From an uncultured bacterium (GTDB lineage Bacteria; Armatimonadota; Abditibacteriia; Abditibacteriales; Abditibacteriaceae): a stretch of 64,000 nt of DNA. Positions within the stretch are counted from its first letter, which is position 1. Every line of letters begins with the position of its first letter. The translations under genes and the position numbers were made by a program. The stretch is from NCBI GenBank assembly GCA_963843795.1, contig CAWJLW010000010.1, forward strand, positions 124,001-188,000, written 5' to 3'. The notes beneath the pieces were generated by a model, which was given only the letters and a program-made list of their open reading frames with translations, searched no databases and was not told the origin of the DNA. Below are positions 1 through 64,000 of this stretch, piece after piece.

Positions 1-2098
1 AAGTTTGGCCATCACGAATCGAGCGCAATAACTTGACGTATTCGGCGTGCGCCCACACCAAAGGTTGCGCCGAACCGGTCGGGCCGCCATTTTTCATATG
101 CTTTTCGGGAATGTCTGGCGCGTCCCATACTTGTTCGGGTAGCAAGCCCATTTTCGAGGCTTGCATTTCCAGTGCGTTGCGCAAGCTTTCGAAATCGCCG
201 CCGCACGACAATTCATAGTGCGCGCGCTCACCTACCAGCAACGGCCACGCGCGTCCAACTCCCCATTGCTCGAAAGCGCTGCCGTCATCGCGCTGGCCAT
301 AGCCGTCGTTGTTGTAACGCAGCCAACACGCACCGCGCTCGGTTTCTACCTTGAGAGCTTTATCCAGCGCAGGAATCGTGGCTCTGATAATCTCATCATC
401 AGGCGCGCGCAAACCAAAGCGCACCAGATGCAAACAGCCACCATCAACGATGTCGCGGGCGGGAAATTGGTGCTGCAAATCGGGCGCGCGGTTGGCGATT
501 GTCAGCATCGCTTCGTCCAAATTTTCCTGCGCCTGAGCGTCGTGCAAATCAATCGGATTGAGGCGCGCGTAAATGCGTTGTTCGCTCCAGCAACTTTGCG
601 TCGTGGTGAGCCAGGTTTCCAATTTCGATTCCAGCCAATCGGCGTAACTTAAAATGAAATCGGCACGATTTGTTTCGTTGCGTTCGCGCGCAAAATCGGC
701 GGCGACCACTAACGCGGCGATGTTGGCGGCCAAAGTTGAGGGCGAATAGCCGCCATTTTCTTCCCAGCGCTCTTGCTGCGTAGCTGGCCCACGCTCGATG
801 ATATAAGTCGCGCCACGAATCACCATTTGATACGGATCAAAAGTGCGCAGCGCATTTTCGCGCTTGAGATAATAAGCCAACAAAAGCGGAAACGAGGCTT
901 CGTCAAGCTGAATCCCGTGCCAGTGCGGAGTGGCATTGACCCAAAAATTTTGCGGAAAGCCGCCATCGGGCTGCTGGCTGGCGGCCAGATAAACCAGCGC
1001 GCGCAGCGGCGTTTCGTCATCGCCCGCCGCCAAAAGCGCTGTCGCGGAATTCACCATGTCGCGAGGCCATACCAGATGATAACCGTCGACTTCCACGGCA
1101 TTTTTCACTTCGCCCCAGGGAATCGACAAACTGGCGATAAAGGCGCCGGGAAAAGTTTTGTCCTCGTGCGACAACAGCACATCGATGCTCGAACGATACA
1201 AGCAGCCCTCATCACCCGCGTGTTCGCTCAAAGGCAAAGTTTTGTGACAAGTGCGCTCCCACTGCTTGATGAACCGCTCTTGCTGAGCTTTAAAATCCAA
1301 GTCTAGCGATTGAAAAACTGTGGTCGCAGCGCCGTGAAAATTATCACCAAAGCCCAGCGCGACCACCCATTCGCGGCACACGCGACCATCATCCAAAATC
1401 GTGCGCTGCGCCTGCGACAAATCAATTTGTGCTGTCAGGGCGACATTGCCATCGGGCGCGTAATCGAACTCCCAATCCATCTGAAAATGATGATACAAAT
1501 CTGTCCAGCCGTCAGACTGCGCGACGTAGCCAGCAGAAAGTTTAAGAAACGGTACATCGGCCAAAATCGCCAGCCAAGTATTGCAGCGCTCGGCAATCAG
1601 TAAACGCTTACCGGCCACTTCGACCACGCGCGCCGTGTTGCCAAAGCCCGACACTTCCAGATGCGGCGCAGCCAAAACGTAAACGTTCAATTTGCTTTCC
1701 CAATCGGGCGCGCAAATCAGACGCATACGCTGCAAAACGCACGGCAAATGTGGATCGCAAATGAATTCCTTATGGATTTCGTAGCGGTTTTCGTGATCGG
1801 TGTTAACAATTCCAAAAGCTGGCGCATCGGGCGCCAAACGCTGGATTTCGGAATGCAAGTGACGCTTTTCTTCGTGAAAAAAGGTTTCGCCATCAGAAAT
1901 CAGAAATTGCAAATCGCGAATTTGCGGACGATCGATAGTTGGATAATAAACTTCGGTGATAACGCCGTTCCACAGCGTAAACCAAACGCGCGAAGCCGTC
2001 GAATAAGCGGTAACAACAGCATCTTTGTCGCCCTGTGTCCATTTCGGGTCGCAGCCAGGCGCGCCAAAAGCGGGGGAATTCTGGGTGAAAGTGGGCAT
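1..2098 (-). CDS. Glucoamylase/glucodextranase, glycoside hydrolase family 15 (3' end runs off the window)
   Basis: Absent from the ORF track because there is no stop in the window. Manual translation from ATG 2098 gives MPTFTQNSPAFGAPGCDPKWTQGDKDAVVTAYSTASRVWFTLWNGVITEVYYPTIDRPQIRDLQF, a Glucodextran_N-like start. The GH15 catalytic segment QQERWEENGGYSPSTLAA near 730-780 is in the same frame. Confidence 0.88.
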   Translation of the reverse strand, partial: MPTFTQNSPAFGAPGCDPKWTQGDKDAVVTAYSTASRVWFTLWNGVITEVYYPTIDRPQIRDLQFLISDGETFFHEEKRHLHSEIQRLAPDAPAFGIVNTDHENRYEIHKEFICDPHLPCVLQRMRLICAPDWESKLNVYVLAAPHLEVSGFGNTARVVEVAGKRLLIAERCNTWLAILADVPFLKLSAGYVAQSDGWTDLYHHFQMDWEFDYAPDGNVALTAQIDLSQAQRTILDDGRVCREWVVALGFGDNFHGAATTVFQSLDLDFKAQQERFIKQWERTCHKTLPLSEHAGDEGCLYRSSIDVLLSHEDKTFPGAFIASLSIPWGEVKNAVEVDGYHLVWPRDMVNSATALLAAGDDETPLRALVYLAASQQPDGGFPQNFWVNATPHWHGIQLDEASFPLLLAYYLKRENALRTFDPYQMVIRGATYIIERGPATQQERWEENGGYSPSTLAANIAALVVAADFARERNETNRADFILSYADWLESKLETWLTTTQSCWSEQRIYARLNPIDLHDAQAQENLDEAMLTIANRAPDLQHQFPARDIVDGGCLHLVRFGLRAPDDEIIRATIPALDKALKVETERGACWLRYNNDGYGQRDDGSAFEQWGVGRAWPLLVGERAHYELSCGGDFESLRNALEMQASKMGLLPEQVWDAPDIPEKHMKNGGPTGSAQPLVWAHAEYVKLLRSIRDGQT

Positions 2099-2222
2099 GA
2101 TTTTCTCGGTACTTAAATTGTGTGTCGCAAGTACTTGCACCGCGATTTTCAGGCCAGAAAAACTGGCAAAAACACAAAACGCGATGCAATTTCCGTGCAC
2201 CGCGCCGCCAGAGTCTCACGAC

Positions 2223-3230
2223 CTAAAGCGCGCCACCAATATTGGGCCGCAAAACCTGACAGCCCAGCGCGCCCAGTTTTTCCCGCAAACGCGCGTAAAT
2301 CGCATCATCCGCGCAAACGCCGGTAATCGCGCCGCCGCTGCCGGTGAAGTGCGCGCTCGCGCCGCAACTGCGCGCGGTTTCGATCATTTGCGCGTGCGCT
2401 TTTTGAATCGGCATAATGCGACGGCGCAGCTCGAAATTAAAATCAATCAAGCGGCTGAACTCTTCGACATCGTGTTTCAGCAACGCGGCGCGCGCATTTT
2501 CTGCCACTTTCCCCAATTCTTCCATCGTGGCCAAAACCTGTTCGTCGCCGCGCTCCCAGCGCGCGCGCAAGTCGTTGTGCACGATGTCGGAAGTTTCGGC
2601 CCATTCGATGCGATACGCGAGATAAATCGGCGGCAATTCGGAAACTTCCAAACGCTCGTACCGCCCGATTTTGTGGGTTTGCAAATGTTCGCGCTCGAAA
2701 TCCATAAAGACCAAGCCTTCGTAAGCCTGCGCCACGCGGTCTTGCAAACCGCCTTCGATTTTGAGTTCCTCGCGTTCGGTCGCTAAAACCCAGTTCGCCA
2801 GAATCCCGGGCGTGATGTCGATTTCAAAAAACTCCATCAGGGCGCGAAAAGTCGCCGTGATAATCGCCGAACTGCCCGCCATGCCGACGCCGCGTGGAAT
2901 GGTGGTTTCGTAACGAATCGAAAAGTTGCGTTTGGCCAGTTCGATTTCGTTCGCGACACAATAATCGTGAAATTTTTTCAGCGAAGCTTTCACCAAACGC
3001 AAGCCGCCGTAATAGCCGAAACGGCCCACGTCTGAAGCCAGCGCATCGAACGAATCGAAGCGCACATGATCTTCGATTCCGGGCAAAATTTCCAGCGTGG
3101 GCCATTCGTATAAAACCACCGTCGCGGCAAAATCGCGCATCGTATAAGACAGCGTTTTTCCGAAATATCCATCGGACGGATTGCCCGCTAAAGCCGCGCG
3201 CGCGAACGCCTTAGTTTTGATTCGTTGCAT
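2223..3230 (-). CDS. GHMP-family sugar kinase, glucuronokinase-like
   Basis: GHMP ATP-binding motif IPRGVGMAGSSA, GGLQDR and C-terminal FTGSGGA. The N-terminus ARAALAGNPSDGYFGKTLS resembles eukaryotic glucuronokinases. ATG at 3230 chosen (ORF track starts at TTG 3245). Confidence 0.8.
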   Translation of the reverse strand: MQRIKTKAFARAALAGNPSDGYFGKTLSYTMRDFAATVVLYEWPTLEILPGIEDHVRFDSFDALASDVGRFGYYGGLRLVKASLKKFHDYCVANEIELAKRNFSIRYETTIPRGVGMAGSSAIITATFRALMEFFEIDITPGILANWVLATEREELKIEGGLQDRVAQAYEGLVFMDFEREHLQTHKIGRYERLEVSELPPIYLAYRIEWAETSDIVHNDLRARWERGDEQVLATMEELGKVAENARAALLKHDVEEFSRLIDFNFELRRRIMPIQKAHAQMIETARSCGASAHFTGSGGAITGVCADDAIYARLREKLGALGCQVLRPNIGGAL

Positions 3231-3251
3231 ATTTTTCGTATTCAAACATTC

Positions 3252-3375
3252 ACCGCAAAGAACGCAAAGGTCGCGAAGTTAGAGAAAAGAAGCTAGAGAA
3301 AGGAGAAACGGGCCGCGCAAGTACTTGCACGAACATTCTTTCAAGAATCTTTGCGGTCTTCGCGTTCTTTGCGGT
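3252..3375. repeat. Intergenic element with 27-bp terminal inverted repeats built from 9-bp units, enclosing one core palindrome
   Basis: Left arm accgcaaagaacgcaaaggtcgcgaag (3252-3278) matches the reverse complement of the right arm 3349-3375 at 23/27 positions. GCAAGTACTTGC lies at 3317. Confidence 0.75.
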
Positions 3376-4275
3376 TTAATTTTCGTTCGCCAATAATTCT
3401 TTCAGGTGCTGCCGCAAACCCGCGCCATGTTTGGGATCGGCCAAAGCAAATTCAACAAAGGTGCGGAAATAATCTTCAAAATTGCCGATATCATAGCGCC
3501 GGTCGCTTTCGCTCAGGCGCACGCCGAGCACTTTTTGGTTGTCTTGCAGCAAAAGTCGAATCGCATCGGTTAATTGAATTTCGCCGCCTTTTCCGGGTTT
3601 GGTTTCGCGCAGTGCAGCGAAGATTTCGGGCGCGAAAATATAACGCGCGGCGACCGCCAAATTCGAAGGCGCTTCGCTTTGCGTTGGTTTTTCAATCATA
3701 TCGCGCACCGTAAAAAACTCGCCTTCAGCGGGTGCCGAACCGTCGATTTTGGCGATGCCGTATTGCGAAACATCGCTTTCCGGCACAGTTTCAAAGGCGA
3801 TGACGGCGCTGCAATTTTCGGTTTCAAACTTCTGCGCCATCTGCTGCAAAATCATCGAAGGCGCGCCGCGTCCCAAAATCGAATCGCCCAATGCAACCGC
3901 GAACGGTTCGGGGTCGCAAAACGGCGCGGCGTGCAAAATCGCATCGCCCAGACCGCGCTGCGATTTCTGGCGCGTGTAGAAAAAATCGGCGCGCGCGCTT
4001 TCAAACGCCAGCTCGTCCAGCAAATCTTCTTTGCCGCTTTCGCGCAGCTGGCGAATCAGCATCGGATCGCTATCGAAATGGTTTTCGATGGCGTTTTTGC
4101 TGGCTCCGGTGATAAAAAGCAAGCGCGTGAAATCGTTGGCTTCCAGCTCTTCGACCACATATTGCACGACCGGCTTTTTGCCGACCGGCAGCATTTCTTT
4201 GGGCTGACTTTTGGTCGCGGGCAGCATTCGAGTGCCCAGCCCCGCGACGGGAATGACCGCGTTACGAATATTCAT
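3376..4275 (-). CDS. galU: UTP--glucose-1-phosphate uridylyltransferase family
   Basis: Motifs AVIPVAGLGTRMLPATKSQPKEMLP, GLGDAI, EKP, GGEIQLTDA and RYDIG. Confidence 0.9.
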   Translation of the reverse strand: MNIRNAVIPVAGLGTRMLPATKSQPKEMLPVGKKPVVQYVVEELEANDFTRLLFITGASKNAIENHFDSDPMLIRQLRESGKEDLLDELAFESARADFFYTRQKSQRGLGDAILHAAPFCDPEPFAVALGDSILGRGAPSMILQQMAQKFETENCSAVIAFETVPESDVSQYGIAKIDGSAPAEGEFFTVRDMIEKPTQSEAPSNLAVAARYIFAPEIFAALRETKPGKGGEIQLTDAIRLLLQDNQKVLGVRLSESDRRYDIGNFEDYFRTFVEFALADPKHGAGLRQHLKELLANEN

Positions 4276-4297
4276 AATTGATTTTTTAACTTAAAAC

Positions 4298-4321
4298 GGC
4301 GCTGCAAGTACTTGCAGCGCC
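4298..4321. terminator. 24-bp perfect palindrome centred on the core motif; probable terminator or hairpin
   Basis: ggcgctgcaagtacttgcagcgcc abuts the stop codon at 4322. An A-run to its left gives a U-tract on the minus strand. Confidence 0.55.
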
Positions 4322-7213
4322 TTATTTAGCTGGCGGCGTAGATTGCTGCGATTCACGATAAAGCGCGTTCAGCTGTGAAGGCGTGACGGCGACGTATTCG
4401 GGGCCGAGAATTTCCAGCATTTCCTTCAAATCGCTCAGCTTCGAGCCCCAGTTCCACACAAACGAATTGACAAAAGCCGGACGCTGTGTGCCGACGCGAC
4501 GGCGAATTTGGTCGGCCATATTTTGCGCGCCGCCTTCGGCTCCAACCGCTGCGCGAAAAACTGGCTGCCCGGTCGGCAAAGTATAAGTCAGTTCGCCGTA
4601 ACTTTTCGCGCCCGAAAAGCCATAATCGGGCATCAAGAACGCAACGTCCGGCAGCAGTTTGCCCACGCGCGGAATATCGGGCGTGCCCACATTCATCAGG
4701 CGAATGGTTTTCATATCCATGCGCTGCATCGCGCCGTTGGTCATGTCGTAGAACGAGCGAAACGCGCCATCGCGGTCTTTGAGCGTTTTGCCCCAGTCCG
4801 GCGAATAAATATAACCTACGCCCGAAACATCGCAGATAAATTCGTCGTTGGGCGTAGCGTGTTCGTAGAACCAGCGCGCCATCGTCGGCGCGACTTCGCC
4901 CAAAGTTGGAGCCATGCCCCAGCCAATCGGAATCGTGCCGTGCAGCGGGTCGGAAAAATAGTTGCGAAAATAGCCCGGCCACGTCACGATATTATCTCCA
5001 TCCGACATCGTAAATGACAAGTAAACCTTGCTTTTATCCAGCGCGGGCGCGGGCTTGAACGATTGTTTTAAGGGCGCCGAAGGCACGCCACTGTAAACCG
5101 AAAAGTTCTGGATTAAATCGGAAACGACGGTGATTTTGCCGAAGCGCGAACCCAGCGCGACGCCGAAATTTTCGTCCATGCCGTTTCCATCGCCGTGCCA
5201 CCAGAAGCCGCGCACAATCGCGTTCAGCGGCATCGCGGCCAGCAACGCTTTAATTTCTTCCAATTCATCGGCGGTGTTGGCACCCGGCAAAATTTGCTGT
5301 TTGGGGCCGGTAATCCAAAAAACCACGCCTTTGCCCGCGATAATTTGGTCGATGGCTCCGTTTTCTAAAATCGGCGGATCGACGCACATCGACAAGTACT
5401 TATTGGCGCGCGGCAGCAAGGTTTCGCGCGTAAAACGCAAGGCGTCGGCGTTGCTGCGAAAGCGACCGCGCAAATCGACGCGAATCGGTAAGTTCAAGCG
5501 TTGCGCCAGTTCAGGAGTGGAAATCAGCAGATTATCCAGACCGGCCAGCGTAGTGGCAACGCACGCGCTGGTGTAAACATTCGGGTCGGGCACCACGGCG
5601 CCTTGAATTTCACCGCGAAATTTCTCGACTAAAGATAACGGATCGGCGACGACAATCGGCGTGTCGGTCGCTTTTTGGCGTTGTAATTCTTCCAGCCAAA
5701 ATTCGTTATCCTCGTTGGTCAACAGATAAATGCGCGGCTGTTTGCGATTGACGATGCCTTGCAAACACACCAGCGCCAAACGCTCGTCCGATTTCAAGCT
5801 GCGTACATCGACGACATATAAATGGCGCGCAAGCGGCGGCGATTTGGGCTGCAAAGTTTGATACGGACGCGGCACTTTGGGCAGAACTACGTTCGTCCAC
5901 AAGCGCGGACGCGGAAGTTTCGCCAAAGCGCTGAAAGCCGCATTTTGCTTTTGAGCCGAGAGCAAACCTTTTTCGCCCAAAGCGGCAATCGCGCCGCGCA
6001 CCAGCATTTGCTGCGTGTCGTAACCATCCAAATCTTCGGTCGAAGGATGATGCGTTCGCACATCGACCGCACCTTTGAATTCGCCGCCGCGATGAATCAG
6101 CATGGCCGCCAAAGGGTGCCCGCTTTCCAGTAGAATCGGTTTGACCTGCACGGTCGCGGGCAAATTTTCGACATCAATCGACTGCACGCCAAGATTGCTC
6201 GGCCAAGCGCGATTCATCGAACGCAAGCGCAATGGATCATTCGGCGCGACCGTTACCGAGCCGGGCACAGCGGCGCTAAATCCGCCCACACCGATGCCAT
6301 CCGTGCCGAAGCCGTTCAGCTCGTTGACATGTCCCAAATCTTCCCAATCGACACCTGAATCTTCGAAGCCCGCGTTGGGCATCGCGACCTTTTTCCCCTC
6401 GACGCTGACCGCAATATCGTCCAAGCGTATCACACGTTTGGCGCTGCGCACTTGCGGCGCGACATCGAAAGCGGTGGCCTGAGTTGGAACCGTTACAGTC
6501 GCGCTCAAGAATTGCCAATCGCTTCCCATTGTCAGGTTGGCGCCCTCTTGATAAAAAAACTCGCCTCGCGCATCGAAAAAGCGCACATACAGAAAGTCTT
6601 TGCCGTTGTTTTCACCACTTACGCTTTGCGCCCACGCCGAAACCGTGATTTTTTGTCCGGCAAGTACTTGCTGACGCGGCGAATGAACGCCGACCCAATC
6701 GATGCCTGGCTCGGTTAATTGCAGAGCCGATTTTCCACCGTGCGATTGCTCGACCACGCGCACATCTGCGTTCCAACGCGGATCGGCCCTCCAACTTTGA
6801 GCCGAAATGTTAATCACAGGATGCGTGAACGGCACACCGCTCGTAATCAGACAGCCGCCAGCACGATGAAAAGCGCGCAGATTATCGAAAGCCACACGCG
6901 GAAAATTGTTACCATAAGGCAGAATCACCGCCGCGTAGCGATTGATATTGAAGCGTCCGGCATCTCTCAAAGCCGCCGCATCCAAAACGTCTGTCGATAC
7001 TTGCGCCGCTTGCAATTCCTGCGCGATTCTTTTCGGAGTGGTCAGCGGCGACACCATATTGAAAGGAAATCCGTTCTGCACGAAAACCGCGACACGCGGT
7101 GCGACCAACTTTGGAGCAGGAGCCGATGGTGATTGTGCTGATGCGCTAAGACACAAACTCGCGCCACAAGCCATCAGGCCAACAATCTTCAGGCAAGTCG
7201 CAATAGATTTCAT
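4322..7213 (-). CDS. Secreted GxGYxYP-domain protein (putative glycoside hydrolase) with CBM4/9-like module
   Basis: Signal peptide. LQGIVNRKQPRIYL, MSDGDN and SGVGYIYSP are hallmark segments of the GxGYxYP family. A carbohydrate-binding-like insert ends in NAGFE. Confidence 0.8.
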   Translation of the reverse strand: MKSIATCLKIVGLMACGASLCLSASAQSPSAPAPKLVAPRVAVFVQNGFPFNMVSPLTTPKRIAQELQAAQVSTDVLDAAALRDAGRFNINRYAAVILPYGNNFPRVAFDNLRAFHRAGGCLITSGVPFTHPVINISAQSWRADPRWNADVRVVEQSHGGKSALQLTEPGIDWVGVHSPRQQVLAGQKITVSAWAQSVSGENNGKDFLYVRFFDARGEFFYQEGANLTMGSDWQFLSATVTVPTQATAFDVAPQVRSAKRVIRLDDIAVSVEGKKVAMPNAGFEDSGVDWEDLGHVNELNGFGTDGIGVGGFSAAVPGSVTVAPNDPLRLRSMNRAWPSNLGVQSIDVENLPATVQVKPILLESGHPLAAMLIHRGGEFKGAVDVRTHHPSTEDLDGYDTQQMLVRGAIAALGEKGLLSAQKQNAAFSALAKLPRPRLWTNVVLPKVPRPYQTLQPKSPPLARHLYVVDVRSLKSDERLALVCLQGIVNRKQPRIYLLTNEDNEFWLEELQRQKATDTPIVVADPLSLVEKFRGEIQGAVVPDPNVYTSACVATTLAGLDNLLISTPELAQRLNLPIRVDLRGRFRSNADALRFTRETLLPRANKYLSMCVDPPILENGAIDQIIAGKGVVFWITGPKQQILPGANTADELEEIKALLAAMPLNAIVRGFWWHGDGNGMDENFGVALGSRFGKITVVSDLIQNFSVYSGVPSAPLKQSFKPAPALDKSKVYLSFTMSDGDNIVTWPGYFRNYFSDPLHGTIPIGWGMAPTLGEVAPTMARWFYEHATPNDEFICDVSGVGYIYSPDWGKTLKDRDGAFRSFYDMTNGAMQRMDMKTIRLMNVGTPDIPRVGKLLPDVAFLMPDYGFSGAKSYGELTYTLPTGQPVFRAAVGAEGGAQNMADQIRRRVGTQRPAFVNSFVWNWGSKLSDLKEMLEILGPEYVAVTPSQLNALYRESQQSTPPAK

Positions 7214-7280
7214 CAGGTAATTCCCATTTAATACAACGCGAACAAACGAATCGGCTCCTGCAAGTACTTGCAGCGCGCTA

Positions 7281-9398
7281 TCAGTCTTTCAACATAATAT
7301 TCACGCTTTCGATAAGTCCATCGAAAGCGTTTTTCTCGTCGTAACGCCCGACCAAACCCTCCAAATCGCGCCCGACTTCCAAACCATCAATCGGCATGGT
7401 TTGCAGCGCGTCCAGGTTTTGATTTTCTGCGACGGTTTTGCCTTGAATTTGTAAAGTGCAACGCCCGTCTTTGCCCAAGCGCGCCTCGACATTTAGCGGG
7501 CCAGAGGGCAAAACGTTTTCGGAAGTGGCGAATTTGAGTTTTCCGCCCACGCGCGTTGCCATTTCCAGCTTGCCATCTTTGACATAAAGCGCGTAACCTT
7601 CGGCTTTTCCGCCCTGTGCGACGATGACGCCATCGCCGTGTTGCTCGCCCAGTTTGGCGCTGATGCGCATTTCGCGTTTCATCACGCGAGGCGCTTCAGC
7701 GCGCGGCAAAATCGCATCGGCGGCCAATTTGAAATTCAGCGCCTGGCTGCCAACATTGGCGGCATTTTCGCGCACTGGCTCGCCCCAATCGTTGCGAATC
7801 GGGCCAGTCCATTGATCGACTAAAGAACGCTTCGCCCACGCGTCCCACTGCGCGGCCATTCGTTTCGCCAGCGCGGCGTTTTGCTTCACCAAATCGTGCT
7901 GTTCGGTGCGGTCGGCTTCGACATCGTACAATTCCCACGGCTCGAGATATTTGGAAACCAGTTTCCATTTCCCATCCCGAATGCCACGATTGCCTTCGTG
8001 CTCCCAGAAAATCGGCTCTTTGCGATTCAATTTGCGACCTTCAAACGTTGGGCGCAAGCTAATTCCGTCCATCGGAAAAATATCGTGACCGTTGAATTTT
8101 TTCGGATATTTGGCACCCGAAATCTCCATCACGGTCGCCATAATATCAACCAGATGCGCGGGCTGTTTTTCCAATTGATTATCGCGATTTTTGGCGATGC
8201 CTTTGGGCCAATGCGCGATGAGTGGCGTCGAAATGCCACCTTCGTGGATGAAATGTTTATAGCGGCGAAACGGCGTATTATTTAGGGTCGCCCAGTTCAT
8301 GCCGAGAAAAACTCGCGAGTCCGGCCCGCCCAACGGGTCGCCTTCGGTGATTCCATTCGGCCCGCTTTCGGCGTTGCCGCCGTTATCCGACAAAAACAAA
8401 ATCAAGGTGTTGTCCAGCACGCCGCGCTTTTCCAAACCCGCGACCAAATCGCCGACGCTTTTGTCCATGCGGTCGATCATCGCGGCGTAAATCGCCATGA
8501 TATGATCGAAGCGGTCTTTTTGCGCATCGTTCAAACTGTCCCACGCCGGCGAATCGGGCGGACGCTGCGAAAGCGGCCATTTGGGGTCGATAATTCCCAT
8601 TTCGAGTTGGCGCTTGTAGCGGGCCTGGCGCAGCTTATCCCAGCCCTGCAAGTACTTGCCACGATAGCGCGCGATATCTTCGGGCGGCGCCATGAGCGGA
8701 AAATGTGGCGCGGGCTGAGCCAGATACAAAAAGAACGGTTTCTTTTCTCCTAACGCTTCATCGACGAACTTCAAACCAAATTTCGTCCATAAATCGGTGC
8801 CATACCAATCGCTGCCAAGTACGGGAGAATTCAGCGGAATGTGTTCGCCGTTGAGTGCCAGCGGATTATTTTTGCGGTCGGGCTGATCGGGAAAATAAGA
8901 CGCGCCCAAAGTTGAACTCAGGCTGCGGTCGAAACCGCGCTGCCACGGCGGCGTGCCGTGCGTTTGGCCCATGTGCCATTTGCCGCTCATCGCGGTGAAA
9001 TAACCGGCGGGCTTGAGCGCTTCGGCCATCGTGACCGCGCGATTGCTGAGCTTGCCCGTTGTGCCTTCCGAATCTTTGATGCTCAAGTCATCGAGATAGC
9101 CCATGCCCGCTTTGTGCGGATAAACGCCGGTCAGCAAGCACGCGCGCGAGGGGCTGCAACGCGCCGTGTTGTAAAACTGCGTGAAACGCAAACCGCCTTG
9201 CGCCAAACGGTCGAGGTTGGGCGTGGGAATTTCGCCGCCGTAACACCCCAAATCCGACCAGCCCATATCATCCACCAGAAAAATCACGACATTCGGCGGC
9301 GCAGCGGGCGCGGCGCTGACTTCAACAGACGAAGCCGCGAATGTTCCCAGCGCGGCTCCTGCGGCCATTGCGATTTTTAAAGGTTTGGATAGTTTCAT
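7281..9398 (-). CDS. Arylsulfatase (Cys-type formylglycine sulfatase), secreted, with C-terminal beta-sandwich extension
   Basis: Signal peptide, PNVVIFLVDDMG, signature CSPSRACLLTG, GKWH and SDNGG. Confidence 0.93.
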   Translation of the reverse strand: MKLSKPLKIAMAAGAALGTFAASSVEVSAAPAAPPNVVIFLVDDMGWSDLGCYGGEIPTPNLDRLAQGGLRFTQFYNTARCSPSRACLLTGVYPHKAGMGYLDDLSIKDSEGTTGKLSNRAVTMAEALKPAGYFTAMSGKWHMGQTHGTPPWQRGFDRSLSSTLGASYFPDQPDRKNNPLALNGEHIPLNSPVLGSDWYGTDLWTKFGLKFVDEALGEKKPFFLYLAQPAPHFPLMAPPEDIARYRGKYLQGWDKLRQARYKRQLEMGIIDPKWPLSQRPPDSPAWDSLNDAQKDRFDHIMAIYAAMIDRMDKSVGDLVAGLEKRGVLDNTLILFLSDNGGNAESGPNGITEGDPLGGPDSRVFLGMNWATLNNTPFRRYKHFIHEGGISTPLIAHWPKGIAKNRDNQLEKQPAHLVDIMATVMEISGAKYPKKFNGHDIFPMDGISLRPTFEGRKLNRKEPIFWEHEGNRGIRDGKWKLVSKYLEPWELYDVEADRTEQHDLVKQNAALAKRMAAQWDAWAKRSLVDQWTGPIRNDWGEPVRENAANVGSQALNFKLAADAILPRAEAPRVMKREMRISAKLGEQHGDGVIVAQGGKAEGYALYVKDGKLEMATRVGGKLKFATSENVLPSGPLNVEARLGKDGRCTLQIQGKTVAENQNLDALQTMPIDGLEVGRDLEGLVGRYDEKNAFDGLIESVNIMLKD

Positions 9399-9455
9399 GG
9401 CCTTCTATTTTACATTGTTTCAAGCAGATTCCATCAATTCAATTCACAAAAAGTC

Positions 9456-9489
9456 AAAGCCCGCCTGCAAGTACTTGCAGGCGGGCTTT
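9456..9489. terminator. 34-bp perfect palindrome centred on the core motif; probable ugd terminator
   Basis: aaagcccgcctgcaagtacttgcaggcgggcttt, 15 nt past the ugd stop. Confidence 0.65.
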
Positions 9490-9504
9490 TCAGGGAAACG
9501 GCTT

Positions 9505-10836
9505 TTATGCGGCGCTGAGAACCGACGGGCGGCCAACTGAATAATACGTGAAGCCGTGCGCTTTCACGGTGTGCAATTCGTATAAATTGCGGCCATCAAA
9601 AATCGTCGGTTGCTTCAACAATTCTTTGAGATATTCGAAATCCGGCTCGCGGAACTTGTTCCATTCAGTCGCGATAATCAGCGCATCGGCGCCTTCGCAG
9701 CAATCATAATGACGCGCGCACAATTGCAAACCGCCATCAATCAAATCGCCGCGCAAACGCTTCACGGCTTCCATCGCTTCGGGATCATAAGCACGAATGG
9801 TTGCGCCGCGTTTTTGCAATTCTTCGATCAAAACTAGTGCGGGCGCTTCGCGAATGTCGTCGGTATTGGGCTTGAAACTTAAACCCCACAGCGCGAAATT
9901 TTTGCCCTGCAAATCATCGTCGAAATGCGCTGCGATGCGCGACAACAGCGATAACTTTTGGTCGTCGTTAATTTCAGAAGTCGCTTCCAGCAAGCGCTGC
10001 GGCGCGCCCCATTCGCGGCCCGTCGCGGCCAAGGCGCGCACATCTTTGGGAAAACAACTGCCGCCCCAACCGATGCCCGCAAACAGAAAACGCTTGCCGA
10101 TGCGGCTGTCCAGACCAACGCCCAAACGCACATCATCGACGTTCGCATCGCATCTTTCACACAAGTTGGCGATGTCGTTCATAAACGAAATCCGCATTGC
10201 GAGCATCGCGTTCGCGGCGTATTTGGTGATTTCCGCCGAGCGCGGGTCCATCGCCAGCATCGGATTGCCCGACAGCAAAAACGGATGGTACAATTCGCGC
10301 AACAGCGTTTCCGCGCGTGGCGCATCAGTTCCGATAACGACGCGTTCGGGCTTCATGAAATCATCGACCGCAACGCCTTCGCGCAAAAATTCCGGGTTGC
10401 TCGCCACATCGAATGGGTGCTGCGCGTGTTCCGCTACTGCTTCGCGCACTTTAGCCGTCGTGCCGACCGGAACTGTACTTTTAGTAACGATCAATTTATA
10501 ATCGTTCAGATAACGGCCAATATCATTTGCTGCTTTCAAAACATATGACAAATCGGCGTCGCCATTAGAAGTCGCGGGCGTTGGCAAAGCCAAGAAAATA
10601 ATCTGCGCGTGCTGCACCGCAGCTTCCAAATCGTCGGTAAAAATCAAGCGGTCTTCACGCAAATTGCGCGCAAATAAATGCTCCAATCCGGGTTCATAAA
10701 TCGGCAGATGACCGCCGCGCAAACGTTCTAACTTCGCGGCGTCCACATCGACGCACATCACATCGTTGCCCGCTTCGGCAAAGCAAACGCCCGCCACCAA
10801 ACCGACGTATCCGGTTCCAACTATCGCTAATTTCAT
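9505..10836 (-). CDS. ugd: UDP-glucose 6-dehydrogenase
   Basis: Motifs GTGYVG, KSTVPVGT, SNPEFLREG, KYAANAMLA, GWGGSCFPKD and FKPNTDDIRE. Confidence 0.95.
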   Translation of the reverse strand: MKLAIVGTGYVGLVAGVCFAEAGNDVMCVDVDAAKLERLRGGHLPIYEPGLEHLFARNLREDRLIFTDDLEAAVQHAQIIFLALPTPATSNGDADLSYVLKAANDIGRYLNDYKLIVTKSTVPVGTTAKVREAVAEHAQHPFDVASNPEFLREGVAVDDFMKPERVVIGTDAPRAETLLRELYHPFLLSGNPMLAMDPRSAEITKYAANAMLAMRISFMNDIANLCERCDANVDDVRLGVGLDSRIGKRFLFAGIGWGGSCFPKDVRALAATGREWGAPQRLLEATSEINDDQKLSLLSRIAAHFDDDLQGKNFALWGLSFKPNTDDIREAPALVLIEELQKRGATIRAYDPEAMEAVKRLRGDLIDGGLQLCARHYDCCEGADALIIATEWNKFREPDFEYLKELLKQPTIFDGRNLYELHTVKAHGFTYYSVGRPSVLSAA

Positions 10837-10895
10837 AAATCTTTTGCTAAAATTTTTCTGACCAAACGCTTTTGTTTACAGCATTTGAAGAAAGT

Positions 10896-12026
10896 TCACA
10901 CACCGCGAGTGCGCGCGACGGCCCACTGAGCCAAACGCGGCCAGTGGGAAGCCAGCGCCAGCGCGGGTGCAGTGCGTTCAGGTTCAATCAAAATGCTTTG
11001 TAACCGCGTCGCCCATTTCAAGCGTGCGCCAAATTCGCGCTGCCACGCGGCTTGATAAATCGACGCCATCTGGCCAATTTCCAATTCGCCACGCAGTGAG
11101 CTGGCAACGGTCGCTGCAGCCAACTCACCGCCGTGCAACGCCATTGCCATACCATCGCCGGTGAGCGGATGAATGAAGCCAGCGGCGTCGCCTGCGCACA
11201 AAATCGCGCCGTCGTCGCTGCAAGTACTTGCGTAGGCTTTTGCTAACGGTTGCGGCGCAGCGAAAGTGATATTAGCGGTTGCCAGCCACGGCATCGCGAG
11301 TTCCGAACAGCGCACACGCATTTTCAGGAACGGCAAATCTTTTTGCAAAGCGCTCCAAACTTCGTCGGGCGAGCGGCCATCAATAAAATCGTAGCGCGCC
11401 AGCAAACACGCGTTGACGCGCCCGCCTTCGATGCGGCTCAAGCCGCAGTAACCGCCGCGCCACGTATGCAATTCGACCAGATGCGGCGGCACATCGGCAT
11501 CCCACAAATGGGTTTTGAAGCCGACATATTTCGTCAGGCTTTCGTCTTTGGCGCGTTGCAGCGCACTGGAATTGCGTCCCGGCGCGGCGATAACACGACG
11601 CGCGCGCAAAGTTTGTCCAGAAGTGTGAACCAGAAATTCTGTGCCCTGCCGTTCAATACTTTTCACGCGCGTTTGGGTTTGCAAAATTCCGCCGCTTTCG
11701 ATGAGGGCAGCGGCCAGAATCGCGTCCAATTGCCAGCGCGAAATCGAGAGCGCGCTGCCCGGAATCGGTGTGCGAATCGCGCGTCCATTGGGCGCGACAA
11801 TGCGCGCAGAGTTAATGGAATGCGCGCCTGCGTCGAAGATTCTTTGCAAAGTGCCCAAACGTTCCAAGACGGCCTTGCTTTCGGGCGAAAGAAATTCGCC
11901 GCACACTTTGTGGCGTGGAAAGTCGCCCGCTTCAAGTGCAAGTACTTGCAGGCCGCGTTTGGCGAGGGAAATCGCTGCGCTCGCACCGCTCAGCCCAGCG
12001 CCGATAATAATAACATCGTGAATCAT
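10896..12026 (-). CDS. FAD-dependent oxidoreductase/monooxygenase (geranylgeranyl-reductase-like)
   Basis: Rossmann motif GAGLSG, FPRHKVCGEFLS and GDAAGFIHPLTGDGMAMA. Confidence 0.88.
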   Translation of the reverse strand: MIHDVIIIGAGLSGASAAISLAKRGLQVLALEAGDFPRHKVCGEFLSPESKAVLERLGTLQRIFDAGAHSINSARIVAPNGRAIRTPIPGSALSISRWQLDAILAAALIESGGILQTQTRVKSIERQGTEFLVHTSGQTLRARRVIAAPGRNSSALQRAKDESLTKYVGFKTHLWDADVPPHLVELHTWRGGYCGLSRIEGGRVNACLLARYDFIDGRSPDEVWSALQKDLPFLKMRVRCSELAMPWLATANITFAAPQPLAKAYASTCSDDGAILCAGDAAGFIHPLTGDGMAMALHGGELAAATVASSLRGELEIGQMASIYQAAWQREFGARLKWATRLQSILIEPERTAPALALASHWPRLAQWAVARTRGV

Positions 12027-12036
12027 GGTGGCAAAT

Positions 12037-12732
12037 CTACGAAAATTCCCGCGAAATTCTCATACGAAATGGAAAGTAATTGCGCACTTCCACATTTTTC
12101 AAAGGCGCAACAATCTGCCGCATTTCGGGAATTGTGTAACCGCGCCGCAACGAAGCCGTGCCATCGTGACGCGTGAGATACGAGCGCGCGAAAATCGGCC
12201 ATGTCGTGCGGAAAAACCACAAGGGCAAAATGTGGCGCACGAGGTCGTTCATCATCCAACCGACCCGCGCTACGCGCGAACATTCGTTCATCAATTGACG
12301 AATTTGCTGTGGGCGAAAATGATGCACGAACAGCGACGACATCACAATATCAACGCTGTTATCGGCAAACGGCAATTGAAAAGCATCGGCCCCACACAAA
12401 GCAAGATTTTGATTAGCGGCTTCCCGCTGTGCGATTTGCAAATGGCGACGATTGTTGTCGATGCCGATGACGCGGATTTCCAGCCCGCGCGCTTTACCGG
12501 CAGCAATTAACTGGCGCGGGATGTCGGCCAAACCGGAACCCAGATCGAGAATTGTCGCGCGCTGCAAATCGCGTTTCGTCATCCATTGCAAACAGCCATT
12601 GATGACGATGCGGCTGCCGCCCAAAGTGCGATTGATGCGCGCGATATCGCGTAGCGAACGCTCGACTTCGTGCGCGCTGCCATGTCCCAAATCGAGTAAT
12701 TCTTCGCGTTCGCGCTGTGCCAAAAAATTCAT
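12037..12732 (-). CDS. Class I SAM-dependent methyltransferase-domain protein
   Basis: ELLD...DIARINRTLGG, ILDLGSGLADI, SSLFVHHF, NDLVR and HDGTASLRRGY. ATG 12732 overlaps the upstream stop (ATGA coupling). Confidence 0.85.
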   Translation of the reverse strand: MNFLAQREREELLDLGHGSAHEVERSLRDIARINRTLGGSRIVINGCLQWMTKRDLQRATILDLGSGLADIPRQLIAAGKARGLEIRVIGIDNNRRHLQIAQREAANQNLALCGADAFQLPFADNSVDIVMSSLFVHHFRPQQIRQLMNECSRVARVGWMMNDLVRHILPLWFFRTTWPIFARSYLTRHDGTASLRRGYTIPEMRQIVAPLKNVEVRNYFPFRMRISREFS

Positions 12733-13991
12733 GAGGACGAGCGTTTCAAAATCAGGGCGGCGTTTTTCGAGCCGAAACCCAAGCAGTTGCACAGCGCAGT
12801 TTCCACATCCAAAACGCGTGAAACGTTGGGCACATAATCTAAATCGCACATTTCATCGGCGTGATCAAGATTGATAGTGGGTGGCACGAAACCATGGTGC
12901 ATGGCGGCCAAAGTCGCGGCGACGCCTGCCGCGCCGCTTGCACCTTGTGCATGACCAATTTGCGACTTGGTCGCGCTCATGCAAGTACTTGCCGCATGAC
13001 GCCCAAGCGCCAATTTCACAGCTGCGGTTTCCATCGGATCGTTCTGCGCCGTTGCGGTACCGTGCAGATTCACGTAATCAATTTGTTCGGCAGCAACTTC
13101 GGCATCGTCCATTGCCATTTTCATCGCGCGCGCGGCCTCGTCGGGTTCGCTTAGAGCAACGCGATGAAAAGCCTCGCAACTCGCGCCGTAACCGGCGATT
13201 TCGGCCCAAATTTTCGCGCCGCGTTGCAAAGCGGCTTCGCGTTCCTCGACTACAAACATCCACGCGCCCTCGCCCAACACAAAGCCATCGCGTCGCGTGT
13301 CAAATGGCCGACTGGCTTTTTCGGGACAATCGTTCCAGTGCGTGGGCACAGCGCGCATCAAGCAAAAAGCGGCGATGGTTCCGGGCGTAATCGGCGCATC
13401 GGCACCGCCGCACAGCAAGCGCGTGGCGCGACCGTTACGAATCAAATCCAACGCGTTGCCCAGCGCATCGCTGGAGCTGGTGCAGCCATCGGAATAAGTG
13501 TGCGAGCGCCCGCGCAGATTGAACGCGATAGAAAGTTCCGACGACAGCATTCCAGCAATCGAACTGGAAACCGCATACGGCGAAAGACCTTTAGTCTGGC
13601 CACGATACCAGAGCGAAAATTGCGCTTCGGCGAACGAAAAACCGCCGCCGCCGCTGCCGATAACAACACCGGTTTCGCGCTGCGCTTCGCGCGTGGCATC
13701 TTGCCATTCAATGCCGGCACAAGCCAGGGCTTCGTGTGCGGCGGCAATCGCCATGGGCACCGCGCGCGGCACACGCGTCAAATCTTTGCTACTTACCCAC
13801 TGCGCGGCGTCGAAATCGGGCACCTGAGCGGCCACGCGACACGGCAAAGGTTCGCCTTGCGGATCGACTGGATCGAACAAAGAAATCGCGCCGGTTGCTG
13901 AACGACCAGCACGCAAACCTTGCGTCCAATTTTCCCATCCGCTGCCAAGGGGCGAAACCACGCCCACACCTGTAATAACGGCTGTTTTCAT
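12729..13991 (-). CDS. fabF: Beta-ketoacyl-ACP synthase II-like ketosynthase (FabF paralogue)
   Basis: Catalytic Cys in SDGCTSS, His in NLHGTATAQND and KSQIGHAQGASG, plus SRPFDTRRDGFVLGEGA. No adjacent acp or fab genes, so it may not be the housekeeping copy. Confidence 0.8.
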   Translation of the reverse strand: MKTAVITGVGVVSPLGSGWENWTQGLRAGRSATGAISLFDPVDPQGEPLPCRVAAQVPDFDAAQWVSSKDLTRVPRAVPMAIAAAHEALACAGIEWQDATREAQRETGVVIGSGGGGFSFAEAQFSLWYRGQTKGLSPYAVSSSIAGMLSSELSIAFNLRGRSHTYSDGCTSSSDALGNALDLIRNGRATRLLCGGADAPITPGTIAAFCLMRAVPTHWNDCPEKASRPFDTRRDGFVLGEGAWMFVVEEREAALQRGAKIWAEIAGYGASCEAFHRVALSEPDEAARAMKMAMDDAEVAAEQIDYVNLHGTATAQNDPMETAAVKLALGRHAASTCMSATKSQIGHAQGASGAAGVAATLAAMHHGFVPPTINLDHADEMCDLDYVPNVSRVLDVETALCNCLGFGSKNAALILKRSSS

Positions 13992-14086
13992 GATAGAGCA
14001 GCGACGAATGGGAATACTCAAAGTTACCTGGCAATTACAGAAAACAGTTATTGATAGCGAAAAAGCTCACTGGCAAGTAGTCGTTG

Positions 14087-14839
14087 CTATTGCACAGCCA
14101 ATTTTTGTTGCGCATGATAGGCGGCGATGATTTCCTGCGGCGCACCATCGCGATGCAGGCGATGATTATCGAGCCACAGAATGCGGTCGCTGACGCGCTC
14201 GATGGCGCGCATATCATGCGAAACGAAGAAAATCGTCGCGCCCCGCGCTTTAAACTCTTCGATTTTACGATAGCATTTTTCTTGAAATTCTTCGTCGCCC
14301 ACCGCTAAAACTTCATCGACCAAAAGCACTTCGGGGTCGAGATGCGCGGCCACACCAAAGCCCAGACGCGCGGTCATGCCGCTCGAATAATGTTTGACCG
14401 GCGTGTCAATAAATTCTTCCAATTCGGCCCATTTCACAATGTCATCGACGCGCGTGCCCAGTTGCTCGCGAGTGAAACCCATAATCACGCCGTTGAGGAG
14501 AATGTTTTCCAAACCGGTGAATTCGGGATGAAAACCGGCGCCCAATTCCAACAAAGTCGCCACGCGTCCGCGCACCGTGATTGTGCCGGTCGTCGGTTTA
14601 TAAATGCGCGATAAAAGCGTTAATAAAGTACTTTTGCCGCTGCCGTTGCGCCCGATAACTCCCACAGTTTGGCCGCGTGGAATCGCGAACGAGACGTCTT
14701 GAAGCGCGGTAAATTCTTCGCGGTGCGGACGGCGCCCGATCATGCGTTTAAGCGCTGCCGATTTCAGGCTGCTTTCGCGATGCAAGACACGAAACACTTT
14801 GCTCAAATTCTCGACTTCTATCGCGTTTTCAATGGCCAT
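14087..14839 (-). CDS. wzt: Polysaccharide ABC exporter ATP-binding subunit (Wzt/TagH family)
   Basis: Walker A GRNGSGKST, LELGAGFHPEFTG, signature YSSGM and Walker B LLVDEVLAVGD. Confidence 0.9.
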   Translation of the reverse strand: MAIENAIEVENLSKVFRVLHRESSLKSAALKRMIGRRPHREEFTALQDVSFAIPRGQTVGVIGRNGSGKSTLLTLLSRIYKPTTGTITVRGRVATLLELGAGFHPEFTGLENILLNGVIMGFTREQLGTRVDDIVKWAELEEFIDTPVKHYSSGMTARLGFGVAAHLDPEVLLVDEVLAVGDEEFQEKCYRKIEEFKARGATIFFVSHDMRAIERVSDRILWLDNHRLHRDGAPQEIIAAYHAQQKLAVQ

Positions 14840-14846
14840 AAAAAAT

Positions 14847-15695
14847 TTATAGTCGCTCCGACATTTCCCATTTGAAACGTTCGAACAAAAGAAAGCCAAC
14901 AACCAAAATCAAAACGCTCATCGCGCACGCGCACAAAAAATACGGCATGAGCTGCGAAATATCGAAGGGCGGCAAGCGGTTGCCCAGCGCATCTTTCACT
15001 TCGGGCGGATAAAGCATGGCGCGCTGATACGTCGTGACAAACGTCGCAATCGGATTCAAAAGATATAAATGGAATAACGGCGAATCGGCGCCCAATTTCT
15101 GACGCACATCTTCTATCGTATAAAGCAACGGAAGGAAATAAAAGAAAATTCCGGTAATCGCAGTCACAATGAACCGCACGTCCTCATAAAACACATTGAG
15201 ATAGGACAGAATGAGATTGCAGCCCAGACAGAAAACGAAAGTAAAAAAGATAACTGGAACAACCAGCAACGTTTCGAGACGCAAATGATGCGGATAAGAG
15301 CCGAGCCACAGCAGATAAAGCACAGTGAAGCCGAACGAAACCGCGAAATGAAATAGATTGCCCAAAAGCGTGGAAAGCGGCAAAATCGCGCGTGGAAAGT
15401 AAATTTTGCGCACCAATGGCGCGTTTTGCAAAATCGAGACGGCACCATCGGACAAGGCCGCCTGCACGAAATTCCACAGAAACAGTGCGCACAAAAGATA
15501 CGCCGAATAATTCTCGACCGGATTGGCTTTGAAAAACTGCATCACAATTGTGATGGCAGCGACTTGCATCAGGGGCGCAAGCAGGCTCCATGCGATGCCG
15601 CCGATGGAATTTTTGTAGCGCAATTTTAAATCGCGCCGCGCCAATTCTAAAATCAGCGGTCGATAATGCCAGATTTCACGCAAACTTTCGAGCAT
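14847..15695 (-). CDS. wzm: Polysaccharide ABC exporter permease (Wzm family)
   Basis: RRDLKLRYKNSIGGIAWSLLAP, LVRKIYFPR and LNP motifs, six hydrophobic segments, adjacent to wzt. Confidence 0.9.
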   Translation of the reverse strand: MLESLREIWHYRPLILELARRDLKLRYKNSIGGIAWSLLAPLMQVAAITIVMQFFKANPVENYSAYLLCALFLWNFVQAALSDGAVSILQNAPLVRKIYFPRAILPLSTLLGNLFHFAVSFGFTVLYLLWLGSYPHHLRLETLLVVPVIFFTFVFCLGCNLILSYLNVFYEDVRFIVTAITGIFFYFLPLLYTIEDVRQKLGADSPLFHLYLLNPIATFVTTYQRAMLYPPEVKDALGNRLPPFDISQLMPYFLCACAMSVLILVVGFLLFERFKWEMSERL

Positions 15696-15724
15696 GGTTA
15701 AAGAAAAAGCGCTTTCGCGCGCGC

Positions 15725-15756
15725 AAATCTGCCCGCAAGTACTTGCGGGCAGATTT
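15725..15756. terminator. 32-bp perfect palindrome centred on the core motif
   Basis: aaatctgcccgcaagtacttgcgggcagattt, downstream of the M16 gene pair. Confidence 0.55.
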
Positions 15757-15798
15757 TTCTATGTCCCTAAACGTCCCTAAACGGAATTCCAACAATTT

Positions 15799-17223
15799 TT
15801 ATAAACCGAAACTGGTTGGCGCTTGTGGCAGCACGAGAGCAACAGCGTAAGAGTTCAAGTACTTTTTGGCCGCTTCTTGCACATCCTGCGCAGTCACTTT
15901 TTGTAGTCGCGTGGGCCAGGTCGAATCGAGCAGGGGCTGTGCGGCCATGCCGTTTGTCAGCGAAAACGCCAGCGCCGATTGATACGCGCGCTCTTGCAGA
16001 GATTGACGGTCGGTCGCCCACGCGCCGCGCGCGAAATTTTTGGCCGCTGCCAGTTCGTTCGCGCTTAAGAGTGTGTCTTTCAAGCGCTGCACTTCGCCCA
16101 GCATCACATTTTTCACGCCTTCGACCTGACTCGTTTCGGTCAGAGCGAACAAGACGAACTCGCCGCGAAAACGGCGCGGCGCGAAATCGATCACCAACGT
16201 GTCGGCAGTTGGCACGACGCCGCTAATGCGACCGCGCGTATCGAGCAAGCGTTTGGGCAAGCGCGCTTGTGGCGACTTGCCCAGCGCCGCCGCAAGTACT
16301 TGCAGCGCAGGCCAATTTTCGGCACCCAAGCCACTGGAGTTCCCGGTCGTGTAAGTGATGAAAACCCAAGCGCCCGGCGTTTGCATCTGCCGCACGACAA
16401 GTGGCGGTTGTTTCACATCAGGCGTGACGAAATAAGGCGCGGCTTTGGGAATTACGCTCGCTGGAGCTACGTCTGGAGCTACGTCAAGGTTCTGACTCAG
16501 CAGATTTTTAAGCGCATTGGGATCGAAATCGCCAGCGATGGCAATCACCTGACGCGCCGGATTGAAATACATTTTGTGCAGTTCGCGCACGCGTTCAGCA
16601 GTGAGCGCATTGAGCGACTGCAAAGTGCCTGTGCCGGGCAAACCGTAGGCGACCAGTTCACCGCGCGCATCGCGATACAATCGTTCGCGCAAAGCGGTCG
16701 AGGCGCGTCCCGCAACGTCGTCGCTTTCGTTTTCCAATTGCGCCAACAAACCGCGTCGCGCGCGGTCGATATCGGCATCGGAAAGGCGCGGATTCTCGAC
16801 TAAGGTGCGAATCAGGGCCAGCAGTTCGGGCATTTTCGTAGACGAACCGCTCAAGGAAAACGCGATGCTGTCATCGCCGACTGCCGCGCCGAACTGTCCG
16901 CCCAGCATATCAGCGCGCTGTTGCAATTGCAGGCCGGTCAGAAATTCGCCGTTAGGGTTGCCCGGAGGACGCGAGGCGCGCAGCATGGCATCGGTTAGCA
17001 AGCGCCTCCAACCGGCGTTCTCGGCAGTTTCGTCAGCGGCTCCGGCAAGTACCTGCAGAGAAATCGCCACGCGCGGTGCGGTGCGGTCGGGCCGCAAGAT
17101 CAGGTTTTGGCCCGACGGCAATGTGAGCTGAGTTTCCGGCGCGGGCGCGGCTTGAGCCGACGCGGACAGCGCGCTGATGCCCAGCAGGGCGCTTAGCAAA
17201 AGAGGGAATTTGATGGTTTTCAT
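15799..17223 (-). CDS. Secreted M16 (pitrilysin/insulinase)-family protein, non-catalytic
   Basis: Signal peptide from ATG 17223. M16-fold cues are LPSGQNLIL, YFNPARQVIAIAGDF and VTAQDVQEAAKKYL. No HxxEH motif. Confidence 0.8.
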   Translation of the reverse strand: MKTIKFPLLLSALLGISALSASAQAAPAPETQLTLPSGQNLILRPDRTAPRVAISLQVLAGAADETAENAGWRRLLTDAMLRASRPPGNPNGEFLTGLQLQQRADMLGGQFGAAVGDDSIAFSLSGSSTKMPELLALIRTLVENPRLSDADIDRARRGLLAQLENESDDVAGRASTALRERLYRDARGELVAYGLPGTGTLQSLNALTAERVRELHKMYFNPARQVIAIAGDFDPNALKNLLSQNLDVAPDVAPASVIPKAAPYFVTPDVKQPPLVVRQMQTPGAWVFITYTTGNSSGLGAENWPALQVLAAALGKSPQARLPKRLLDTRGRISGVVPTADTLVIDFAPRRFRGEFVLFALTETSQVEGVKNVMLGEVQRLKDTLLSANELAAAKNFARGAWATDRQSLQERAYQSALAFSLTNGMAAQPLLDSTWPTRLQKVTAQDVQEAAKKYLNSYAVALVLPQAPTSFGL

Positions 17224-17238
17224 GGCGTGGTTATGGAA

Positions 17239-17264
17239 GAGCTGTGCAAGTACTTGCACAGCTC
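17239..17264. repeat. 26-bp perfect palindrome centred on the core motif, between the two M16 genes
   Basis: gagctgtgcaagtacttgcacagctc, 4 nt after the stop at 17269. Confidence 0.85.
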
Positions 17265-17268
17265 GTTT

Positions 17269-18840
17269 TCAACCGTTATTCTGCGCTGCAAGTACTTGCG
17301 CCTGAGGCAACTGCGCCGTAATGACGCCGCTGCCGAAGTTGGGCGAGTTGGGCGTGGGATTTTGCGGCAGTGGCTCGATAACACATTGCAGGCTGCGCGC
17401 GCGTGTGAGATAAGTTTTGGCCACGCGCTGCAAGTCGGCTGCGGTGACACGTTCGATGCGCGGCAGATATTTGACTGCGAAATCGTAACTGTCGATAGTA
17501 TCGTAAAAGCCCAGCGCGCCGGCCTGACCGGAAACCGTTTCGCCCTGTTCGATATATTGCTGGCTTAAATTACGTTTGGCGCGCACTACGTCTTCGGACG
17601 GAACGCCGTTGGCTACACGCGCGATTTCTTTAAAAATCGCTTCGACAGCTTCGCGGCGGTCGCTGGGTTCAATCGCCATCGTCACGATAAATAAGCCCGG
17701 ATCGCGCTGCGTCAGAAAATCGACATCGTAACCTAAAGCCAACGGCGTTTTACCCGCATCGCCATCGTTTTCCTGCGGTGCGTTCTCGTCGGGCGGTTCC
17801 GCATCTTCGCTGGGAGATTTTCCGTTGCGTGGCTCGAGCAAAGCACGACGCAGGTTGGCATTCGGACCTTCGCGCCACATCGCTAGCAACACGTCGATAG
17901 CGATTACATCATCGACGTTTTTCACACCCGGAGCCGGAAATGCCAGCGCCAATGCCGTGCGATTGATAGCGCGTTGGCGCACGATCTGTTTCTCGGCACC
18001 GTTGACTGTTTCGGGCGCGGAAACGGTTTCGGGCGCAGCGGCTTTGGGCGCTGCACTGAAGTTGCGCTCGATCATGAGGTGCGCTTGTTCCGCGCGCACG
18101 TCGCCAGCCACGATGACGCTGATATTGCGGCCCACATAATTGCGCGCATAAAAATCGCGCACACGTTTCGCGGGCATGGTTTCGATGTTGAGCACACTGC
18201 CGCCGGCGGCTTTGCTGTAAGGATGCTTGGCGAACGCGGCACGATACGCCAAATCGGCAGCCACCGACAGCGGATCGGCTTCGCGCAACTGCTGCGCGTT
18301 GAGCACGGAAATTTTGGCTTCTTCGATGGCGCTATCGCTGAGAATGGGATTCAAAACCGCATCGCCCAGCGCGCGCAACGCTTGCGGCAAAAAACCGGCA
18401 TCGACGGTCGCGGTGAAAAACGTTGCATCGCGCGAAGTGAGCGAATTGGTATCGCCGCCCAGCACGGCAATCGCATCGGCCACGCCGCCATTGAGCGCGC
18501 CCACCGCGCGCGGATAAGCTTTGGAAGCCCGTAGCGCGAGCGCTTCCACTAGATGCGCTGCGCCGCTTTCGGCCTGTGTTTCATAACGACTACCTGCACT
18601 CACCCAAATTTGCACGCTGACCAAGCCCGTACCGCGCGTTTCGCGCACCACGCCGCGCACGCCATTGGGCAACGTTTTCACCGACAGGGCCGCAGCTGGA
18701 AACAACGGGGCAGGCGACCATCCTGCGGCAGTTTCAGAAATTTTGGGCGCGGAGTTTTGCGCGTGTGCGATGGGCGCGCCAAGACAGGCGCCAAGAACAC
18801 AAAAAATGACGGGATTAAGGCGCGAAAAAAATGGATTCAT
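17269..18840 (-). CDS. Secreted M16-family peptidase-like protein with degenerate zinc motif
   Basis: Signal peptide, LPNGVR, AGSRYE, GAAHLVEAL (HxxEH changed to HxxEA), HPY and VTAADLQRVAKTYL. Confidence 0.85.
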   Translation of the reverse strand: MNPFFSRLNPVIFCVLGACLGAPIAHAQNSAPKISETAAGWSPAPLFPAAALSVKTLPNGVRGVVRETRGTGLVSVQIWVSAGSRYETQAESGAAHLVEALALRASKAYPRAVGALNGGVADAIAVLGGDTNSLTSRDATFFTATVDAGFLPQALRALGDAVLNPILSDSAIEEAKISVLNAQQLREADPLSVAADLAYRAAFAKHPYSKAAGGSVLNIETMPAKRVRDFYARNYVGRNISVIVAGDVRAEQAHLMIERNFSAAPKAAAPETVSAPETVNGAEKQIVRQRAINRTALALAFPAPGVKNVDDVIAIDVLLAMWREGPNANLRRALLEPRNGKSPSEDAEPPDENAPQENDGDAGKTPLALGYDVDFLTQRDPGLFIVTMAIEPSDRREAVEAIFKEIARVANGVPSEDVVRAKRNLSQQYIEQGETVSGQAGALGFYDTIDSYDFAVKYLPRIERVTAADLQRVAKTYLTRARSLQCVIEPLPQNPTPNSPNFGSGVITAQLPQAQVLAAQNNG

Positions 18841-18973
18841 AACGGAAGTTAAATTGACTTTGGTCTTACAAAGGGGCGCAACACGCGTTGATTGATTATT
18901 TCATATTTGGGCGTTCACCGCTATTTTCTGCTCGAAACGCCCTGCAAGTACTTGCAGCACAGCAGCGCGTAGC

Positions 18974-19735
18974 TCATCGGCGTGGGGGCAGTGCGCTTTT
19001 CGATTTCGAGATCCCTTTAGAATGGGTTGACCTCGCTGCTTTGGGCGCTTCCTTGTTTTTCCACCACGGCTTGATGCGCCACGCCCACAAAGCGCCGGTG
19101 AGGAAACCGCCGACGTGCGCCATCCACGCCACACTATCGGCCCCGATTTCCATTGGCGAACCAACTGTTGCATTCACAACTTGCATCGCAATCCACAGCG
19201 CCAAAAACAAAAGAGAGGGCACTGGAAAAATCCAGATCGGCGGTACGTAAGTGAGAATCCACGACTTGGGATGCAGCACGAAATGTGCGCCTAAAACGCC
19301 CGCAATCGCCCCCGATGCGCCGATTAATGGCGAATTGGTGTAAGGATGAGTGACCACGAAAAACAGCGCGGCAGCCACGCCGCACACCAGATAGAAAAGC
19401 GGAAATAGCAGGCGCCCCATGCGATCTTCAACCGCCGGACCAAACACCCACAAAAACCACATATTGCCCGCGATATGAAGCCAGCCGCCGTGCAAAAACA
19501 TCGAACTCAACAGCGGCTGCCACAAAAATTTTGCGTCTTGCGGCAGCGCGATCTCGCAGGCACCGGGCGCGAAATAACAATTTGGCCGCACCGCCAAATT
19601 CATCATCATTTCATTTCCGTGCCCACTCATCGCCAGCGACAACTGCCACGCAAACGCGATGACATTCAGCAACACCAACAAGCGTGTGATGATGGGCGGG
19701 CGGCTGGGACGATGCACATCGCGAAGGGGAAACAT
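18974..19735 (-). CDS. Rhomboid family intramembrane serine protease
   Basis: SMFLHGGWLHIAGNM, catalytic Ser in GASG and catalytic His in AHVGG. ATG 19735 (MFPLRD) is the likely start. Confidence 0.92.
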   Translation of the reverse strand: MFPLRDVHRPSRPPIITRLLVLLNVIAFAWQLSLAMSGHGNEMMMNLAVRPNCYFAPGACEIALPQDAKFLWQPLLSSMFLHGGWLHIAGNMWFLWVFGPAVEDRMGRLLFPLFYLVCGVAAALFFVVTHPYTNSPLIGASGAIAGVLGAHFVLHPKSWILTYVPPIWIFPVPSLLFLALWIAMQVVNATVGSPMEIGADSVAWMAHVGGFLTGALWAWRIKPWWKNKEAPKAARSTHSKGISKSKSALPPRR

Positions 19736-19808
19736 AGGAGAGAATCGGAATTGGGAAACTGTCGCGGTGCTGAACTGCACTCAAGTGATTGCAGCGCAGT
19801 TCAATTTT

Positions 19809-20411
19809 TCATTTCAGCCAATACCAGGCGCCCGCCGAAGCCAGTCCGGCATAAAGCCAGGCGAAAGGATTGTTCAAGGCGGAAAATAAGGGCAGCGAAA
19901 CGGGCACACCCTGCGAACTCAGGGCGAAAGTGTGCCACAGCACATTAATCGGCAGCAGTGCGCCTAAAACAATGCCAGCGACTGCAATGATCGCCAACAC
20001 GGTGCCGCGCTTTCCCCCTGTTACGCGCGTAACGGCGCGTCCGATGAGCGTGCCCGCGCCCAGCGCATAAAAAATCACGAAGAAACCAATCAGCGGCCAA
20101 CGCGACAACCAACCGCCCAAACTGCCCAATACTAAAGACGTGATGAGCGCCATGCCAATGTGATGGGTCGATAACTGATAAATGTGCTGCGAACGATTGG
20201 AAAGGCACTTCTGACAGCGCGCGCCGGTCGGGCCGATGCGCGTGCATTTGGGGCAAATCGGGGTTTCGCAGCGCCCGCAGCGCAAACGCGTTTGCACGTT
20301 TTTATGGCGCGCGCACCAGTAAACGCCAGGTTCGCCCGCGACTTCTAAATCACGATAATTACGCGCTGTATCATTTAAGTTAACGGGTGCATTATCAACC
20401 GTATTATTCAT
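19809..20411 (-). CDS. B-box-like zinc-finger membrane protein
   Basis: CARH...CGRCETPICPKC...CQKC followed by about four hydrophobic helices, next to the rhomboid gene. Confidence 0.75.
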   Translation of the reverse strand: MNNTVDNAPVNLNDTARNYRDLEVAGEPGVYWCARHKNVQTRLRCGRCETPICPKCTRIGPTGARCQKCLSNRSQHIYQLSTHHIGMALITSLVLGSLGGWLSRWPLIGFFVIFYALGAGTLIGRAVTRVTGGKRGTVLAIIAVAGIVLGALLPINVLWHTFALSSQGVPVSLPLFSALNNPFAWLYAGLASAGAWYWLK

Positions 20412-20677
20412 AATTTTCCCGACGCACCAGCGGGGCGCTGGCAACATCAAATTCTAATTTTTCACCTATCTTATTTCACAATTTCACTCGACCGGACCAC
20501 TTCCTCGCAAGGCAATAAGTGATAATATCCACAACACTACTTACATTTTTTCAAGCATTGCATTTAAGTCCTGCGTTGGTTTTCGGTTTATCCCACGCAA
20601 CTTTCGCAACCTTCGACGATAAAAAATGAGGCCGGGAGTTGCCCGCAAGCCACTACTGGCCGTAAAACGGAGAAATC

Positions 20678-21451
20678 ATGATGATTCCACTCTGGCTGCA
20701 AGCCGCACTCTGGGGATTTCTGGCGGGCTTCGCCTTGGTTGTGGGTGCGCTCATCGCGTGGTTTGTGCGCGTGCCACAACGCATCATCGCGGGCATTATG
20801 GCGTTTGGCAGCGGCGTTTTAATTTCGGCGCTTTCGTTTGAACTTATGGACGAAGCCTTTAAGCGCGGCGGTTTCAATTCCACGGCGATTGGTTTTCTTG
20901 CTGGCTCGGCGGTTTACACCGGCGCCAACTGGCTTTTAGCGCGCGAAGGTGCCAAACACCGCAAGCGTTCGGGCCACGACGAGGACAATCAGCAGCCCAG
21001 CGAACAGGAAGACAGCGGAAGCGGAATGGCTATCGCGCTGGGCGCTTTGCTCGATGGCATTCCCGAATCTATCGTTATTGGTCTGAGTTTGTTGCAGGGC
21101 GGTGCGGTGAGTTTCGTGGCTGTCATCGCAATTTTTCTCTCCAACATTCCCGAAGGTTTATCCAGCGCAGCAGGCATGAAGCGCGCCGGACGCAGCGCGT
21201 TTTACGTGTTCAGTATCTGGACCGGCATCGCTCTCATTTCGGGGATATCGTCCTTAATCGGTTTCACGCTGTTTCACCACTACTCGCCCGATGTCATCGC
21301 GGGCACAACTGCAATCGCAGCGGGCGCGATTTTGTCGATGCTGGTCGATACCATGATTCCCGAAGCCTTCGCCGAAGCCCACGATTTCGCCGGTTTAATC
21401 ACCGTCGCCGGTTTTTTGTGCGCTTTTGCACTCAGTAAATTAGGCGGTTGA
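20678..21451 (+). CDS. ZIP family divalent metal (zinc) transporter
   Basis: AFGSGVLISA, LDGIPES, SNIPEG and DTMIPEAF. GGAG ribosome-binding site upstream. Confidence 0.9.
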   Translation: MMIPLWLQAALWGFLAGFALVVGALIAWFVRVPQRIIAGIMAFGSGVLISALSFELMDEAFKRGGFNSTAIGFLAGSAVYTGANWLLAREGAKHRKRSGHDEDNQQPSEQEDSGSGMAIALGALLDGIPESIVIGLSLLQGGAVSFVAVIAIFLSNIPEGLSSAAGMKRAGRSAFYVFSIWTGIALISGISSLIGFTLFHHYSPDVIAGTTAIAAGAILSMLVDTMIPEAFAEAHDFAGLITVAGFLCAFALSKLGG

Positions 21452-21453
21452 TA

Positions 21454-21499
21454 AACGAAAAACGCGTGCTGCAAGTACTTGCAGCACGCGTTTTTCGTT
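21454..21499. terminator. 46-bp perfect palindrome centred on the core motif; bidirectional terminator
   Basis: aacgaaaaacgcgtgctgcaagtacttgcagcacgcgtttttcgtt fills the gap between convergent stops (21451 and 21506), with T-tracts on both strands. Confidence 0.8.
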
Positions 21500-21505
21500 G
21501 CGCAT

Positions 21506-23008
21506 TTAAGGCTTCAACAGAAAACCATCGACGCCGATGTAATAGCCTTCTGAAAGCGCGTCGTGGCCGACGATCTCCATTTCGATTGGATTAATGCCGG
21601 CTTTTAAATCGACGCGGCCAAACGAAATCGCTTCGCTGCGGCTTACTTTGGCGTTGTAACCGCGCACAATAGGGTCAAGCGCGCGGCCATTGATTTTCAA
21701 GCGTATATCGCCGTAATCTTTGGCGCGCGTGAAATAACCGACGAGTTCATACGAACCGGCTTTTTCGACGTTGATTGGAACAATGACGCGCTGTCCGACG
21801 GCTGTAGCTTTCCACCACAACTGTTCCAAGCCACTCCAATCGCCTTCGAAACTGCTCATATCTTGCGCTTCAACCGGAGCCAGCGGCAGCGCTTGTCCGG
21901 TTTCGGCCAGCGCGGGCTGCGCTTTGAGCGCCTCGCCTTCGATAAGGCCCGCAGTGCGCGGCACCGGCGGCGCTTCTATTGGCAGCAAATTCGTGGGCAA
22001 AACGGGAAATGGCGCGTGCGGATGGGTTTGATACCAGAACGCGACCGAACTGTAATCGGTGCGAGGTGAATCGTTAGTTGCGCCGTGTTCGATGGTAAAA
22101 TTCAGCGATTTTTGAAACGGAATCGGATCTTCGATATGCCAGCGATAAGTACTGATGCGCGAGCGCTGATCGTCTTTAATAGTCAGGCCATGATAAGGCG
22201 CGCTGTAAGGGCCGCTGTTGTAATACCAGCCGCTGCTGAAATAATCTTCGGTTCCGGTTCCAATAATGGAAGGCCGCGTTTCGCCGTCAACAAAAACGCG
22301 CTCGTCGCCTTCCAAAAAGCCCAGCGTGCGACCGCGCAAACTTTGCATCGAAAGCAGCGTGCCCACATAATGACCGCGTCCGGTGGCTTGTAAAAGCGTT
22401 ACCGGCTGACCGGCCGTGGGCTGCGTTCGCCGAAACTGCGCATGGAAATAAAGCAGCGGCGTGGGCGGTTTCGCGGTTTCGATGTCCAGATTGTAATAAA
22501 GCGCATCGACGCGGCGCTTGGAGCGATTTTCAACCGTGATGCGCGCATGACGACGGAACGGCATCGGCCAATAACAATTGTAGCCGCCGCTCGTCATGTT
22601 CAACGGCAGCGAAATGAACTGATGATATTCACCAAAACCGACGCCGAAAAAATCGCCGATGGGAACTTCGACTGAAGGCGTAGTTTCATCGTCCCAGTAA
22701 CAGCGCACGATTAATTCTCGCTGAAGCTCGGGATTGTTGAAGGGAGCAATCGTGACCCACCAGCGCTTCACGGTGCCCGCACCTTTGTAATCGAGCAGCG
22801 TCAGCGTTTCACCGGCTGCCATCGGGCGGAAATCGGCGTTCCCGCCGCTGCGGTCGTAGCTGGAACTGTGGACAACGTGGCCCGAACGAGGGCGCGTCAA
22901 ACCGTCTAATGTGCCCATTACCGGCTGCGCGTGTGATGCTGTCGAAAATATCGTTCCGCCTGCCAAATTGCACAAGACGAAAATGTTGCCCGCCAACTTA
23001 TTTTTCAT
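21506..23008 (-). CDS. DUF2961 / GH172-like glycoside hydrolase with C-terminal CBM-like domain, secreted
   Basis: SSYDRSGGNAD, PSVEVPIGDFFG, NCYWPMPF, EGDE, GTGTEDYF, YRWHIEDPIPF and SSVAFWYQ. Confidence 0.88.
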   Translation of the reverse strand: MKNKLAGNIFVLCNLAGGTIFSTASHAQPVMGTLDGLTRPRSGHVVHSSSYDRSGGNADFRPMAAGETLTLLDYKGAGTVKRWWVTIAPFNNPELQRELIVRCYWDDETTPSVEVPIGDFFGVGFGEYHQFISLPLNMTSGGYNCYWPMPFRRHARITVENRSKRRVDALYYNLDIETAKPPTPLLYFHAQFRRTQPTAGQPVTLLQATGRGHYVGTLLSMQSLRGRTLGFLEGDERVFVDGETRPSIIGTGTEDYFSSGWYYNSGPYSAPYHGLTIKDDQRSRISTYRWHIEDPIPFQKSLNFTIEHGATNDSPRTDYSSVAFWYQTHPHAPFPVLPTNLLPIEAPPVPRTAGLIEGEALKAQPALAETGQALPLAPVEAQDMSSFEGDWSGLEQLWWKATAVGQRVIVPINVEKAGSYELVGYFTRAKDYGDIRLKINGRALDPIVRGYNAKVSRSEAISFGRVDLKAGINPIEMEIVGHDALSEGYYIGVDGFLLKP

Positions 23009-23033
23009 TAATTGTTTCTCCTTCTTTAATGGA

Positions 23034-23063
23034 AAGCGCCCTGCAAGTACTTGCAGGGCGCTT
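23034..23063. terminator. 30-bp perfect palindrome centred on the core motif, downstream of acs
   Basis: aagcgccctgcaagtacttgcagggcgctt. Confidence 0.55.
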
Positions 23064-23084
23064 AATTGCTGTGGCTTTTAATGC

Positions 23085-25052
23085 TCAATCTTCCAGCGTG
23101 GAAATATCACCTGGTGCGACGCCAAGTTCTTTGGCTTTCAAAACGCGGCGCATGATTTTTCCGCTACGCGTTTTGGGCAAGCTCGGCACGACTTCGATTT
23201 CAGCTGGAATCGCAATCGGGCTAAGTTCTTCGCGCACATGTTGTTTCAGCGCCTTTATCAATTCTTCGCTGCTTTCGACGCCAGCGCGCAGAATAACGAA
23301 CGCTTTGATATTTTCGCCCTTGACGGGATCGGGGCGACCGATAACCGCAGCTTCAGCGACAGAAGCGTGCGAGACCAACGCCGATTCAACTTCTGCGGTG
23401 CCGATGCGATAGCCGCTCACGTTCATCACATCATCGGCGCGTCCCATAACACGAATGTAACCGTCTTCGTCGCGCGTGGCGACATCACCCGCCGCGTAAA
23501 AACCGGGAATCAAATCCCAGTATTTGGCGTAGCGTTCTTCGTCTTTATAAATCGTGCGCATCATGGCCGGCCACTGATTTTTAATCACCAGAAAACCGCC
23601 TTTCCCATCGGGCACTTCGTTACCGTCTTTATCGACAATTGCTGCGATAATTCCCGGTAGCGGCTTGCCCGGTGAACCCGGCTTGGCCGGATAATTCGGC
23701 ACGGTCGCTATCATAAATTCGCCAGTTTCGGTTTGCCACCACGTATCAACAATCGGCGTTTGATCGTGCCCGACGTGCTTGTGAAACCACAGCCACGCTT
23801 CAGGGTTAATCGGCTCGCCGACCGTTCCCAGCACCTTCAACGAACTCAAATCATATTTGGCAGGAAACTCTTCGCCGAAACGCATCAGGGCGCGAATCGC
23901 AGTTGGTGTCGAATAAAAAATTGTCACTTTATATTTCTCGATCACGCTCCACCAACGTCCCGCGTCGGGATAATCCAGCGCGCCTTCGCACAACAAAACG
24001 CTGCAACCATTAATTAGCGGGCCATAAACGACGTAGGAATGTCCGGTAATCCAGCCCGGATCGGCGCTGCACCAATACAAATCGCTTTCGGGATGCAAAT
24101 CGAAGCACAATTTGTGCGTATAACTGGTGCCGACCGCGTAGCCGCCGTGAACGTGGACAACGCCTTTGGGTTTGCCAGTTGTGCCCGACGTGTAAAGGAA
24201 AAACAAGGGCGCTTCGCTGTCCAAAATTTTGGCCTGATGCTGGTCGGAATGACCTGCAAGTACTTGCGTCCAATCTTGATCGCGCGCTTTGAGTTCGGTG
24301 TTTTCGTCGCGACGATAAACCAGTACGGTTTTGACTAAATCTAAACCATCAATCGCTTCATCGACGACGCCCTTGAGATCGATGCGCTTGCCGCGCCGCC
24401 ATCCCAGATCGCTACAAATCACAATTTCCGAACTGGAATCTTCGATGCGAGAGCGCAAGGCGGGCGCGGAAAAACCGCCGTAAACCACGCAGTGAATCGC
24501 GCCGATACGCGCGCACGCCAGCATCGCAATTGGTAGTTCCGGCGTCAAGGCCATATAAAGCGTCACGCGGTCGCCCGCTTTCACGCCCAATCCTTGAAGC
24601 GCGTTGGCGCAGCGCATGACTTCGGCAAGTACTTGCGAATACGTCATCCGACGTTCCGGCATCGCTTCGCCTTCGCCCGCTTCGCCGACCCAGAGAAAAC
24701 ATAAGCGGTCGCCCAACCCGTTGTTCACATGACGATCCAAAGCATTGAGCGTGATGTTGCATTGCGCATCCACAAACCATTTCGCACTCGGCGCGCCGCC
24801 GTTTTCGGGCGGTGTCCAATCGAGCACTTTGCTCCACGGCGCGCTCCATTCCAACTGCTGCGCTTGTTCTTCCCAGAAGGCGGGCGCGTCCTCTATCGAG
24901 CGCTGATAAAGCGCATCGTAATCAGGCGTTAATGAACGCTGTTTCGTAGCTTCGTTGGGTGTAAAAATTTCAGCTTGAGCGGAGAGTGAGGACAAATCGG
25001 CAGAAGTATGAGCTGATGTTGTTTCAGTTTGCGGCAAGGTGGAATCGGGCAT
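23085..25052 (-). CDS. acs: Acetyl-CoA synthetase (acetate--CoA ligase)
   Basis: LYTSGTTGKPKGV, ADPGWITGHSY, GEPINPEAW, DTWWQTETG and LPKTRSGKIMRR. AGGAG site before ATG 25052. Confidence 0.95.
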   Translation of the reverse strand: MPDSTLPQTETTSAHTSADLSSLSAQAEIFTPNEATKQRSLTPDYDALYQRSIEDAPAFWEEQAQQLEWSAPWSKVLDWTPPENGGAPSAKWFVDAQCNITLNALDRHVNNGLGDRLCFLWVGEAGEGEAMPERRMTYSQVLAEVMRCANALQGLGVKAGDRVTLYMALTPELPIAMLACARIGAIHCVVYGGFSAPALRSRIEDSSSEIVICSDLGWRRGKRIDLKGVVDEAIDGLDLVKTVLVYRRDENTELKARDQDWTQVLAGHSDQHQAKILDSEAPLFFLYTSGTTGKPKGVVHVHGGYAVGTSYTHKLCFDLHPESDLYWCSADPGWITGHSYVVYGPLINGCSVLLCEGALDYPDAGRWWSVIEKYKVTIFYSTPTAIRALMRFGEEFPAKYDLSSLKVLGTVGEPINPEAWLWFHKHVGHDQTPIVDTWWQTETGEFMIATVPNYPAKPGSPGKPLPGIIAAIVDKDGNEVPDGKGGFLVIKNQWPAMMRTIYKDEERYAKYWDLIPGFYAAGDVATRDEDGYIRVMGRADDVMNVSGYRIGTAEVESALVSHASVAEAAVIGRPDPVKGENIKAFVILRAGVESSEELIKALKQHVREELSPIAIPAEIEVVPSLPKTRSGKIMRRVLKAKELGVAPGDISTLED

Positions 25053-25188
25053 TATCACGGCTCCTTGAAAGGAAATTGATTGGCTTGGGTTCGCGCAGTT
25101 TAGCAAAACTTGCACTGGGCTTATAACAGAAAATACGCCGCTAAGAAGGTTGCAAACGCGTTTTCAGGGCGCTCAGCGGCTCGGTTGC

Positions 25189-25194
25189 ATTATA
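25189..25194 (-). promoter_or_regulatory. Possible sigma70 -10 box (TATAAT) upstream of acs
   Basis: Exact TATAAT on the minus strand in the divergent intergenic region. No clear -35. Confidence 0.3.
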
Positions 25195-25337
25195 AAGCAA
25201 GACACGCCCGCATCAGAAAAATAAAATGGCTACAGTGATTTGTGGTCCCAACGGCAATGCATTTCGCTGCCCTGCTGAGCCAAAATTATCGCCAAAAATT
25301 CTCATAGAATTTTCATATTCAGCACCCAAAATCTCGC

Positions 25338-25343
25338 TATAAT
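25338..25343 (+). promoter_or_regulatory. Possible sigma70 -10 box (TATAAT) upstream of the FG-GAP protein gene
   Basis: Exact TATAAT in an AT-rich stretch about 65 nt before the likely start. No clear -35. Confidence 0.3.
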
Positions 25344-25408
25344 GGAAATATTGTCAAAATGGTCAAATTTTTAATAACAAGGTGACTTCGGTGAAAGTTA
25401 AGATTGGC

Positions 25409-28400
25409 ATGTCGGCAAGCAAAACGTGGCTTCTTTTGATCTTGTTGGCTGCGGCTCATATTGTGATACCGTCAACAGCTCAGGCCCGTCCAGAGAGTAT
25501 CGTTATCGACTCGCCGCGTGATGGAGTAATTGTAGCAACTCGCAGTTTGAGTACACCGCAAGGCAGTGTCCATTCGCCCAGTGGCGTGTATAGTATCGAA
25601 TTGGTACTGCAACGTGCACAGAAACAAGATTGGCTTTGTTGGGACGGGCACGAGTGGAATATCCAAAATAGCACAGTAAACGCTGATTACGACGATGCAT
25701 CTCACCGCTGGAGATGGGCACACAACGTCGAACTGCCCATTGGGGCTGCTTTGCCCGATGGAGCTTATCGTCTGCAAGCTGTGGCTTTATCAAGTAACGG
25801 CAGTATATTGGCGCGCACACAAAATCGCTTTTGGGTGCAGCATACCGCACAGGATTTAAGTTCGGGCAGCGGAGCTACTATTGACTTAGCTCGCGGTGGC
25901 GGTGGTTTCCTCACTACGGGTGATTTGAATGCTGACGGGCGTCCCGACATTGTTACGATTAACCGTGAAGGTGGAAGTACTTCGCCCGCATCGCTAGCGG
26001 TGTTATTGGGCAATGGTGATGGAACTTTCGGTGCGCCGATTTTGACTTCGGTGAGCCAGGGAGCTTTGGAACCGGCTGTAGGCGATTTCAACAATGACGG
26101 CAAAATGGATGTCGTGACTGCTAATAATGATGCCTACAATCCTAATGGCGGGCTGGACATTTTATTAGGCAATGGTGACGGGGCATTCAGTTCTCAGACC
26201 AATCTTTACATTAGCGGTTATCTCAGTGGCGCAGCCACTGGGGATTTTAATGGCGATGGCAATACAGACATCGTGGCTGGAGCGCACGGTGGCGCCGTGG
26301 TCACGTTGCTGGGGCGCGGCGATGGCACTTTCAACGAAGCTCAATATCTCGCTGATTCAGTTTCGGCGCGCTCGGTCGCAGTGGCCGATTTAGATGGCGA
26401 TGGACGCTTGGATATCGCTTCATGCTCTAACATCAGTGACAACATTTCGACTTACCACGGCAATGGTGATGGCACCTTCATTTTAGCACAGCGCTTCAGT
26501 GAGGAAGGGTCTTATAGCATCACTATCAATGATTTCAACGGTGATGGACGGCCCGATTTAGCTGCTGCGCGTACAGTCAGCCCAACGCTGGTTATGCTGC
26601 TTAACTCTGGGAATGGTGTTTTTAGCGCTCCGGTAGAAATCAATAGCGATGGCAGCAACTATCTGGCTTCCGCAGACTTTAATCGCGATGGTAAAGCAGA
26701 TGTCGCGCAGGGAGTAAGCACAGGAGCCTCCAGCACCATTCATTTCGGTTCCTCGCAAGGCGTTACGGCCACGGCAATTGACCAAGAGGGGCCACCAACG
26801 GGTCCAATTGCGACTGCCGATTTCAATGGCGATGGTTTGCCCGATCTGGTTTCGTCGGACGCCACACTTTTACGTGTATGGATCAATGGCGGTTTACCTA
26901 CGACTTTCGGCGATATTACAGGTCGCATTGTTAACCCCGACGGTTCGCCACGTTCGGGTGTGCGCGTGAATCTGGTGGCGGGCGAATACATCGACCGGCT
27001 TTTATTTCCGCGAGGGCTGCCTTCCATTCCTGCAACTTCTACAGGTGCCGATGGTTCGTATTCGTTTACCAATCTCAGTCCTGGCAAATACGTTATTGTG
27101 CCAGCTATTCCCGGCGTGGCTTTCCAGCCTACTGGAACTGTGATCGAGCTCCCGCTTACAAATCCGATTGCCACCTACAATTTCCAAGCAGCTTTAGCGG
27201 ATAACGTCGCGCCAGAAATCGGAATCCGCACACCTGATGACCTACCCTTCAGTAACGTTCTAGCATTACCCTCGCCTGCGGGAACGGTGCGTGATCTCGC
27301 CTCAAACGGCACACGGGCTTCCGGTGTTTTAAGTGTTGCTTATACCGTTTATCGCTTGCGCTCGGATGCAGCAAGTTTGCGACTGGCGCCCGTAAAACGT
27401 GGCGTCGAAGCTGTACTGTCAACTCGTGCCAGCGGCTTTGTCAGTGCCACAAGTACTTTGGGCGTCCAATTGGACAATGTTTTCTTCGCGCCAGTTAATG
27501 GCCAGACATGGGCAGCCACACCCGAAGCATGGGCACGCGTAAAAGCGGCTCTGGCGCGCGATGTTCAAGCCCGTGGCCAAAGCGGCGCTTACCGACTCGT
27601 GGTCACGGCTATTGACAACAGCTTTAATCGCTCTGAAGTTTCATCTTACTTCTCAGTGGGCAATGACAAACTTCAGGCTCCGGCACATTTAGGCGTTTTG
27701 CGCACTTTGCCGATTAGCGCCGTTAACGGCAGCGTCATTCCTTATACAGTTGCCGTGACCAACACGGGCGATACTCCACTGCTCAACGTGCGCGTATCTC
27801 AGAACGTCAATACGGACAAAACCGTGCTCGATGTGGCTTCAATTACTCCGAGAGCTTCGCAGATCAACGCTTATGGCGTTGTTTGGAACGTAGGAACTCT
27901 TGCGCCACATGCAACACGCTTTTTACAGTTGAAAGTAACCGCCAAAGACAATAACCCTCTCGGCTCTAACATTTCTGCCGGAACGCTGAGTGTGAGCAGC
28001 AGTGCGGGGTCACATAGCTTTGCACGCGATACGATTAACGTGGAATCGAGCATCGCTCCGGTTAACTTGGTGCGCTCAATTGGCGATGCAATTGGCAACG
28101 CTTTCAATTACGCGTTCAACGCCAGCCTACGTGACCAGCGCGCAAAAGCCAACTTGAATACCGTGCGGTCAAATTCAGCCATCACACGAATTTCTGCTCT
28201 CGATGCTGTGCAACTCAATAACAGTGGCGTTCTCATTATACCGATCGGAGGTGGTCAAGTAATCACAGCAGGCGGTGCCAATGTGATTACTTCAGGTGGT
28301 GCCAACGTGATTACTTCAGGTGGTGGCAATGTCATCACAGCCGGTGGCGCTAATGTAATTACGGCAGGCGGGGGCAATGTGCAGACGATTTTGGCCACAT

Positions 28401-28822
28401 TGATTTCCGATCCAGCGCGTGTGCTAACAGCTGGCGGGGGCAACGTCATTACGGCGGGCGGTGCCAACGTCATTACCGCCGGTGGTGGCAACCTAATTTC
28501 GAACGGATTGGCGAGTGTCGTCACGGCGGGCGGTGCTAACCTGATCGACAATGTGACGGGACAAATCTCTAACACAGCGTTGCGTTCCTTGCCCAACGGT
28601 GCGGGTGTCATCACATCCGGTGGCGCCAACGTAATTACCAGCGGCGGCGCTAACGCCATTTCCCTCAACGGTGCGGGTGTCATCACAGCTGGTGGGGGAT
28701 GTTATACAGCTGGTGGGGGCAATGTTATTACAGCTGGTGGGGGCAATGTTATTACAGCCGGTGGGGGCAATGTTATTACAGCCGGTGGAGGTAATGTTAT
28801 TACAGCTGGTGGCGGCAACTGA
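25409..28822 (+). CDS. Large secreted protein: Ig-like + FG-GAP/VCBS propeller + carboxypeptidase-regulatory-like + Ig-like + DUF11-like + C-terminal octapeptide repeats
   Basis: Signal peptide MSASKTWLLLILLAAAHIVIPSTAQA, seven GDFNGDG..D-type repeats, TGADGSYSFTNLSPGKY, YTVAVTNTG...WNVGTLAP and a VITAGGGN tail. Confidence 0.85.
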   Translation: MSASKTWLLLILLAAAHIVIPSTAQARPESIVIDSPRDGVIVATRSLSTPQGSVHSPSGVYSIELVLQRAQKQDWLCWDGHEWNIQNSTVNADYDDASHRWRWAHNVELPIGAALPDGAYRLQAVALSSNGSILARTQNRFWVQHTAQDLSSGSGATIDLARGGGGFLTTGDLNADGRPDIVTINREGGSTSPASLAVLLGNGDGTFGAPILTSVSQGALEPAVGDFNNDGKMDVVTANNDAYNPNGGLDILLGNGDGAFSSQTNLYISGYLSGAATGDFNGDGNTDIVAGAHGGAVVTLLGRGDGTFNEAQYLADSVSARSVAVADLDGDGRLDIASCSNISDNISTYHGNGDGTFILAQRFSEEGSYSITINDFNGDGRPDLAAARTVSPTLVMLLNSGNGVFSAPVEINSDGSNYLASADFNRDGKADVAQGVSTGASSTIHFGSSQGVTATAIDQEGPPTGPIATADFNGDGLPDLVSSDATLLRVWINGGLPTTFGDITGRIVNPDGSPRSGVRVNLVAGEYIDRLLFPRGLPSIPATSTGADGSYSFTNLSPGKYVIVPAIPGVAFQPTGTVIELPLTNPIATYNFQAALADNVAPEIGIRTPDDLPFSNVLALPSPAGTVRDLASNGTRASGVLSVAYTVYRLRSDAASLRLAPVKRGVEAVLSTRASGFVSATSTLGVQLDNVFFAPVNGQTWAATPEAWARVKAALARDVQARGQSGAYRLVVTAIDNSFNRSEVSSYFSVGNDKLQAPAHLGVLRTLPISAVNGSVIPYTVAVTNTGDTPLLNVRVSQNVNTDKTVLDVASITPRASQINAYGVVWNVGTLAPHATRFLQLKVTAKDNNPLGSNISAGTLSVSSSAGSHSFARDTINVESSIAPVNLVRSIGDAIGNAFNYAFNASLRDQRAKANLNTVRSNSAITRISALDAVQLNNSGVLIIPIGGGQVITAGGANVITSGGANVITSGGGNVITAGGANVITAGGGNVQTILATLISDPARVLTAGGGNVITAGGANVITAGGGNLISNGLASVVTAGGANLIDNVTGQISNTALRSLPNGAGVITSGGANVITSGGANAISLNGAGVITAGGGCYTAGGGNVITAGGGNVITAGGGNVITAGGGNVITAGGGN
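28259..28819 (+). repeat. 24-nt / 8-aa coding tandem repeats, VIT(A/S)GG(G/A)N, about 17 copies
   Basis: Read directly from the translation. The last four copies are nearly identical at the DNA level and end exactly at the stop codon. Confidence 0.92.
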
Positions 28823-28889
28823 ATTGAAATTAACAACTGCCATGTAGATGGCAATAAGCGTATCAATACGCCAAATTAACATCGACAGG

Positions 28890-29519
28890 ATGAAAATGCT
28901 TAAATTTAATGGACGCAACTTTCGAACGAGTGCTTTGCTTTTAGTGGTTGGTAGTGCATTCATGACGATTCAGCCACGTTACGAAGCGTGGCCTTTGTGG
29001 GGCACTTCAGTTTATGCCGCACCAACCAAACGCTCACCCGGCAAGAAAGTTGTCAAAACGGAAAAAGGCAAACCGAAAACAAATAAAAGCAAACCTCAGC
29101 TACCACCTGCAGCGAAAATGCCGGTACAGTTTTTCTCCACCTACGCTTATAGCGTTTATGTCATCGTTTACAAAGGCGAAGTCACCAATACGCGAGGCGT
29201 TGGCGGCACATTGAGCTTGGGACCGGATGGCAGTTACCAAAAGCGTTTGGAAATCGCTGGGCCTTACGGTAATTATCATTTCGACGAGACTGGACACTAT
29301 CGGCTCGACGGAAAAAAAATCACCTTCGAATACACCAATAGCAAAGGCGAAAAGGCTTCCTACAACGGCACTTACAATTTCAATTTGAAAGCCCTCAGTC
29401 TGACGCTCATTTTGAATCAGGAACCAACTGGAGATCGTGAAGTGTTCGGTTTGTTTATTAAAGGCAGCGAAAATCTCAAACGCCATTTCGATGAAAGCGG
29501 CAACGTCGTCTTTCAATGA
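28890..29519 (+). CDS. Hypothetical exported protein (beta-rich, Lys/Pro-rich linker)
   Basis: ORF of about 210 aa directly after the FG-GAP gene, with a hydrophobic N-terminal segment and a downstream terminator. Start uncertain (28848, 28890 or 28896). Confidence 0.7.
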   Translation: MKMLKFNGRNFRTSALLLVVGSAFMTIQPRYEAWPLWGTSVYAAPTKRSPGKKVVKTEKGKPKTNKSKPQLPPAAKMPVQFFSTYAYSVYVIVYKGEVTNTRGVGGTLSLGPDGSYQKRLEIAGPYGNYHFDETGHYRLDGKKITFEYTNSKGEKASYNGTYNFNLKALSLTLILNQEPTGDREVFGLFIKGSENLKRHFDESGNVVFQ

Positions 29520-29570
29520 CACACTGGTAACCCCTTGGGGTCGAATCCTGAAGAGACAACGAACAAGTCG

Positions 29571-29606
29571 AAAAAGCGCCCGGCAAGTACTTGCCGGGCG
29601 CTTTTT
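29571..29606. terminator. 36-bp perfect palindrome centred on the core motif; intrinsic terminator
   Basis: aaaaagcgcccggcaagtacttgccgggcgcttttt: GC-rich stem plus T5, after a plus-strand stop. Confidence 0.78.
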
Positions 29607-29761
29607 GGCTTTAGGAAAAATTGTGTGCGCAGTAAGTTTATATGCGCTGTTATGGTAGATATGGTTTTCGTACGTTGTCACATCTTTATCGCTACTGTTT
29701 ACTCTGCGGCGTTGAACGTGAACTGAATTGAATTAAAAATAAAGTTGAACGGAGGCAGACT

Positions 29762-31474
29762 GTGGCAACAATGGTAAACGGAGACGCGAGAATCGCGTAT
29801 TTTTCGATGGAGATTGGGTTGGAATCACATATTCCGACTTATTCGGGTGGCTTGGGTGTTCTGGCGGGCGACACGCTGAAATCGAGTTCGGATTTGGGCT
29901 TACCGATGGTAGCGGTTTCGCTGCTTTATCGTAAAGGTTATTTTCGGCAGGAAATCGACTTCGAAGGCTGGCAGAAAGAGCACGCCGTTGATTGGAATCC
30001 CGCCGATTTCATGGAGCTTTTACCGTATAAAGTCAGCGTAAAAATGGAAGGGCGTGAAGTTTGGATTCAAGCGTGGAAGTACGCGCAAATCGGCAGCGGC
30101 GGTTCAGAATTGCCAATCTATTTTCTCGACACCGACTTGCCGGAAAACCACGAGTGGGATCGAGGCATTACCTATCATTTATATGGTGGCGATGAAACCT
30201 ATCGTTTTCGTCAGGAAGTAGTGCTGGGCATTGGTGGCGCACGCATGCTGCGCGAAATGGGCGTTAATGTGCGCAAATATCACATGAACGAAGGCCATGC
30301 CGCACTTTTGACTTTGGATTTATTGCTACGCTACAAGCGTTCTTTGGATGCAGTGTGGGACGAAAAGCAAGTGTGGGACACCGAAGCGGTGAAAGATTTG
30401 TGCATCTTCACCACTCACACGCCAGTCGAAGCCGGGCACGATAAATTTTCTTATGAAATTGTGACTTCGATTCTGGGCGATTATTTTCCGTTGGAAACTC
30501 TGAAAGAAGTCGGCGGCAAAGACAAATTGAACATGAGCACGCTGGGTCTCAACCTTAGCGGCTATCATAACGGCGTGGCGAAAAAGCATGGCGAAGTGTC
30601 GCGCAATATGTTTCCCGGCTACAACATCCGCAGCGTCACCAATGGTATTCATTCCGCAACATGGACAAACAATAAATGGTCGGCGTTATATGACCATTAT
30701 ATTCCGGGTTGGCGTGACGAACCGGAACTGTTCGTGCGGGTCGATAATATTCCTAACGACAAAATTTGGGAAGTACATCAATTTAGTAAAACCGAATTAT
30801 TTGAAGAAGTGCGCAACCGGACAGGAATCGACCTTAGCCCCGATGTATTGACCATCGGTTTCGCGAGGCGCGCCACCCCCTACAAACGCGCCGATTTGCT
30901 GTTTCGCGATATGGAGCGTTTGGCCGAAATTGGCGGTGGCAAACTGCAAATCGTGTATGCTGGCAAGTCGCATCCCAAAGATGGTGGCGGCAAGGAATTA
31001 ATTCACAGCATCTTCGATTCGGCCAAAGGTTTGGCCGGTCAGATTCCCGTGGTGTATTTGCAAAACTACGAAATGGATTTGGCGCTGAAATTAGTGGCGG
31101 GCGTCGATGTGTGGCTCAATACGCCGCTGCGGCCGCGCGAAGCCAGCGGCACCAGCGGCATGAAAGCCACTCACAATGGCGTGCCGAATTTTTCGGTCTT
31201 AGACGGCTGGTGGATCGAAGGTTGGGTCGAAGGTGTGACCGGCTGGAGCATCGGTCCCGATGCCATTGAAACCAATCTGGTCGAGAATGACGAAAGCGCT
31301 GACATCGAAGATTTGTATCAAAAACTTGAACACAAACTGTTGCCGCTATATTACGCGGGCGACAATCATCGTGGCTGGATCGAAGTGATGAAAGGCGCGA
31401 TTGGCAAAAACGCTTGCTATTTCAACACGCATCGCATGATGCGCCAGTATGTCACCGAAGCGTACATTCGTTAA
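29762..31474 (+). CDS. glgP: Alpha-glucan (glycogen/maltodextrin) phosphorylase, short type
   Basis: YSGGLGVLAGD, HMNEGH, FTTHTPV, GFARRATPYKR and the PLP-lysine motif EASGTSGMK. GGAGG site before GTG. Confidence 0.95.
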   Translation: MATMVNGDARIAYFSMEIGLESHIPTYSGGLGVLAGDTLKSSSDLGLPMVAVSLLYRKGYFRQEIDFEGWQKEHAVDWNPADFMELLPYKVSVKMEGREVWIQAWKYAQIGSGGSELPIYFLDTDLPENHEWDRGITYHLYGGDETYRFRQEVVLGIGGARMLREMGVNVRKYHMNEGHAALLTLDLLLRYKRSLDAVWDEKQVWDTEAVKDLCIFTTHTPVEAGHDKFSYEIVTSILGDYFPLETLKEVGGKDKLNMSTLGLNLSGYHNGVAKKHGEVSRNMFPGYNIRSVTNGIHSATWTNNKWSALYDHYIPGWRDEPELFVRVDNIPNDKIWEVHQFSKTELFEEVRNRTGIDLSPDVLTIGFARRATPYKRADLLFRDMERLAEIGGGKLQIVYAGKSHPKDGGGKELIHSIFDSAKGLAGQIPVVYLQNYEMDLALKLVAGVDVWLNTPLRPREASGTSGMKATHNGVPNFSVLDGWWIEGWVEGVTGWSIGPDAIETNLVENDESADIEDLYQKLEHKLLPLYYAGDNHRGWIEVMKGAIGKNACYFNTHRMMRQYVTEAYIR

Positions 31475-31483
31475 ATCATCAGC

Positions 31484-31570
31484 TAAATTGGTGATGCAAG
31501 TACTTGCATCACCAATTTACCAAGTCAAAGCGCCCTACAAATACATGCGCAAGTACTTGTAGGGCGCTTT
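31484..31570. repeat. Two consecutive core-motif hairpins after glgP
   Basis: A 36-bp perfect palindrome at 31484-31519. Then aaagcgccctacaa...ttgtagggcgcttt (31527-31570) encloses two degenerate core copies. Confidence 0.85.
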
Positions 31571-31593
31571 TGTCATTTCTTTGGATAACCAGC

Positions 31594-31643
31594 AAAACGA
31601 AAAAGGCCCGCTTCTCTTTCGAGAAGCGGGCCTTTTTCGTTTT
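31594..31643. terminator. Canonical bidirectional intrinsic terminator without the core motif
   Basis: aaaacgaaaaaggcccgcttctc-tttc-gagaagcgggcctttttcgtttt: 23-bp stem with a GAAA loop on the minus strand, between convergent genes. Confidence 0.85.
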
Positions 31644-31664
31644 ATCTTTGGTTTGTTCTCAGGC

Positions 31665-34600
31665 TCACTTCGCAGTGATAGCGGCTTTGCCTTTGAGCGT
31701 GCGCCCCTGGGCGTCTTGCATGTTGTAGGTCACTTCGACTTTATCGCCAGTTTCGAGTGCATCAGCCAGCGAAATTTTGGAAGATGAACCACGATAGATG
31801 GCGCTCTCCACGTCAAGAGCGGCACCATTCACGGTGACTTGGTAATTAGCGACTTGGGCTGCGCTGGCGTTGAGCGCGCCGGTGAAATTCAAGATGACAT
31901 CGGAGGCTTTGGCTGCGCCCGACGAGTAACGCACGGGCGACAGACTTACCTGACTGGCCTGTGTGCCCGGAGCCGAACCATTGCTCGACAGGAAGACACG
32001 AATCGTGTCGCTGCGTACGCTGCTACCAGCGCGGTCGAAAGCAATCGCCTGCAGCGTGTATGTCGCGTTGAGCGGATCAGGATCAGCCGGTAAGCCACCC
32101 GAAATGTTCAACACGAAGTTGTTACCCGAAACTGTAGCGGGCACGGTAGCAAAACCATCAACGAACGTGCGGCCATTGAAATAACGGCCATCGGTGTTGC
32201 GCAGGATCACAAGCTCAACACGAGCGATACCTGAACCACCAGCGTTATCGATGGCCTGACCGCTGATTGTCGTGATATTGTCCACAACAGCGTCGTTAGT
32301 CGGATTAGTGATGGTGACGGAAGTCGGCGCCACAGTATCGACAATGAAGGTCGAAGTCGCGGTCTGACGATTGCCAGCATTATCAGCAACCGTCGCCGTA
32401 ACCTTGTAGGTGCCTGCGGGCAAAACGCCTAATGAAGCGGTCGAGAAATTGTTACCGTTGAGCGTTGCCGGCACGTTGCGCGGATTACCCGAACCACTTT
32501 GCAGTGTGACAGTGACCGAACTGATCGGGCTGCCGGTCAACGAACGCACCGAACCAGCAACATTGGTTGCCCTAGTAAGAACACTGCCATCAGCGGGCGT
32601 TGTAATCACGATGTCCAGCAAACGGTCGCTGATAGTAAAGCTCAGGCGGTCGGGCGCGCTGACATTACCAGCACGGTCGGTCGCTGTGGCTTCAACTACA
32701 TAAGTCCCAACCGGCAAGGTGCCACCGGGGATCGGTAGGCTGAACTCACCGGATGTTGCATTAAAGGTCGCGGTTAGCGCCACGCGAGTTTCGCCAAAAG
32801 TGCCGTCGGAGTTCAGGAACGTGGGCGTGGTGCCGTCGGTTTTCTGAATCACAACGCTGATGCGCGCAATACCGTTTGCGTCGGTTGCCTGACCGGTAAT
32901 CGCTCGCACATCGCCGGGACGCAGAACTCTGCCCGAAACGCCGGTGAGCGAAATAACCGGCTTGGTCAAATCGTCGTTGTCAGTGTTGACTAAAGGCACG
33001 ACTGCGGTGACATTGTTGAATGGGCCACTCGCGGTCTGTGCCAGCAAGTTGATGTTGTAGCGCTGCGAACCATCTTCAATGCTATCGTCGCGCCCTGTAA
33101 CGGTTACGGTCTGCGGAGTCGCAAAGTTGTCCGTAGTGAAGGTCAGGAAAGTCGCGTTGCCACTATTTTCGACCACACCCTCAGTGAGATCACTACTCGT
33201 GAGGCGCACCCGCACCGCAGATACCGGACGCGAGGACAAGCGCACAGAGAATTGCGTTGTTGTGCCATCTTCGCTGGTAATCGAACTGGTCGGACCTGCG
33301 ATGACCAAATTCGCGCTGTTGACATCAAGACAAACGCCACCGATGTCGGCAATAGCGCCACCGGGCAAGTTATATAAGCGATCTGCCGATTCGGCCCCAT
33401 CAGTGCGAATCAGGAAGCGCTGCGGACCATCGGCCACTCCATCTGCCACGCCATCGACCGCCACTTGAACGCCTTCGCGGAAGTTATTGCTATCCAGAAC
33501 CACGACCGACTGCGGCAGGCTGGCTTCGCTCGGATCGGAGCTGGACAGCGAGATGCGCACGGGCGCAGTTGGCTGCGAGGTCAGGCGAACCGTGAAGAAC
33601 GAACGCTGACCTTCAGTCACTCGCAATCCACTCGCAACGTTGGGGCGCACTACAATCGAACTGGCATCATTATCGGTGCTGGCCGCTTTGACATCCGACG
33701 GATTCAGACCGTTATAAGCGCGGTCGGCAGAAACTGCCGGTGCAGTAATAATGTTGTAAATCACCGTGCCATCGCGAACCGCATCGTCACGACCCGTCAC
33801 CACTACGCGTTGCGGCGTGGCGAAGTTTTGTGGTGTGAAAGTCAGGCTGGAAGTACTCAAGGAGGCTTTACGCTCATTATCCACCGATAGGCCGATCACA
33901 ACATCCGCGGTCGGTTGACTGGTTAGCCGAATCGCGAAACTGTCGCTACCGCCGTTCTCTGTCGTACGAATTCCGCGTGGCGCCACGATGAATCCAGCCA
34001 CATCGTTATCAGTGTTGGTCACCTGCACGTCAGCGGGGTCGATGGCGGCATAAGTCGCATCATCGCTGCTGGTCGTTGTGGTGATGAAGTAAGTAATCGG
34101 GCCATCAGTAATCAGGTCATCGACGCCCGTAACTGTTACGCTCTGGTCCAGCGAAAAGTTCTGCGGCGTGAAAGTTAGGGCTGTAGTAGAAAGCGTCCCT
34201 TCAGTCGTGTCACCATTAGCCAAGTTAACAATTACATTTGCGGTCGGCTGGCTGGTTAACCGCACAGTAAAGGTAGCGGTATCACCGGCTTCGCTAGTGC
34301 GCAGTTCGGTCGGCGTCACAATGATGGTAGCACTGTCGTTGTCGCTGACAGTCACTTTGACGCTGACGGTCGAAGGTGTAAAACCAGCGCGTGTAGCGCT
34401 CACAATCACCTCACGCGTACCATCTGAGACAGAATTATCGACTGGCGTCACGGCAAAGGTTACCGATTGCTGGCCAGCAGGAATCGTCACGGTTGCGGGT
34501 ACGGTAATCGAATTGGTGTCGCTACTTTGCAAAGTGACAGTTAAATCGACATCGGTCGGCGTGTTGCGCGACAGCGTGGCAGTTGTAGACGGGCCACCCT

Positions 34601-37600
34601 CGCTCAAGAGAGTAGATGCGACGGCCAAAGCCAAACGCGGGGTATCATTATCGGTGACGGTCACCGTGGCATTAGCGGGCGTAAAGCCGGTCGCGCGCGC
34701 TGTAACAACGCTGCTGCCACCGGGGCCAGCTATTTGGTCTTCGACCGCTTGCACGGGGAAAGTAACCGAAGCCGATCCGGCAGGAATCGTAACATTGGCA
34801 GGAACGCCCACCAGACTGGGATTGCTGCTGGTCAGCGACACGGCCAAAGCAGGCTTTGCCTGCGTATTGCGTGTCAACGTACCTTGCGCCGCATTACCTT
34901 CGGCGAGCGCAGCTGGCGTGATAGTCAAAACCAGAGCTGCTTGGTCATCGTCGATGATCGTGCCCAGACCAACACCATCCGCAATCGATGCCCCGTTGAC
35001 ATTGGAAAGGTTGACAGTGAATGTCTCGTTACCTTCAGCAACGACATCGCCTTTGACAACGACAGTAACTGTTTTCGAGGTTTCGCGCGGTGCAAAAGTC
35101 AGCACGTCAGTGGCGTCTACAAAATCGCTACCGGCTTCAGCAGTGCCGTTGGCTGTTTTGTAAACAACGGTGACATTTTGTAAGCTGGGTCGATTCAGGG
35201 TCACAGTGAAGACGGCATTTACGGTGCCGCTATTCCCTTCAGTGACAGTAGCGTCATTGATGGAGACCGCCGACACGTCGTCATTGTCGTTGATGGTAAC
35301 GATGGCAGGCGTGTCTAAAATCGTCGCATTGACAGCATTTGTTAAGTTGACAGCGAAGGTTTCCACTGGCTCGTTAAACGTGTCGTCAATGATGGGAATC
35401 GTAATTGTGCGTGTGTCTTGACCCACAGCAAAATCCAGAGTCCCGCTGACCGCAGAGTAATCTGTGTTTGCATTCGCAGAAATGTCTGCCGTAGCAAAAT
35501 TCACAGATACCGGCTGCGGACTGGGCGCACTTAAGGTAACCGTTACATCGACCGACCCGGCGCTTTCATTTACTGAAACATCAGCAGCCGAAATGGTGGG
35601 GCCATCGTCGTCGATAATCGTGCCGATACCTTGAGTGTTGGTAACGGTAACGTTATTGGGATTGGTCAGATTAACAGTGAACGTTTCATCGGTTTCATCA
35701 ACCGTGTCACCGGCCACTGGCACTGTGATAGTTTTGGTAGTCTCGCCAACTGCAAAGGTCAGAGTGCCACTGGTGTTCGCATAATCAGCAGGCGAAGTCG
35801 CGGTATTGTTAGCAGTAGCGTAATCAACGGTTACTGGCTGGCCGCTGGCAGGCTGCAAAGTAACAGTGAAGTTAGCGTTGGTTATTCCGCTGTCGCCTTC
35901 GGTAACGGTAGCATCACCAATGGATAATTCGGGCGCACCGTCATCATCAAGAATGGTACCGGTCGCGGTGCCCGTCCCGCTAATCATTGAACCCGCGCTG
36001 GCGCCGCTCAAAGTGACCAAGAGCGTTTCATTCGCTTCATCGACCACGTCACCAATGATCGGCACTGTAACTGTTTTGGTGGTTTCTCCAGCAGCAAAAG
36101 TGAGCTGGCCAGAAGTCGAAGTGAAATCAGAACCAGGCGTGGCCGGATTTGTAGTCCCCGCCGTGGTATTGAAGTTCACGGTGAGTGTGCGATCACTTGG
36201 AGTGGATAGTCGGACAGTAAATTGGAGCGAATTCGCATTGCCCGTGTTACCTTCCACGCCACTGACATCACCGTTGTTGGGTCCACCGAACGAGAAATTG
36301 GCCATGTCATCGTTGACAATGGTTCCAACCGCCGTGTCTTTCACAAGTACTGCCCGGACCGGAACTGGCGTCGCCGGGTTGCTGATGGTGACGGTAAAGG
36401 TTTCGTTGGCTTCCGAGATGACATCGCCAACCACAGCCACTGTAATATTGGCAGTGTTTTGTCCGGCAGGAATCGTAACTTGGCCGCTCGTTGCTTGATA
36501 ATCGCTGGGCGAGGTCGCAGTTCCGTTGGTAACGGTATAGTTCAGCACGATGTCTTGCGCATTTTGTGCGCCCGTTACACCTGCACCCAGAGTGAGAGGG
36601 AAGATGAAATTGGTCGTGCCGCTGTTGCCTTCATTCATCGTTACGTCGCCGATGCTGACGTTTTGCGCATCATCGTCGGTGATTGTGCCGATGCCTTGAG
36701 CACTTGTTACGGTTGCATTTGTGGGATTGCTCAAATTGAGGGTGAAAGTTTCGTTGGCCTCATCGATAGTATCGCCCACAACGGGAACACTGATTGTGCG
36801 AGTCGTAGTGCCCGCCACGAAAGTCAAGGTTCCCGAAGTCGTGGTGTAATCCGTGCCTGCCGTGGCCGTGCCCGGAGCGGTGCTGTAATCGACCGTGACC
36901 GTCTGGCCGCTGACCGGAGTTAAGGTGACGACAAAGTCGGCGTTAGTCGTCCCACTATCACCTTCTCGCACCGTGACATTACCGACCGATAAGCCCGGCA
37001 CGGCGTCGTCGTTGAGGATGGTTCCAATGGCCGGAGCGCCGCCGATAACAACGCCCATATCAGCACCGGTCAAAGTCACGGTAAAGGTTTCGTTGGCTTC
37101 GTTCAACAAGTCGCCGACTACAGAAACATTGATCGGTTTTGTGGTTTCGCCCGGAGCAAAGGTAATCGGTGTAACAACAGCCGAGAAGTCGGAGCCAGCA
37201 GTAGCCGTACCTGCAGTTAAGCTGTAGTTGACAGTAACCGTGCGGTCGCTGGGGTTATTCAAGTTCACATTAAATACGAAAGTCGAGTTACCACTATTAC
37301 CTTCGATTTGGCTGACGTTACCAGCCAAAGAAGCAGTGGAAGTGTCGTCGTTGTTGATAGTGCCGGTCGCCGTGTTCCGAACAATCGTGGCACGGGCCGG
37401 TACAGGTGTTGCCGGATTCGAAATCGTGACCCTAAAAGTCTCGTTCAATTCGGAGATCGTGTCTCCCTTGACGAGAATATCAAAGGTCCCTGTATTCTGA
37501 CCAGCGGGAATTACAACTGTTCCATTGGTGACCGCTTGATAATCGGCTGCCGCACCCGTGGAAACGGCTGTGCCGTCTGCAGTGCTGTAGTTGAGCGTGA

Positions 37601-40311
37601 TCGATTGAGCGTTTTGAGCAGCAGGCGTTACCGCACCGGGTGTGCCCAGACTCACCGTGAAGGTGAATCGCGTGGGATTGGTGCCGTCATTACCTTCATT
37701 CGCCGTTACGTCACTGATAAACACGCTTTGCGGATTGTTATCCACAATGGTGCCCGTGGCCTGGGCGTTGCCCAAAGTCGCGCCACCAGTAGGATTGCTC
37801 AACACCAAAGTGAAGGTTTCGTCCGGTTCGTCAGCGTTATCTGTAACAGTTGGAATAGTGACAGTGAAATCAGTTTGACCACCGGCATTGGCAGTGGCCG
37901 GAGAAAAAGTCGCCGTTTTAGTGCCGTTAGTGCCGTTATAGTCGACGCCTGGAGTTGCCGTGCCAGGTGCCGTCGGATCATCAGTCGTGTAGTCAACTGT
38001 AATAGGTTGAGTGGAAGGATTCGACAAGCGAATCGTGAACGTAATCGGACTGCCTTCGGTTGTGGACACACTCTGCACGCTAATTACAGGCTGATTGTCA
38101 TCATTGGAAATGTTGCCAATTCCGCGCGCTTTGGTAATCGGAGCAGTGGGATCTGCATTGACCGCACCAGAAAGTAGAACGGTGAAAAATTCGTCGGACT
38201 CGCGAACGGTATCGCCATTAACATTAACCGTAATGGTTTTCGTAGTTTCGCCGGGTGCAAAAACCAGAGTGCTGGCAATCTGCGGCACATAGTCAGCATT
38301 GACACCGCTGGAAATTGCCGAGTTAGGCGTTGCAGGATTACCATCGCCATCCAAAGTCTGGTAGTTGACCGAAACTTGCTGGGGACTGGCCGCACTCAGC
38401 GAAACCGTGAACGCGAATGGGGTCGCGCCGGAGTTGCCCTCAGCCTTCGAAACGTCGGTGATAGAAATGTTTGGCCCATCATCATCGATAATCGTTCCCA
38501 CAGCTTGCGTCCGGCTAATAGTTGCATTCGAAGACGGATTGGTCAGATTGACCAAAAACGTTTCATTGGTTTCGTCGATGGTGTCGCTGTTGACCAGCAC
38601 TTGAAAAATTGCCTGAGTTGTGCCGGGCGCAAAAGTCACTGTGTTGCTGGTCTGAACGTAGTCGTCGCCTTCAATAGCGCCGACGGTGCCCGTATTAGGA
38701 GCGGGACCGGCTTGTGTCGTAGCTGTTACTGTAACTGCATTCTGGCTGAGTCCAGCCAAAGTCAAACGGAACGTAATGGTGGTCTGTGTGCCACTCGGGC
38801 CGCTGCCCTCCGCAATGTTAGCATCGGCAATGGAGATAACAGATTTGTCGTCGTCCAAAATCGTGCCGATGGCCGCGCCGCCGTTGGTGAACGTCAAACC
38901 GCGCGTCACAGTTTCGGGAATGGTTACGAAGTTGCTGTACAAGTTGCCACCGTTTGGTGACAGCTGAACGCGGAAAGTTTCGTTGTCTTCGGAAAGATTG
39001 TCGCCAATCACCGGGACATTAACAAATTGCAAGGTTTGTCCAGGATTAAAAGTCAGCGTACCCGAAGTGAAATTGTAATCTGGGGTAGTGTTAGGCCCAA
39101 CGATGGCGGCGTTGGCCGTGATGTCTTGTGTAACGTAATTAATTTTGATCGTTTGTACGCTGGTGCGCGACAATTCAACACGAAAGGCCGCTGTAGTTAC
39201 CGCATTAGGCGCACCTTCTGTCACGCTCACGGGAGAGATCGTGACGTTGGGTGCATCATCGTCGAGGATGACTCCATAAGCTTGCGTACCTTGTGGATTG
39301 CTGACGTTGGTCGGACTCAGGACGCGCACGAGAAAACTCTCGTTATTTTCGTCTTCATTATCACCGTTGACAGTGAAAGGAATAGTTGTACTGTGTTGAC
39401 CAGCAGCGATTGTCGTATTACCAGTACCGCCAGCAGGGCCAGTAAAGTCAGTATTCAGCGTTGCGCTGTCTGGTGCCTGTCCGCTGGCCGTCGGGTCAAC
39501 GCCGTTGCCGCTTTGAAAGTCGTAGTTAAAGTTGATGGGCAGGTAGCTTGTAACCAACGGGCCAGGCGCACCATTTTCCAAAAGCTCTGGCTGGCGGGTA
39601 AGGCCGTTGCTTCTCACACCAGCGCTCAAAAGCTCAACTGTAAAAGTGTAGCTGGAGGTCGTACCGTTGCTGCCTTCCAAAAAGCGAGCCTCACCGTTGG
39701 GGCCGGTGTTGGGAGTGGCATCGTTGGCGCGGGTATCGCCGACGTTGACGCCGCGAATCCGAATGACCGGCGGATCATCGTCGTCCAGCAAATTGTAGGT
39801 GCTGCTGAGTACGAGCGCCATCAATAGTGGCACCGTTGGTCGCCCCCGACAAACCCACCGAGAAATTTTCTGTGGGTTCATCCGATCCATCATCAATGAT
39901 ACGCACCGTCACGGTTTGCGTCGCCGTGACGCCCGCACCAGCACCGGGGAAAGACAGTTGCACACCCAGAGAATAAAAGTCGGTGCCAGCGGTGGCCGAT
40001 CCATTGGTTGTCGCCACGTTCACGCGATACGTCTGATCAGTAGCGCCACCGATTATACCCACGGTAAAAACCGGATTTTGATTTTCAAAACCCTGCGCAT
40101 TGTTGGTTCCGGTAATAGCACCCGGATTGTTGGGAGTGATGAAAAAAGTCTGCGCCTGCGCCGTTTGCGCGCCGCACATTCCCAGCAGCACAAACGCCAA
40201 AAACGCCAGCGTTGAAACTACGCTAAGGCGTTTGGGAATGTGAAGGCGTTCGGCCCGAATTCGGTTTGTCCGGCTTTGCGACCGGCTCTGCTCTGTCAGA
40301 TCTCGTTTCAT
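31665..40311 (-). CDS. Giant secreted Calx-beta repeat adhesin-like protein (about 2880 aa), interrupted by one frameshift near 39805
   Basis: GGAG site and ATG 40311, signal peptide ending AQTAQA. A dozen or more Calx-beta units (EG..G..T...FTVTL...V.VNY.T..GTA..G.DY....GTLTFAPGETTK...V.V.GD...E.NETF.V.L...GTI.DDD), then cadherin/Ig-like and Big-like modules. The first Calx-beta unit begins in ORF 39775..40359 and ends in ORF 31665..39896. Confidence 0.88.
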
Positions 40312-40747
40312 AAATTCTCCCGCGTGAATACCAACCCTGCTTCCAACACATTGTCTCACTCGTTTTCATTCAACCTGAACCACGCAACGAATCGGTTGTT
40401 TGAACAACGTGTTTGCGCGATCACTGCGCGACTTCGGCACGGCTTAACCTGCTTTTCCCAACACACCACCATTGCAACGACTTGCGCACGCGCGGCAAGT
40501 ACTTGCAATGGCAAATTGAAAATTTGTGGATAGTTACCAAGTTCCCATCACATTAAAACGACAGGGGACGCTTCATTATACCCATTACAACCCAAATTAC
40601 AACACTGCAAACCCCAAAATAAGCGAAATTCTTCACTCGATTCCAGCGAGTGCGTCTTTCGTCGGATTCCACAGAAAAAATGTTCCCTTCACTGGAACAG
40701 CAATTTAGCCGAAAAAATCAGCCAAGCAAGGGACTTAGCCAATTTGT

Positions 40748-40797
40748 CCAAACGGCGCGCTACAAGTAGCTGCAAGTACTTGCGACACGCCGTTTGG
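40748..40797. terminator. Hairpin enclosing one exact and one degenerate core motif, after ruvA
   Basis: Arms ccaaacggcg...cgccgtttgg around tacaagtagctgcaagtacttgc. Confidence 0.5.
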
Positions 40798-40804
40798 CTA
40801 CGAT

Positions 40805-41434
40805 TTACGATTCCTGTTGCTTGCGATAAATCACGCGCACCAGAGACTCGGCATCGAGCGCGTTGGGTTCAGTGCGTAGCGCGTCGTTAACCATGCGCTC
40901 GGCTTCGGGGCGTTTGTGGCCCAGCATCACCAGCATTTGCAGCGCGTCATCGGCCACATCAGAAGCGGGCGCGTTGGCAGCGCGCGTGTCTAAATCGGCG
41001 TCTTGCATCAAAGCGAATTTGGCGATTTTTCCTTGTAATGTCGCGACTAAATCGCGCGCTTTTTGCTTGCCGACGCCGGGCAGCGATTGCAACAAAGTGG
41101 TATTGGCGGTTTCGATGGCCGTTGCCAGAGTGGAAACCGGACGCGCGAAGGTTTGCAGCGCACTTTTGGGCCCCATACGTGGCACCAGCAACAGTTTTTC
41201 GAAGAATTCACGCTGAATCGTATTTTCAAAACCTAACAGCATCGGCGTCGCGCGGTTCTGGTCGATCTGCAAATAATAGATGGTTTCCAGCGTTATCGGC
41301 TCGCCCAGCGGCGCGCTTTCGAGAGCTTTGGCGACAATGGAAGGCACGAAAACATTGTAGCCAACGCCATTGACATCAATTGTCACACTGTTTTCGTTTC
41401 GGTCGATCAGTTGGCCGCGTAAATGAGAAATCAT
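40805..41434 (-). CDS. ruvA: Holliday junction branch migration protein RuvA
   Basis: MISHLRGQL, IDVNGVGY, helix-hairpin-helix motifs VPRMGPK and LPGVGKQKA, and C-terminal DALQMLVMLGH. Confidence 0.88.
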   Translation of the reverse strand: MISHLRGQLIDRNENSVTIDVNGVGYNVFVPSIVAKALESAPLGEPITLETIYYLQIDQNRATPMLLGFENTIQREFFEKLLLVPRMGPKSALQTFARPVSTLATAIETANTTLLQSLPGVGKQKARDLVATLQGKIAKFALMQDADLDTRAANAPASDVADDALQMLVMLGHKRPEAERMVNDALRTEPNALDAESLVRVIYRKQQES

Positions 41435-41571
41435 AATTTCGGAAGGTGGAATTTAGGGGATAGGATTTAGCAAGTGAATCGAGAATGCCCGAGATGGCTT
41501 TCAAGTACTTGTAGAGCGTTTATTAACGAAGCAAGCGGTGAAGCAGCAAGTATTTTCTCACATTCCGCCTT

Positions 41572-42564
41572 CTACATTCTACTTCCGCATTCCAAAACCT
41601 GACCTTCGCGTGCGATGATGATTTCGACCTGGTCGGGTCGGCGCAGGGAAAAAGGAATCGAAGTCGCGTACTTGCGCGCATTTTCCATCAATTCTTCCAA
41701 ACGCACGTCTTTGGCGTCCGGGTCGTGGTGGAAAAGCGCCAAGCGCTTGACGTGTGCGCGGCACGCCAATTCTAAACCGACAATTGCCGAAGAATGACCC
41801 CAACTATGCTTGGCGAAACCTTCGCGCAACGAAAATTGCGCGTCGAAAATCAACAAATCGGCGTCGCAGAAAAACTCGACATAGGGACGCAGCGAAACTT
41901 CATCCAAGTCGCGGTAAGTGCTGTCCGAAGCATAAACGAAAGCCGAGTGCGGAGTTTCAAAACGATACGCGTAAGACTTGGAAGGGTGATCGAGCACAAT
42001 CGAAGAAACGCGCACGCCATCGTCGAACTGTTGCGGCGCGTCGGGCAGTTGATGAAATTCGATGCTGGCTTTCATATCGTCCCACGCCGCCGCCGGAAAA
42101 AACGGCGCGCTCTGCTGGCGCTTGAGTCGTGAATAGAGATGAGGATGGCGCGAATAAATTTCGATGCGATTGCCGCGCACATACGCCGGTTTGAAGAATG
42201 GCCAGCCTTGAATATGATCCCAGTGAAAATGCGACAAAAAAATGCGCGCACACCCCTGCCCCTGCCCGAACTCGCCCTGCATGAGATGATTGCCCAGTTC
42301 GCGCAGGCCGCTGCCCATATCAAGAATATAAAGCTCGTCGTTACGCGTCCGCATCTCGACGCATGACGTATTGGAGCCAACGGTGCCTGTCACGCTCGGC
42401 GGCAGAGCATCGAGCCAGCGCTCGACTGCAGCCTCATCGGACAAATCAAGCGCGGGCTTCGCCTCATGCAAAAGGCCCAGCGCTTGAGTCAGGCGACTGC
42501 GAATATCGACGCTGCCGATGGGCGACGGGCAAGAACCGCGCACGCCCCAGAATCGCACTTTCAT
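41572..42564 (-). CDS. MBL-fold metallo-hydrolase (RNase Z/phosphodiesterase-like)
   Basis: VRFWGVRGS, NTSCVE, SHFHWDHIQG, WGHSS and LFHHDP. Confidence 0.9.
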   Translation of the reverse strand: MKVRFWGVRGSCPSPIGSVDIRSRLTQALGLLHEAKPALDLSDEAAVERWLDALPPSVTGTVGSNTSCVEMRTRNDELYILDMGSGLRELGNHLMQGEFGQGQGCARIFLSHFHWDHIQGWPFFKPAYVRGNRIEIYSRHPHLYSRLKRQQSAPFFPAAAWDDMKASIEFHQLPDAPQQFDDGVRVSSIVLDHPSKSYAYRFETPHSAFVYASDSTYRDLDEVSLRPYVEFFCDADLLIFDAQFSLREGFAKHSWGHSSAIVGLELACRAHVKRLALFHHDPDAKDVRLEELMENARKYATSIPFSLRRPDQVEIIIAREGQVLECGSRM

Positions 42565-42697
42565 GAAAGTCGAACCTGCTGGAAATTTTTCATAATCAAC
42601 CAGTCGTTGCCACCCCTTTTCTCACGTTTGCCTCATAATGAGTATTCGTTATGAGTATTCGTTTTAGGCGGATGCATCGCAATTTTACCATGTTAAG

Positions 42698-42763
42698 CAC
42701 GCTGTAAAACCAAAAAACGCACTTGCAAGTACTTGCAAGTGCGTTTTTTGGTTTTACAGCGTG
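42698..42763. terminator. 66-bp perfect, loop-less palindrome centred on the core motif
   Basis: cacgctgtaaaaccaaaaaacgcacttgcaagt|acttgcaagtgcgttttttggttttacagcgtg, 2 nt after the GH16 gene stop. Confidence 0.75.
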
Positions 42764-42765
42764 TA

Positions 42766-45700
42766 TTAAGACGCAGCGAATGCCGAATAACCATCGGCCA
42801 ACAACATGCCACGCGTATCGCGCACGCCTTTCCAAGTCACTTCAACACGCGCGCCGGTTGGAATTTCAGTAGCGACAATCAAAGATAAACGATTGCCAGT
42901 GGCCTCGTAGCTTTTATCAATTACCTCGACATCGACGCCATTAATGCGCACACGGAAAGTCGCCGCATCACGCAGCGAAGCGATTTGCAGCGGGCCACTG
43001 AAATTTAAATCAGTCGCTCTGTCCGCAAGACGAGTAGCGACACTTGACAAGCGCACGCCAGAGAACTGCGGCTGGGATGTATCAGCTTTCAAAGTCAGCG
43101 CCTGACGGGCGATGGTTTGGTTGCCGGCGCGGTCGGTGGCGATTGCCAGCAATTGATACTCGCCCGCTTCGAACGCGCTTTGTGGCGGCCCGCCCGCTCG
43201 CAGAACCCAATAAGCGCCGCCGTATGCGGTTTGCAAGCGTACCAGAGCGCGGCTCCATTCGCGGCCATTCCAATAGGCGCCATCGCTGGCGCGCTGAATC
43301 GCCATTTCGACTGCACCTAAGCCATTGGAATCGACCGCACGCACCGCGTAAATCAAAGATTGGCCAAGTGAACTTTCGCGCGCAGAAGGCGAAGCCCACG
43401 CCAGTTGCGGCGGTGTGGCGTCTATGCGCACGCCAATGATATTCAAGCCACGATTGCCCGCCTTATCAAATGGCCACACAGCCATACGATACAAACCATC
43501 GGGCAAATTTGCGCCAACGGGCACAGTGTTGTAACCCCAATTGTGGCCATCGCTAAGCGCAGGCACGCGCTGCAAATCGGCCTCCCAGCTATTACCCGAC
43601 CAAGTTTTGCCATCAAATCGCTGAATTGTTACCAGAGCGCCCGTCACTCCACTGCCGCCCGCATTATCGGCCATTTGTCCGCGCAAAGCCGGCAAAGCCC
43701 GCAGAATATCGCCATTTTTCGGCGCTGCGAAATTGCCGGTCGGAGCCACGCGATCTGGTACCGGCGTCGGCGTGGGCGCTACAGTGGGAACCGGTGTCAC
43801 GGTTGGCAAAGGCGTCGGCGTGGGCGCGGCATCAAGAACAGTAAATTGCAACACCGGTGAAGTGGAAATATTGCCCAGCACATCGGTCGCAGTCGCGGTC
43901 AGGACATAAGGGCGCGAAAGTGCCGGCAAATTACCTTCTAATCTCCAAGTCTCTCCATTGAGCGTAGCAGGGAAATTCGTGATTTGGTTCGCGAACGTCG
44001 CACCGTTCCAATACTGACCGTAAACTGCAATTGCGACCTGCACGCTGGCCACGCCACTGGCGTCGCTGACGGTGCCGCTGACATTTTTCCAAGTTCCTGC
44101 GGGCAACTGCGCATTTGGGGCGGGCGCGGTGATAGCGATAGCTGGGCCGCTGCGGTCAAGCGTCCATTTCACGCTCGCGGTACCTTCATTGCCGATAAAA
44201 TCGCGTGCTGTCACGACGGCGGTGTAAGTTCCATCTTCCAAAATGGGCAATGCCAGCGACCAATTATCACGTCCGGTTGCTGACAACGCGAACGCATCGG
44301 CTGTCCAAGCGGTGCCATTCCAATACAAATTATCGACTGCGCGCTGCAAAGTCGCCTTCACGACATCAACTCCCGGAGGTGCGTCCTGAGCAGTGCCGCT
44401 CAAAAGCGTTGGAGCCAGATTGGTCGCGCCAGTAGCGGGGCTGCTGATTGTGACGGTGGGCTTGGTGTTGTCGAGATAAAACGCGGCAGGCGCGGATATG
44501 GTCTGGTTGCCAGCCACATCGATCGCGATAGCGCGCAGTGTGTAAAATCCGTCGCTGAGAGCGGGCAAATCCCACGTCCAGTTTTGTGTACCAAGAGCGG
44601 GAACGCGGACCAAGTCGGCTGTCCAGTTGCGTCCGTCCCAATTGAAGTTGTCGCTGTTGCGCGTCAAACGCATTTGCACCAGAGCCACGCCCGAACCGCT
44701 ATCCGCAGCCAGACCGCGCGCTTGACTGAGGCCGCGATATGAATAGGTATCGACCGGTTCGCTAATGCTCACGGTCGGCGCGCTTTTATCCAGTGTGAAA
44801 GTAATGGCCGCCGATTGCGCCGTATTGCCCGCGTTATCGGCAGCAAAGGCGCGAAACGCGTAAGTGCCGCTGTCAAGTGCGCCGACATCCAAACTCCATG
44901 CGCCGCTGTTTTGCGCCAAATTCAAATTGAACGCGCCGCTTATCCAGGTGCTGCCGTTCCAAAATCTGCCGTCGCTGTTGCGCGTCAAGCGACCGGTCAA
45001 GGAAGCCAGGCCACTGCCCCCGCTTTCGCTGAACGTGCCACTAATTTGTGCCAGCGCAGCCAGGGTTTGATTATCCGCAGGCGAAGTCACGCTCACAACC
45101 GGCGCTTGAGAATCGTAAATGATGGTATAGGTCGCATCGGCAATAACGCTGGGCACAAAACCGTCTTTCCAGGCGCGTGCCCTCAAACGTCGAGTGCCGT
45201 CGATGCGAATGAAACTGCCGCTGGTGATAATTGCATCGGTGAGTTTGGGTTCGCTGCCATCGAGCGTGTAACGAATCTGAGCGCCCACTTCGCTATCGGA
45301 AACGGTCACGTTTTGCGCACTATAGTAGGTGCCGCCAGCAGGATTAAAGCTCGGCGTGGCCACGACTGGCGCGTAAAGCTGAGTTTGCGGCACTAATTGC
45401 AGCGGCGTAGAATTGCTGCTCCAACTGAGTTGAACTTTGGCATCCGCGCCGGTATGGCCATATTCCAGTGTGATTGGGTAGCGTTGTCCAGCTACCAAAT
45501 TAATCGTGCCAGTAGAAATTCTTTGTGCGTTTCCATAATCGACATTATTAATGAGAGTGGTGTTGCCAATGCGTAGCGTGGCGCGGCCATCATGCAGAAA
45601 AGAAAAAGTGTAGTTTTCTGTGAACTGCGCTTGAATCTCGCCCTGCCAGCGCGCGCTCCAAGTGTTATCGGAATTGTCCAGACGCGTTCTATCGGGCGAA

Positions 45701-46737
45701 TAAGTGCCCCAGAAGTAATTGATGCGTGGGGAAACCGAAGCAAATTGGGGCGATGTAAAGTCGGGGTTGGCGAAGTAGTTTCCCGTCAATCCCTGACCTG
45801 TTCCGCTCACCCCGCTGTTATCAGGAGATAATTGGCGCACGCGCACGTAATCGACATCAAAGTAATAATTCCGGTTCTGAGCGGGATCCGAAGTGGGTGT
45901 AAAGCTTGGATGTGCCGCCTCGGCCCAGCTATTGGCCTGCCAGATATTGAAACACAGGCTCATCGGATTATCGGGCATAAGCTGCGTTTCAGTACGCACC
46001 AAATGGTCGTTCACCCACCACTGCACGCGGTCGTTGAGCCAACGCACTGTGTAAGTGTTCCACGTATTTTGATTAAGAGTCGGTTGCGCCAAACCTTGTT
46101 CATCGGTGCCCTGCACTAAGGGCTGAGTCGGCTTGTCCACGCCATAATCATTCCAGATATTAAGCCACAACTTGGTTTGACGTTGCGGATCGTTAATATA
46201 GTTGGACAGAAATTCATAGTCCAATTCTTCCTGATCGAAATCGGCGTTGAAGTCGCGCTTGCGATAAGTAAAAAACGCAAACACCAAACCACGCGGCACA
46301 TTGGTTCCGCGCACGCGCGCTTCAAATTCGACGCCCTGCCCCATCCCATACTCGGCTTTCGACCAAATTTCGCTGCCCAGTGTGCGCTGTCCGGTTTGGA
46401 CCGGACTGTAAGTATCCAATCCCAAACGAGCGAACGCGTTGCCACTTTCGCTGAGAATCGAGGGCGTTTTACCAAAAATCGTGGCCTGAATATTCCAGCT
46501 ATTGTCGTGCACATCCCACACGTTCGTATCCAGCGTGTTGAAATCGTCGCGAAACAATTGCTGCGTGTTTTGTTGCTGCGACGGCGGCCTCAGTTCCCAC
46601 GCGGGAACCGTTTGCGCACGCGCAACGCGCGCACCACTCACAGCCGCCACAACGCACGCTGCAAGTACCTGTAGCGCGCGCTTCCACCCATTGGGTCGAT
46701 TGCAACCATTGCGATAATTCATAAAGTAATCTTGCAC
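42766..46737 (-). CDS. Secreted multidomain GH16 glycoside hydrolase: GH16 + PA14 + chitobiase/Fn3-like + tandem Ig-like modules + C-terminal domain
   Basis: GH16 motif EELDYEF, PA14 GLTGNYF...WSARWQGEI, IRYTLDGSEP, about six D..AP...SG...A.D.AGN modules and a PT linker. Confidence 0.87.
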   Translation of the reverse strand: MQDYFMNYRNGCNRPNGWKRALQVLAACVVAAVSGARVARAQTVPAWELRPPSQQQNTQQLFRDDFNTLDTNVWDVHDNSWNIQATIFGKTPSILSESGNAFARLGLDTYSPVQTGQRTLGSEIWSKAEYGMGQGVEFEARVRGTNVPRGLVFAFFTYRKRDFNADFDQEELDYEFLSNYINDPQRQTKLWLNIWNDYGVDKPTQPLVQGTDEQGLAQPTLNQNTWNTYTVRWLNDRVQWWVNDHLVRTETQLMPDNPMSLCFNIWQANSWAEAAHPSFTPTSDPAQNRNYYFDVDYVRVRQLSPDNSGVSGTGQGLTGNYFANPDFTSPQFASVSPRINYFWGTYSPDRTRLDNSDNTWSARWQGEIQAQFTENYTFSFLHDGRATLRIGNTTLINNVDYGNAQRISTGTINLVAGQRYPITLEYGHTGADAKVQLSWSSNSTPLQLVPQTQLYAPVVATPSFNPAGGTYYSAQNVTVSDSEVGAQIRYTLDGSEPKLTDAIITSGSFIRIDGTRRLRARAWKDGFVPSVIADATYTIIYDSQAPVVSVTSPADNQTLAALAQISGTFSESGGSGLASLTGRLTRNSDGRFWNGSTWISGAFNLNLAQNSGAWSLDVGALDSGTYAFRAFAADNAGNTAQSAAITFTLDKSAPTVSISEPVDTYSYRGLSQARGLAADSGSGVALVQMRLTRNSDNFNWDGRNWTADLVRVPALGTQNWTWDLPALSDGFYTLRAIAIDVAGNQTISAPAAFYLDNTKPTVTISSPATGATNLAPTLLSGTAQDAPPGVDVVKATLQRAVDNLYWNGTAWTADAFALSATGRDNWSLALPILEDGTYTAVVTARDFIGNEGTASVKWTLDRSGPAIAITAPAPNAQLPAGTWKNVSGTVSDASGVASVQVAIAVYGQYWNGATFANQITNFPATLNGETWRLEGNLPALSRPYVLTATATDVLGNISTSPVLQFTVLDAAPTPTPLPTVTPVPTVAPTPTPVPDRVAPTGNFAAPKNGDILRALPALRGQMADNAGGSGVTGALVTIQRFDGKTWSGNSWEADLQRVPALSDGHNWGYNTVPVGANLPDGLYRMAVWPFDKAGNRGLNIIGVRIDATPPQLAWASPSARESSLGQSLIYAVRAVDSNGLGAVEMAIQRASDGAYWNGREWSRALVRLQTAYGGAYWVLRAGGPPQSAFEAGEYQLLAIATDRAGNQTIARQALTLKADTSQPQFSGVRLSSVATRLADRATDLNFSGPLQIASLRDAATFRVRINGVDVEVIDKSYEATGNRLSLIVATEIPTGARVEVTWKGVRDTRGMLLADGYSAFAAS

Positions 46738-46971
46738 GACAATTTTCTACCGGTAATTCCAAATAATAACTGCAAGGCATTGGCCAAGCGAAAGTAACAA
46801 CCAATGCGTGGCAAGTAGTTGCAGCGCAACGGGCACTGTCAAAATTTCGCGTTCAACGCAAAATCAAAAGTGTTGCGTCATGCAAACACCAAAAAGTGTT
46901 GGGAATTTTCCTGCTCCTTTCACGTTTGAAATCATGTCAGGTTGAGTAAAATTTGGCAACCCAAAACGCAA

Positions 46972-47001
46972 AACGCCGCTGCAAGTACTTGCAGCGGCGT
47001 T
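46972..47001. terminator. 30-bp perfect palindrome centred on the core motif
   Basis: aacgccgctgcaagtacttgcagcggcgtt, 20 nt past the stop at 47022. Confidence 0.6.
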
Positions 47002-47021
47002 CTTGATGAATTGGTGCGGCA

Positions 47022-48506
47022 TTACGAACCGCGTGATTTTTGGTAGTTCCACACTAGGTCATCGGACATGGTGGGCACTGGTTTTTGGCGATAGGTGGTG
47101 CGTTCGCGCGCTTGATTTTGACCGCCATCATCAGCGCGATTGGGGCCAACGCTGTACAACGTGAACGATTTTCCATTGCTATGATAGGTGAATGGCTTGG
47201 CGTTATACGGGTCGGGCAAAAGCGGTTCGTTCCACGCCGTCGCCGCGTCTTGCAAATTCGCCGGATAAGCGCCGTTGTGGGCGGCGCGAAAAGCGGAAAT
47301 AGCGAGGGCGTTTTGGCGCTGGCAGCGCGCGACTTCAGCGGCATCACGCAGTTCAGTGGCACGCGAAAATTCGAATACTAACGACTTGGTAAACAACGCA
47401 TAGAACGGTGCTTGCTCTTGAAGATTAGGAGCCGGTGGACTTGTTTTCAAAGGGACGTGTAATGGCGGCAGCGATTGCATACGATTTTTCCAGAAGCGCA
47501 AAGCGTAGATTTCATCCAACTTGAAAAACGGTGACCACAAAAAGGATAGCGGTCTCGAAGCCCGCTGCGAAAATTGTAGCCTCTCGTCTGCGCCGGAAAG
47601 TCCTGCAATGGGATTGACAGCCGTTATTTCAAAACCGTAAATTCCCATAGCGCGCTCGGCCAAATACGCTCGGCGCACATCTTCACTCCAATCGCGACTT
47701 GGCAGACTGGCCTCGAAAGCCCGCGCCTGTACCGCGTTCTGTGGTTGAACTTCCAACACTTGAGCCAAAGTTTTGTCAGCCGTGCTACTAATAGAACGGG
47801 ATACGAAAAAACTGATGGATATAGCATCACTGGTCACATGATCGCTCATGCGATAAGCCGCTCGTAGATTTTCCAGAGCCGCTGCGCCATTACCATCGCG
47901 GGCTTCTTGCAACGCTTGCAAGCAGAGAAAACGCCCCAGAGAAGTCATTTCACCGTATTGCGGGTACAAGATCGCGTACGGCATCTTGTTCTCCCAGCTA
48001 CTGTTAAAGCGACAGAAAGGACGCGCCGCAGCCTCGCGCGCCATCGAAAGTGCTTTTTGGTTGTGTTCCAGAATCTCACGAACGCGGGCCTCTGATGGCG
48101 TTTTTTGCACCTTCGGCAGTGGCCTTTCTGTGCCCAGCGCATCATAGATTTCCCGATATTCTGTATCCGAAACCTGTCGCGCCGCATAAGCCTTACGGTA
48201 CAGCGGCGCTGCGTTTTGTGCTTCTGGCACCGGCGGCGGCGCCATTTCAAGGTACTTTAACGGCTCGCCTTTGGCACGAATCGCCGCCAACTCACGATTG
48301 AGCAACACCGAAGCATAGATATTCAAGCCCGCGTGCGCGACGGCCAAAATCAGCAACAAAATCAACGCGCCGCGCCGCATTTTCTTCAAGCCGCGCCCAA
48401 TTTTCTTCACACCGCGTCCCAAAGGCGCGCCGATAATACGAAAAGTGGGGAAATTGGTTGGTTGCATTTCGTTCAAATCAAGCTGAGTTTCTTTCTTCTT
48501 CATCAT
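47022..48506 (-). CDS. Membrane-anchored helical hypothetical protein with pseudopilin/T2SS-G-like C-terminus
   Basis: Single N-terminal transmembrane helix, QNAAPLY and C-terminal GAYPANL...DPY...FTLYSVGPNRADDGG. Third gene of the ECF unit. Confidence 0.7.
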   Translation of the reverse strand: MMKKKETQLDLNEMQPTNFPTFRIIGAPLGRGVKKIGRGLKKMRRGALILLLILAVAHAGLNIYASVLLNRELAAIRAKGEPLKYLEMAPPPVPEAQNAAPLYRKAYAARQVSDTEYREIYDALGTERPLPKVQKTPSEARVREILEHNQKALSMAREAAARPFCRFNSSWENKMPYAILYPQYGEMTSLGRFLCLQALQEARDGNGAAALENLRAAYRMSDHVTSDAISISFFVSRSISSTADKTLAQVLEVQPQNAVQARAFEASLPSRDWSEDVRRAYLAERAMGIYGFEITAVNPIAGLSGADERLQFSQRASRPLSFLWSPFFKLDEIYALRFWKNRMQSLPPLHVPLKTSPPAPNLQEQAPFYALFTKSLVFEFSRATELRDAAEVARCQRQNALAISAFRAAHNGAYPANLQDAATAWNEPLLPDPYNAKPFTYHSNGKSFTLYSVGPNRADDGGQNQARERTTYRQKPVPTMSDDLVWNYQKSRGS

Positions 48507-48525
48507 TCACCTCATCCAACATTAT

Positions 48526-48897
48526 TCAGCGTGCCATTTCATTCGGCTCGGTCGTTAAACCGCTGAGCAAAAAAGTCCGCTCGCGCATATCACCGCGCCA
48601 GCTAAACGCCGCCAACGCGCCCGGCGCAGCGCTATCTTCTTCGGCCACGCGCAGCGGTGTTGACGCGCGGCCATCATTCACCCAGTGCGCACTTTGCACA
48701 TCGAGTTGCCCGACGATTAGCCAGTGCAGCGCGCACACGGCGAAAACTGCGCCCCACAAAGTGCGCTGCGTGCGACGATATTTGCGTTCGCGCGCCTCAC
48801 ATTCCAAACGACAGCGCCGCAACGTTTCGTCTTGGAGCGCGGGCGGCAAAACCGGCGCGGCGTTTTGCAGAGCGTTTTCGATTTGGATTTCATTCAT
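48526..48897 (-). CDS. Putative anti-sigma factor (single transmembrane helix)
   Basis: Overlaps the stop of the ECF sigma gene. Short cytoplasmic N-terminus plus one transmembrane helix. Confidence 0.6.
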   Translation of the reverse strand: MNEIQIENALQNAAPVLPPALQDETLRRCRLECEARERKYRRTQRTLWGAVFAVCALHWLIVGQLDVQSAHWVNDGRASTPLRVAEEDSAAPGALAAFSWRGDMRERTFLLSGLTTEPNEMAR

Positions 48898-49535
48898 GGT
48901 GGGCCTCTTCGCACCATTGGCGCAGTCGTGCGATTCCGTAGCGATAACGGCTCATCGCCGTGTTGGGCGAAATTTTCAGCAGTTTGGCAATTTCAACAAA
49001 AGTCATTTCCTGCCACACTTTGAGCGCGATCACTTCGCGCTGTTCGAGCGGCAAACGGTTCAACATCCGTTGCCAATCTTCGGCTTCAAAACACACGTGG
49101 TCATCATGTTTTTCCCAAGTGACCGCGTTTAAATCTGCGTTTTCCAAAGGACGTTCGCGCGGTCGTTGGCGCAAAATCGTCAGCGCGTGGTTGCGCGCCA
49201 TCACCAAAAGATAAGCCCGCAATTCGCGCACGCGGCGCGGATTGCGTGGTCGCCAATTTGACGAACACGCTTTGCAGTGCGTCTTCGGCATCAGCGCCCG
49301 CGCCCAAAAGCGCCACCAGAACTCGATACAAAGCGGTCGCGTGGCGCTGATAAATTTCACCCAGGGCTTCACTCTCACCCGCATTCAAACGCGCTAAGAG
49401 TTCGCTATCGGTCGGCGCAGCTTGAATTTCGCTATCGGTCGTAATTTCCTCAGTTGCGTGCGCGATAGAATGTCGGTGCGTGGCTTCGAGATGGGCGTTC
49501 AAAGTGATGCCGATGGTTTCGTCCTCCACCTTCAA
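48890..49535 (-). pseudogene. ECF RNA polymerase sigma factor, frameshifted near 49248 (possible sequencing indel)
   Basis: The start of region 2 (ALGEIYQRH...DAEDALQSVFVKL) is in ORF 49104..49535. The remainder (LRAYLLVMARN...LPLEQREVIALK...EIAKLLKISPNTAMSRYRYG) is in ORF 48890..49384. Removing one base in TTG GCG ACC A CGC joins them. Confidence 0.82.
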
Positions 49536-49619
49536 GACGCTGCAACGTGGATGTTTCGTCTAACTCAGCAAATTTTTATTTTGAGCTTGGTTTTCGCGCT
49601 GCAAGTACTTGCAGCATCA

Positions 49620-50561
49620 TTATCGCAGCGGAAACGCCACGCGCGCTGCGAAAACAAAAAACGAAACCGTGAAAGCCGATAACAATGTCGTGTAGAAAAC
49701 CGTCGCGGCGGCGAAATCGCTTTCGTTGTCATATTCCAACGCGATGAGCGCGGAATTGACCGCTGTGGGGAACGAAACCGAGACGAGCAGCGATTGCGCC
49801 AAATGGCCGCGCACGCCCAAGAGCCACACAACCGCCCAACCGATGAGCGGCACGATAACCAGACGCAAACCGACCGCTAAAATCAAGGCGCGATGCACGC
49901 GGTGCGAGCGCAGTTGCGCCATCTGTGCGCCTAAAGTAATCAAAGCAACCGGCACTAAACCGCCGGAAATGAAATGCAGCGCTTCATTGACCGGCGGCAG
50001 CATTTGCCAGCCGCTCCAGCGCCAGGTCCACGCGCCGACTAAAACGTAAACCATCGGCAAACGCGCGACGGCGGCGACGGTGTGACGCCAATCGCGGCCT
50101 TCGCGCCCGCCCGCGTGCAAAGCGACGCCGATGGTGAACGTGGTCACGTTTTGCAGCATAATCACAATCGCCTGCACCGCGACCGCGAGCGCGGCCAAAG
50201 CCGGATTGGCGCCGAAAGCGAGTTGCGCGGCGGGCACGCCGTAATTGCCGGAATTGTAGAATAAAACCGAAGCCGTGAGCGCGCGCTGGATGCGCGGCGG
50301 CGCTTTGATCCAGCGCGCGGCGTGCCACGACAAAACGCCGCTAATGACGAAAACGATGGCGAAATGCAGCGCGATAAGGCCGATGTCGCGCGCCTGCAAA
50401 TTCGATTCAACAATTTTCACCCACAAAAATGCGGGCACAAAAACCCAAAAATTCAAGCGCGTCAAAGTCGCGCTGTCCAAACCGAGCCGCTTCTGCACCG
50501 CCCAACCGACGCCCATCATCAGAAAAATCGGCGCGATAACCCGCCAGACAATATCGAACAT
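49620..50561 (-). CDS. AEC (auxin efflux carrier) family transporter
   Basis: LNFWVFVPA, YNSGNYGVP, PVALITLGAQ and PTAVN; about ten transmembrane helices. Confidence 0.88.
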   Translation of the reverse strand: MFDIVWRVIAPIFLMMGVGWAVQKRLGLDSATLTRLNFWVFVPAFLWVKIVESNLQARDIGLIALHFAIVFVISGVLSWHAARWIKAPPRIQRALTASVLFYNSGNYGVPAAQLAFGANPALAALAVAVQAIVIMLQNVTTFTIGVALHAGGREGRDWRHTVAAVARLPMVYVLVGAWTWRWSGWQMLPPVNEALHFISGGLVPVALITLGAQMAQLRSHRVHRALILAVGLRLVIVPLIGWAVVWLLGVRGHLAQSLLVSVSFPTAVNSALIALEYDNESDFAAATVFYTTLLSAFTVSFFVFAARVAFPLR

Positions 50562-50645
50562 ATTCTAATTTTCAATTTCACGCAGCGATTAATAATGAAC
50601 GTCGCAAGTATCTTGCAGGAGAGTTTAAACTGCGCGTTTCATTTT

Positions 50646-52035
50646 ATGCTCGTTACTCAAGTCTCGCTTCGCCCCACAGATGCCGCCGAAAACGCCGGAC
50701 GGCCTGCGCTCACACCCGAATTATTGGCCGCGACGGGCGCGCGCTATTCGCGCAGCAATCAAGGTTTGCAGTCGATAATCGACAAAATTGATCCCGACAA
50801 TCTCGATGCTTCGGTCGATGGCATTTTCAAAATGCTCGATTACGGCCATCAATCCATTGCCGATATGGCGCCCGTCGCAATTTTTATGGACGGAATTTCG
50901 CTGCATCTCGCTTATTTCGTGTGGAGTTTGTGCCCGACCGCAGCCGGTCAGGAATCGTCCACGCGCTACATCAACTACGCGGGAATGCAAGATTTGAATG
51001 CCGTCGAAAACGAAGAATGGCGCGCGGCGATGGCGCAAGCCGTTCGCGCATTACGAGCGCGCCTTAGAAATCTGGACGCGCGTGGCGCACCAATTTCCCA
51101 CGCGCACGCGCATTCCGCAAGCTCTCCGCGACGATCCTAACAAAGCAAAAGCAGTGGCGCGCATGGAGCGCAATTTCGCCTTCGACCGCGCGCGCGTTTT
51201 TCTGCCCGCAGCCGCGCCAACCAATATGATGCTGGTGATGCCCGCGCGCGGTTGGGCGCAATTGTGCGCGCATCTCAGTTCGTTTCCGCTGCCCGAAGCG
51301 CAACAATTGGCGGCGCAAATTCGCCCCGAATTGGCATTGGCCGCGCCGCGTTTGGTGAAACACGCGAATGCGAAAAGTTCACTGCAAAGTGGCTGGCAAC
51401 AAGAGATTGAGCGTTGGCAAAATCTGGCGCAAACGCCCTGCAAGTACTTGCAGAGCGCATGTGAGGGCGAACATCCGCCGACGCCGCATCTGCAAGTACT
51501 TGCAACGCCCGATACGGAGTTTTCGCCGGTCAAAGATTTACAATTTCACGATAATCGTTATGGCTGGATCGGTTCGGGTTTGGCGCGCACCAGCGTGCGT
51601 TTCAGTTGGGAAGCGGTTGCGCTGGCGGAAATCCGCGACCTCAATCGCCATCGCACCGGCACCAAATGGTGCCCGCCCGTGCCGCAGGGATTTTATGCTG
51701 CGTTGGACGAATGGCCAGAAAACTGGCCGGACGGCGATGAAGATTTGCAAACATTGCAGCAGGCCGCAAAGTTTGGCGCGCAAATGTCGGCGCGTTCGCG
51801 CGAGTTAATGGGTGAAGGCGAGATCAGCGCGGTGTATTGGAATCTGCTGGGCACGCAGTTTCCCTTTGAACACACGACAACTGCCGACAAGTTTTTGTAT
51901 GAAGCCGAACTGCGCACTGGCGTCGGCGCGCATTATCGTTACGCGCGCCATCTGCGCGATGCGTTGCAGCTTTGGTATGAAGAATTTCCCGAAACGCGCG
52001 GGCTGGTGTTGGAAGGCAGCGCGGAACCGGAGTGA
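50646..52035 (+). pseudogene. thyX: Tandem-domain ThyX-like FAD-dependent thymidylate synthase, frameshifted near 51041 (possible sequencing indel)
   Basis: The first half has ARYSRS, YGHQSIAD and ESSTRY. The second half has FDRARVFLP...TN, RDLNRHR and ELRT...H..Y. Removing one base in CAA GCC G TTC joins the frames. Confidence 0.65.
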
Positions 52036-52185
52036 CGGAAGTTAAAAGGACGGAAGTTAAAAGTTGGAATGTAAAAAGTAAATTTTTTGGAGCTTGAATG
52101 AGTTCTGGTAACGCTTTGCAAGTACTTGCAGGAGAGCGCGAACGCCAAAGGTAAAATCCCGAATTTCACTTTCCAATTTCCGTCG
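52034..52185. repeat. Intergenic short-tandem/inverted-repeat patch enclosing a core motif, between convergent genes
   Basis: Perfect 15-bp tandem gacggaagttaaaag x2 (52034-52063), inverted ttccgtc at the other end and TGCAAGTACTTGCA at 52117. Confidence 0.55.
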
Positions 52186-52665
52186 TCACGGTGCGCAGCC
52201 ATTGCCGACCAGATTGAAATCGGGCAACTCATCGCCGCGCGCGGCGGCCAGAAGCGCTTGCTCGACGATGCCGGGCAATTGTTCGCTGGCGCCTTCGTAA
52301 GTGGCGAGAATGCGACCATCGGAATCGATGAAAACGACCGTGGGCACGCGCGTAATCGCGTAATCTTCGCGAATGCTGCGGTCGCTATCGACGCCCAGAA
52401 AAATGTTGATATCGTTTTCGCGCGCGAATTTGCGCACGGTTTCGACCGTGTCTTGGCCGCACGCGATGCCCAGAATCGGAATATCGATGTCGTCTTTGCG
52501 ATCATAAACCGCATCAAGTTCGGGCAGCATGGTGCGGCTCCAGGTGCAGGCGGTGTGGAAGAAATTCAACACCACCGGCGCGCCGCTCATTTCGCTCAGG
52601 CTCACCGATTCGCCATCCAAATCGGTCAATTCAAAATCCGGCGCCATCGTTCCCACTGTCAACAT
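52186..52665 (-). CDS. Redoxin (TlpA/AhpC-TSA family thioredoxin fold) with CxxS site
   Basis: APDFELTDLDGESVSLS, FFHTACTWS and cis-Pro motif VPTVVFIDSDGRI. GAGG ribosome-binding site. Confidence 0.82.
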   Translation of the reverse strand: MLTVGTMAPDFELTDLDGESVSLSEMSGAPVVLNFFHTACTWSRTMLPELDAVYDRKDDIDIPILGIACGQDTVETVRKFARENDINIFLGVDSDRSIREDYAITRVPTVVFIDSDGRILATYEGASEQLPGIVEQALLAAARGDELPDFNLVGNGCAP

Positions 52666-52676
52666 AATATTCCTCT

Positions 52677-53549
52677 TTAATTTTCGTCCAATAAATTACA
52701 AACCGCTTCCACGCGCGCTAAATACGCGCGCCCGAAGTGATTCAAATGATTCAACAAATGCACCAATTGATGCAACGCACGCCGCTTTTCAGAGCCACTT
52801 TGCAACGGCCATTCCTGATTATAAGCACGGTAGAATTCCGCATCAAAACCGCCGAACAGTTCGCAATAAGCGATTTCGATTTCACGCTCGCCATAATAAA
52901 CGCACGCATCGAATACAAACGGTTGGCCGCTTGCATCGAACAGAAAATTTCCGCTCCACAAGTCGCCGTGCAGCAAACTGGGCACCGATTCCAAATCGTG
53001 CAAATATCGCGGCACGTTATCGATAATGCCTTTTAAGCGCGCGATTAAATGGGACGGCAACAATTCCAATTCGAGAGCCAGCTTCAGCAGCGGTTGTAAA
53101 CGATTATCGCGCAAAAACTCGCTCCATGTCGCGCGTGGCTGATTTGGCTGCTGCCAGCGTCCCAGATAATTATCGCTTTCAAAGCCAAATTGCGCCGCAC
53201 TTTTCCGATGCTGAAGCGCCAATTGCGCGCCCAAAAGCGCGTGATTGCCAAGCCTTGCGCTTTCAATCCATTCCAAAACGAGAAACTCGGAAGTCGCTGC
53301 AAGTACTTGCGGCACACGCAACGCGTTCGCAGCACCCAACGCGCGCAAACTTTGTGCTTCGGTTGGAAACATTTGGGGCAAGAACTGATTTTTCTCATCT
53401 TGCCATTTGGCAAAATAACGCGCCCTTTGAGTAATAACTTGTGCGCTCTGGCAGATTTCACCGCCACTGACGGCGCGCACATCGAGTATTTTTTCGCCGC
53501 GCTGTTCAAACCAGACGTGCAGCTGGGGCGAGTTATTCCAGTCATTCAT
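52677..53549 (-). CDS. Fructosamine kinase family protein
   Basis: VSGGEI, FGFESDNYLG, PSLLHGDLWSGN, YYGEREIEIA and LNHLNHFG. Confidence 0.9.
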   Translation of the reverse strand: MNDWNNSPQLHVWFEQRGEKILDVRAVSGGEICQSAQVITQRARYFAKWQDEKNQFLPQMFPTEAQSLRALGAANALRVPQVLAATSEFLVLEWIESARLGNHALLGAQLALQHRKSAAQFGFESDNYLGRWQQPNQPRATWSEFLRDNRLQPLLKLALELELLPSHLIARLKGIIDNVPRYLHDLESVPSLLHGDLWSGNFLFDASGQPFVFDACVYYGEREIEIAYCELFGGFDAEFYRAYNQEWPLQSGSEKRRALHQLVHLLNHLNHFGRAYLARVEAVCNLLDEN

Positions 53550-53584
53550 ATTTGAACCGGCTGCAAGTACTTGCCGAACAGTTT

Positions 53585-54067
53585 TCAACGTCCGCGCGCC
53601 AAGCCATGTTCGCGGCAAATCGCGTCCAGCAAACCTTCGCAACCGGCGCGAATCAAATCGTAAACGTCGTCAAATTTGCCATCGAAATACGGATCGGGCA
53701 CTTCGCGCACATCTTGCTGCGGCAGGTAATCCAGCAACAGTTTCACTTCGCGACCACTTGGTAACGCGCCGTGCATAAAGGTAATATCGCTCCGGTTGGT
53801 TTCATCCATCGCTACGAGGTAATCGAAAGTGTCCAGATCGTCGCGCGCAATTTGGCGGGCGCGGCCATCGTAAGCAATGGCATTGCGCCCTAAAACGTCG
53901 AGCGTTCCAACGTGAGCGGGCGTGCCGACATGCCAGCTTCCGGTTCCCGAGGAATCGCTTTCGATGGCATTGTCCAAACCACTTTTGTGCACTAAATGCG
54001 TAAAAATCGCTTCAGCCATCGGGCTGCGACAAATGTTGCCCAGACAAACAAATAAAACTCGAATCAT
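53585..54067 (-). CDS. Low-molecular-weight protein-tyrosine phosphatase
   Basis: P-loop VCLGNICRSPMAE and general-acid motif VPDPY. Confidence 0.95.
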   Translation of the reverse strand: MIRVLFVCLGNICRSPMAEAIFTHLVHKSGLDNAIESDSSGTGSWHVGTPAHVGTLDVLGRNAIAYDGRARQIARDDLDTFDYLVAMDETNRSDITFMHGALPSGREVKLLLDYLPQQDVREVPDPYFDGKFDDVYDLIRAGCEGLLDAICREHGLARGR

Positions 54068-54084
54068 AGTAGCTACTCCCTATC

Positions 54085-54133
54085 AAAGAGATGCCCGCAA
54101 GTACTTGCAGCAAGTACTTGCGGGCATCTCTTT
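54085..54133. terminator. 49-bp hairpin containing two core motifs around a single central A
   Basis: aaagagatgcccgcaagtacttgc-a-gcaagtacttgcgggcatctcttt, after the stop at 54152. Confidence 0.65.
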
Positions 54134-54151
54134 CAGCATTGCATTTGAGGT

Positions 54152-56182
54152 TCAGCCGTCAACGTGAACTTTGGGGCGCCGCATCACATCTTTTTCAGCT
54201 TGTCTTAGCACTTCTCGGGTGACGGGAGCGGTGTCACCTTCACCGAAGAAGATATAGCGCGCCATGAAAACCAGCGGGTTGCCTTCGCTCCACGCGAAAT
54301 ATACATGAGGACGTTTGCCCGTCATATCGCGCAGATACAGCAGCAAGGCCGCTATCGCATTGGGAACCGTCGGGGCTTCCGCCCGCAAAATGCGATAGCC
54401 ATCGACTTCTTCACCGCGCACGGTTAAAACTCCGCTGAATTCGGAGGCATCTTTCACATCAACTTCCAAGAACAGGATCGGATACGAAGCCGGAATGTGC
54501 GAATCGATGCGCTGCATATCTTCTTTGCGCGCATATTCGAGCGCGTTGGCTTCACCGGGCGTATCGCGTTTATGAGCGATGAGGCGCACACCGTTTCTCT
54601 GCGCTTCGCCCTGAGCTTCCATCACGAAACGCTGCGCCGCGCCATCCAAAACCACTTTGTCGATGCGCAGTTCGGTCGAGCGCAGGGCGCGCGAAAGAAT
54701 CGATACAAAGATAATAATGCCGATAAAAACGCCCGCGATCTGCAAGCCTTCGGGCTGATCGTGAATATTTTGATAAGTCGTGTAAATAAAAATCAGCGTG
54801 ATAATGCCAAAGCCGAAAGTCGCCGCGTTTTGCTTGGCGCGCCACGCCGAAAGCGTGACGGCGATGGTTGCCGAAGTCATCAGGGCTAACACTCCGGTTG
54901 CGTATGCGCCCGCCTGCGAATCGACATCAGCATCGAAAGTGTAAGTGACGTAGAAGCAAATCGCGGTAAAAATCAACGTCAACGGACGTGTGGTGCGTGC
55001 CCATTCCGGCGCCATTCCATAGCGCGGCAAATACCGTGGCACGATATTCAATAAACCGGCCATCGCCGAAGCACCTGCAAACCACAAGATAAAAATGGTG
55101 GAAAGGTCGTAAACCGTTCCGACGCCATCGCCGAAATAAAGATGCGCGAGATAAGCCAGCGCACGCCCGTTGGCCGGTCCAGCTTCTTCGGTTTCAGTGG
55201 CTTCTTTGAATAACTCGTGTGGAATGAGAATTGTAGTGACCAAGCTGCTGGCAATTAGCAAAATGCTCATCACAATCGCCGCAGTTGTGAGAAGTTTGCG
55301 GGTGTTGCGGATGCGTCCCTGCGGATTTTCTTCGGTATCTTCGGCATCACCTTTGACCAGCGGCATCACCACAACACCGGTTTCGAAGCCCGATAATCCC
55401 AATGCCAAACGCGGAAACAGCAGCGCTGCGACGCCGAACATAGTCCACAAATTTGGATACTCGGAAAACAAGTTATTTTTCCAGTTGGCAATCAGCTGCG
55501 GGTTTTGTGCGATTTCGATAAATCCGCGCCCGAGAACCACAAGGTTGAAGCTGATATAAAGCGCCACAATCGCGATAGCGATGCCGATGGCTTCGTTGAA
55601 ACCCTTCAAAAATACCGCGCCCAAAAGCGCAATTAAACCCAGCGTGACCAGAACTTCGTGTCCCTGCAAACCCTGCGCGAAGGGGTTTTCCACGATGTGT
55701 TTGGTGGCATCAGCCGCCGAAAGCGTGATGGTAATGACAAAGCCAGTGGCTACGAAACCGATCAAACACAACACGAAAATTTTGCCCTGCCACCACGATA
55801 GCAAGTGTTCGAGCATTGAAATCGAGCCATCGCCGTGCGGACTTTCTCCGGCCACGCGCTTATACATCGGCAGCGCGCCAAAAAGTGTTAGTAAAACCAG
55901 AATAAAAGTCGCGACCGGAGACAGCGCACCCGCCGCCACTGCGGCGATACCGGGCTGATAGCCCAGTGTCGAGAAATAATCCACGCCGGTGAGGCACATC
56001 ACTTTCCACCATGGATGTGTGTGCCCCTGGGCGCTATGCTCTTCTTCGTAGGCAGCTTCGTGCGATGCGCCCGACTGATCGGCCAAAAGCCAGCGGCCAA
56101 ATGGCCCCAATTGCTTGCGATTTTTATGGCCTGCCGGTTCGACCGCATCGGACGAATATGAACTTAAATCTGAATCAACCAT
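54152..56182 (-). CDS. APC-superfamily amino acid/cation transporter (KimA-like architecture), paralogue 1
   Basis: [23 protein letters not shown] and [10 protein letters not shown]; about 12 transmembrane helices plus a cytoplasmic C-terminal domain. Confidence 0.85.
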
Positions 56183-56284
56183 TTATAGCGTCCTCGTACC
56201 CGACATTTGCTGGCGTAGCTTTCATGGATTTTTTCATGCGATTTCAACTTAACTCAATCACGCCTTCGTGTCATGCCAAGTCAC

Positions 56285-56320
56285 GCAAGTACTTGCATCG
56301 GCAAGTACTTGCCGATGCAA
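56285..56320. repeat. Two core motifs, the second at the centre of a 28-bp perfect palindrome
   Basis: Copies at 56285 and 56301. Palindrome ttgcatcggcaagtacttgccgatgcaa at 56293-56320. Confidence 0.85.
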
Positions 56321-56345
56321 ATTTCAGCCAGCATTTGACTATCGA

Positions 56346-58424
56346 CTAGCTATCGACATGGATTTTGGGCCGGCGCGCAACATTTTTTTCAGCTTGTCTT
56401 AGCACTTCTCGGGTGACGGGAGCGGTGTCGCCTTCACCGAAGAAGATATAGCGCGCCATGAAAACCAGCGGGTTGCCTTCGCTCCACGCGAAATATACAT
56501 GAGGACGTTTGCCCGTCATATCGCGCAGATACAGCAGCAAGGCCGCTATCGCATTGGGAACCGTCGGGGCTTCCGCCCGCAAAATGCGATAATCGCCAAT
56601 TTGCACGCCACGCACATTCAAGACTCCGCTGAATTCAGAGGCATCGCGCACTTCGATTTCCAAGAACAGGATCGGATACGAAGCTGGAATGTGCGAATCG
56701 ATGCGCTGCATATCTTCTTTAAGCGCATATTCCATTTCGCGTTCACTATCGTTTTTGTCCGGCTCGCGTTTGTGCGCAATCAATCGCACGCCCGTTCTCT
56801 GGGCATCGCCCTGCGCTTCCATCACGAAACGCTGCGCCGCGCCATCCAAAACCACTTCGTCGATGCGCAATTCGGTCGAGCGCGCGATGCGCGAAAGAAT
56901 CGAAACCAGCACGATAATGCCGATAAAAATGCCCGCGATATGCAAACCTTCGGGGCGCTGAAAAATGTTGACGATAGTTGTATAAGCGAAAATCAGCGTC
57001 GTTAGGACAAAGCCAACAAAAGCCCGAGTTTGTTTGAGTTTGCGCGCAGAGAGCATCGCGGCAAACGACGCCGAAGTAATCAAAACCAGCACGCCGGTCG
57101 CATAGGCACCACCTTGAGCATCGACATCGGCCTCAAACGAAATCGTGACCAGAAACGCGATCAACGTAAAAACCAGCACTAAGGGTCGCGCGGCTTTGGC
57201 CCATTCCGGTGCCATACCGTAGCGCGGCAGATAGCGCGGCACCAAATTCAACAACGCCGCCATCGCCGAAGCGCCCGCAAACCACAAAATTAAAATCGTC
57301 GACAAATCGTATAAAGTGCCAAAACTATCGCCGAAAAACCGATGCGCCAGAAGCGCCAGAGCGCGCCCGTTAGCTTGGCCAGCCTTGTCCAAATTTTCGC
57401 AACCCGGGATGCCAACGGTTGTGCCTGCGCCGCAAAAATCCTGCGGCGCGATCAACATCGAAGATACAAAGCTCGATGCAATTAAAAACACGCTCATAAT
57501 CAAGGCCGCAGTCAGCAACAGTTTGCGCGTGTTGCGAATGCGACCCTGCGGAAATTGCTGGTCGTCGTCAGGTTCGCCTTTGACCGTTGGCATCACCGCG
57601 ACGCCAGTTTCAAAGCCCGATAAGCCCAGCGCCAATTTGGGGAAAACCAACAAGGCCAAGCCAATCATCGTGAACGGACTGCCGCCGGTTTTCTGGGTCA
57701 CCATTTGCTGCCAGTGACTGAGATACGCGGGATGAGCGAAGATTTCGATCACACCACGCACGACTACGATGCCATTCAAAACCAAATAGGTAGTGGTCAG
57801 GCCGACCGCGATGCCGATAGCTTCGCTAAAGCCTTTTAAGAATACCGCCGCCAAGAGCGCGATTAAGCCCAGCGTAATAAGCACTTCGTGATGATGCGCA
57901 CCCGCAGGCGCAAAAGGATTGCTCACGATGTGCGCCGTCGCGTCCGCCGCCGAAAGCGTTATCGTGATGATGAAATCGGTGAGTGCAAAGCCCAGTAAGG
58001 CCAGTACGAACAATTTGCCCTGCCACCAGGTCAGCAGCCGTTCCAGCATCGCAATCGAACCTTGTCCATGCGCGCTTTCGCCCGCCACGCGGTAATAGAT
58101 TGGCAGCGCACCGAAAAGCGTCAGCAAGACTAAAATGAACGTCGCGACCGGAGACAGCGCGCCAGCGGCCAAAAACGCAATGCCAGGCTGATAGCCCAGC
58201 GTCGAGAAATAATCGACGCCAGTGAGACACACCACTTTCCACCATGGCTGCGGGTGATGCTGCGCGCTCTGCTCTTTTTGATAAGGAGCCTGATGCGAAG
58301 ACCCCGACTGATCGGCCAAAAGCCAGCGCGTCAACTTTCCCCGACGCCCCTCGCGACGCGGCGCGGGTGGCACAATCGGCTCCAAGCTATCGGCAGAAAA
58401 TGAACCCAAATCCGACTCTACCAT
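56346..58424 (-). CDS. APC-superfamily amino acid/cation transporter, paralogue 2
   Basis: Same motifs as paralogue 1. Start chosen by alignment of MVESDL with MVDSDL. Confidence 0.85.
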
Positions 58425-58590
58425 GTGGCAATCCACCTTTTTGGCATCAACCGCGCGCCTCATTTAGACACTAAACGCACGCGACGATTTTGTGATTAAT
58501 TTCACAAAGCCAAAAGCGCATTTTAGCAATCTATCTCGCGCGTGTCGAGAGCGATTTACCACAGCAGGGACTTGCTGTAATTACTTAAAA

Positions 58591-58635
58591 AAGAGGGTGC
58601 AAGTACTTGCGCATGGCAAGTACTTGCACCCTCTT
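58591..58635. terminator. Hairpin with two core motifs flanking a 5-nt spacer
   Basis: aagagggtgcaagtacttgc-gcatg-gcaagtacttgcaccctctt, preceded by an A-run (U-tract on the minus strand), after the stop at 58650. Confidence 0.7.
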
Positions 58636-58649
58636 CTGTACCGGCTCAT

Positions 58650-59516
58650 TCACGCCTCAAGAGGCGCGCCGATTTCCTGCAATAAGGCTGTCGCGGTTTG
58701 ACACGCCACGACGAAACATTCTTCTTCACTCATCGCGGAAAATTGCTGATTGCTTTGACCGCTCGGCCCGGTCGCCATCACGGCAGCCGAATGTTTGAGA
58801 TGCGGCTCGACGGCCAGCGGCCCGCTCCAACCGCGCGCCAGTGCGTCGCTGAGAATTTCGCGCGCGCGGCCCGCACCGTGCCCGATGGGAACGTGCTGAT
58901 TTTGCGCGCTGGAATCTTTAAGATGAAAAGCGTCTGTGCAATCGCGCAGCAATTCCCACACTTGCCACACATCTTCGCCGCTCTGATTGTAGTTGTCGAA
59001 ATCAAAAATCAGCTTGAAGTTATCGTCGCGCAGATTCTTAGCAATAGTAAGAACGTCTTTACCCAAATCGCCGAAAATGTGGCGTTCGTTTTCGTGATAT
59101 AAGACTAAATTCACTTCACTCGCCGTGTGCTTTAAGGCCGCCAGACGTTCCAGACTTTTGCTTTGCCATTCGTCGTGACTGAGGCCTTTGGCGTTGTAAT
59201 ACGAAAAAATTCGCACGTTACGGCAACCGAAAATATCGGCCATATCAGCCAGATGGCGCAGCTTATCGTGTTCGGTTGGCATCGGCTCGCTGATATCGAT
59301 TTTGCCAATGGGCGAGCCGAACATCTGGACGGAAATTTTCGCGTCGTCCAACTGTTTTTTAATTTCGCGCGCGCGCACTTTGGGCAAACCGGCGATATTG
59401 AAACCTTCGATGCCGCGAATATCAAGGCGCGTCAAACCAGCTTTGCGCGTGGCGTCGATCTGCATTTGTGTGCTGTCACCGGCTTCGTCGGCAAAAGCGC
59501 TGAGTGTCCAAGTCAT
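58650..59516 (-). CDS. Sugar phosphate isomerase/epimerase (xylose isomerase-like TIM barrel)
   Basis: LSAFADE, GSPIGK, LYHENE, FDFDN, FHLKD and VEPHL. Confidence 0.88.
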   Translation of the reverse strand: MTWTLSAFADEAGDSTQMQIDATRKAGLTRLDIRGIEGFNIAGLPKVRAREIKKQLDDAKISVQMFGSPIGKIDISEPMPTEHDKLRHLADMADIFGCRNVRIFSYYNAKGLSHDEWQSKSLERLAALKHTASEVNLVLYHENERHIFGDLGKDVLTIAKNLRDDNFKLIFDFDNYNQSGEDVWQVWELLRDCTDAFHLKDSSAQNQHVPIGHGAGRAREILSDALARGWSGPLAVEPHLKHSAAVMATGPSGQSNQQFSAMSEEECFVVACQTATALLQEIGAPLEA

Positions 59517-59626
59517 GATGTTTTCCTTTTTGTCTGTCCGTCGTGCTGCAAGTTACTTGCAGCATATTTTAACGACGAAACATCAATTTAACACGATTGG
59601 TAGCGCAGCCGATTATCCTATAAATC

Positions 59627-61060
59627 ATGTCAATTCAATCTTCGCCAGAAGTCGAACCCTCGATTGCGACCGGACAGAAAGCACTCAACATCAATTTGGA
59701 TATTGGGCGTTATGGCACTTTCGCCGAAATCGGTGCGGGACAAGAAGTTGCGCGCTGGTTTTTTCGCGTCGGCGGCGCATCGGGCACGATCGCCAAATCG
59801 ATGTCGGCCTACGATATGACAGTATCCGACGCGATTTATGGCCCGTGCCAGCGTTACGTTTCGTGCGAACGCTTGTTAAAAATGCTCGACCACGAATACG
59901 AACTTTTAGTCGAACGCTTGCAAGCCACGCGCGGCGACAACACGGCCTTTTTCGCCTTCGCCGACACCGTCGCCACGCGCAATTTCAAAGGCACTAACGA
60001 ATGTCACGGCTGGATGGGAGTGCAATTTCAAACCGAGCCGCACGGCGCGCCGCACCATGTCTTGATTCACGCACGGCTGCTCGACCAAAATTCGCTTTCG
60101 CAGCAGGAAGCGATGGGCATTCTGGGCGTCAATTTAGTGCATGGCGCGCTGAATTTATGGCAAACACCCGAAATTCTCATCGAATCGCTGCGCGATAGCT
60201 TAAGTTTGGAGCGTTTGGAAGTCGATATGATTCAGTTTCGCGGCCCGGAATTTTCGCACATCGACCATCGCTTGATGAGCCTGAAATTGGTGCAACTCGG
60301 CCTCAGCAACGCCGCCATGTTTGGCCCGGACGGACAAATTTTGCAACCTTCGGAAACGCTTTACAAGCGCCCGGTCATCGTCGAACGCGGCAGCTTCCGC
60401 CCTTTGACCCTGGTGAATTTGGATATGCTCGATTGTGCTGAGGAGCAATTCAAGTCCGAAAGCGATGTCGAAGCCGAAAATGTGTTGCGTTTGTTTGAAA
60501 TTACCATGACCAATTTGCTGGCCACGCGCACGGAAAACGGCGAAATCGACTACGCCGATTTTCTGGCCCGCGCCGACATTCTGGCCGCGACCGGCGCGAC
60601 AGTTTTAGTTTCCAATTATCTGGAATATTTCCGGTTGGCGGCGTATCTGGCACGCTTCACCAAAAAGAAAATTGGCATTACGATGGGTATTCCCAGCGTG
60701 CGCGAATTGTTCGACGAAAAGTATTACGAGAATTTAGAAGGTGGCATTCTGGAATCGTTCGGGCGCTTGTTCAAAAACGATTTGAAGTTGTACGTTTATC
60801 CCGTTAAAGAAGACGGACATTTGACGACCGTGCAAAAACTCAAAGTCGCGCCACACTTGCAGCATTTATACGAGCATCTAGTCGAAAATGGGTCCATCGA
60901 ATCTTTAGATTTTTATCAGCGCGATTATCTGCATATTTTTTCGCGCGACGTGTTGAAAAAAATTGCGGAGGGCGATGAATCATGGGAAAAAATGGTGCCT
61001 CAATCTGTCGCCGATAGCATTAAAATTCACGGCTATTTCGGTTATCACCAAATAGAATAA
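59627..61060 (+). CDS. Conserved uncharacterised protein with nucleotidyltransferase (NadD-like) C-terminal half
   Basis: YGTFAEIGAGQEVARWFFRVGGASGTIAKSMSAYD, ERGSFRP (cf. GSFNP of NadD-like enzymes) and C-terminal SRDVLKKI...WEKMVPQSVA. No signal peptide. Confidence 0.65.
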   Translation: MSIQSSPEVEPSIATGQKALNINLDIGRYGTFAEIGAGQEVARWFFRVGGASGTIAKSMSAYDMTVSDAIYGPCQRYVSCERLLKMLDHEYELLVERLQATRGDNTAFFAFADTVATRNFKGTNECHGWMGVQFQTEPHGAPHHVLIHARLLDQNSLSQQEAMGILGVNLVHGALNLWQTPEILIESLRDSLSLERLEVDMIQFRGPEFSHIDHRLMSLKLVQLGLSNAAMFGPDGQILQPSETLYKRPVIVERGSFRPLTLVNLDMLDCAEEQFKSESDVEAENVLRLFEITMTNLLATRTENGEIDYADFLARADILAATGATVLVSNYLEYFRLAAYLARFTKKKIGITMGIPSVRELFDEKYYENLEGGILESFGRLFKNDLKLYVYPVKEDGHLTTVQKLKVAPHLQHLYEHLVENGSIESLDFYQRDYLHIFSRDVLKKIAEGDESWEKMVPQSVADSIKIHGYFGYHQIE

Positions 61061-61148
61061 TCTGAAACGAACAAAGAAATGGCAAGCCACCAAAGTTCTT
61101 GTCTCACTTAGCAAGTTACTTGCAGACAAGCCTTCTTTGTTTTGTGGC

Positions 61149-62957
61149 TCATTTTTCGGCAGCCAGTTTCTTCACGCTTTCCAGCGTATCAATTTCTTCG
61201 ACCGGCTTATCGGGGCGCAGACGCACGATGCGCGGAAATCTCAGCGCATAGCCGCTTTTGTGGCGTGGCGAAAGTTGCACGCGGTCGAAAGTGACTTCGA
61301 GCACGATTTGCGGGTCGACGGTGCGCACTTTTCCGTGTGCGAATTCCTGCCGCGTGTGTTCGCGGAACCATTGCGAAAGCTCGGAAATTTCGGTGTCGGT
61401 GAGGCCGGAATAAGCTTTGCCGATATTCAACAGCGTCGCATCGGTTTCGCTGGTACGCACGGCGAACGTGTAATCGGATAATTCTTTGCTACGCCGACCC
61501 GAACCGACTTCAACGCTGGTGACGACGACATCCAAAGTCGCTAAGGCGCGCTTGATTTTCAGCCATTCTTTGCCGCGTCGTCCCGGCGAATATTGCGAAC
61601 GTAAATCCTTCACGATCAAACCTTCGTTGCCGCGTGCCCGCGCCGCGTCGAATTCCGCATCGAGCTGCGCGATGCCGTCGAACACTTTGGAAGTTGCCAA
61701 TCTCGCGCGTTTTTGGTCGAACGGCAGCGCAGCAAGTACTTGCCGCCGCTTTTCAAACGAGTTTTCCAGCAAAACTTCGCGTTTGGCATACAAGCAATCG
61801 TAAGCCATAAACGCGGCGGGCATTTCCTTTAACATTTGCGCGCTCACGGTTTTGCGGCCCAGACGTTTTTGCAAAGTTTGGAACGGTAAAATGCGCCCAT
61901 CGGCTTCGTCAATGGGCAAAATTTCGCCGTCTAAAATCAAACCTTCGCCCACTTTGCCACCGGCCAACAATTGTTTCAAAGGTTCGATTAAGTCGGGAAA
62001 TGCGGGCGTAATGTCGTCCAGCGTGCGCGAAAATAACGCTACGCGCACGCTTCCGTCCGATGCGATTTCGATGTGCGCCTGGCCGCGAATGCCATCGAAT
62101 TTATCTTCGACCGCGAACTTGTCGGGCATTTGCTTGTCCACATCAGCCAAACTTTCCGTTGGCGAGGCGAGCATCGATTTCAGCGGATGAAACAATTGCA
62201 TCTGCGCCGTCGCCAGCGCGCGCTGGCGCGCCAAAAGTGCGGTTTGTCCCAAATCGCCCAGCAGCATATTAGCGCGCTGCACTTCGCCGGTTTTCACGTC
62301 GAACTGACGCGCCAAGGCGTCTTCGACGCCACTTTCTTTGAAGCCGATGCGCAGATCGTTGGCAAGCATACGCACCAGATATTTGGCTTCAAGCGGATGC
62401 AGGCGTGCGAATTCCTGCGTCAACAATTGCTTTTTGGCACCGCTGCCCGCAGTGTCGGCGAGTTCGCCTAAAAATTGTTGAATATCGGCCAGCGTCCAAC
62501 GATTTTCACGCAGCGCGCTGGGCGTTTCCGACAATAATTCAAAGGCCACATCGCCGGGATCGCCCAATTTTACCAGCCGCGCTTTGAGCGTATTTTCCTC
62601 GACGTTGGCGGCTGAAGCCAGCGCGCTAAGGAGCATCGCGCTGCCAATGTTCACGGTGCGCGCATCGCGGCCGGGAAAGTTTTGACCTCCGAAAAAGCGC
62701 GTCGCCAGTTGCAAGTTGTCATCGGACAAGGTGGCGAAATAGGTTTGCGCGAGAATCGCTTTTTCCAGTCGCTTGGTAGTCGCGCCAATGGCTTGCGCGG
62801 TTTGCGCGAAATTCAAAAACGAGTCGGATTGGGTTTGTTCGGTTGGAGAATTTGACACGCGCGCCGGTTTTGCAAGTGGCGCGCCAGCCTTTTGAGCATT
62901 GGCGATGGGCTGAAAAGCCAGTGGCGCGAGCGCGGCAGCGAAAAGAAAGCGTTTCAT
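61149..62957 (-). CDS. ATP-dependent DNA ligase (LigB/archaeal type with DNA-binding domain) carrying an apparent signal peptide
   Basis: Motif I EDKFDGIR, III LILDGE, IIIa AYDCL, IV EGLIVK, V WLKIK and VI LRFPRIVRLRPDK. DNA-binding domain cues GDPGDVA, EAKYLVR and LRIG. N-terminus MKRFLFAAALAPLAFQPIANA|Q. Confidence 0.93.
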   Translation of the reverse strand: MKRFLFAAALAPLAFQPIANAQKAGAPLAKPARVSNSPTEQTQSDSFLNFAQTAQAIGATTKRLEKAILAQTYFATLSDDNLQLATRFFGGQNFPGRDARTVNIGSAMLLSALASAANVEENTLKARLVKLGDPGDVAFELLSETPSALRENRWTLADIQQFLGELADTAGSGAKKQLLTQEFARLHPLEAKYLVRMLANDLRIGFKESGVEDALARQFDVKTGEVQRANMLLGDLGQTALLARQRALATAQMQLFHPLKSMLASPTESLADVDKQMPDKFAVEDKFDGIRGQAHIEIASDGSVRVALFSRTLDDITPAFPDLIEPLKQLLAGGKVGEGLILDGEILPIDEADGRILPFQTLQKRLGRKTVSAQMLKEMPAAFMAYDCLYAKREVLLENSFEKRRQVLAALPFDQKRARLATSKVFDGIAQLDAEFDAARARGNEGLIVKDLRSQYSPGRRGKEWLKIKRALATLDVVVTSVEVGSGRRSKELSDYTFAVRTSETDATLLNIGKAYSGLTDTEISELSQWFREHTRQEFAHGKVRTVDPQIVLEVTFDRVQLSPRHKSGYALRFPRIVRLRPDKPVEEIDTLESVKKLAAEK

Positions 62958-63104
62958 GAAATTATCTTAACCGTTTTTTGCCGAAAATTTGTCGAAACGC
63001 GCCCTGCAAGTACTTGCAGCAAGTGTTTGTGTGCTTTGCCACATCGGTTATCTTACGTTTGCTGTATATGCGAGAACGGAATTTGCGCACGCTTCCATCA
63101 GTCA

Positions 63105-63143
63105 AAACAAAAGCCGCGACAAGAGTTGTCGCGGCCTTTGTTT
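63105..63143 (-). terminator. Intrinsic terminator of the prepilin-like gene
   Basis: aaacaaaagccgcgacaa-gag-ttgtcgcggcctttgttt, ending in GGCTTTTGTTTT on the minus strand. Confidence 0.7.
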
Positions 63144-63198
63144 CATGTTGCTCAGTCTCTATTGATTCAGGTGGCGGGAGCGCTTACGCCATCAAATT

Positions 63199-63957
63199 TT
63201 ATTCGTAGACAACGTTGCCGGGCACTGTGCATTCGACGCCGTTGCTGTCGTAGTCCAAGCCCCTGCAAGCGGCCCAGTTGCTGGTGGGCCCTTCGCCCTT
63301 GCGCGCCTTGACATGACCATCGGCAAACAGGTAGTTGGCGGTGTCCAAATGACGCCCGGGCGCCACGTTGCCGTTGGCCTGCGCCGGCCCTGCGCTTGTC
63401 CACACGCCCGTGCCCATGGTAGCGCCATTGGTGAGACGGCGACCATTGGTGTGAGGCGCATCTTTGAAGAACGCGATAGCTTCCAAGTTGGTCGCCGAAG
63501 GGTTGGCCGTGACCGCGCCCACACCGTCAATGAAAATCGGCGTGATAGCGGGCGTCTCAAAGGCGGCCAGAGCACGGCCCGAACTAGCGACGTTGGCATT
63601 CATGGTGTAGCCGACGGTCTTGTCGCTGGCGCTGGGACAGGCAAAAAGCTGGGTGCTTTTGATGTATGGCTGAAACGCCGTAGCCCAGTTATGCGAATAA
63701 CCGCCCGTACCGCCCGTGCTCGAATAAGGGACCACCAGTTCGTCGTAATCCTGCGTGTATTGCAGCCAACCCAGGCCGATCTGCTTCAGGTTGCTCTGGC
63801 AGGAAGACCGGCGCGCGTTTTCGCGTGCCCGCGCGAAAACCGGAAAGAGAATAGCAGCAAGGATCGCAATTATTGCGATGACCACGAGCAGCTCGATCAA
63901 GGTAAAGGCGCTCCGACGCCGTTTGCCGCCCGCGCGACCCATCAGCTCTTCCAACAT
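63199..63957 (-). CDS. Prepilin-type N-terminal cleavage/methylation protein, DUF1559 with H-X9-DG motif
   Basis: [49 protein letters not shown] and [22 protein letters not shown] site before ATG 63957. Confidence 0.93.
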
Positions 63958-64000
63958 ATTATCTCCTTGAAATTCTAACGTCCTTTGTTTATAGCCCAAA

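What the first reader, a model, noticed from the sequence alone, without database searches (positions are those of the whole stretch)
2127..63017. Candidate new highly iterated palindrome: GCAAGTACTTGC about every 1.6 kb
Seen: about 39 exact copies in 64 kb by hand count, versus about 0.004 expected at uniform base composition. Roughly 26 are intergenic, marking most intergenic gaps, and 13 are inside genes. Flanks are unrelated between sites, so this is not a mobile element with a body. Known: comparable genome-wide short motifs are cyanobacterial HIP1 (GCGATCGC, linked to methyltransferase sites) and the DNA-uptake sequences of Neisseriaceae and Pasteurellaceae, which are non-palindromic and often found in terminators. 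This 12-mer matches neither, and I do not recognise it as described. Inference: it is the cis-acting part of an uncharacterised system, such as DNA-uptake specificity, methylation-directed repair or recombination (it nests GTAC and AGTACT), or a nucleoid-protein site.
Basis: partly seen in the sequence, partly recalled or inferred. Interest (0 to 1): 0.93.

Follow-up and report, generated by a model that had tools for sequence, protein, structure and literature searches.

The report
Genome-wide palindrome tag with phased flanks
This bacterium has written one 12-letter DNA palindrome into its genes and spacers about every 1.7 kilobases, with flanks patterned as if DNA wraps around a protein there; it resembles the self-DNA tags of cyanobacteria and Neisseria, but what reads it is unknown.

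Summary
Real and genome-wide. GCAAGTACTTGC occurs 39 times in the window and 2,567 times in this Abditibacteriaceae genome (about 0.7 expected), on all 11 contigs, evenly from origin to terminus, and is missing from islands. The 754 coding copies arose mostly by substitution, changing amino acids, and fill gaps between intergenic copies. Many intergenic copies cap terminator-like hairpins. Five relatives carry other AGTACT-centred dialects; this scan noted the same family before on another genome (e1-5297255).

New here: (1) The flanks are not random. AA/TT content oscillates at about 10.5 bp to about 65 bp each side of the dyad, also at synonymous positions and in three of four relatives tested, which points to DNA wrapped on a protein. 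The phase does not match E. coli gyrase. (2) All six motif-rich genomes keep an orphan methyltransferase, probably for GTAC, and no partner nuclease was found in them. Relatives that keep the nuclease mostly purge GTAC (only three independent contrasts, not significant).

Best reading: a HIP1/uptake-sequence-like self tag on a domesticated methylation site, accumulated through transformation-linked drive (0.45). Main rival: nucleoid-protein sites (0.27). The reader protein and methylation are not shown.

The parts
2127..2138 (.). 12-mer, intergenic between same-direction genes, no hairpin extension
3317..3328 (.). 12-mer, intergenic, downstream of galU-like gene
4304..4315 (.). 12-mer, intergenic, 6-bp extra arms, 6 bp after a stop codon
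6660..6671 (.). 12-mer inside gene (- strand), reads Q-QVLA
7260..7271 (.). 12-mer, intergenic, 9 bp after a stop codon
8648..8659 (.). 12-mer inside sulfatase-like gene, reads GKYLQ
9467..9478 (.). 12-mer at apex of terminator-like hairpin (11-bp extra arms), 26 bp after UDP-glucose dehydrogenase
11220..11231 (.). 12-mer inside flavin oxidoreductase gene, reads ASTC
11938..11949 (.). 12-mer inside same gene, reads LQVLA
12981..12992 (.). 12-mer inside fabF-like gene, reads ASTC; an orthologue has RHIP at this place without a gap
15735..15746 (.). 12-mer at apex of terminator-like hairpin (10-bp extra arms)
16292..16303 (.). 12-mer inside M16-peptidase-like gene, reads LQVLA; orthologues read LRVLA
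17246..17257 (.). 12-mer, intergenic, 7-bp extra arms
17288..17299 (.). 12-mer inside 3' end of gene, reads AQVLA
18944..18955 (.). 12-mer, intergenic
21471..21482 (.). 12-mer at apex of bidirectional terminator-like hairpin (17-bp extra arms) between convergent genes
23043..23054 (.). 12-mer at apex of hairpin (9-bp extra arms), 30 bp after acs
24256..24267 (.). 12-mer inside acs, reads TQVLA; orthologues mostly read (D/N)ETLD-like, without gaps
24625..24636 (.). 12-mer inside acs, reads SQVLA; orthologues mostly read G(Q/E)LLR, without gaps
29583..29594 (.). 12-mer at apex of terminator-like hairpin (12-bp extra arms)
31496..31507 (.). 12-mer at apex of hairpin (12-bp extra arms) between convergent genes
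40495..40506 (.). 12-mer, intergenic
40772..40783 (.). 12-mer, intergenic, 21 bp after ruvA
42725..42736 (.). 12-mer at apex of long hairpin (27-bp extra arms)
46981..46992 (.). 12-mer at apex of hairpin (9-bp extra arms)
49601..49612 (.). 12-mer, intergenic, 7 bp after a stop codon
51440..51451 (.). 12-mer inside gene (+ strand), reads CKYLQ
51492..51503 (.). 12-mer inside same gene, reads LQVLA
52118..52129 (.). 12-mer between convergent genes, no long hairpin
53299..53310 (.). 12-mer inside gene, reads PQVLA
53563..53574 (.). 12-mer in a 35-bp intergenic gap
54097..54121 (.). pair of 12-mers (54097, 54110) forming the two arms of one hairpin
56285..56312 (.). pair of 12-mers (56285, 56301), intergenic
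58599..58627 (.). pair of 12-mers (58599, 58616) forming the two arms of one hairpin
61732..61743 (.). 12-mer inside ATP-dependent DNA ligase gene, reads RQVLA
63006..63017 (.). 12-mer, intergenic
2067..63077 (.). Statistical feature of the copies as a set, not visible in one copy: AA/TT oscillation of about 10.5 bp out to about 60 bp from each edge of the 12-mer. The linked methyltransferase gene lies outside the window (G000:C6:2517365-2518135, - strand; L079, P0001).

Best explanation
The 12-mer is the dyad of a protein-DNA site of roughly 130 bp. SHOWN: both halves and their exact spacing are kept; both flanks carry phased AA/TT; sites arise mostly by substitution at permissive positions and saturate at about one per 1-2 kb; related species use other flanks around the same AGTACT core. 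INFERRED: the core GTAC is methylated by a conserved orphan beta-class methyltransferase left over from a GTAC restriction-modification system. Losing the nuclease lifted selection against GTAC. A two-fold symmetric reader that bends DNA then adopted the site, and dialects reflect drift in its specificity. MOST LIKELY PURPOSE (inferred by analogy): a self-DNA tag in natural transformation (uptake, processing or recombination), which drives its own accumulation as DUS/USS do and as is proposed for HIP1. Use at the apex of terminator-like hairpins is secondary co-option.
For: Copy number and spacing (1 per 1.67 kb) match DUS/USS (PMC2397512 and PMC7811141 passages). 754 of 851 peptide-compatible coding sites carry the exact 12-mer against about 5 expected from codon usage, and ASTC occurs 133 times against 4. 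Amino-acid identity at motif codons is 31.5% against 61.6% elsewhere, as described for USS/DUS (PMC2817400 abstract). Motif-free stretches of 25-33 kb hold a type I R-M island, an IS-rich region and a high-GC VirB-like stretch (gene labels read by eye). Coding copies fill gaps: 0.08 per kb within 200 bp of an intergenic copy, 0.34-0.47 per kb beyond 1.5 kb. There are species dialects with a shared core, as for DUS (PMC3630211 abstract), and phased AT tracts as in USS. ComEC, ComEA and RecA were found, with DprA- and PilB/PilT-like genes by signature words. The methyltransferase orthologue is in 6 of 6 motif-rich genomes and the partner nuclease in 0 of 6. A 60%-identical homologue lies directly behind an R.PabI-family gene (that family targets GTAC, PMC2588503 passages). 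GTAC is at 0.03 of expectation in 11 pooled nuclease-bearing genomes. Precedents for methylated palindromes in transformation: RAATTY/CtsM (PMC10046745 passages) and HIP1 (10.1101/2024.09.10.611283 and PMC13756078 abstracts).
Against: No reader was identified, and no uptake or methylation data exist here. Competence genes are equally present in relatives without the motif, so they do not discriminate. pilC is split by frameshifts in this assembly, though whole in most other motif-rich genomes. DUS/USS are not palindromes, and a wrap of about 65 bp on both sides fits a chromosome-bound protein at least as well. The methyltransferase is also in 16 genomes of the class without an AGTACT motif and in many other phyla without any such motif. 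Its putative DNA-reading loops do not differ between motif-rich and other genomes, so it cannot explain the dialects. The nuclease/motif exclusion rests on 3 independent pairs (sign test p 0.5), and three motif-rich genomes are only 63-89% complete. G007 and G004 have the methylase without the nuclease and no GTAC-centred motif. G016 and G025 avoid GTAC with neither gene found. Coding copies cluster slightly with one another (0.218 against 0.173 +/- 0.021 within 500 bp).
Confidence: 0.45

Rival explanations
1. Chromosome-architecture site: an abundant dimeric nucleoid protein binds the 12-mer, wraps about 130 bp and organises or insulates supercoiled DNA about once per gene. Direct selection keeps the density up.
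For: Two-sided AA/TT phasing to about 65 bp from the dyad, independent of the first tract and absent at matched random anchors, with the same phase in G009, G012 and pooled metagenome loci. One copy per gap regardless of gap length. Pair density is 0.51-0.68 of expectation below 1 kb. Highest density lies between convergent genes (4.1 per kb against 1.9 between divergent ones). A structural role is proposed for HIP1 (PMC5861425 abstract).
Against: No candidate protein: no PF00808 histone fold in 5 of 5 genomes, no TetR in G000, a single HU in each of 5 genomes, no extra ParB in G009 or G012. No ori/ter bias and no visible 10-90 kb periodicity (by eye). It does not by itself explain the GTAC core or the absence of the nuclease.
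Confidence: 0.27
2. Methylation-directed repair ratchet (Elhai's HIP model): a MutH-like reader nicks next to a methylated site, so mutations that create a site are fixed until every base lies within about 1 kb of one. The motif is then largely a by-product.
For: The model predicts saturation near 1 per kb and gap filling (PMC4390886 section 3.4, part 1), as seen. An orphan methyltransferase and MutL/MutS-like genes are present. The nuclease family next to the methylase has MutH as its top fold match (Z 6.4, tied with NhoI and DpnI).
Against: That nuclease was not found in any motif-rich genome. The model builds 5-8 bp words by one-base extension of the methylase site and predicts deviations at the outer bases. 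Here 12 positions are held about equally (one-mismatch counts 110, 40, 62, 154, 60, 80 from outside in), and 60 bp of phased flank must be explained too.
Confidence: 0.12
3. Hard-wired strong gyrase sites: GCAA^GTAC^TTGC is the G-segment and the phased arms wrap the GyrA C-terminal domains.
For: The 12-mer fits all three core preferences of bacterial type II topoisomerases (-4G/+8C, -2A/+6T, +1G/+4C; PMC12324340 section 12). Period (10.4-10.7 bp) and reach resemble the 130-bp gyrase motif (PMC6379681 passages). One GyrA/ParC-family gene was found in 29 of 31 genomes of the class and none in 2 incomplete ones.
Against: The phase is wrong: r = -0.53 against the E. coli gyrase GC profile when centred, best +0.73 at a shift of -4 or +6 bp, and the amplitude decays instead of staying flat (matrix). 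The G001 and G009 dialects miss -4G and/or -2A. GyrA shows no insertion or DNA-gate residue tied to the motif. GyrB was not examined.
Confidence: 0.06
4. Residue of a REP/MITE-like mobile hairpin, or simply the species' terminator loop.
For: 383 of 554 terminator-like hairpins after stop codons contain AAGTACTT. Relatives hold REP-like repeats: G006 a GTAC-ended inverted pair (30 full pairs among 95 half sites in 112 kb), G016 GTAG-type pairs, G004 and G020 others.
Against: 754 copies lie in genes, and 103 of 134 site-alignments have no gap nearby. 1,050 of 2,567 copies have no arm extension at all. 237 of 476 divergent gaps, which need no terminator, carry one. G000 has only one weak partial Y1_Tnp hit and no small GIY-YIG.
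Confidence: 0.07
5. Assembly or sequencing artefact.
For: The assembly has frameshift errors, and 66 copies carry a one-base insertion at the centre that is rare in four other genomes (77 against 5-10 matches).
Against: The motif keeps reading frames and skews the proteome. Independent assemblies of other species carry dialects. Sites are shared at orthologous positions.
Confidence: 0.01

Closest known systems
HIP1 (GCGATCGC) and alternate HIPs of cyanobacteria (PMC4390886, PMC5861425, PMC13756078, 10.1101/2024.09.10.611283)
   Same: Genome-wide perfect palindrome at about one per 1-2 kb, in genes and spacers. It nests a 4-bp site probably served by an orphan methyltransferase. Alternative words occur in sister lineages, and some sites are kept at orthologous positions.
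   Different: Different phylum (Abditibacteriaceae). 10-12 bp and AT-cored rather than 5-8 bp and GC-rich. Dialects change the flanks while the methylase stays the same. Long phased AA/TT arms. Apex of most terminator-like hairpins. Outer bases are not the most degenerate.
DNA uptake sequences: DUS of Neisseriaceae and USS of Pasteurellaceae (PMC3630211, PMC2817400, PMC2397512, PMC7811141)
   Same: Density, species dialects around a fixed core, effect on the proteome at poorly conserved residues, absence from acquired DNA, co-option in terminators, flanking AT tracts (USS).
   Different: DUS/USS are asymmetric and form terminator stems as inverted pairs. Here one palindrome sits at the apex, both halves are needed, and phasing extends about six turns on both sides. 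No ComP-type receptor was found (search uninformative), and no uptake bias is shown.
Methylated RAATTY / CtsM self-recognition in Campylobacter jejuni (PMC10046745 passages)
   Same: A methylated palindrome made by a methyltransferase acts as the self tag for uptake.
   Different: That tag is a degenerate 6-mer equal to the methylase site. Here the iterated word is much longer than the inferred GTAC target.
E. coli gyrase motif (PMC6379681, PMC12324340)
   Same: Dyad-symmetric, about 130 bp, 10.5-10.75 bp GC/AT oscillation; the G000 12-mer fits the core base preferences.
   Different: The gyrase motif is degenerate, has no fixed 12-mer, and its arms are about 4 bp out of phase with these.
SlmA-binding sequence GTGAGTACTCAC (recalled; the word occurs in PMC3020112, search listing only)
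   Same: 12-bp palindrome with the same AGTACT core; 8 of 12 letters shared with the G000 word.
   Different: No TetR-family gene found in G000, no terminus exclusion, thousands of copies.
REP/RAYT and Ssn/SRM hairpin repeats (PMC11893778 passages; REP features recalled)
   Same: Palindromic, often after stop codons; such repeats occur in sister genomes.
   Different: Coding copies made by substitution, no conserved body, and no tracking transposase or small GIY-YIG nuclease in G000.

Membership tests
HIP1 / alternate HIP | Perfect palindrome hugely over-represented genome-wide, in and between genes | tested here: met
   2,567 against under 1 expected; 754 coding, 1,795 intergenic, 18 partial or at contig ends
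HIP1 / alternate HIP | Sequence GCGATCGC or a described GC-rich alternate, in a cyanobacterium | tested here: not met
   Different word; host is Abditibacteriaceae
HIP1 / alternate HIP | Orphan methyltransferase specific for an internal site | tested here: inconclusive
   One orphan PF01555 enzyme in G000, none of PF02086 or PF00145. GTAC specificity is inferred from a PabI-family neighbour and GTAC avoidance, not measured. Nearest solved relative is M.RsrI.
HIP1 / alternate HIP | One-base deviations concentrated at the first and last base | tested here: not met
   110, 40, 62, 154, 60, 80 from outside in
HIP1 / alternate HIP | Sites conserved at orthologous positions | tested here: met
   RAGTACTY shared at 6 of 14 G000 coding sites with G001, 9 of 22 with metagenome loci, 3 of 49 with G009, 2 of 27 with G012, 0 of 5 with G015/G019. 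The uniform expectation is under 0.04 each but ignores peptide constraint.
HIP1 / alternate HIP | 10-90 kb periodicity along the chromosome | tested here: inconclusive
   Pair-distance histogram to 150 kb is flat by eye; no formal fit
DUS / USS | About one copy per 1-1.5 kb, under-represented in acquired DNA | tested here: met
   1 per 1.67 kb; motif-free islands of 25-33 kb
DUS / USS | Non-palindromic unit, inverted pairs forming terminator stems | tested here: not met
   The unit is a palindrome at the hairpin apex; only 26 of 68 close pairs have outer arms of 4 bp or more
DUS / USS | Raises encoded peptides, sits at poorly conserved residues | tested here: met
   ASTC 133 against 4, QVLA 563 against 38; 31.5% against 61.6% identity; 0.14 per kb in genes over 70% identical against 0.23-0.37 in the rest
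DUS / USS | Species dialects around a shared core | tested here: met
   GCAAGTACTTGC, CAAAGTACTTTG, TCGAGTACTCGA, (C)GAGTACTC(G)
DUS / USS | Competence machinery present | tested here: met
   ComEC, ComEA, RecA; pilC split by frameshifts in this assembly; same genes in relatives without the motif
DUS / USS | ComP-type pilin receptor | tested here: inconclusive
   PF16732 in 0 of 31 genomes, but also 0 of 14 controls
DUS / USS | Sequence-biased DNA uptake | not testable with these tools
   Needs an uptake assay
Gyrase binding motif | Core preference -4G/+8C, -2A/+6T, +1G/+4C | tested here: inconclusive
   Met by the G000 word, missed at -4 by G001 and at -4 and -2 by G009/G015/G019
Gyrase binding motif | Arms with about 10.7 bp GC oscillation in the gyrase phase | tested here: not met
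   Period fits, phase does not: r = -0.53 centred
SlmA-binding sequence | TetR-family SlmA gene and terminus exclusion | tested here: not met
   PF00440 0 matches in G000; 47-83 copies per 100 kb in 35 of 37 bins of C6, including the skew-defined terminus
REP / RAYT | Extragenic element with conserved body, spread by insertion | tested here: not met
   754 coding copies; 103 of 134 site-alignments without nearby gap
REP / RAYT | Y1 transposase that tracks the repeat | tested here: not met
   G000 one weak partial hit (E 4e-7), G006 none; hits are commoner in motif-free genomes
Ssn / SRM | Small stand-alone GIY-YIG nuclease | tested here: not met
   G000 has two hits, in frames of 672 and 450 aa; small ones only in G009 of 5 genomes

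The most novel reading that the evidence does not exclude
A domesticated restriction site turned into a positioning code. After a GTAC restriction-modification system lost its nuclease, the methylated site became the dyad of a nucleosome-like particle: an unknown bacterial protein reads a 12-bp palindrome in the central major groove and wraps about 130 bp of DNA in nucleosome phase (AA/TT at about 15, 25, 36, 47, 57 and 67 bp from the dyad), once per gene. Selection for it has rewritten hundreds of codons, and reader and site have drifted together into species dialects.
Probability: 0.2. Interest if true: 0.93.

Novelty: new variant of a known kind. Interest (0 to 1): 0.78.

Why it matters
Only three lineages are well known for genome-wide short tags of this density (cyanobacteria, Neisseriaceae, Pasteurellaceae; recalled), and why HIP1 exists has been open for three decades (PMC13756078 abstract). 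This family offers a separate origin with natural contrasts inside one family: genomes with methylase plus nuclease that purge GTAC, genomes with the methylase alone that iterate it thousands of times, and several dialects. That makes the link between orphan methylases and iterated palindromes testable by comparison. If it is a nucleoid protein, it is a sequence-positioned DNA-wrapping factor in bacteria.

Tried and rejected
Reader hunt, all negative or uninformative: PF00808 histone fold 0 of 5 genomes (other histone-fold models not tried); TetR 0 in G000; HU one per genome in 5 of 5; ParB no extra copy shared by motif-rich genomes; small GIY-YIG not in G000; Y1_Tnp does not track the motif; ComP model silent everywhere including controls; a profile of the partner nuclease finds no diverged copy in G000's six frames (best E 2.1); an attempt to rank highly expressed basic proteins by codon bias converged on foreign genes and was useless. 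A whole-proteome presence/absence comparison could not be run.

An E-to-D change in a methylase loop first looked motif-specific but is shared by G007, G018 and G020. The gyrase reading was rejected on phase. Origin of the system is unresolved: the GyrA tree needs 2 changes and rejects one clade of the six GTAC-motif genomes it holds (p-AU 0.03, quick tree, G000 on a long branch; G001, G014, G024, G025 and G028 not in the tree), while the methylase tree groups the six AGTACT genomes with G020 at weak support (82).

Methylation from assembly errors: 66 centre-insertion copies, 8 of 8 frameshifting in clear coding context, specific to this assembly. There is no such excess at GTAC outside the motif, and a genome-wide frameshift scan was confounded by gene junctions, so this is a lead only. 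Reads: no RNA holder listed; two soil DNA runs of one study, possibly the source, cover parts of the window, and no listed piece bridges a copy by 31 bases on both sides.

Rfam: 0 matches in the window. The single-sequence fold of the nuclease failed (pLDDT 35). The aligned fold (pLDDT 92) had no Foldseek match at E 0.001 or better, and sequence search of the PDB found nothing. Paper searches for the exact 12-mer and for overrepresented + palindrome + AGTACT + genome + bacteria gave 0. Abditibacterium + genome gave 41 papers, 20 listed, none on repeats by title. The library omits most subscription papers, and bioRxiv supplements were closed.

Full report
OBSERVATION. The window holds 39 exact copies of GCAAGTACTTGC; 100 dinucleotide shuffles hold none. 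The genome (G000, 4.30 Mb, 11 contigs) holds 2,567, one per 1.67 kb, against 0.32-0.65 expected under order-2 and order-3 Markov models; all 11 contigs carry it, at one per 1.6 to 13.5 kb. Only 506 sites differ by one base. Half-sites are not in excess: of 2,806 GCAA-NNNN-TTGC sites, 2,567 have GTAC and the next word has 23. The host is a member of Abditibacteriaceae: the best named relative of one of its proteins is from Abditibacterium utsteinense (77%), and record titles agree.

PLACEMENT. Of 2,567 copies, 754 are coding, 1,234 lie between same-direction genes, 295 between convergent and 266 between divergent genes; 18 are partial or at contig ends. Occupancy of same-direction gaps is 55%, 56%, 54% and 50% for gaps of 50-100, 100-200, 200-400 and over 400 bp, so it is about one per gap and does not scale with length. 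Long hairpins (8 or more extra pairs) surround 184 of 295 convergent, 281 of 1,234 same-direction, 23 of 266 divergent and 7 of 754 coding copies. Of 554 terminator-like hairpins found after stop codons, 383 contain AAGTACTT. Along the 3.6-Mb contig density is 47-83 per 100 kb in 35 of 37 bins, with no dip at the skew-defined terminus. The long motif-free stretches are a type I R-M island beside a tRNA gene, an IS-rich region, a high-GC VirB-like stretch and most of contig C3 (labels by eye).

HOW CODING COPIES AROSE. 754 of 851 coding places whose peptide allows the 12-mer carry it exactly, against about 5 expected from codon usage; the peptides are inflated too (ASTC 133 against 4; QVLA 563 against 38). 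In 505 alignments to orthologues from 22 relatives there were 134 site-alignments (some sites counted against several genomes). 103 have no gap nearby and 31 do (23% against 10% background), and identity at motif codons is 31.5% against 61.6% overall. The copies are thus mostly substitutions at permissive residues. Some positions are shared across dialects: 6 of 14 G000 sites with G001, 9 of 22 with metagenome loci, 3 of 49 with G009, 2 of 27 with G012, 0 of 5 with G015/G019. Coding copies fill gaps: median distance to the nearest intergenic copy is 1,049 bp against 683 +/- 29 when moved anywhere in coding DNA and 944 +/- 29 when moved within their own gene. Density rises from 0.08 per kb within 200 bp of an intergenic copy to 0.34-0.47 per kb beyond 1.5 kb. 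Against this, coding copies cluster slightly with each other.

DIALECTS. The exact 12-mer occurs 0-3 times in the other 30 genomes of the class searched. De novo counts in 11-115 kb samples of 18 relatives showed other words on the same core: CAAAGTACTTTG in G001, TCGAGTACTCGA in G009, (C)GAGTACTC(G) in G012; G015 and G019 share the G009 word. RAGTACTY occurs 2,695-4,371 times in 6 of 301 genomes of the phylum and at most 396 times in the other 295. Contigs from three metagenome assemblies, 65-80% identical to G000 in DNA, carry AGTACT about once per kb with a looser form of the G000 word (these loci were selected on one 16-mer, which inflates that word). G006 has a GTAC-ended inverted-repeat element instead, and G004, G007, G016, G018 and G020 have unrelated repeats.

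PHASED FLANKS. Around 1,850 copies without long hairpins, AA/TT frequency peaks at 9 (41%), 19 (28%), 29-30 (24%), 41 (23%), 51 and 61 (21%) bp from the edge, with troughs of 11-16%; the best period is 10.4-10.7 bp. The signal is in coding and intergenic copies and is clearest at third codon positions, so protein helices do not cause it. The outer peaks remain in arms that lack the first tract and are absent behind matched random AT tracts; left and right arms vary independently. The same phase is seen in G009 (p 0.005), G012 (p 0.01) and the metagenome loci (p 0.01), not significantly in G001 (p 0.10, 85 sites). From the dyad the peaks fall near 15, 25, 36, 47, 57 and 67 bp. By established DNA geometry (recalled) that is a continuous bend with the central major groove facing the protein, the phase of a nucleosome and the opposite of CRP. 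I infer a two-fold symmetric reader that bends or wraps about 130 bp.

GYRASE TESTED. The G000 word fits the three core preferences of bacterial type II topoisomerases (PMC12324340, section 12), and period and reach recall the E. coli gyrase motif (PMC6379681, passages). Using that paper's frequency table (supplement sheet DS10), the GC profiles correlate at r = -0.53 when centred and +0.73 only after a shift of -4 or +6 bp. Other dialects miss the core bases, and GyrA has no motif-linked feature. I rate this low.

THE METHYLASE AND ITS LOST PARTNER. G000 has one PF01555 methyltransferase, solitary among housekeeping genes (neighbours), none of PF02086 or PF00145, plus two type I HsdM-like genes. 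Its nearest solved relative is M.RsrI. Orthologues were found in 22 of 31 genomes of the class, two of them broken. Three lines point to GTAC, none direct. (i) A 60%-identical homologue with the same putative recognition loops lies directly behind an R.PabI-family gene (L190), a family that targets GTAC (PMC2588503, passages). (ii) In loci with the methylase, GTAC is at 0.56 (Verrucomicrobia), 0.23 (Chlorobi), 0.20 (Acidobacteria) and 0.81 (one Poribacteria locus) of expectation, while GAATTC is at 0.53-1.22 (no control loci without the gene). (iii) A second gene sits beside the methylase in several loci; it has no Pfam match, a PvuII-like Atlas lead, and a confident model whose best fold matches are MutH, NhoI, DpnI and PvuII at Z 5.6-6.4, middling scores but nearly all nucleases of one fold in the top 25. 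This gene was found in 13 of 31 genomes, all with the methylase, and in none of the six AGTACT-rich ones or G006. Eleven of the 13, pooled, have 10 GTAC in 352 kb (0.03 of expectation); the other two are at 0.32 and 0.51. Of nine genomes with the methylase alone, seven iterate a GTAC-containing palindrome; G004 and G007 do not. Exceptions: G016 and G025 avoid GTAC with neither gene found. The contrast amounts to 3 independent pairs on the GyrA tree, none in the opposite direction, p 0.5, and three motif-rich genomes are incomplete. Whether the nuclease cuts unmethylated or methylated GTAC is not known. The methylase cannot specify the dialects, so a second protein is needed.

MECHANISM. Shown: a dyad-symmetric site with phased arms, built by substitution, saturating near one per 1-2 kb, in dialects. 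Inferred: GTAC methylation, release from restriction, adoption by a bending reader. For purpose I favour a self tag in transformation (0.45). The pattern repeats what is described for uptake sequences: proteome effects at poorly conserved residues (PMC2817400, abstract), spacing and absence from acquired genes (PMC2397512, passages), AT tracts (PMC7811141, passages) and dialects (PMC3630211, abstract). Methylated palindromes act in transformation in Campylobacter (PMC10046745, passages) and cyanobacteria (10.1101/2024.09.10.611283 and PMC13756078, abstracts). ComEC, ComEA and RecA are present but equally so in motif-free relatives, and pilC is frameshifted in this assembly. A nucleoid-protein site under direct selection (0.27) explains the long two-sided wrap at least as well (compare PMC5861425, abstract) but has no candidate. 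Elhai's repair ratchet (PMC4390886, abstract and section 3.4 part 1) predicts the saturation but not twelve held bases or phased arms (0.12). These readings are not exclusive.

MEMBERSHIP AND NOVELTY. It works like HIP1 and like DUS/USS but is a member of neither: wrong word and phylum for HIP1, palindromic for DUS/USS. It is not REP/RAYT, Ssn/SRM (PMC11893778, passages) or a SlmA site (PMC3020112, search listing only) on the features tested. I found no paper with the word (listing), within a library that lacks most subscription papers. I class it as a new variant of a known kind. The phased wrap and the methylase-without-nuclease pattern are what lift it above a further HIP example.

VERDICT. 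Observation confirmed; interpretation partly supported; interest 0.78.

Noticed in passing
G000 genome-wide, e.g. C6:396804 and C6:2281744: 66 copies read GCAAGT(A/T)ACTTGC, by far the commonest one-base insertion (next 13). All 8 in clear coding context shift the frame, and four other genomes have only 5-10 comparable matches. Probably a systematic consensus error at the motif centre, which could reflect a modified base.
   Followed up: partly
L228-L239, L182, L213 (alignment A1, model m527975735eb7): An unannotated 215-aa family (558 homologues) beside a beta-class methylase folds like PD-(D/E)XK restriction nucleases. Its presence goes with near-total loss of GTAC, even where the methylase gene is broken (G013, G022). 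A candidate new GTAC restriction enzyme family.
   Followed up: partly
G006 (L008, L042-L045, L599): A 26-27 bp inverted repeat, GTACGGTCG-N3-5-CGACCGTAC, with 95 half sites and 30 full pairs in 112 kb, in a genome with no Y1_Tnp hit. It combines GTAC and TCGA like the G009 dialect.
   Followed up: partly
G007 (L011, L050-L052), G018 (L013), G016 (L012, L053-L055): A non-palindromic dispersed word CAGCCACG(G/T/C)CG in G007 and G018, apparently also in genes; in sister G016 the same core is part of GTAG-type inverted pairs. Possibly a second, independent iterated motif.
   Followed up: no
G004 (L240-L243); G020 (L246): Other lineage-specific dispersed repeats: tandem ATCTGTG units ending ATCTGTGGTTAA in G004 (14 in 80 kb) and CCACAAAAAATGAA in G020 (29 core matches in 20 kb).
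   Followed up: no
class-wide (L532-L560): One PF00521 gene per genome in 29 of 31 genomes and none in two incomplete ones: these bacteria seem to have gyrase but no topoisomerase IV.
   Followed up: no
G000:C6:3590136-3623414: The last 33 kb of the main contig is 63-67% GC, motif-free and holds VirB-like genes: a foreign element or a chimeric join.
   Followed up: no
G000:C4 and C8: These contigs carry extra ParB genes, C4 also ParA- and resolvase-like genes, and hold the motif at lower density (1 per 4.2 and 2.9 kb); they may be plasmid-like.
   Followed up: no
G000:C6:397725-398950: pilC in the type IV pilus cluster is split by frameshifts; assembly error or decay is not decided.
   Followed up: partly
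window 31665-40359: A 2,700-aa Calx-beta-type surface protein with a short upstream ORF in another frame that matches the same family, probably one gene with a frameshift.
   Followed up: no
L405-L407, L412, L424, L425, L469: A few low-GC viral contigs carry several intergenic copies of TGCAAGTACTTGCACT, operator- or promoter-like, with no similarity to G000.
   Followed up: no
L001:1710-1730 (16S rRNA gene): A variable region of the 16S gene holds a near-copy of the motif with two extra bases in the middle.
   Followed up: no
phylum sample, families f11 and f34: RAGTACTY is almost absent (0-22) in most genomes of these two families, suggesting further GTAC-avoiding lineages.
   Followed up: no
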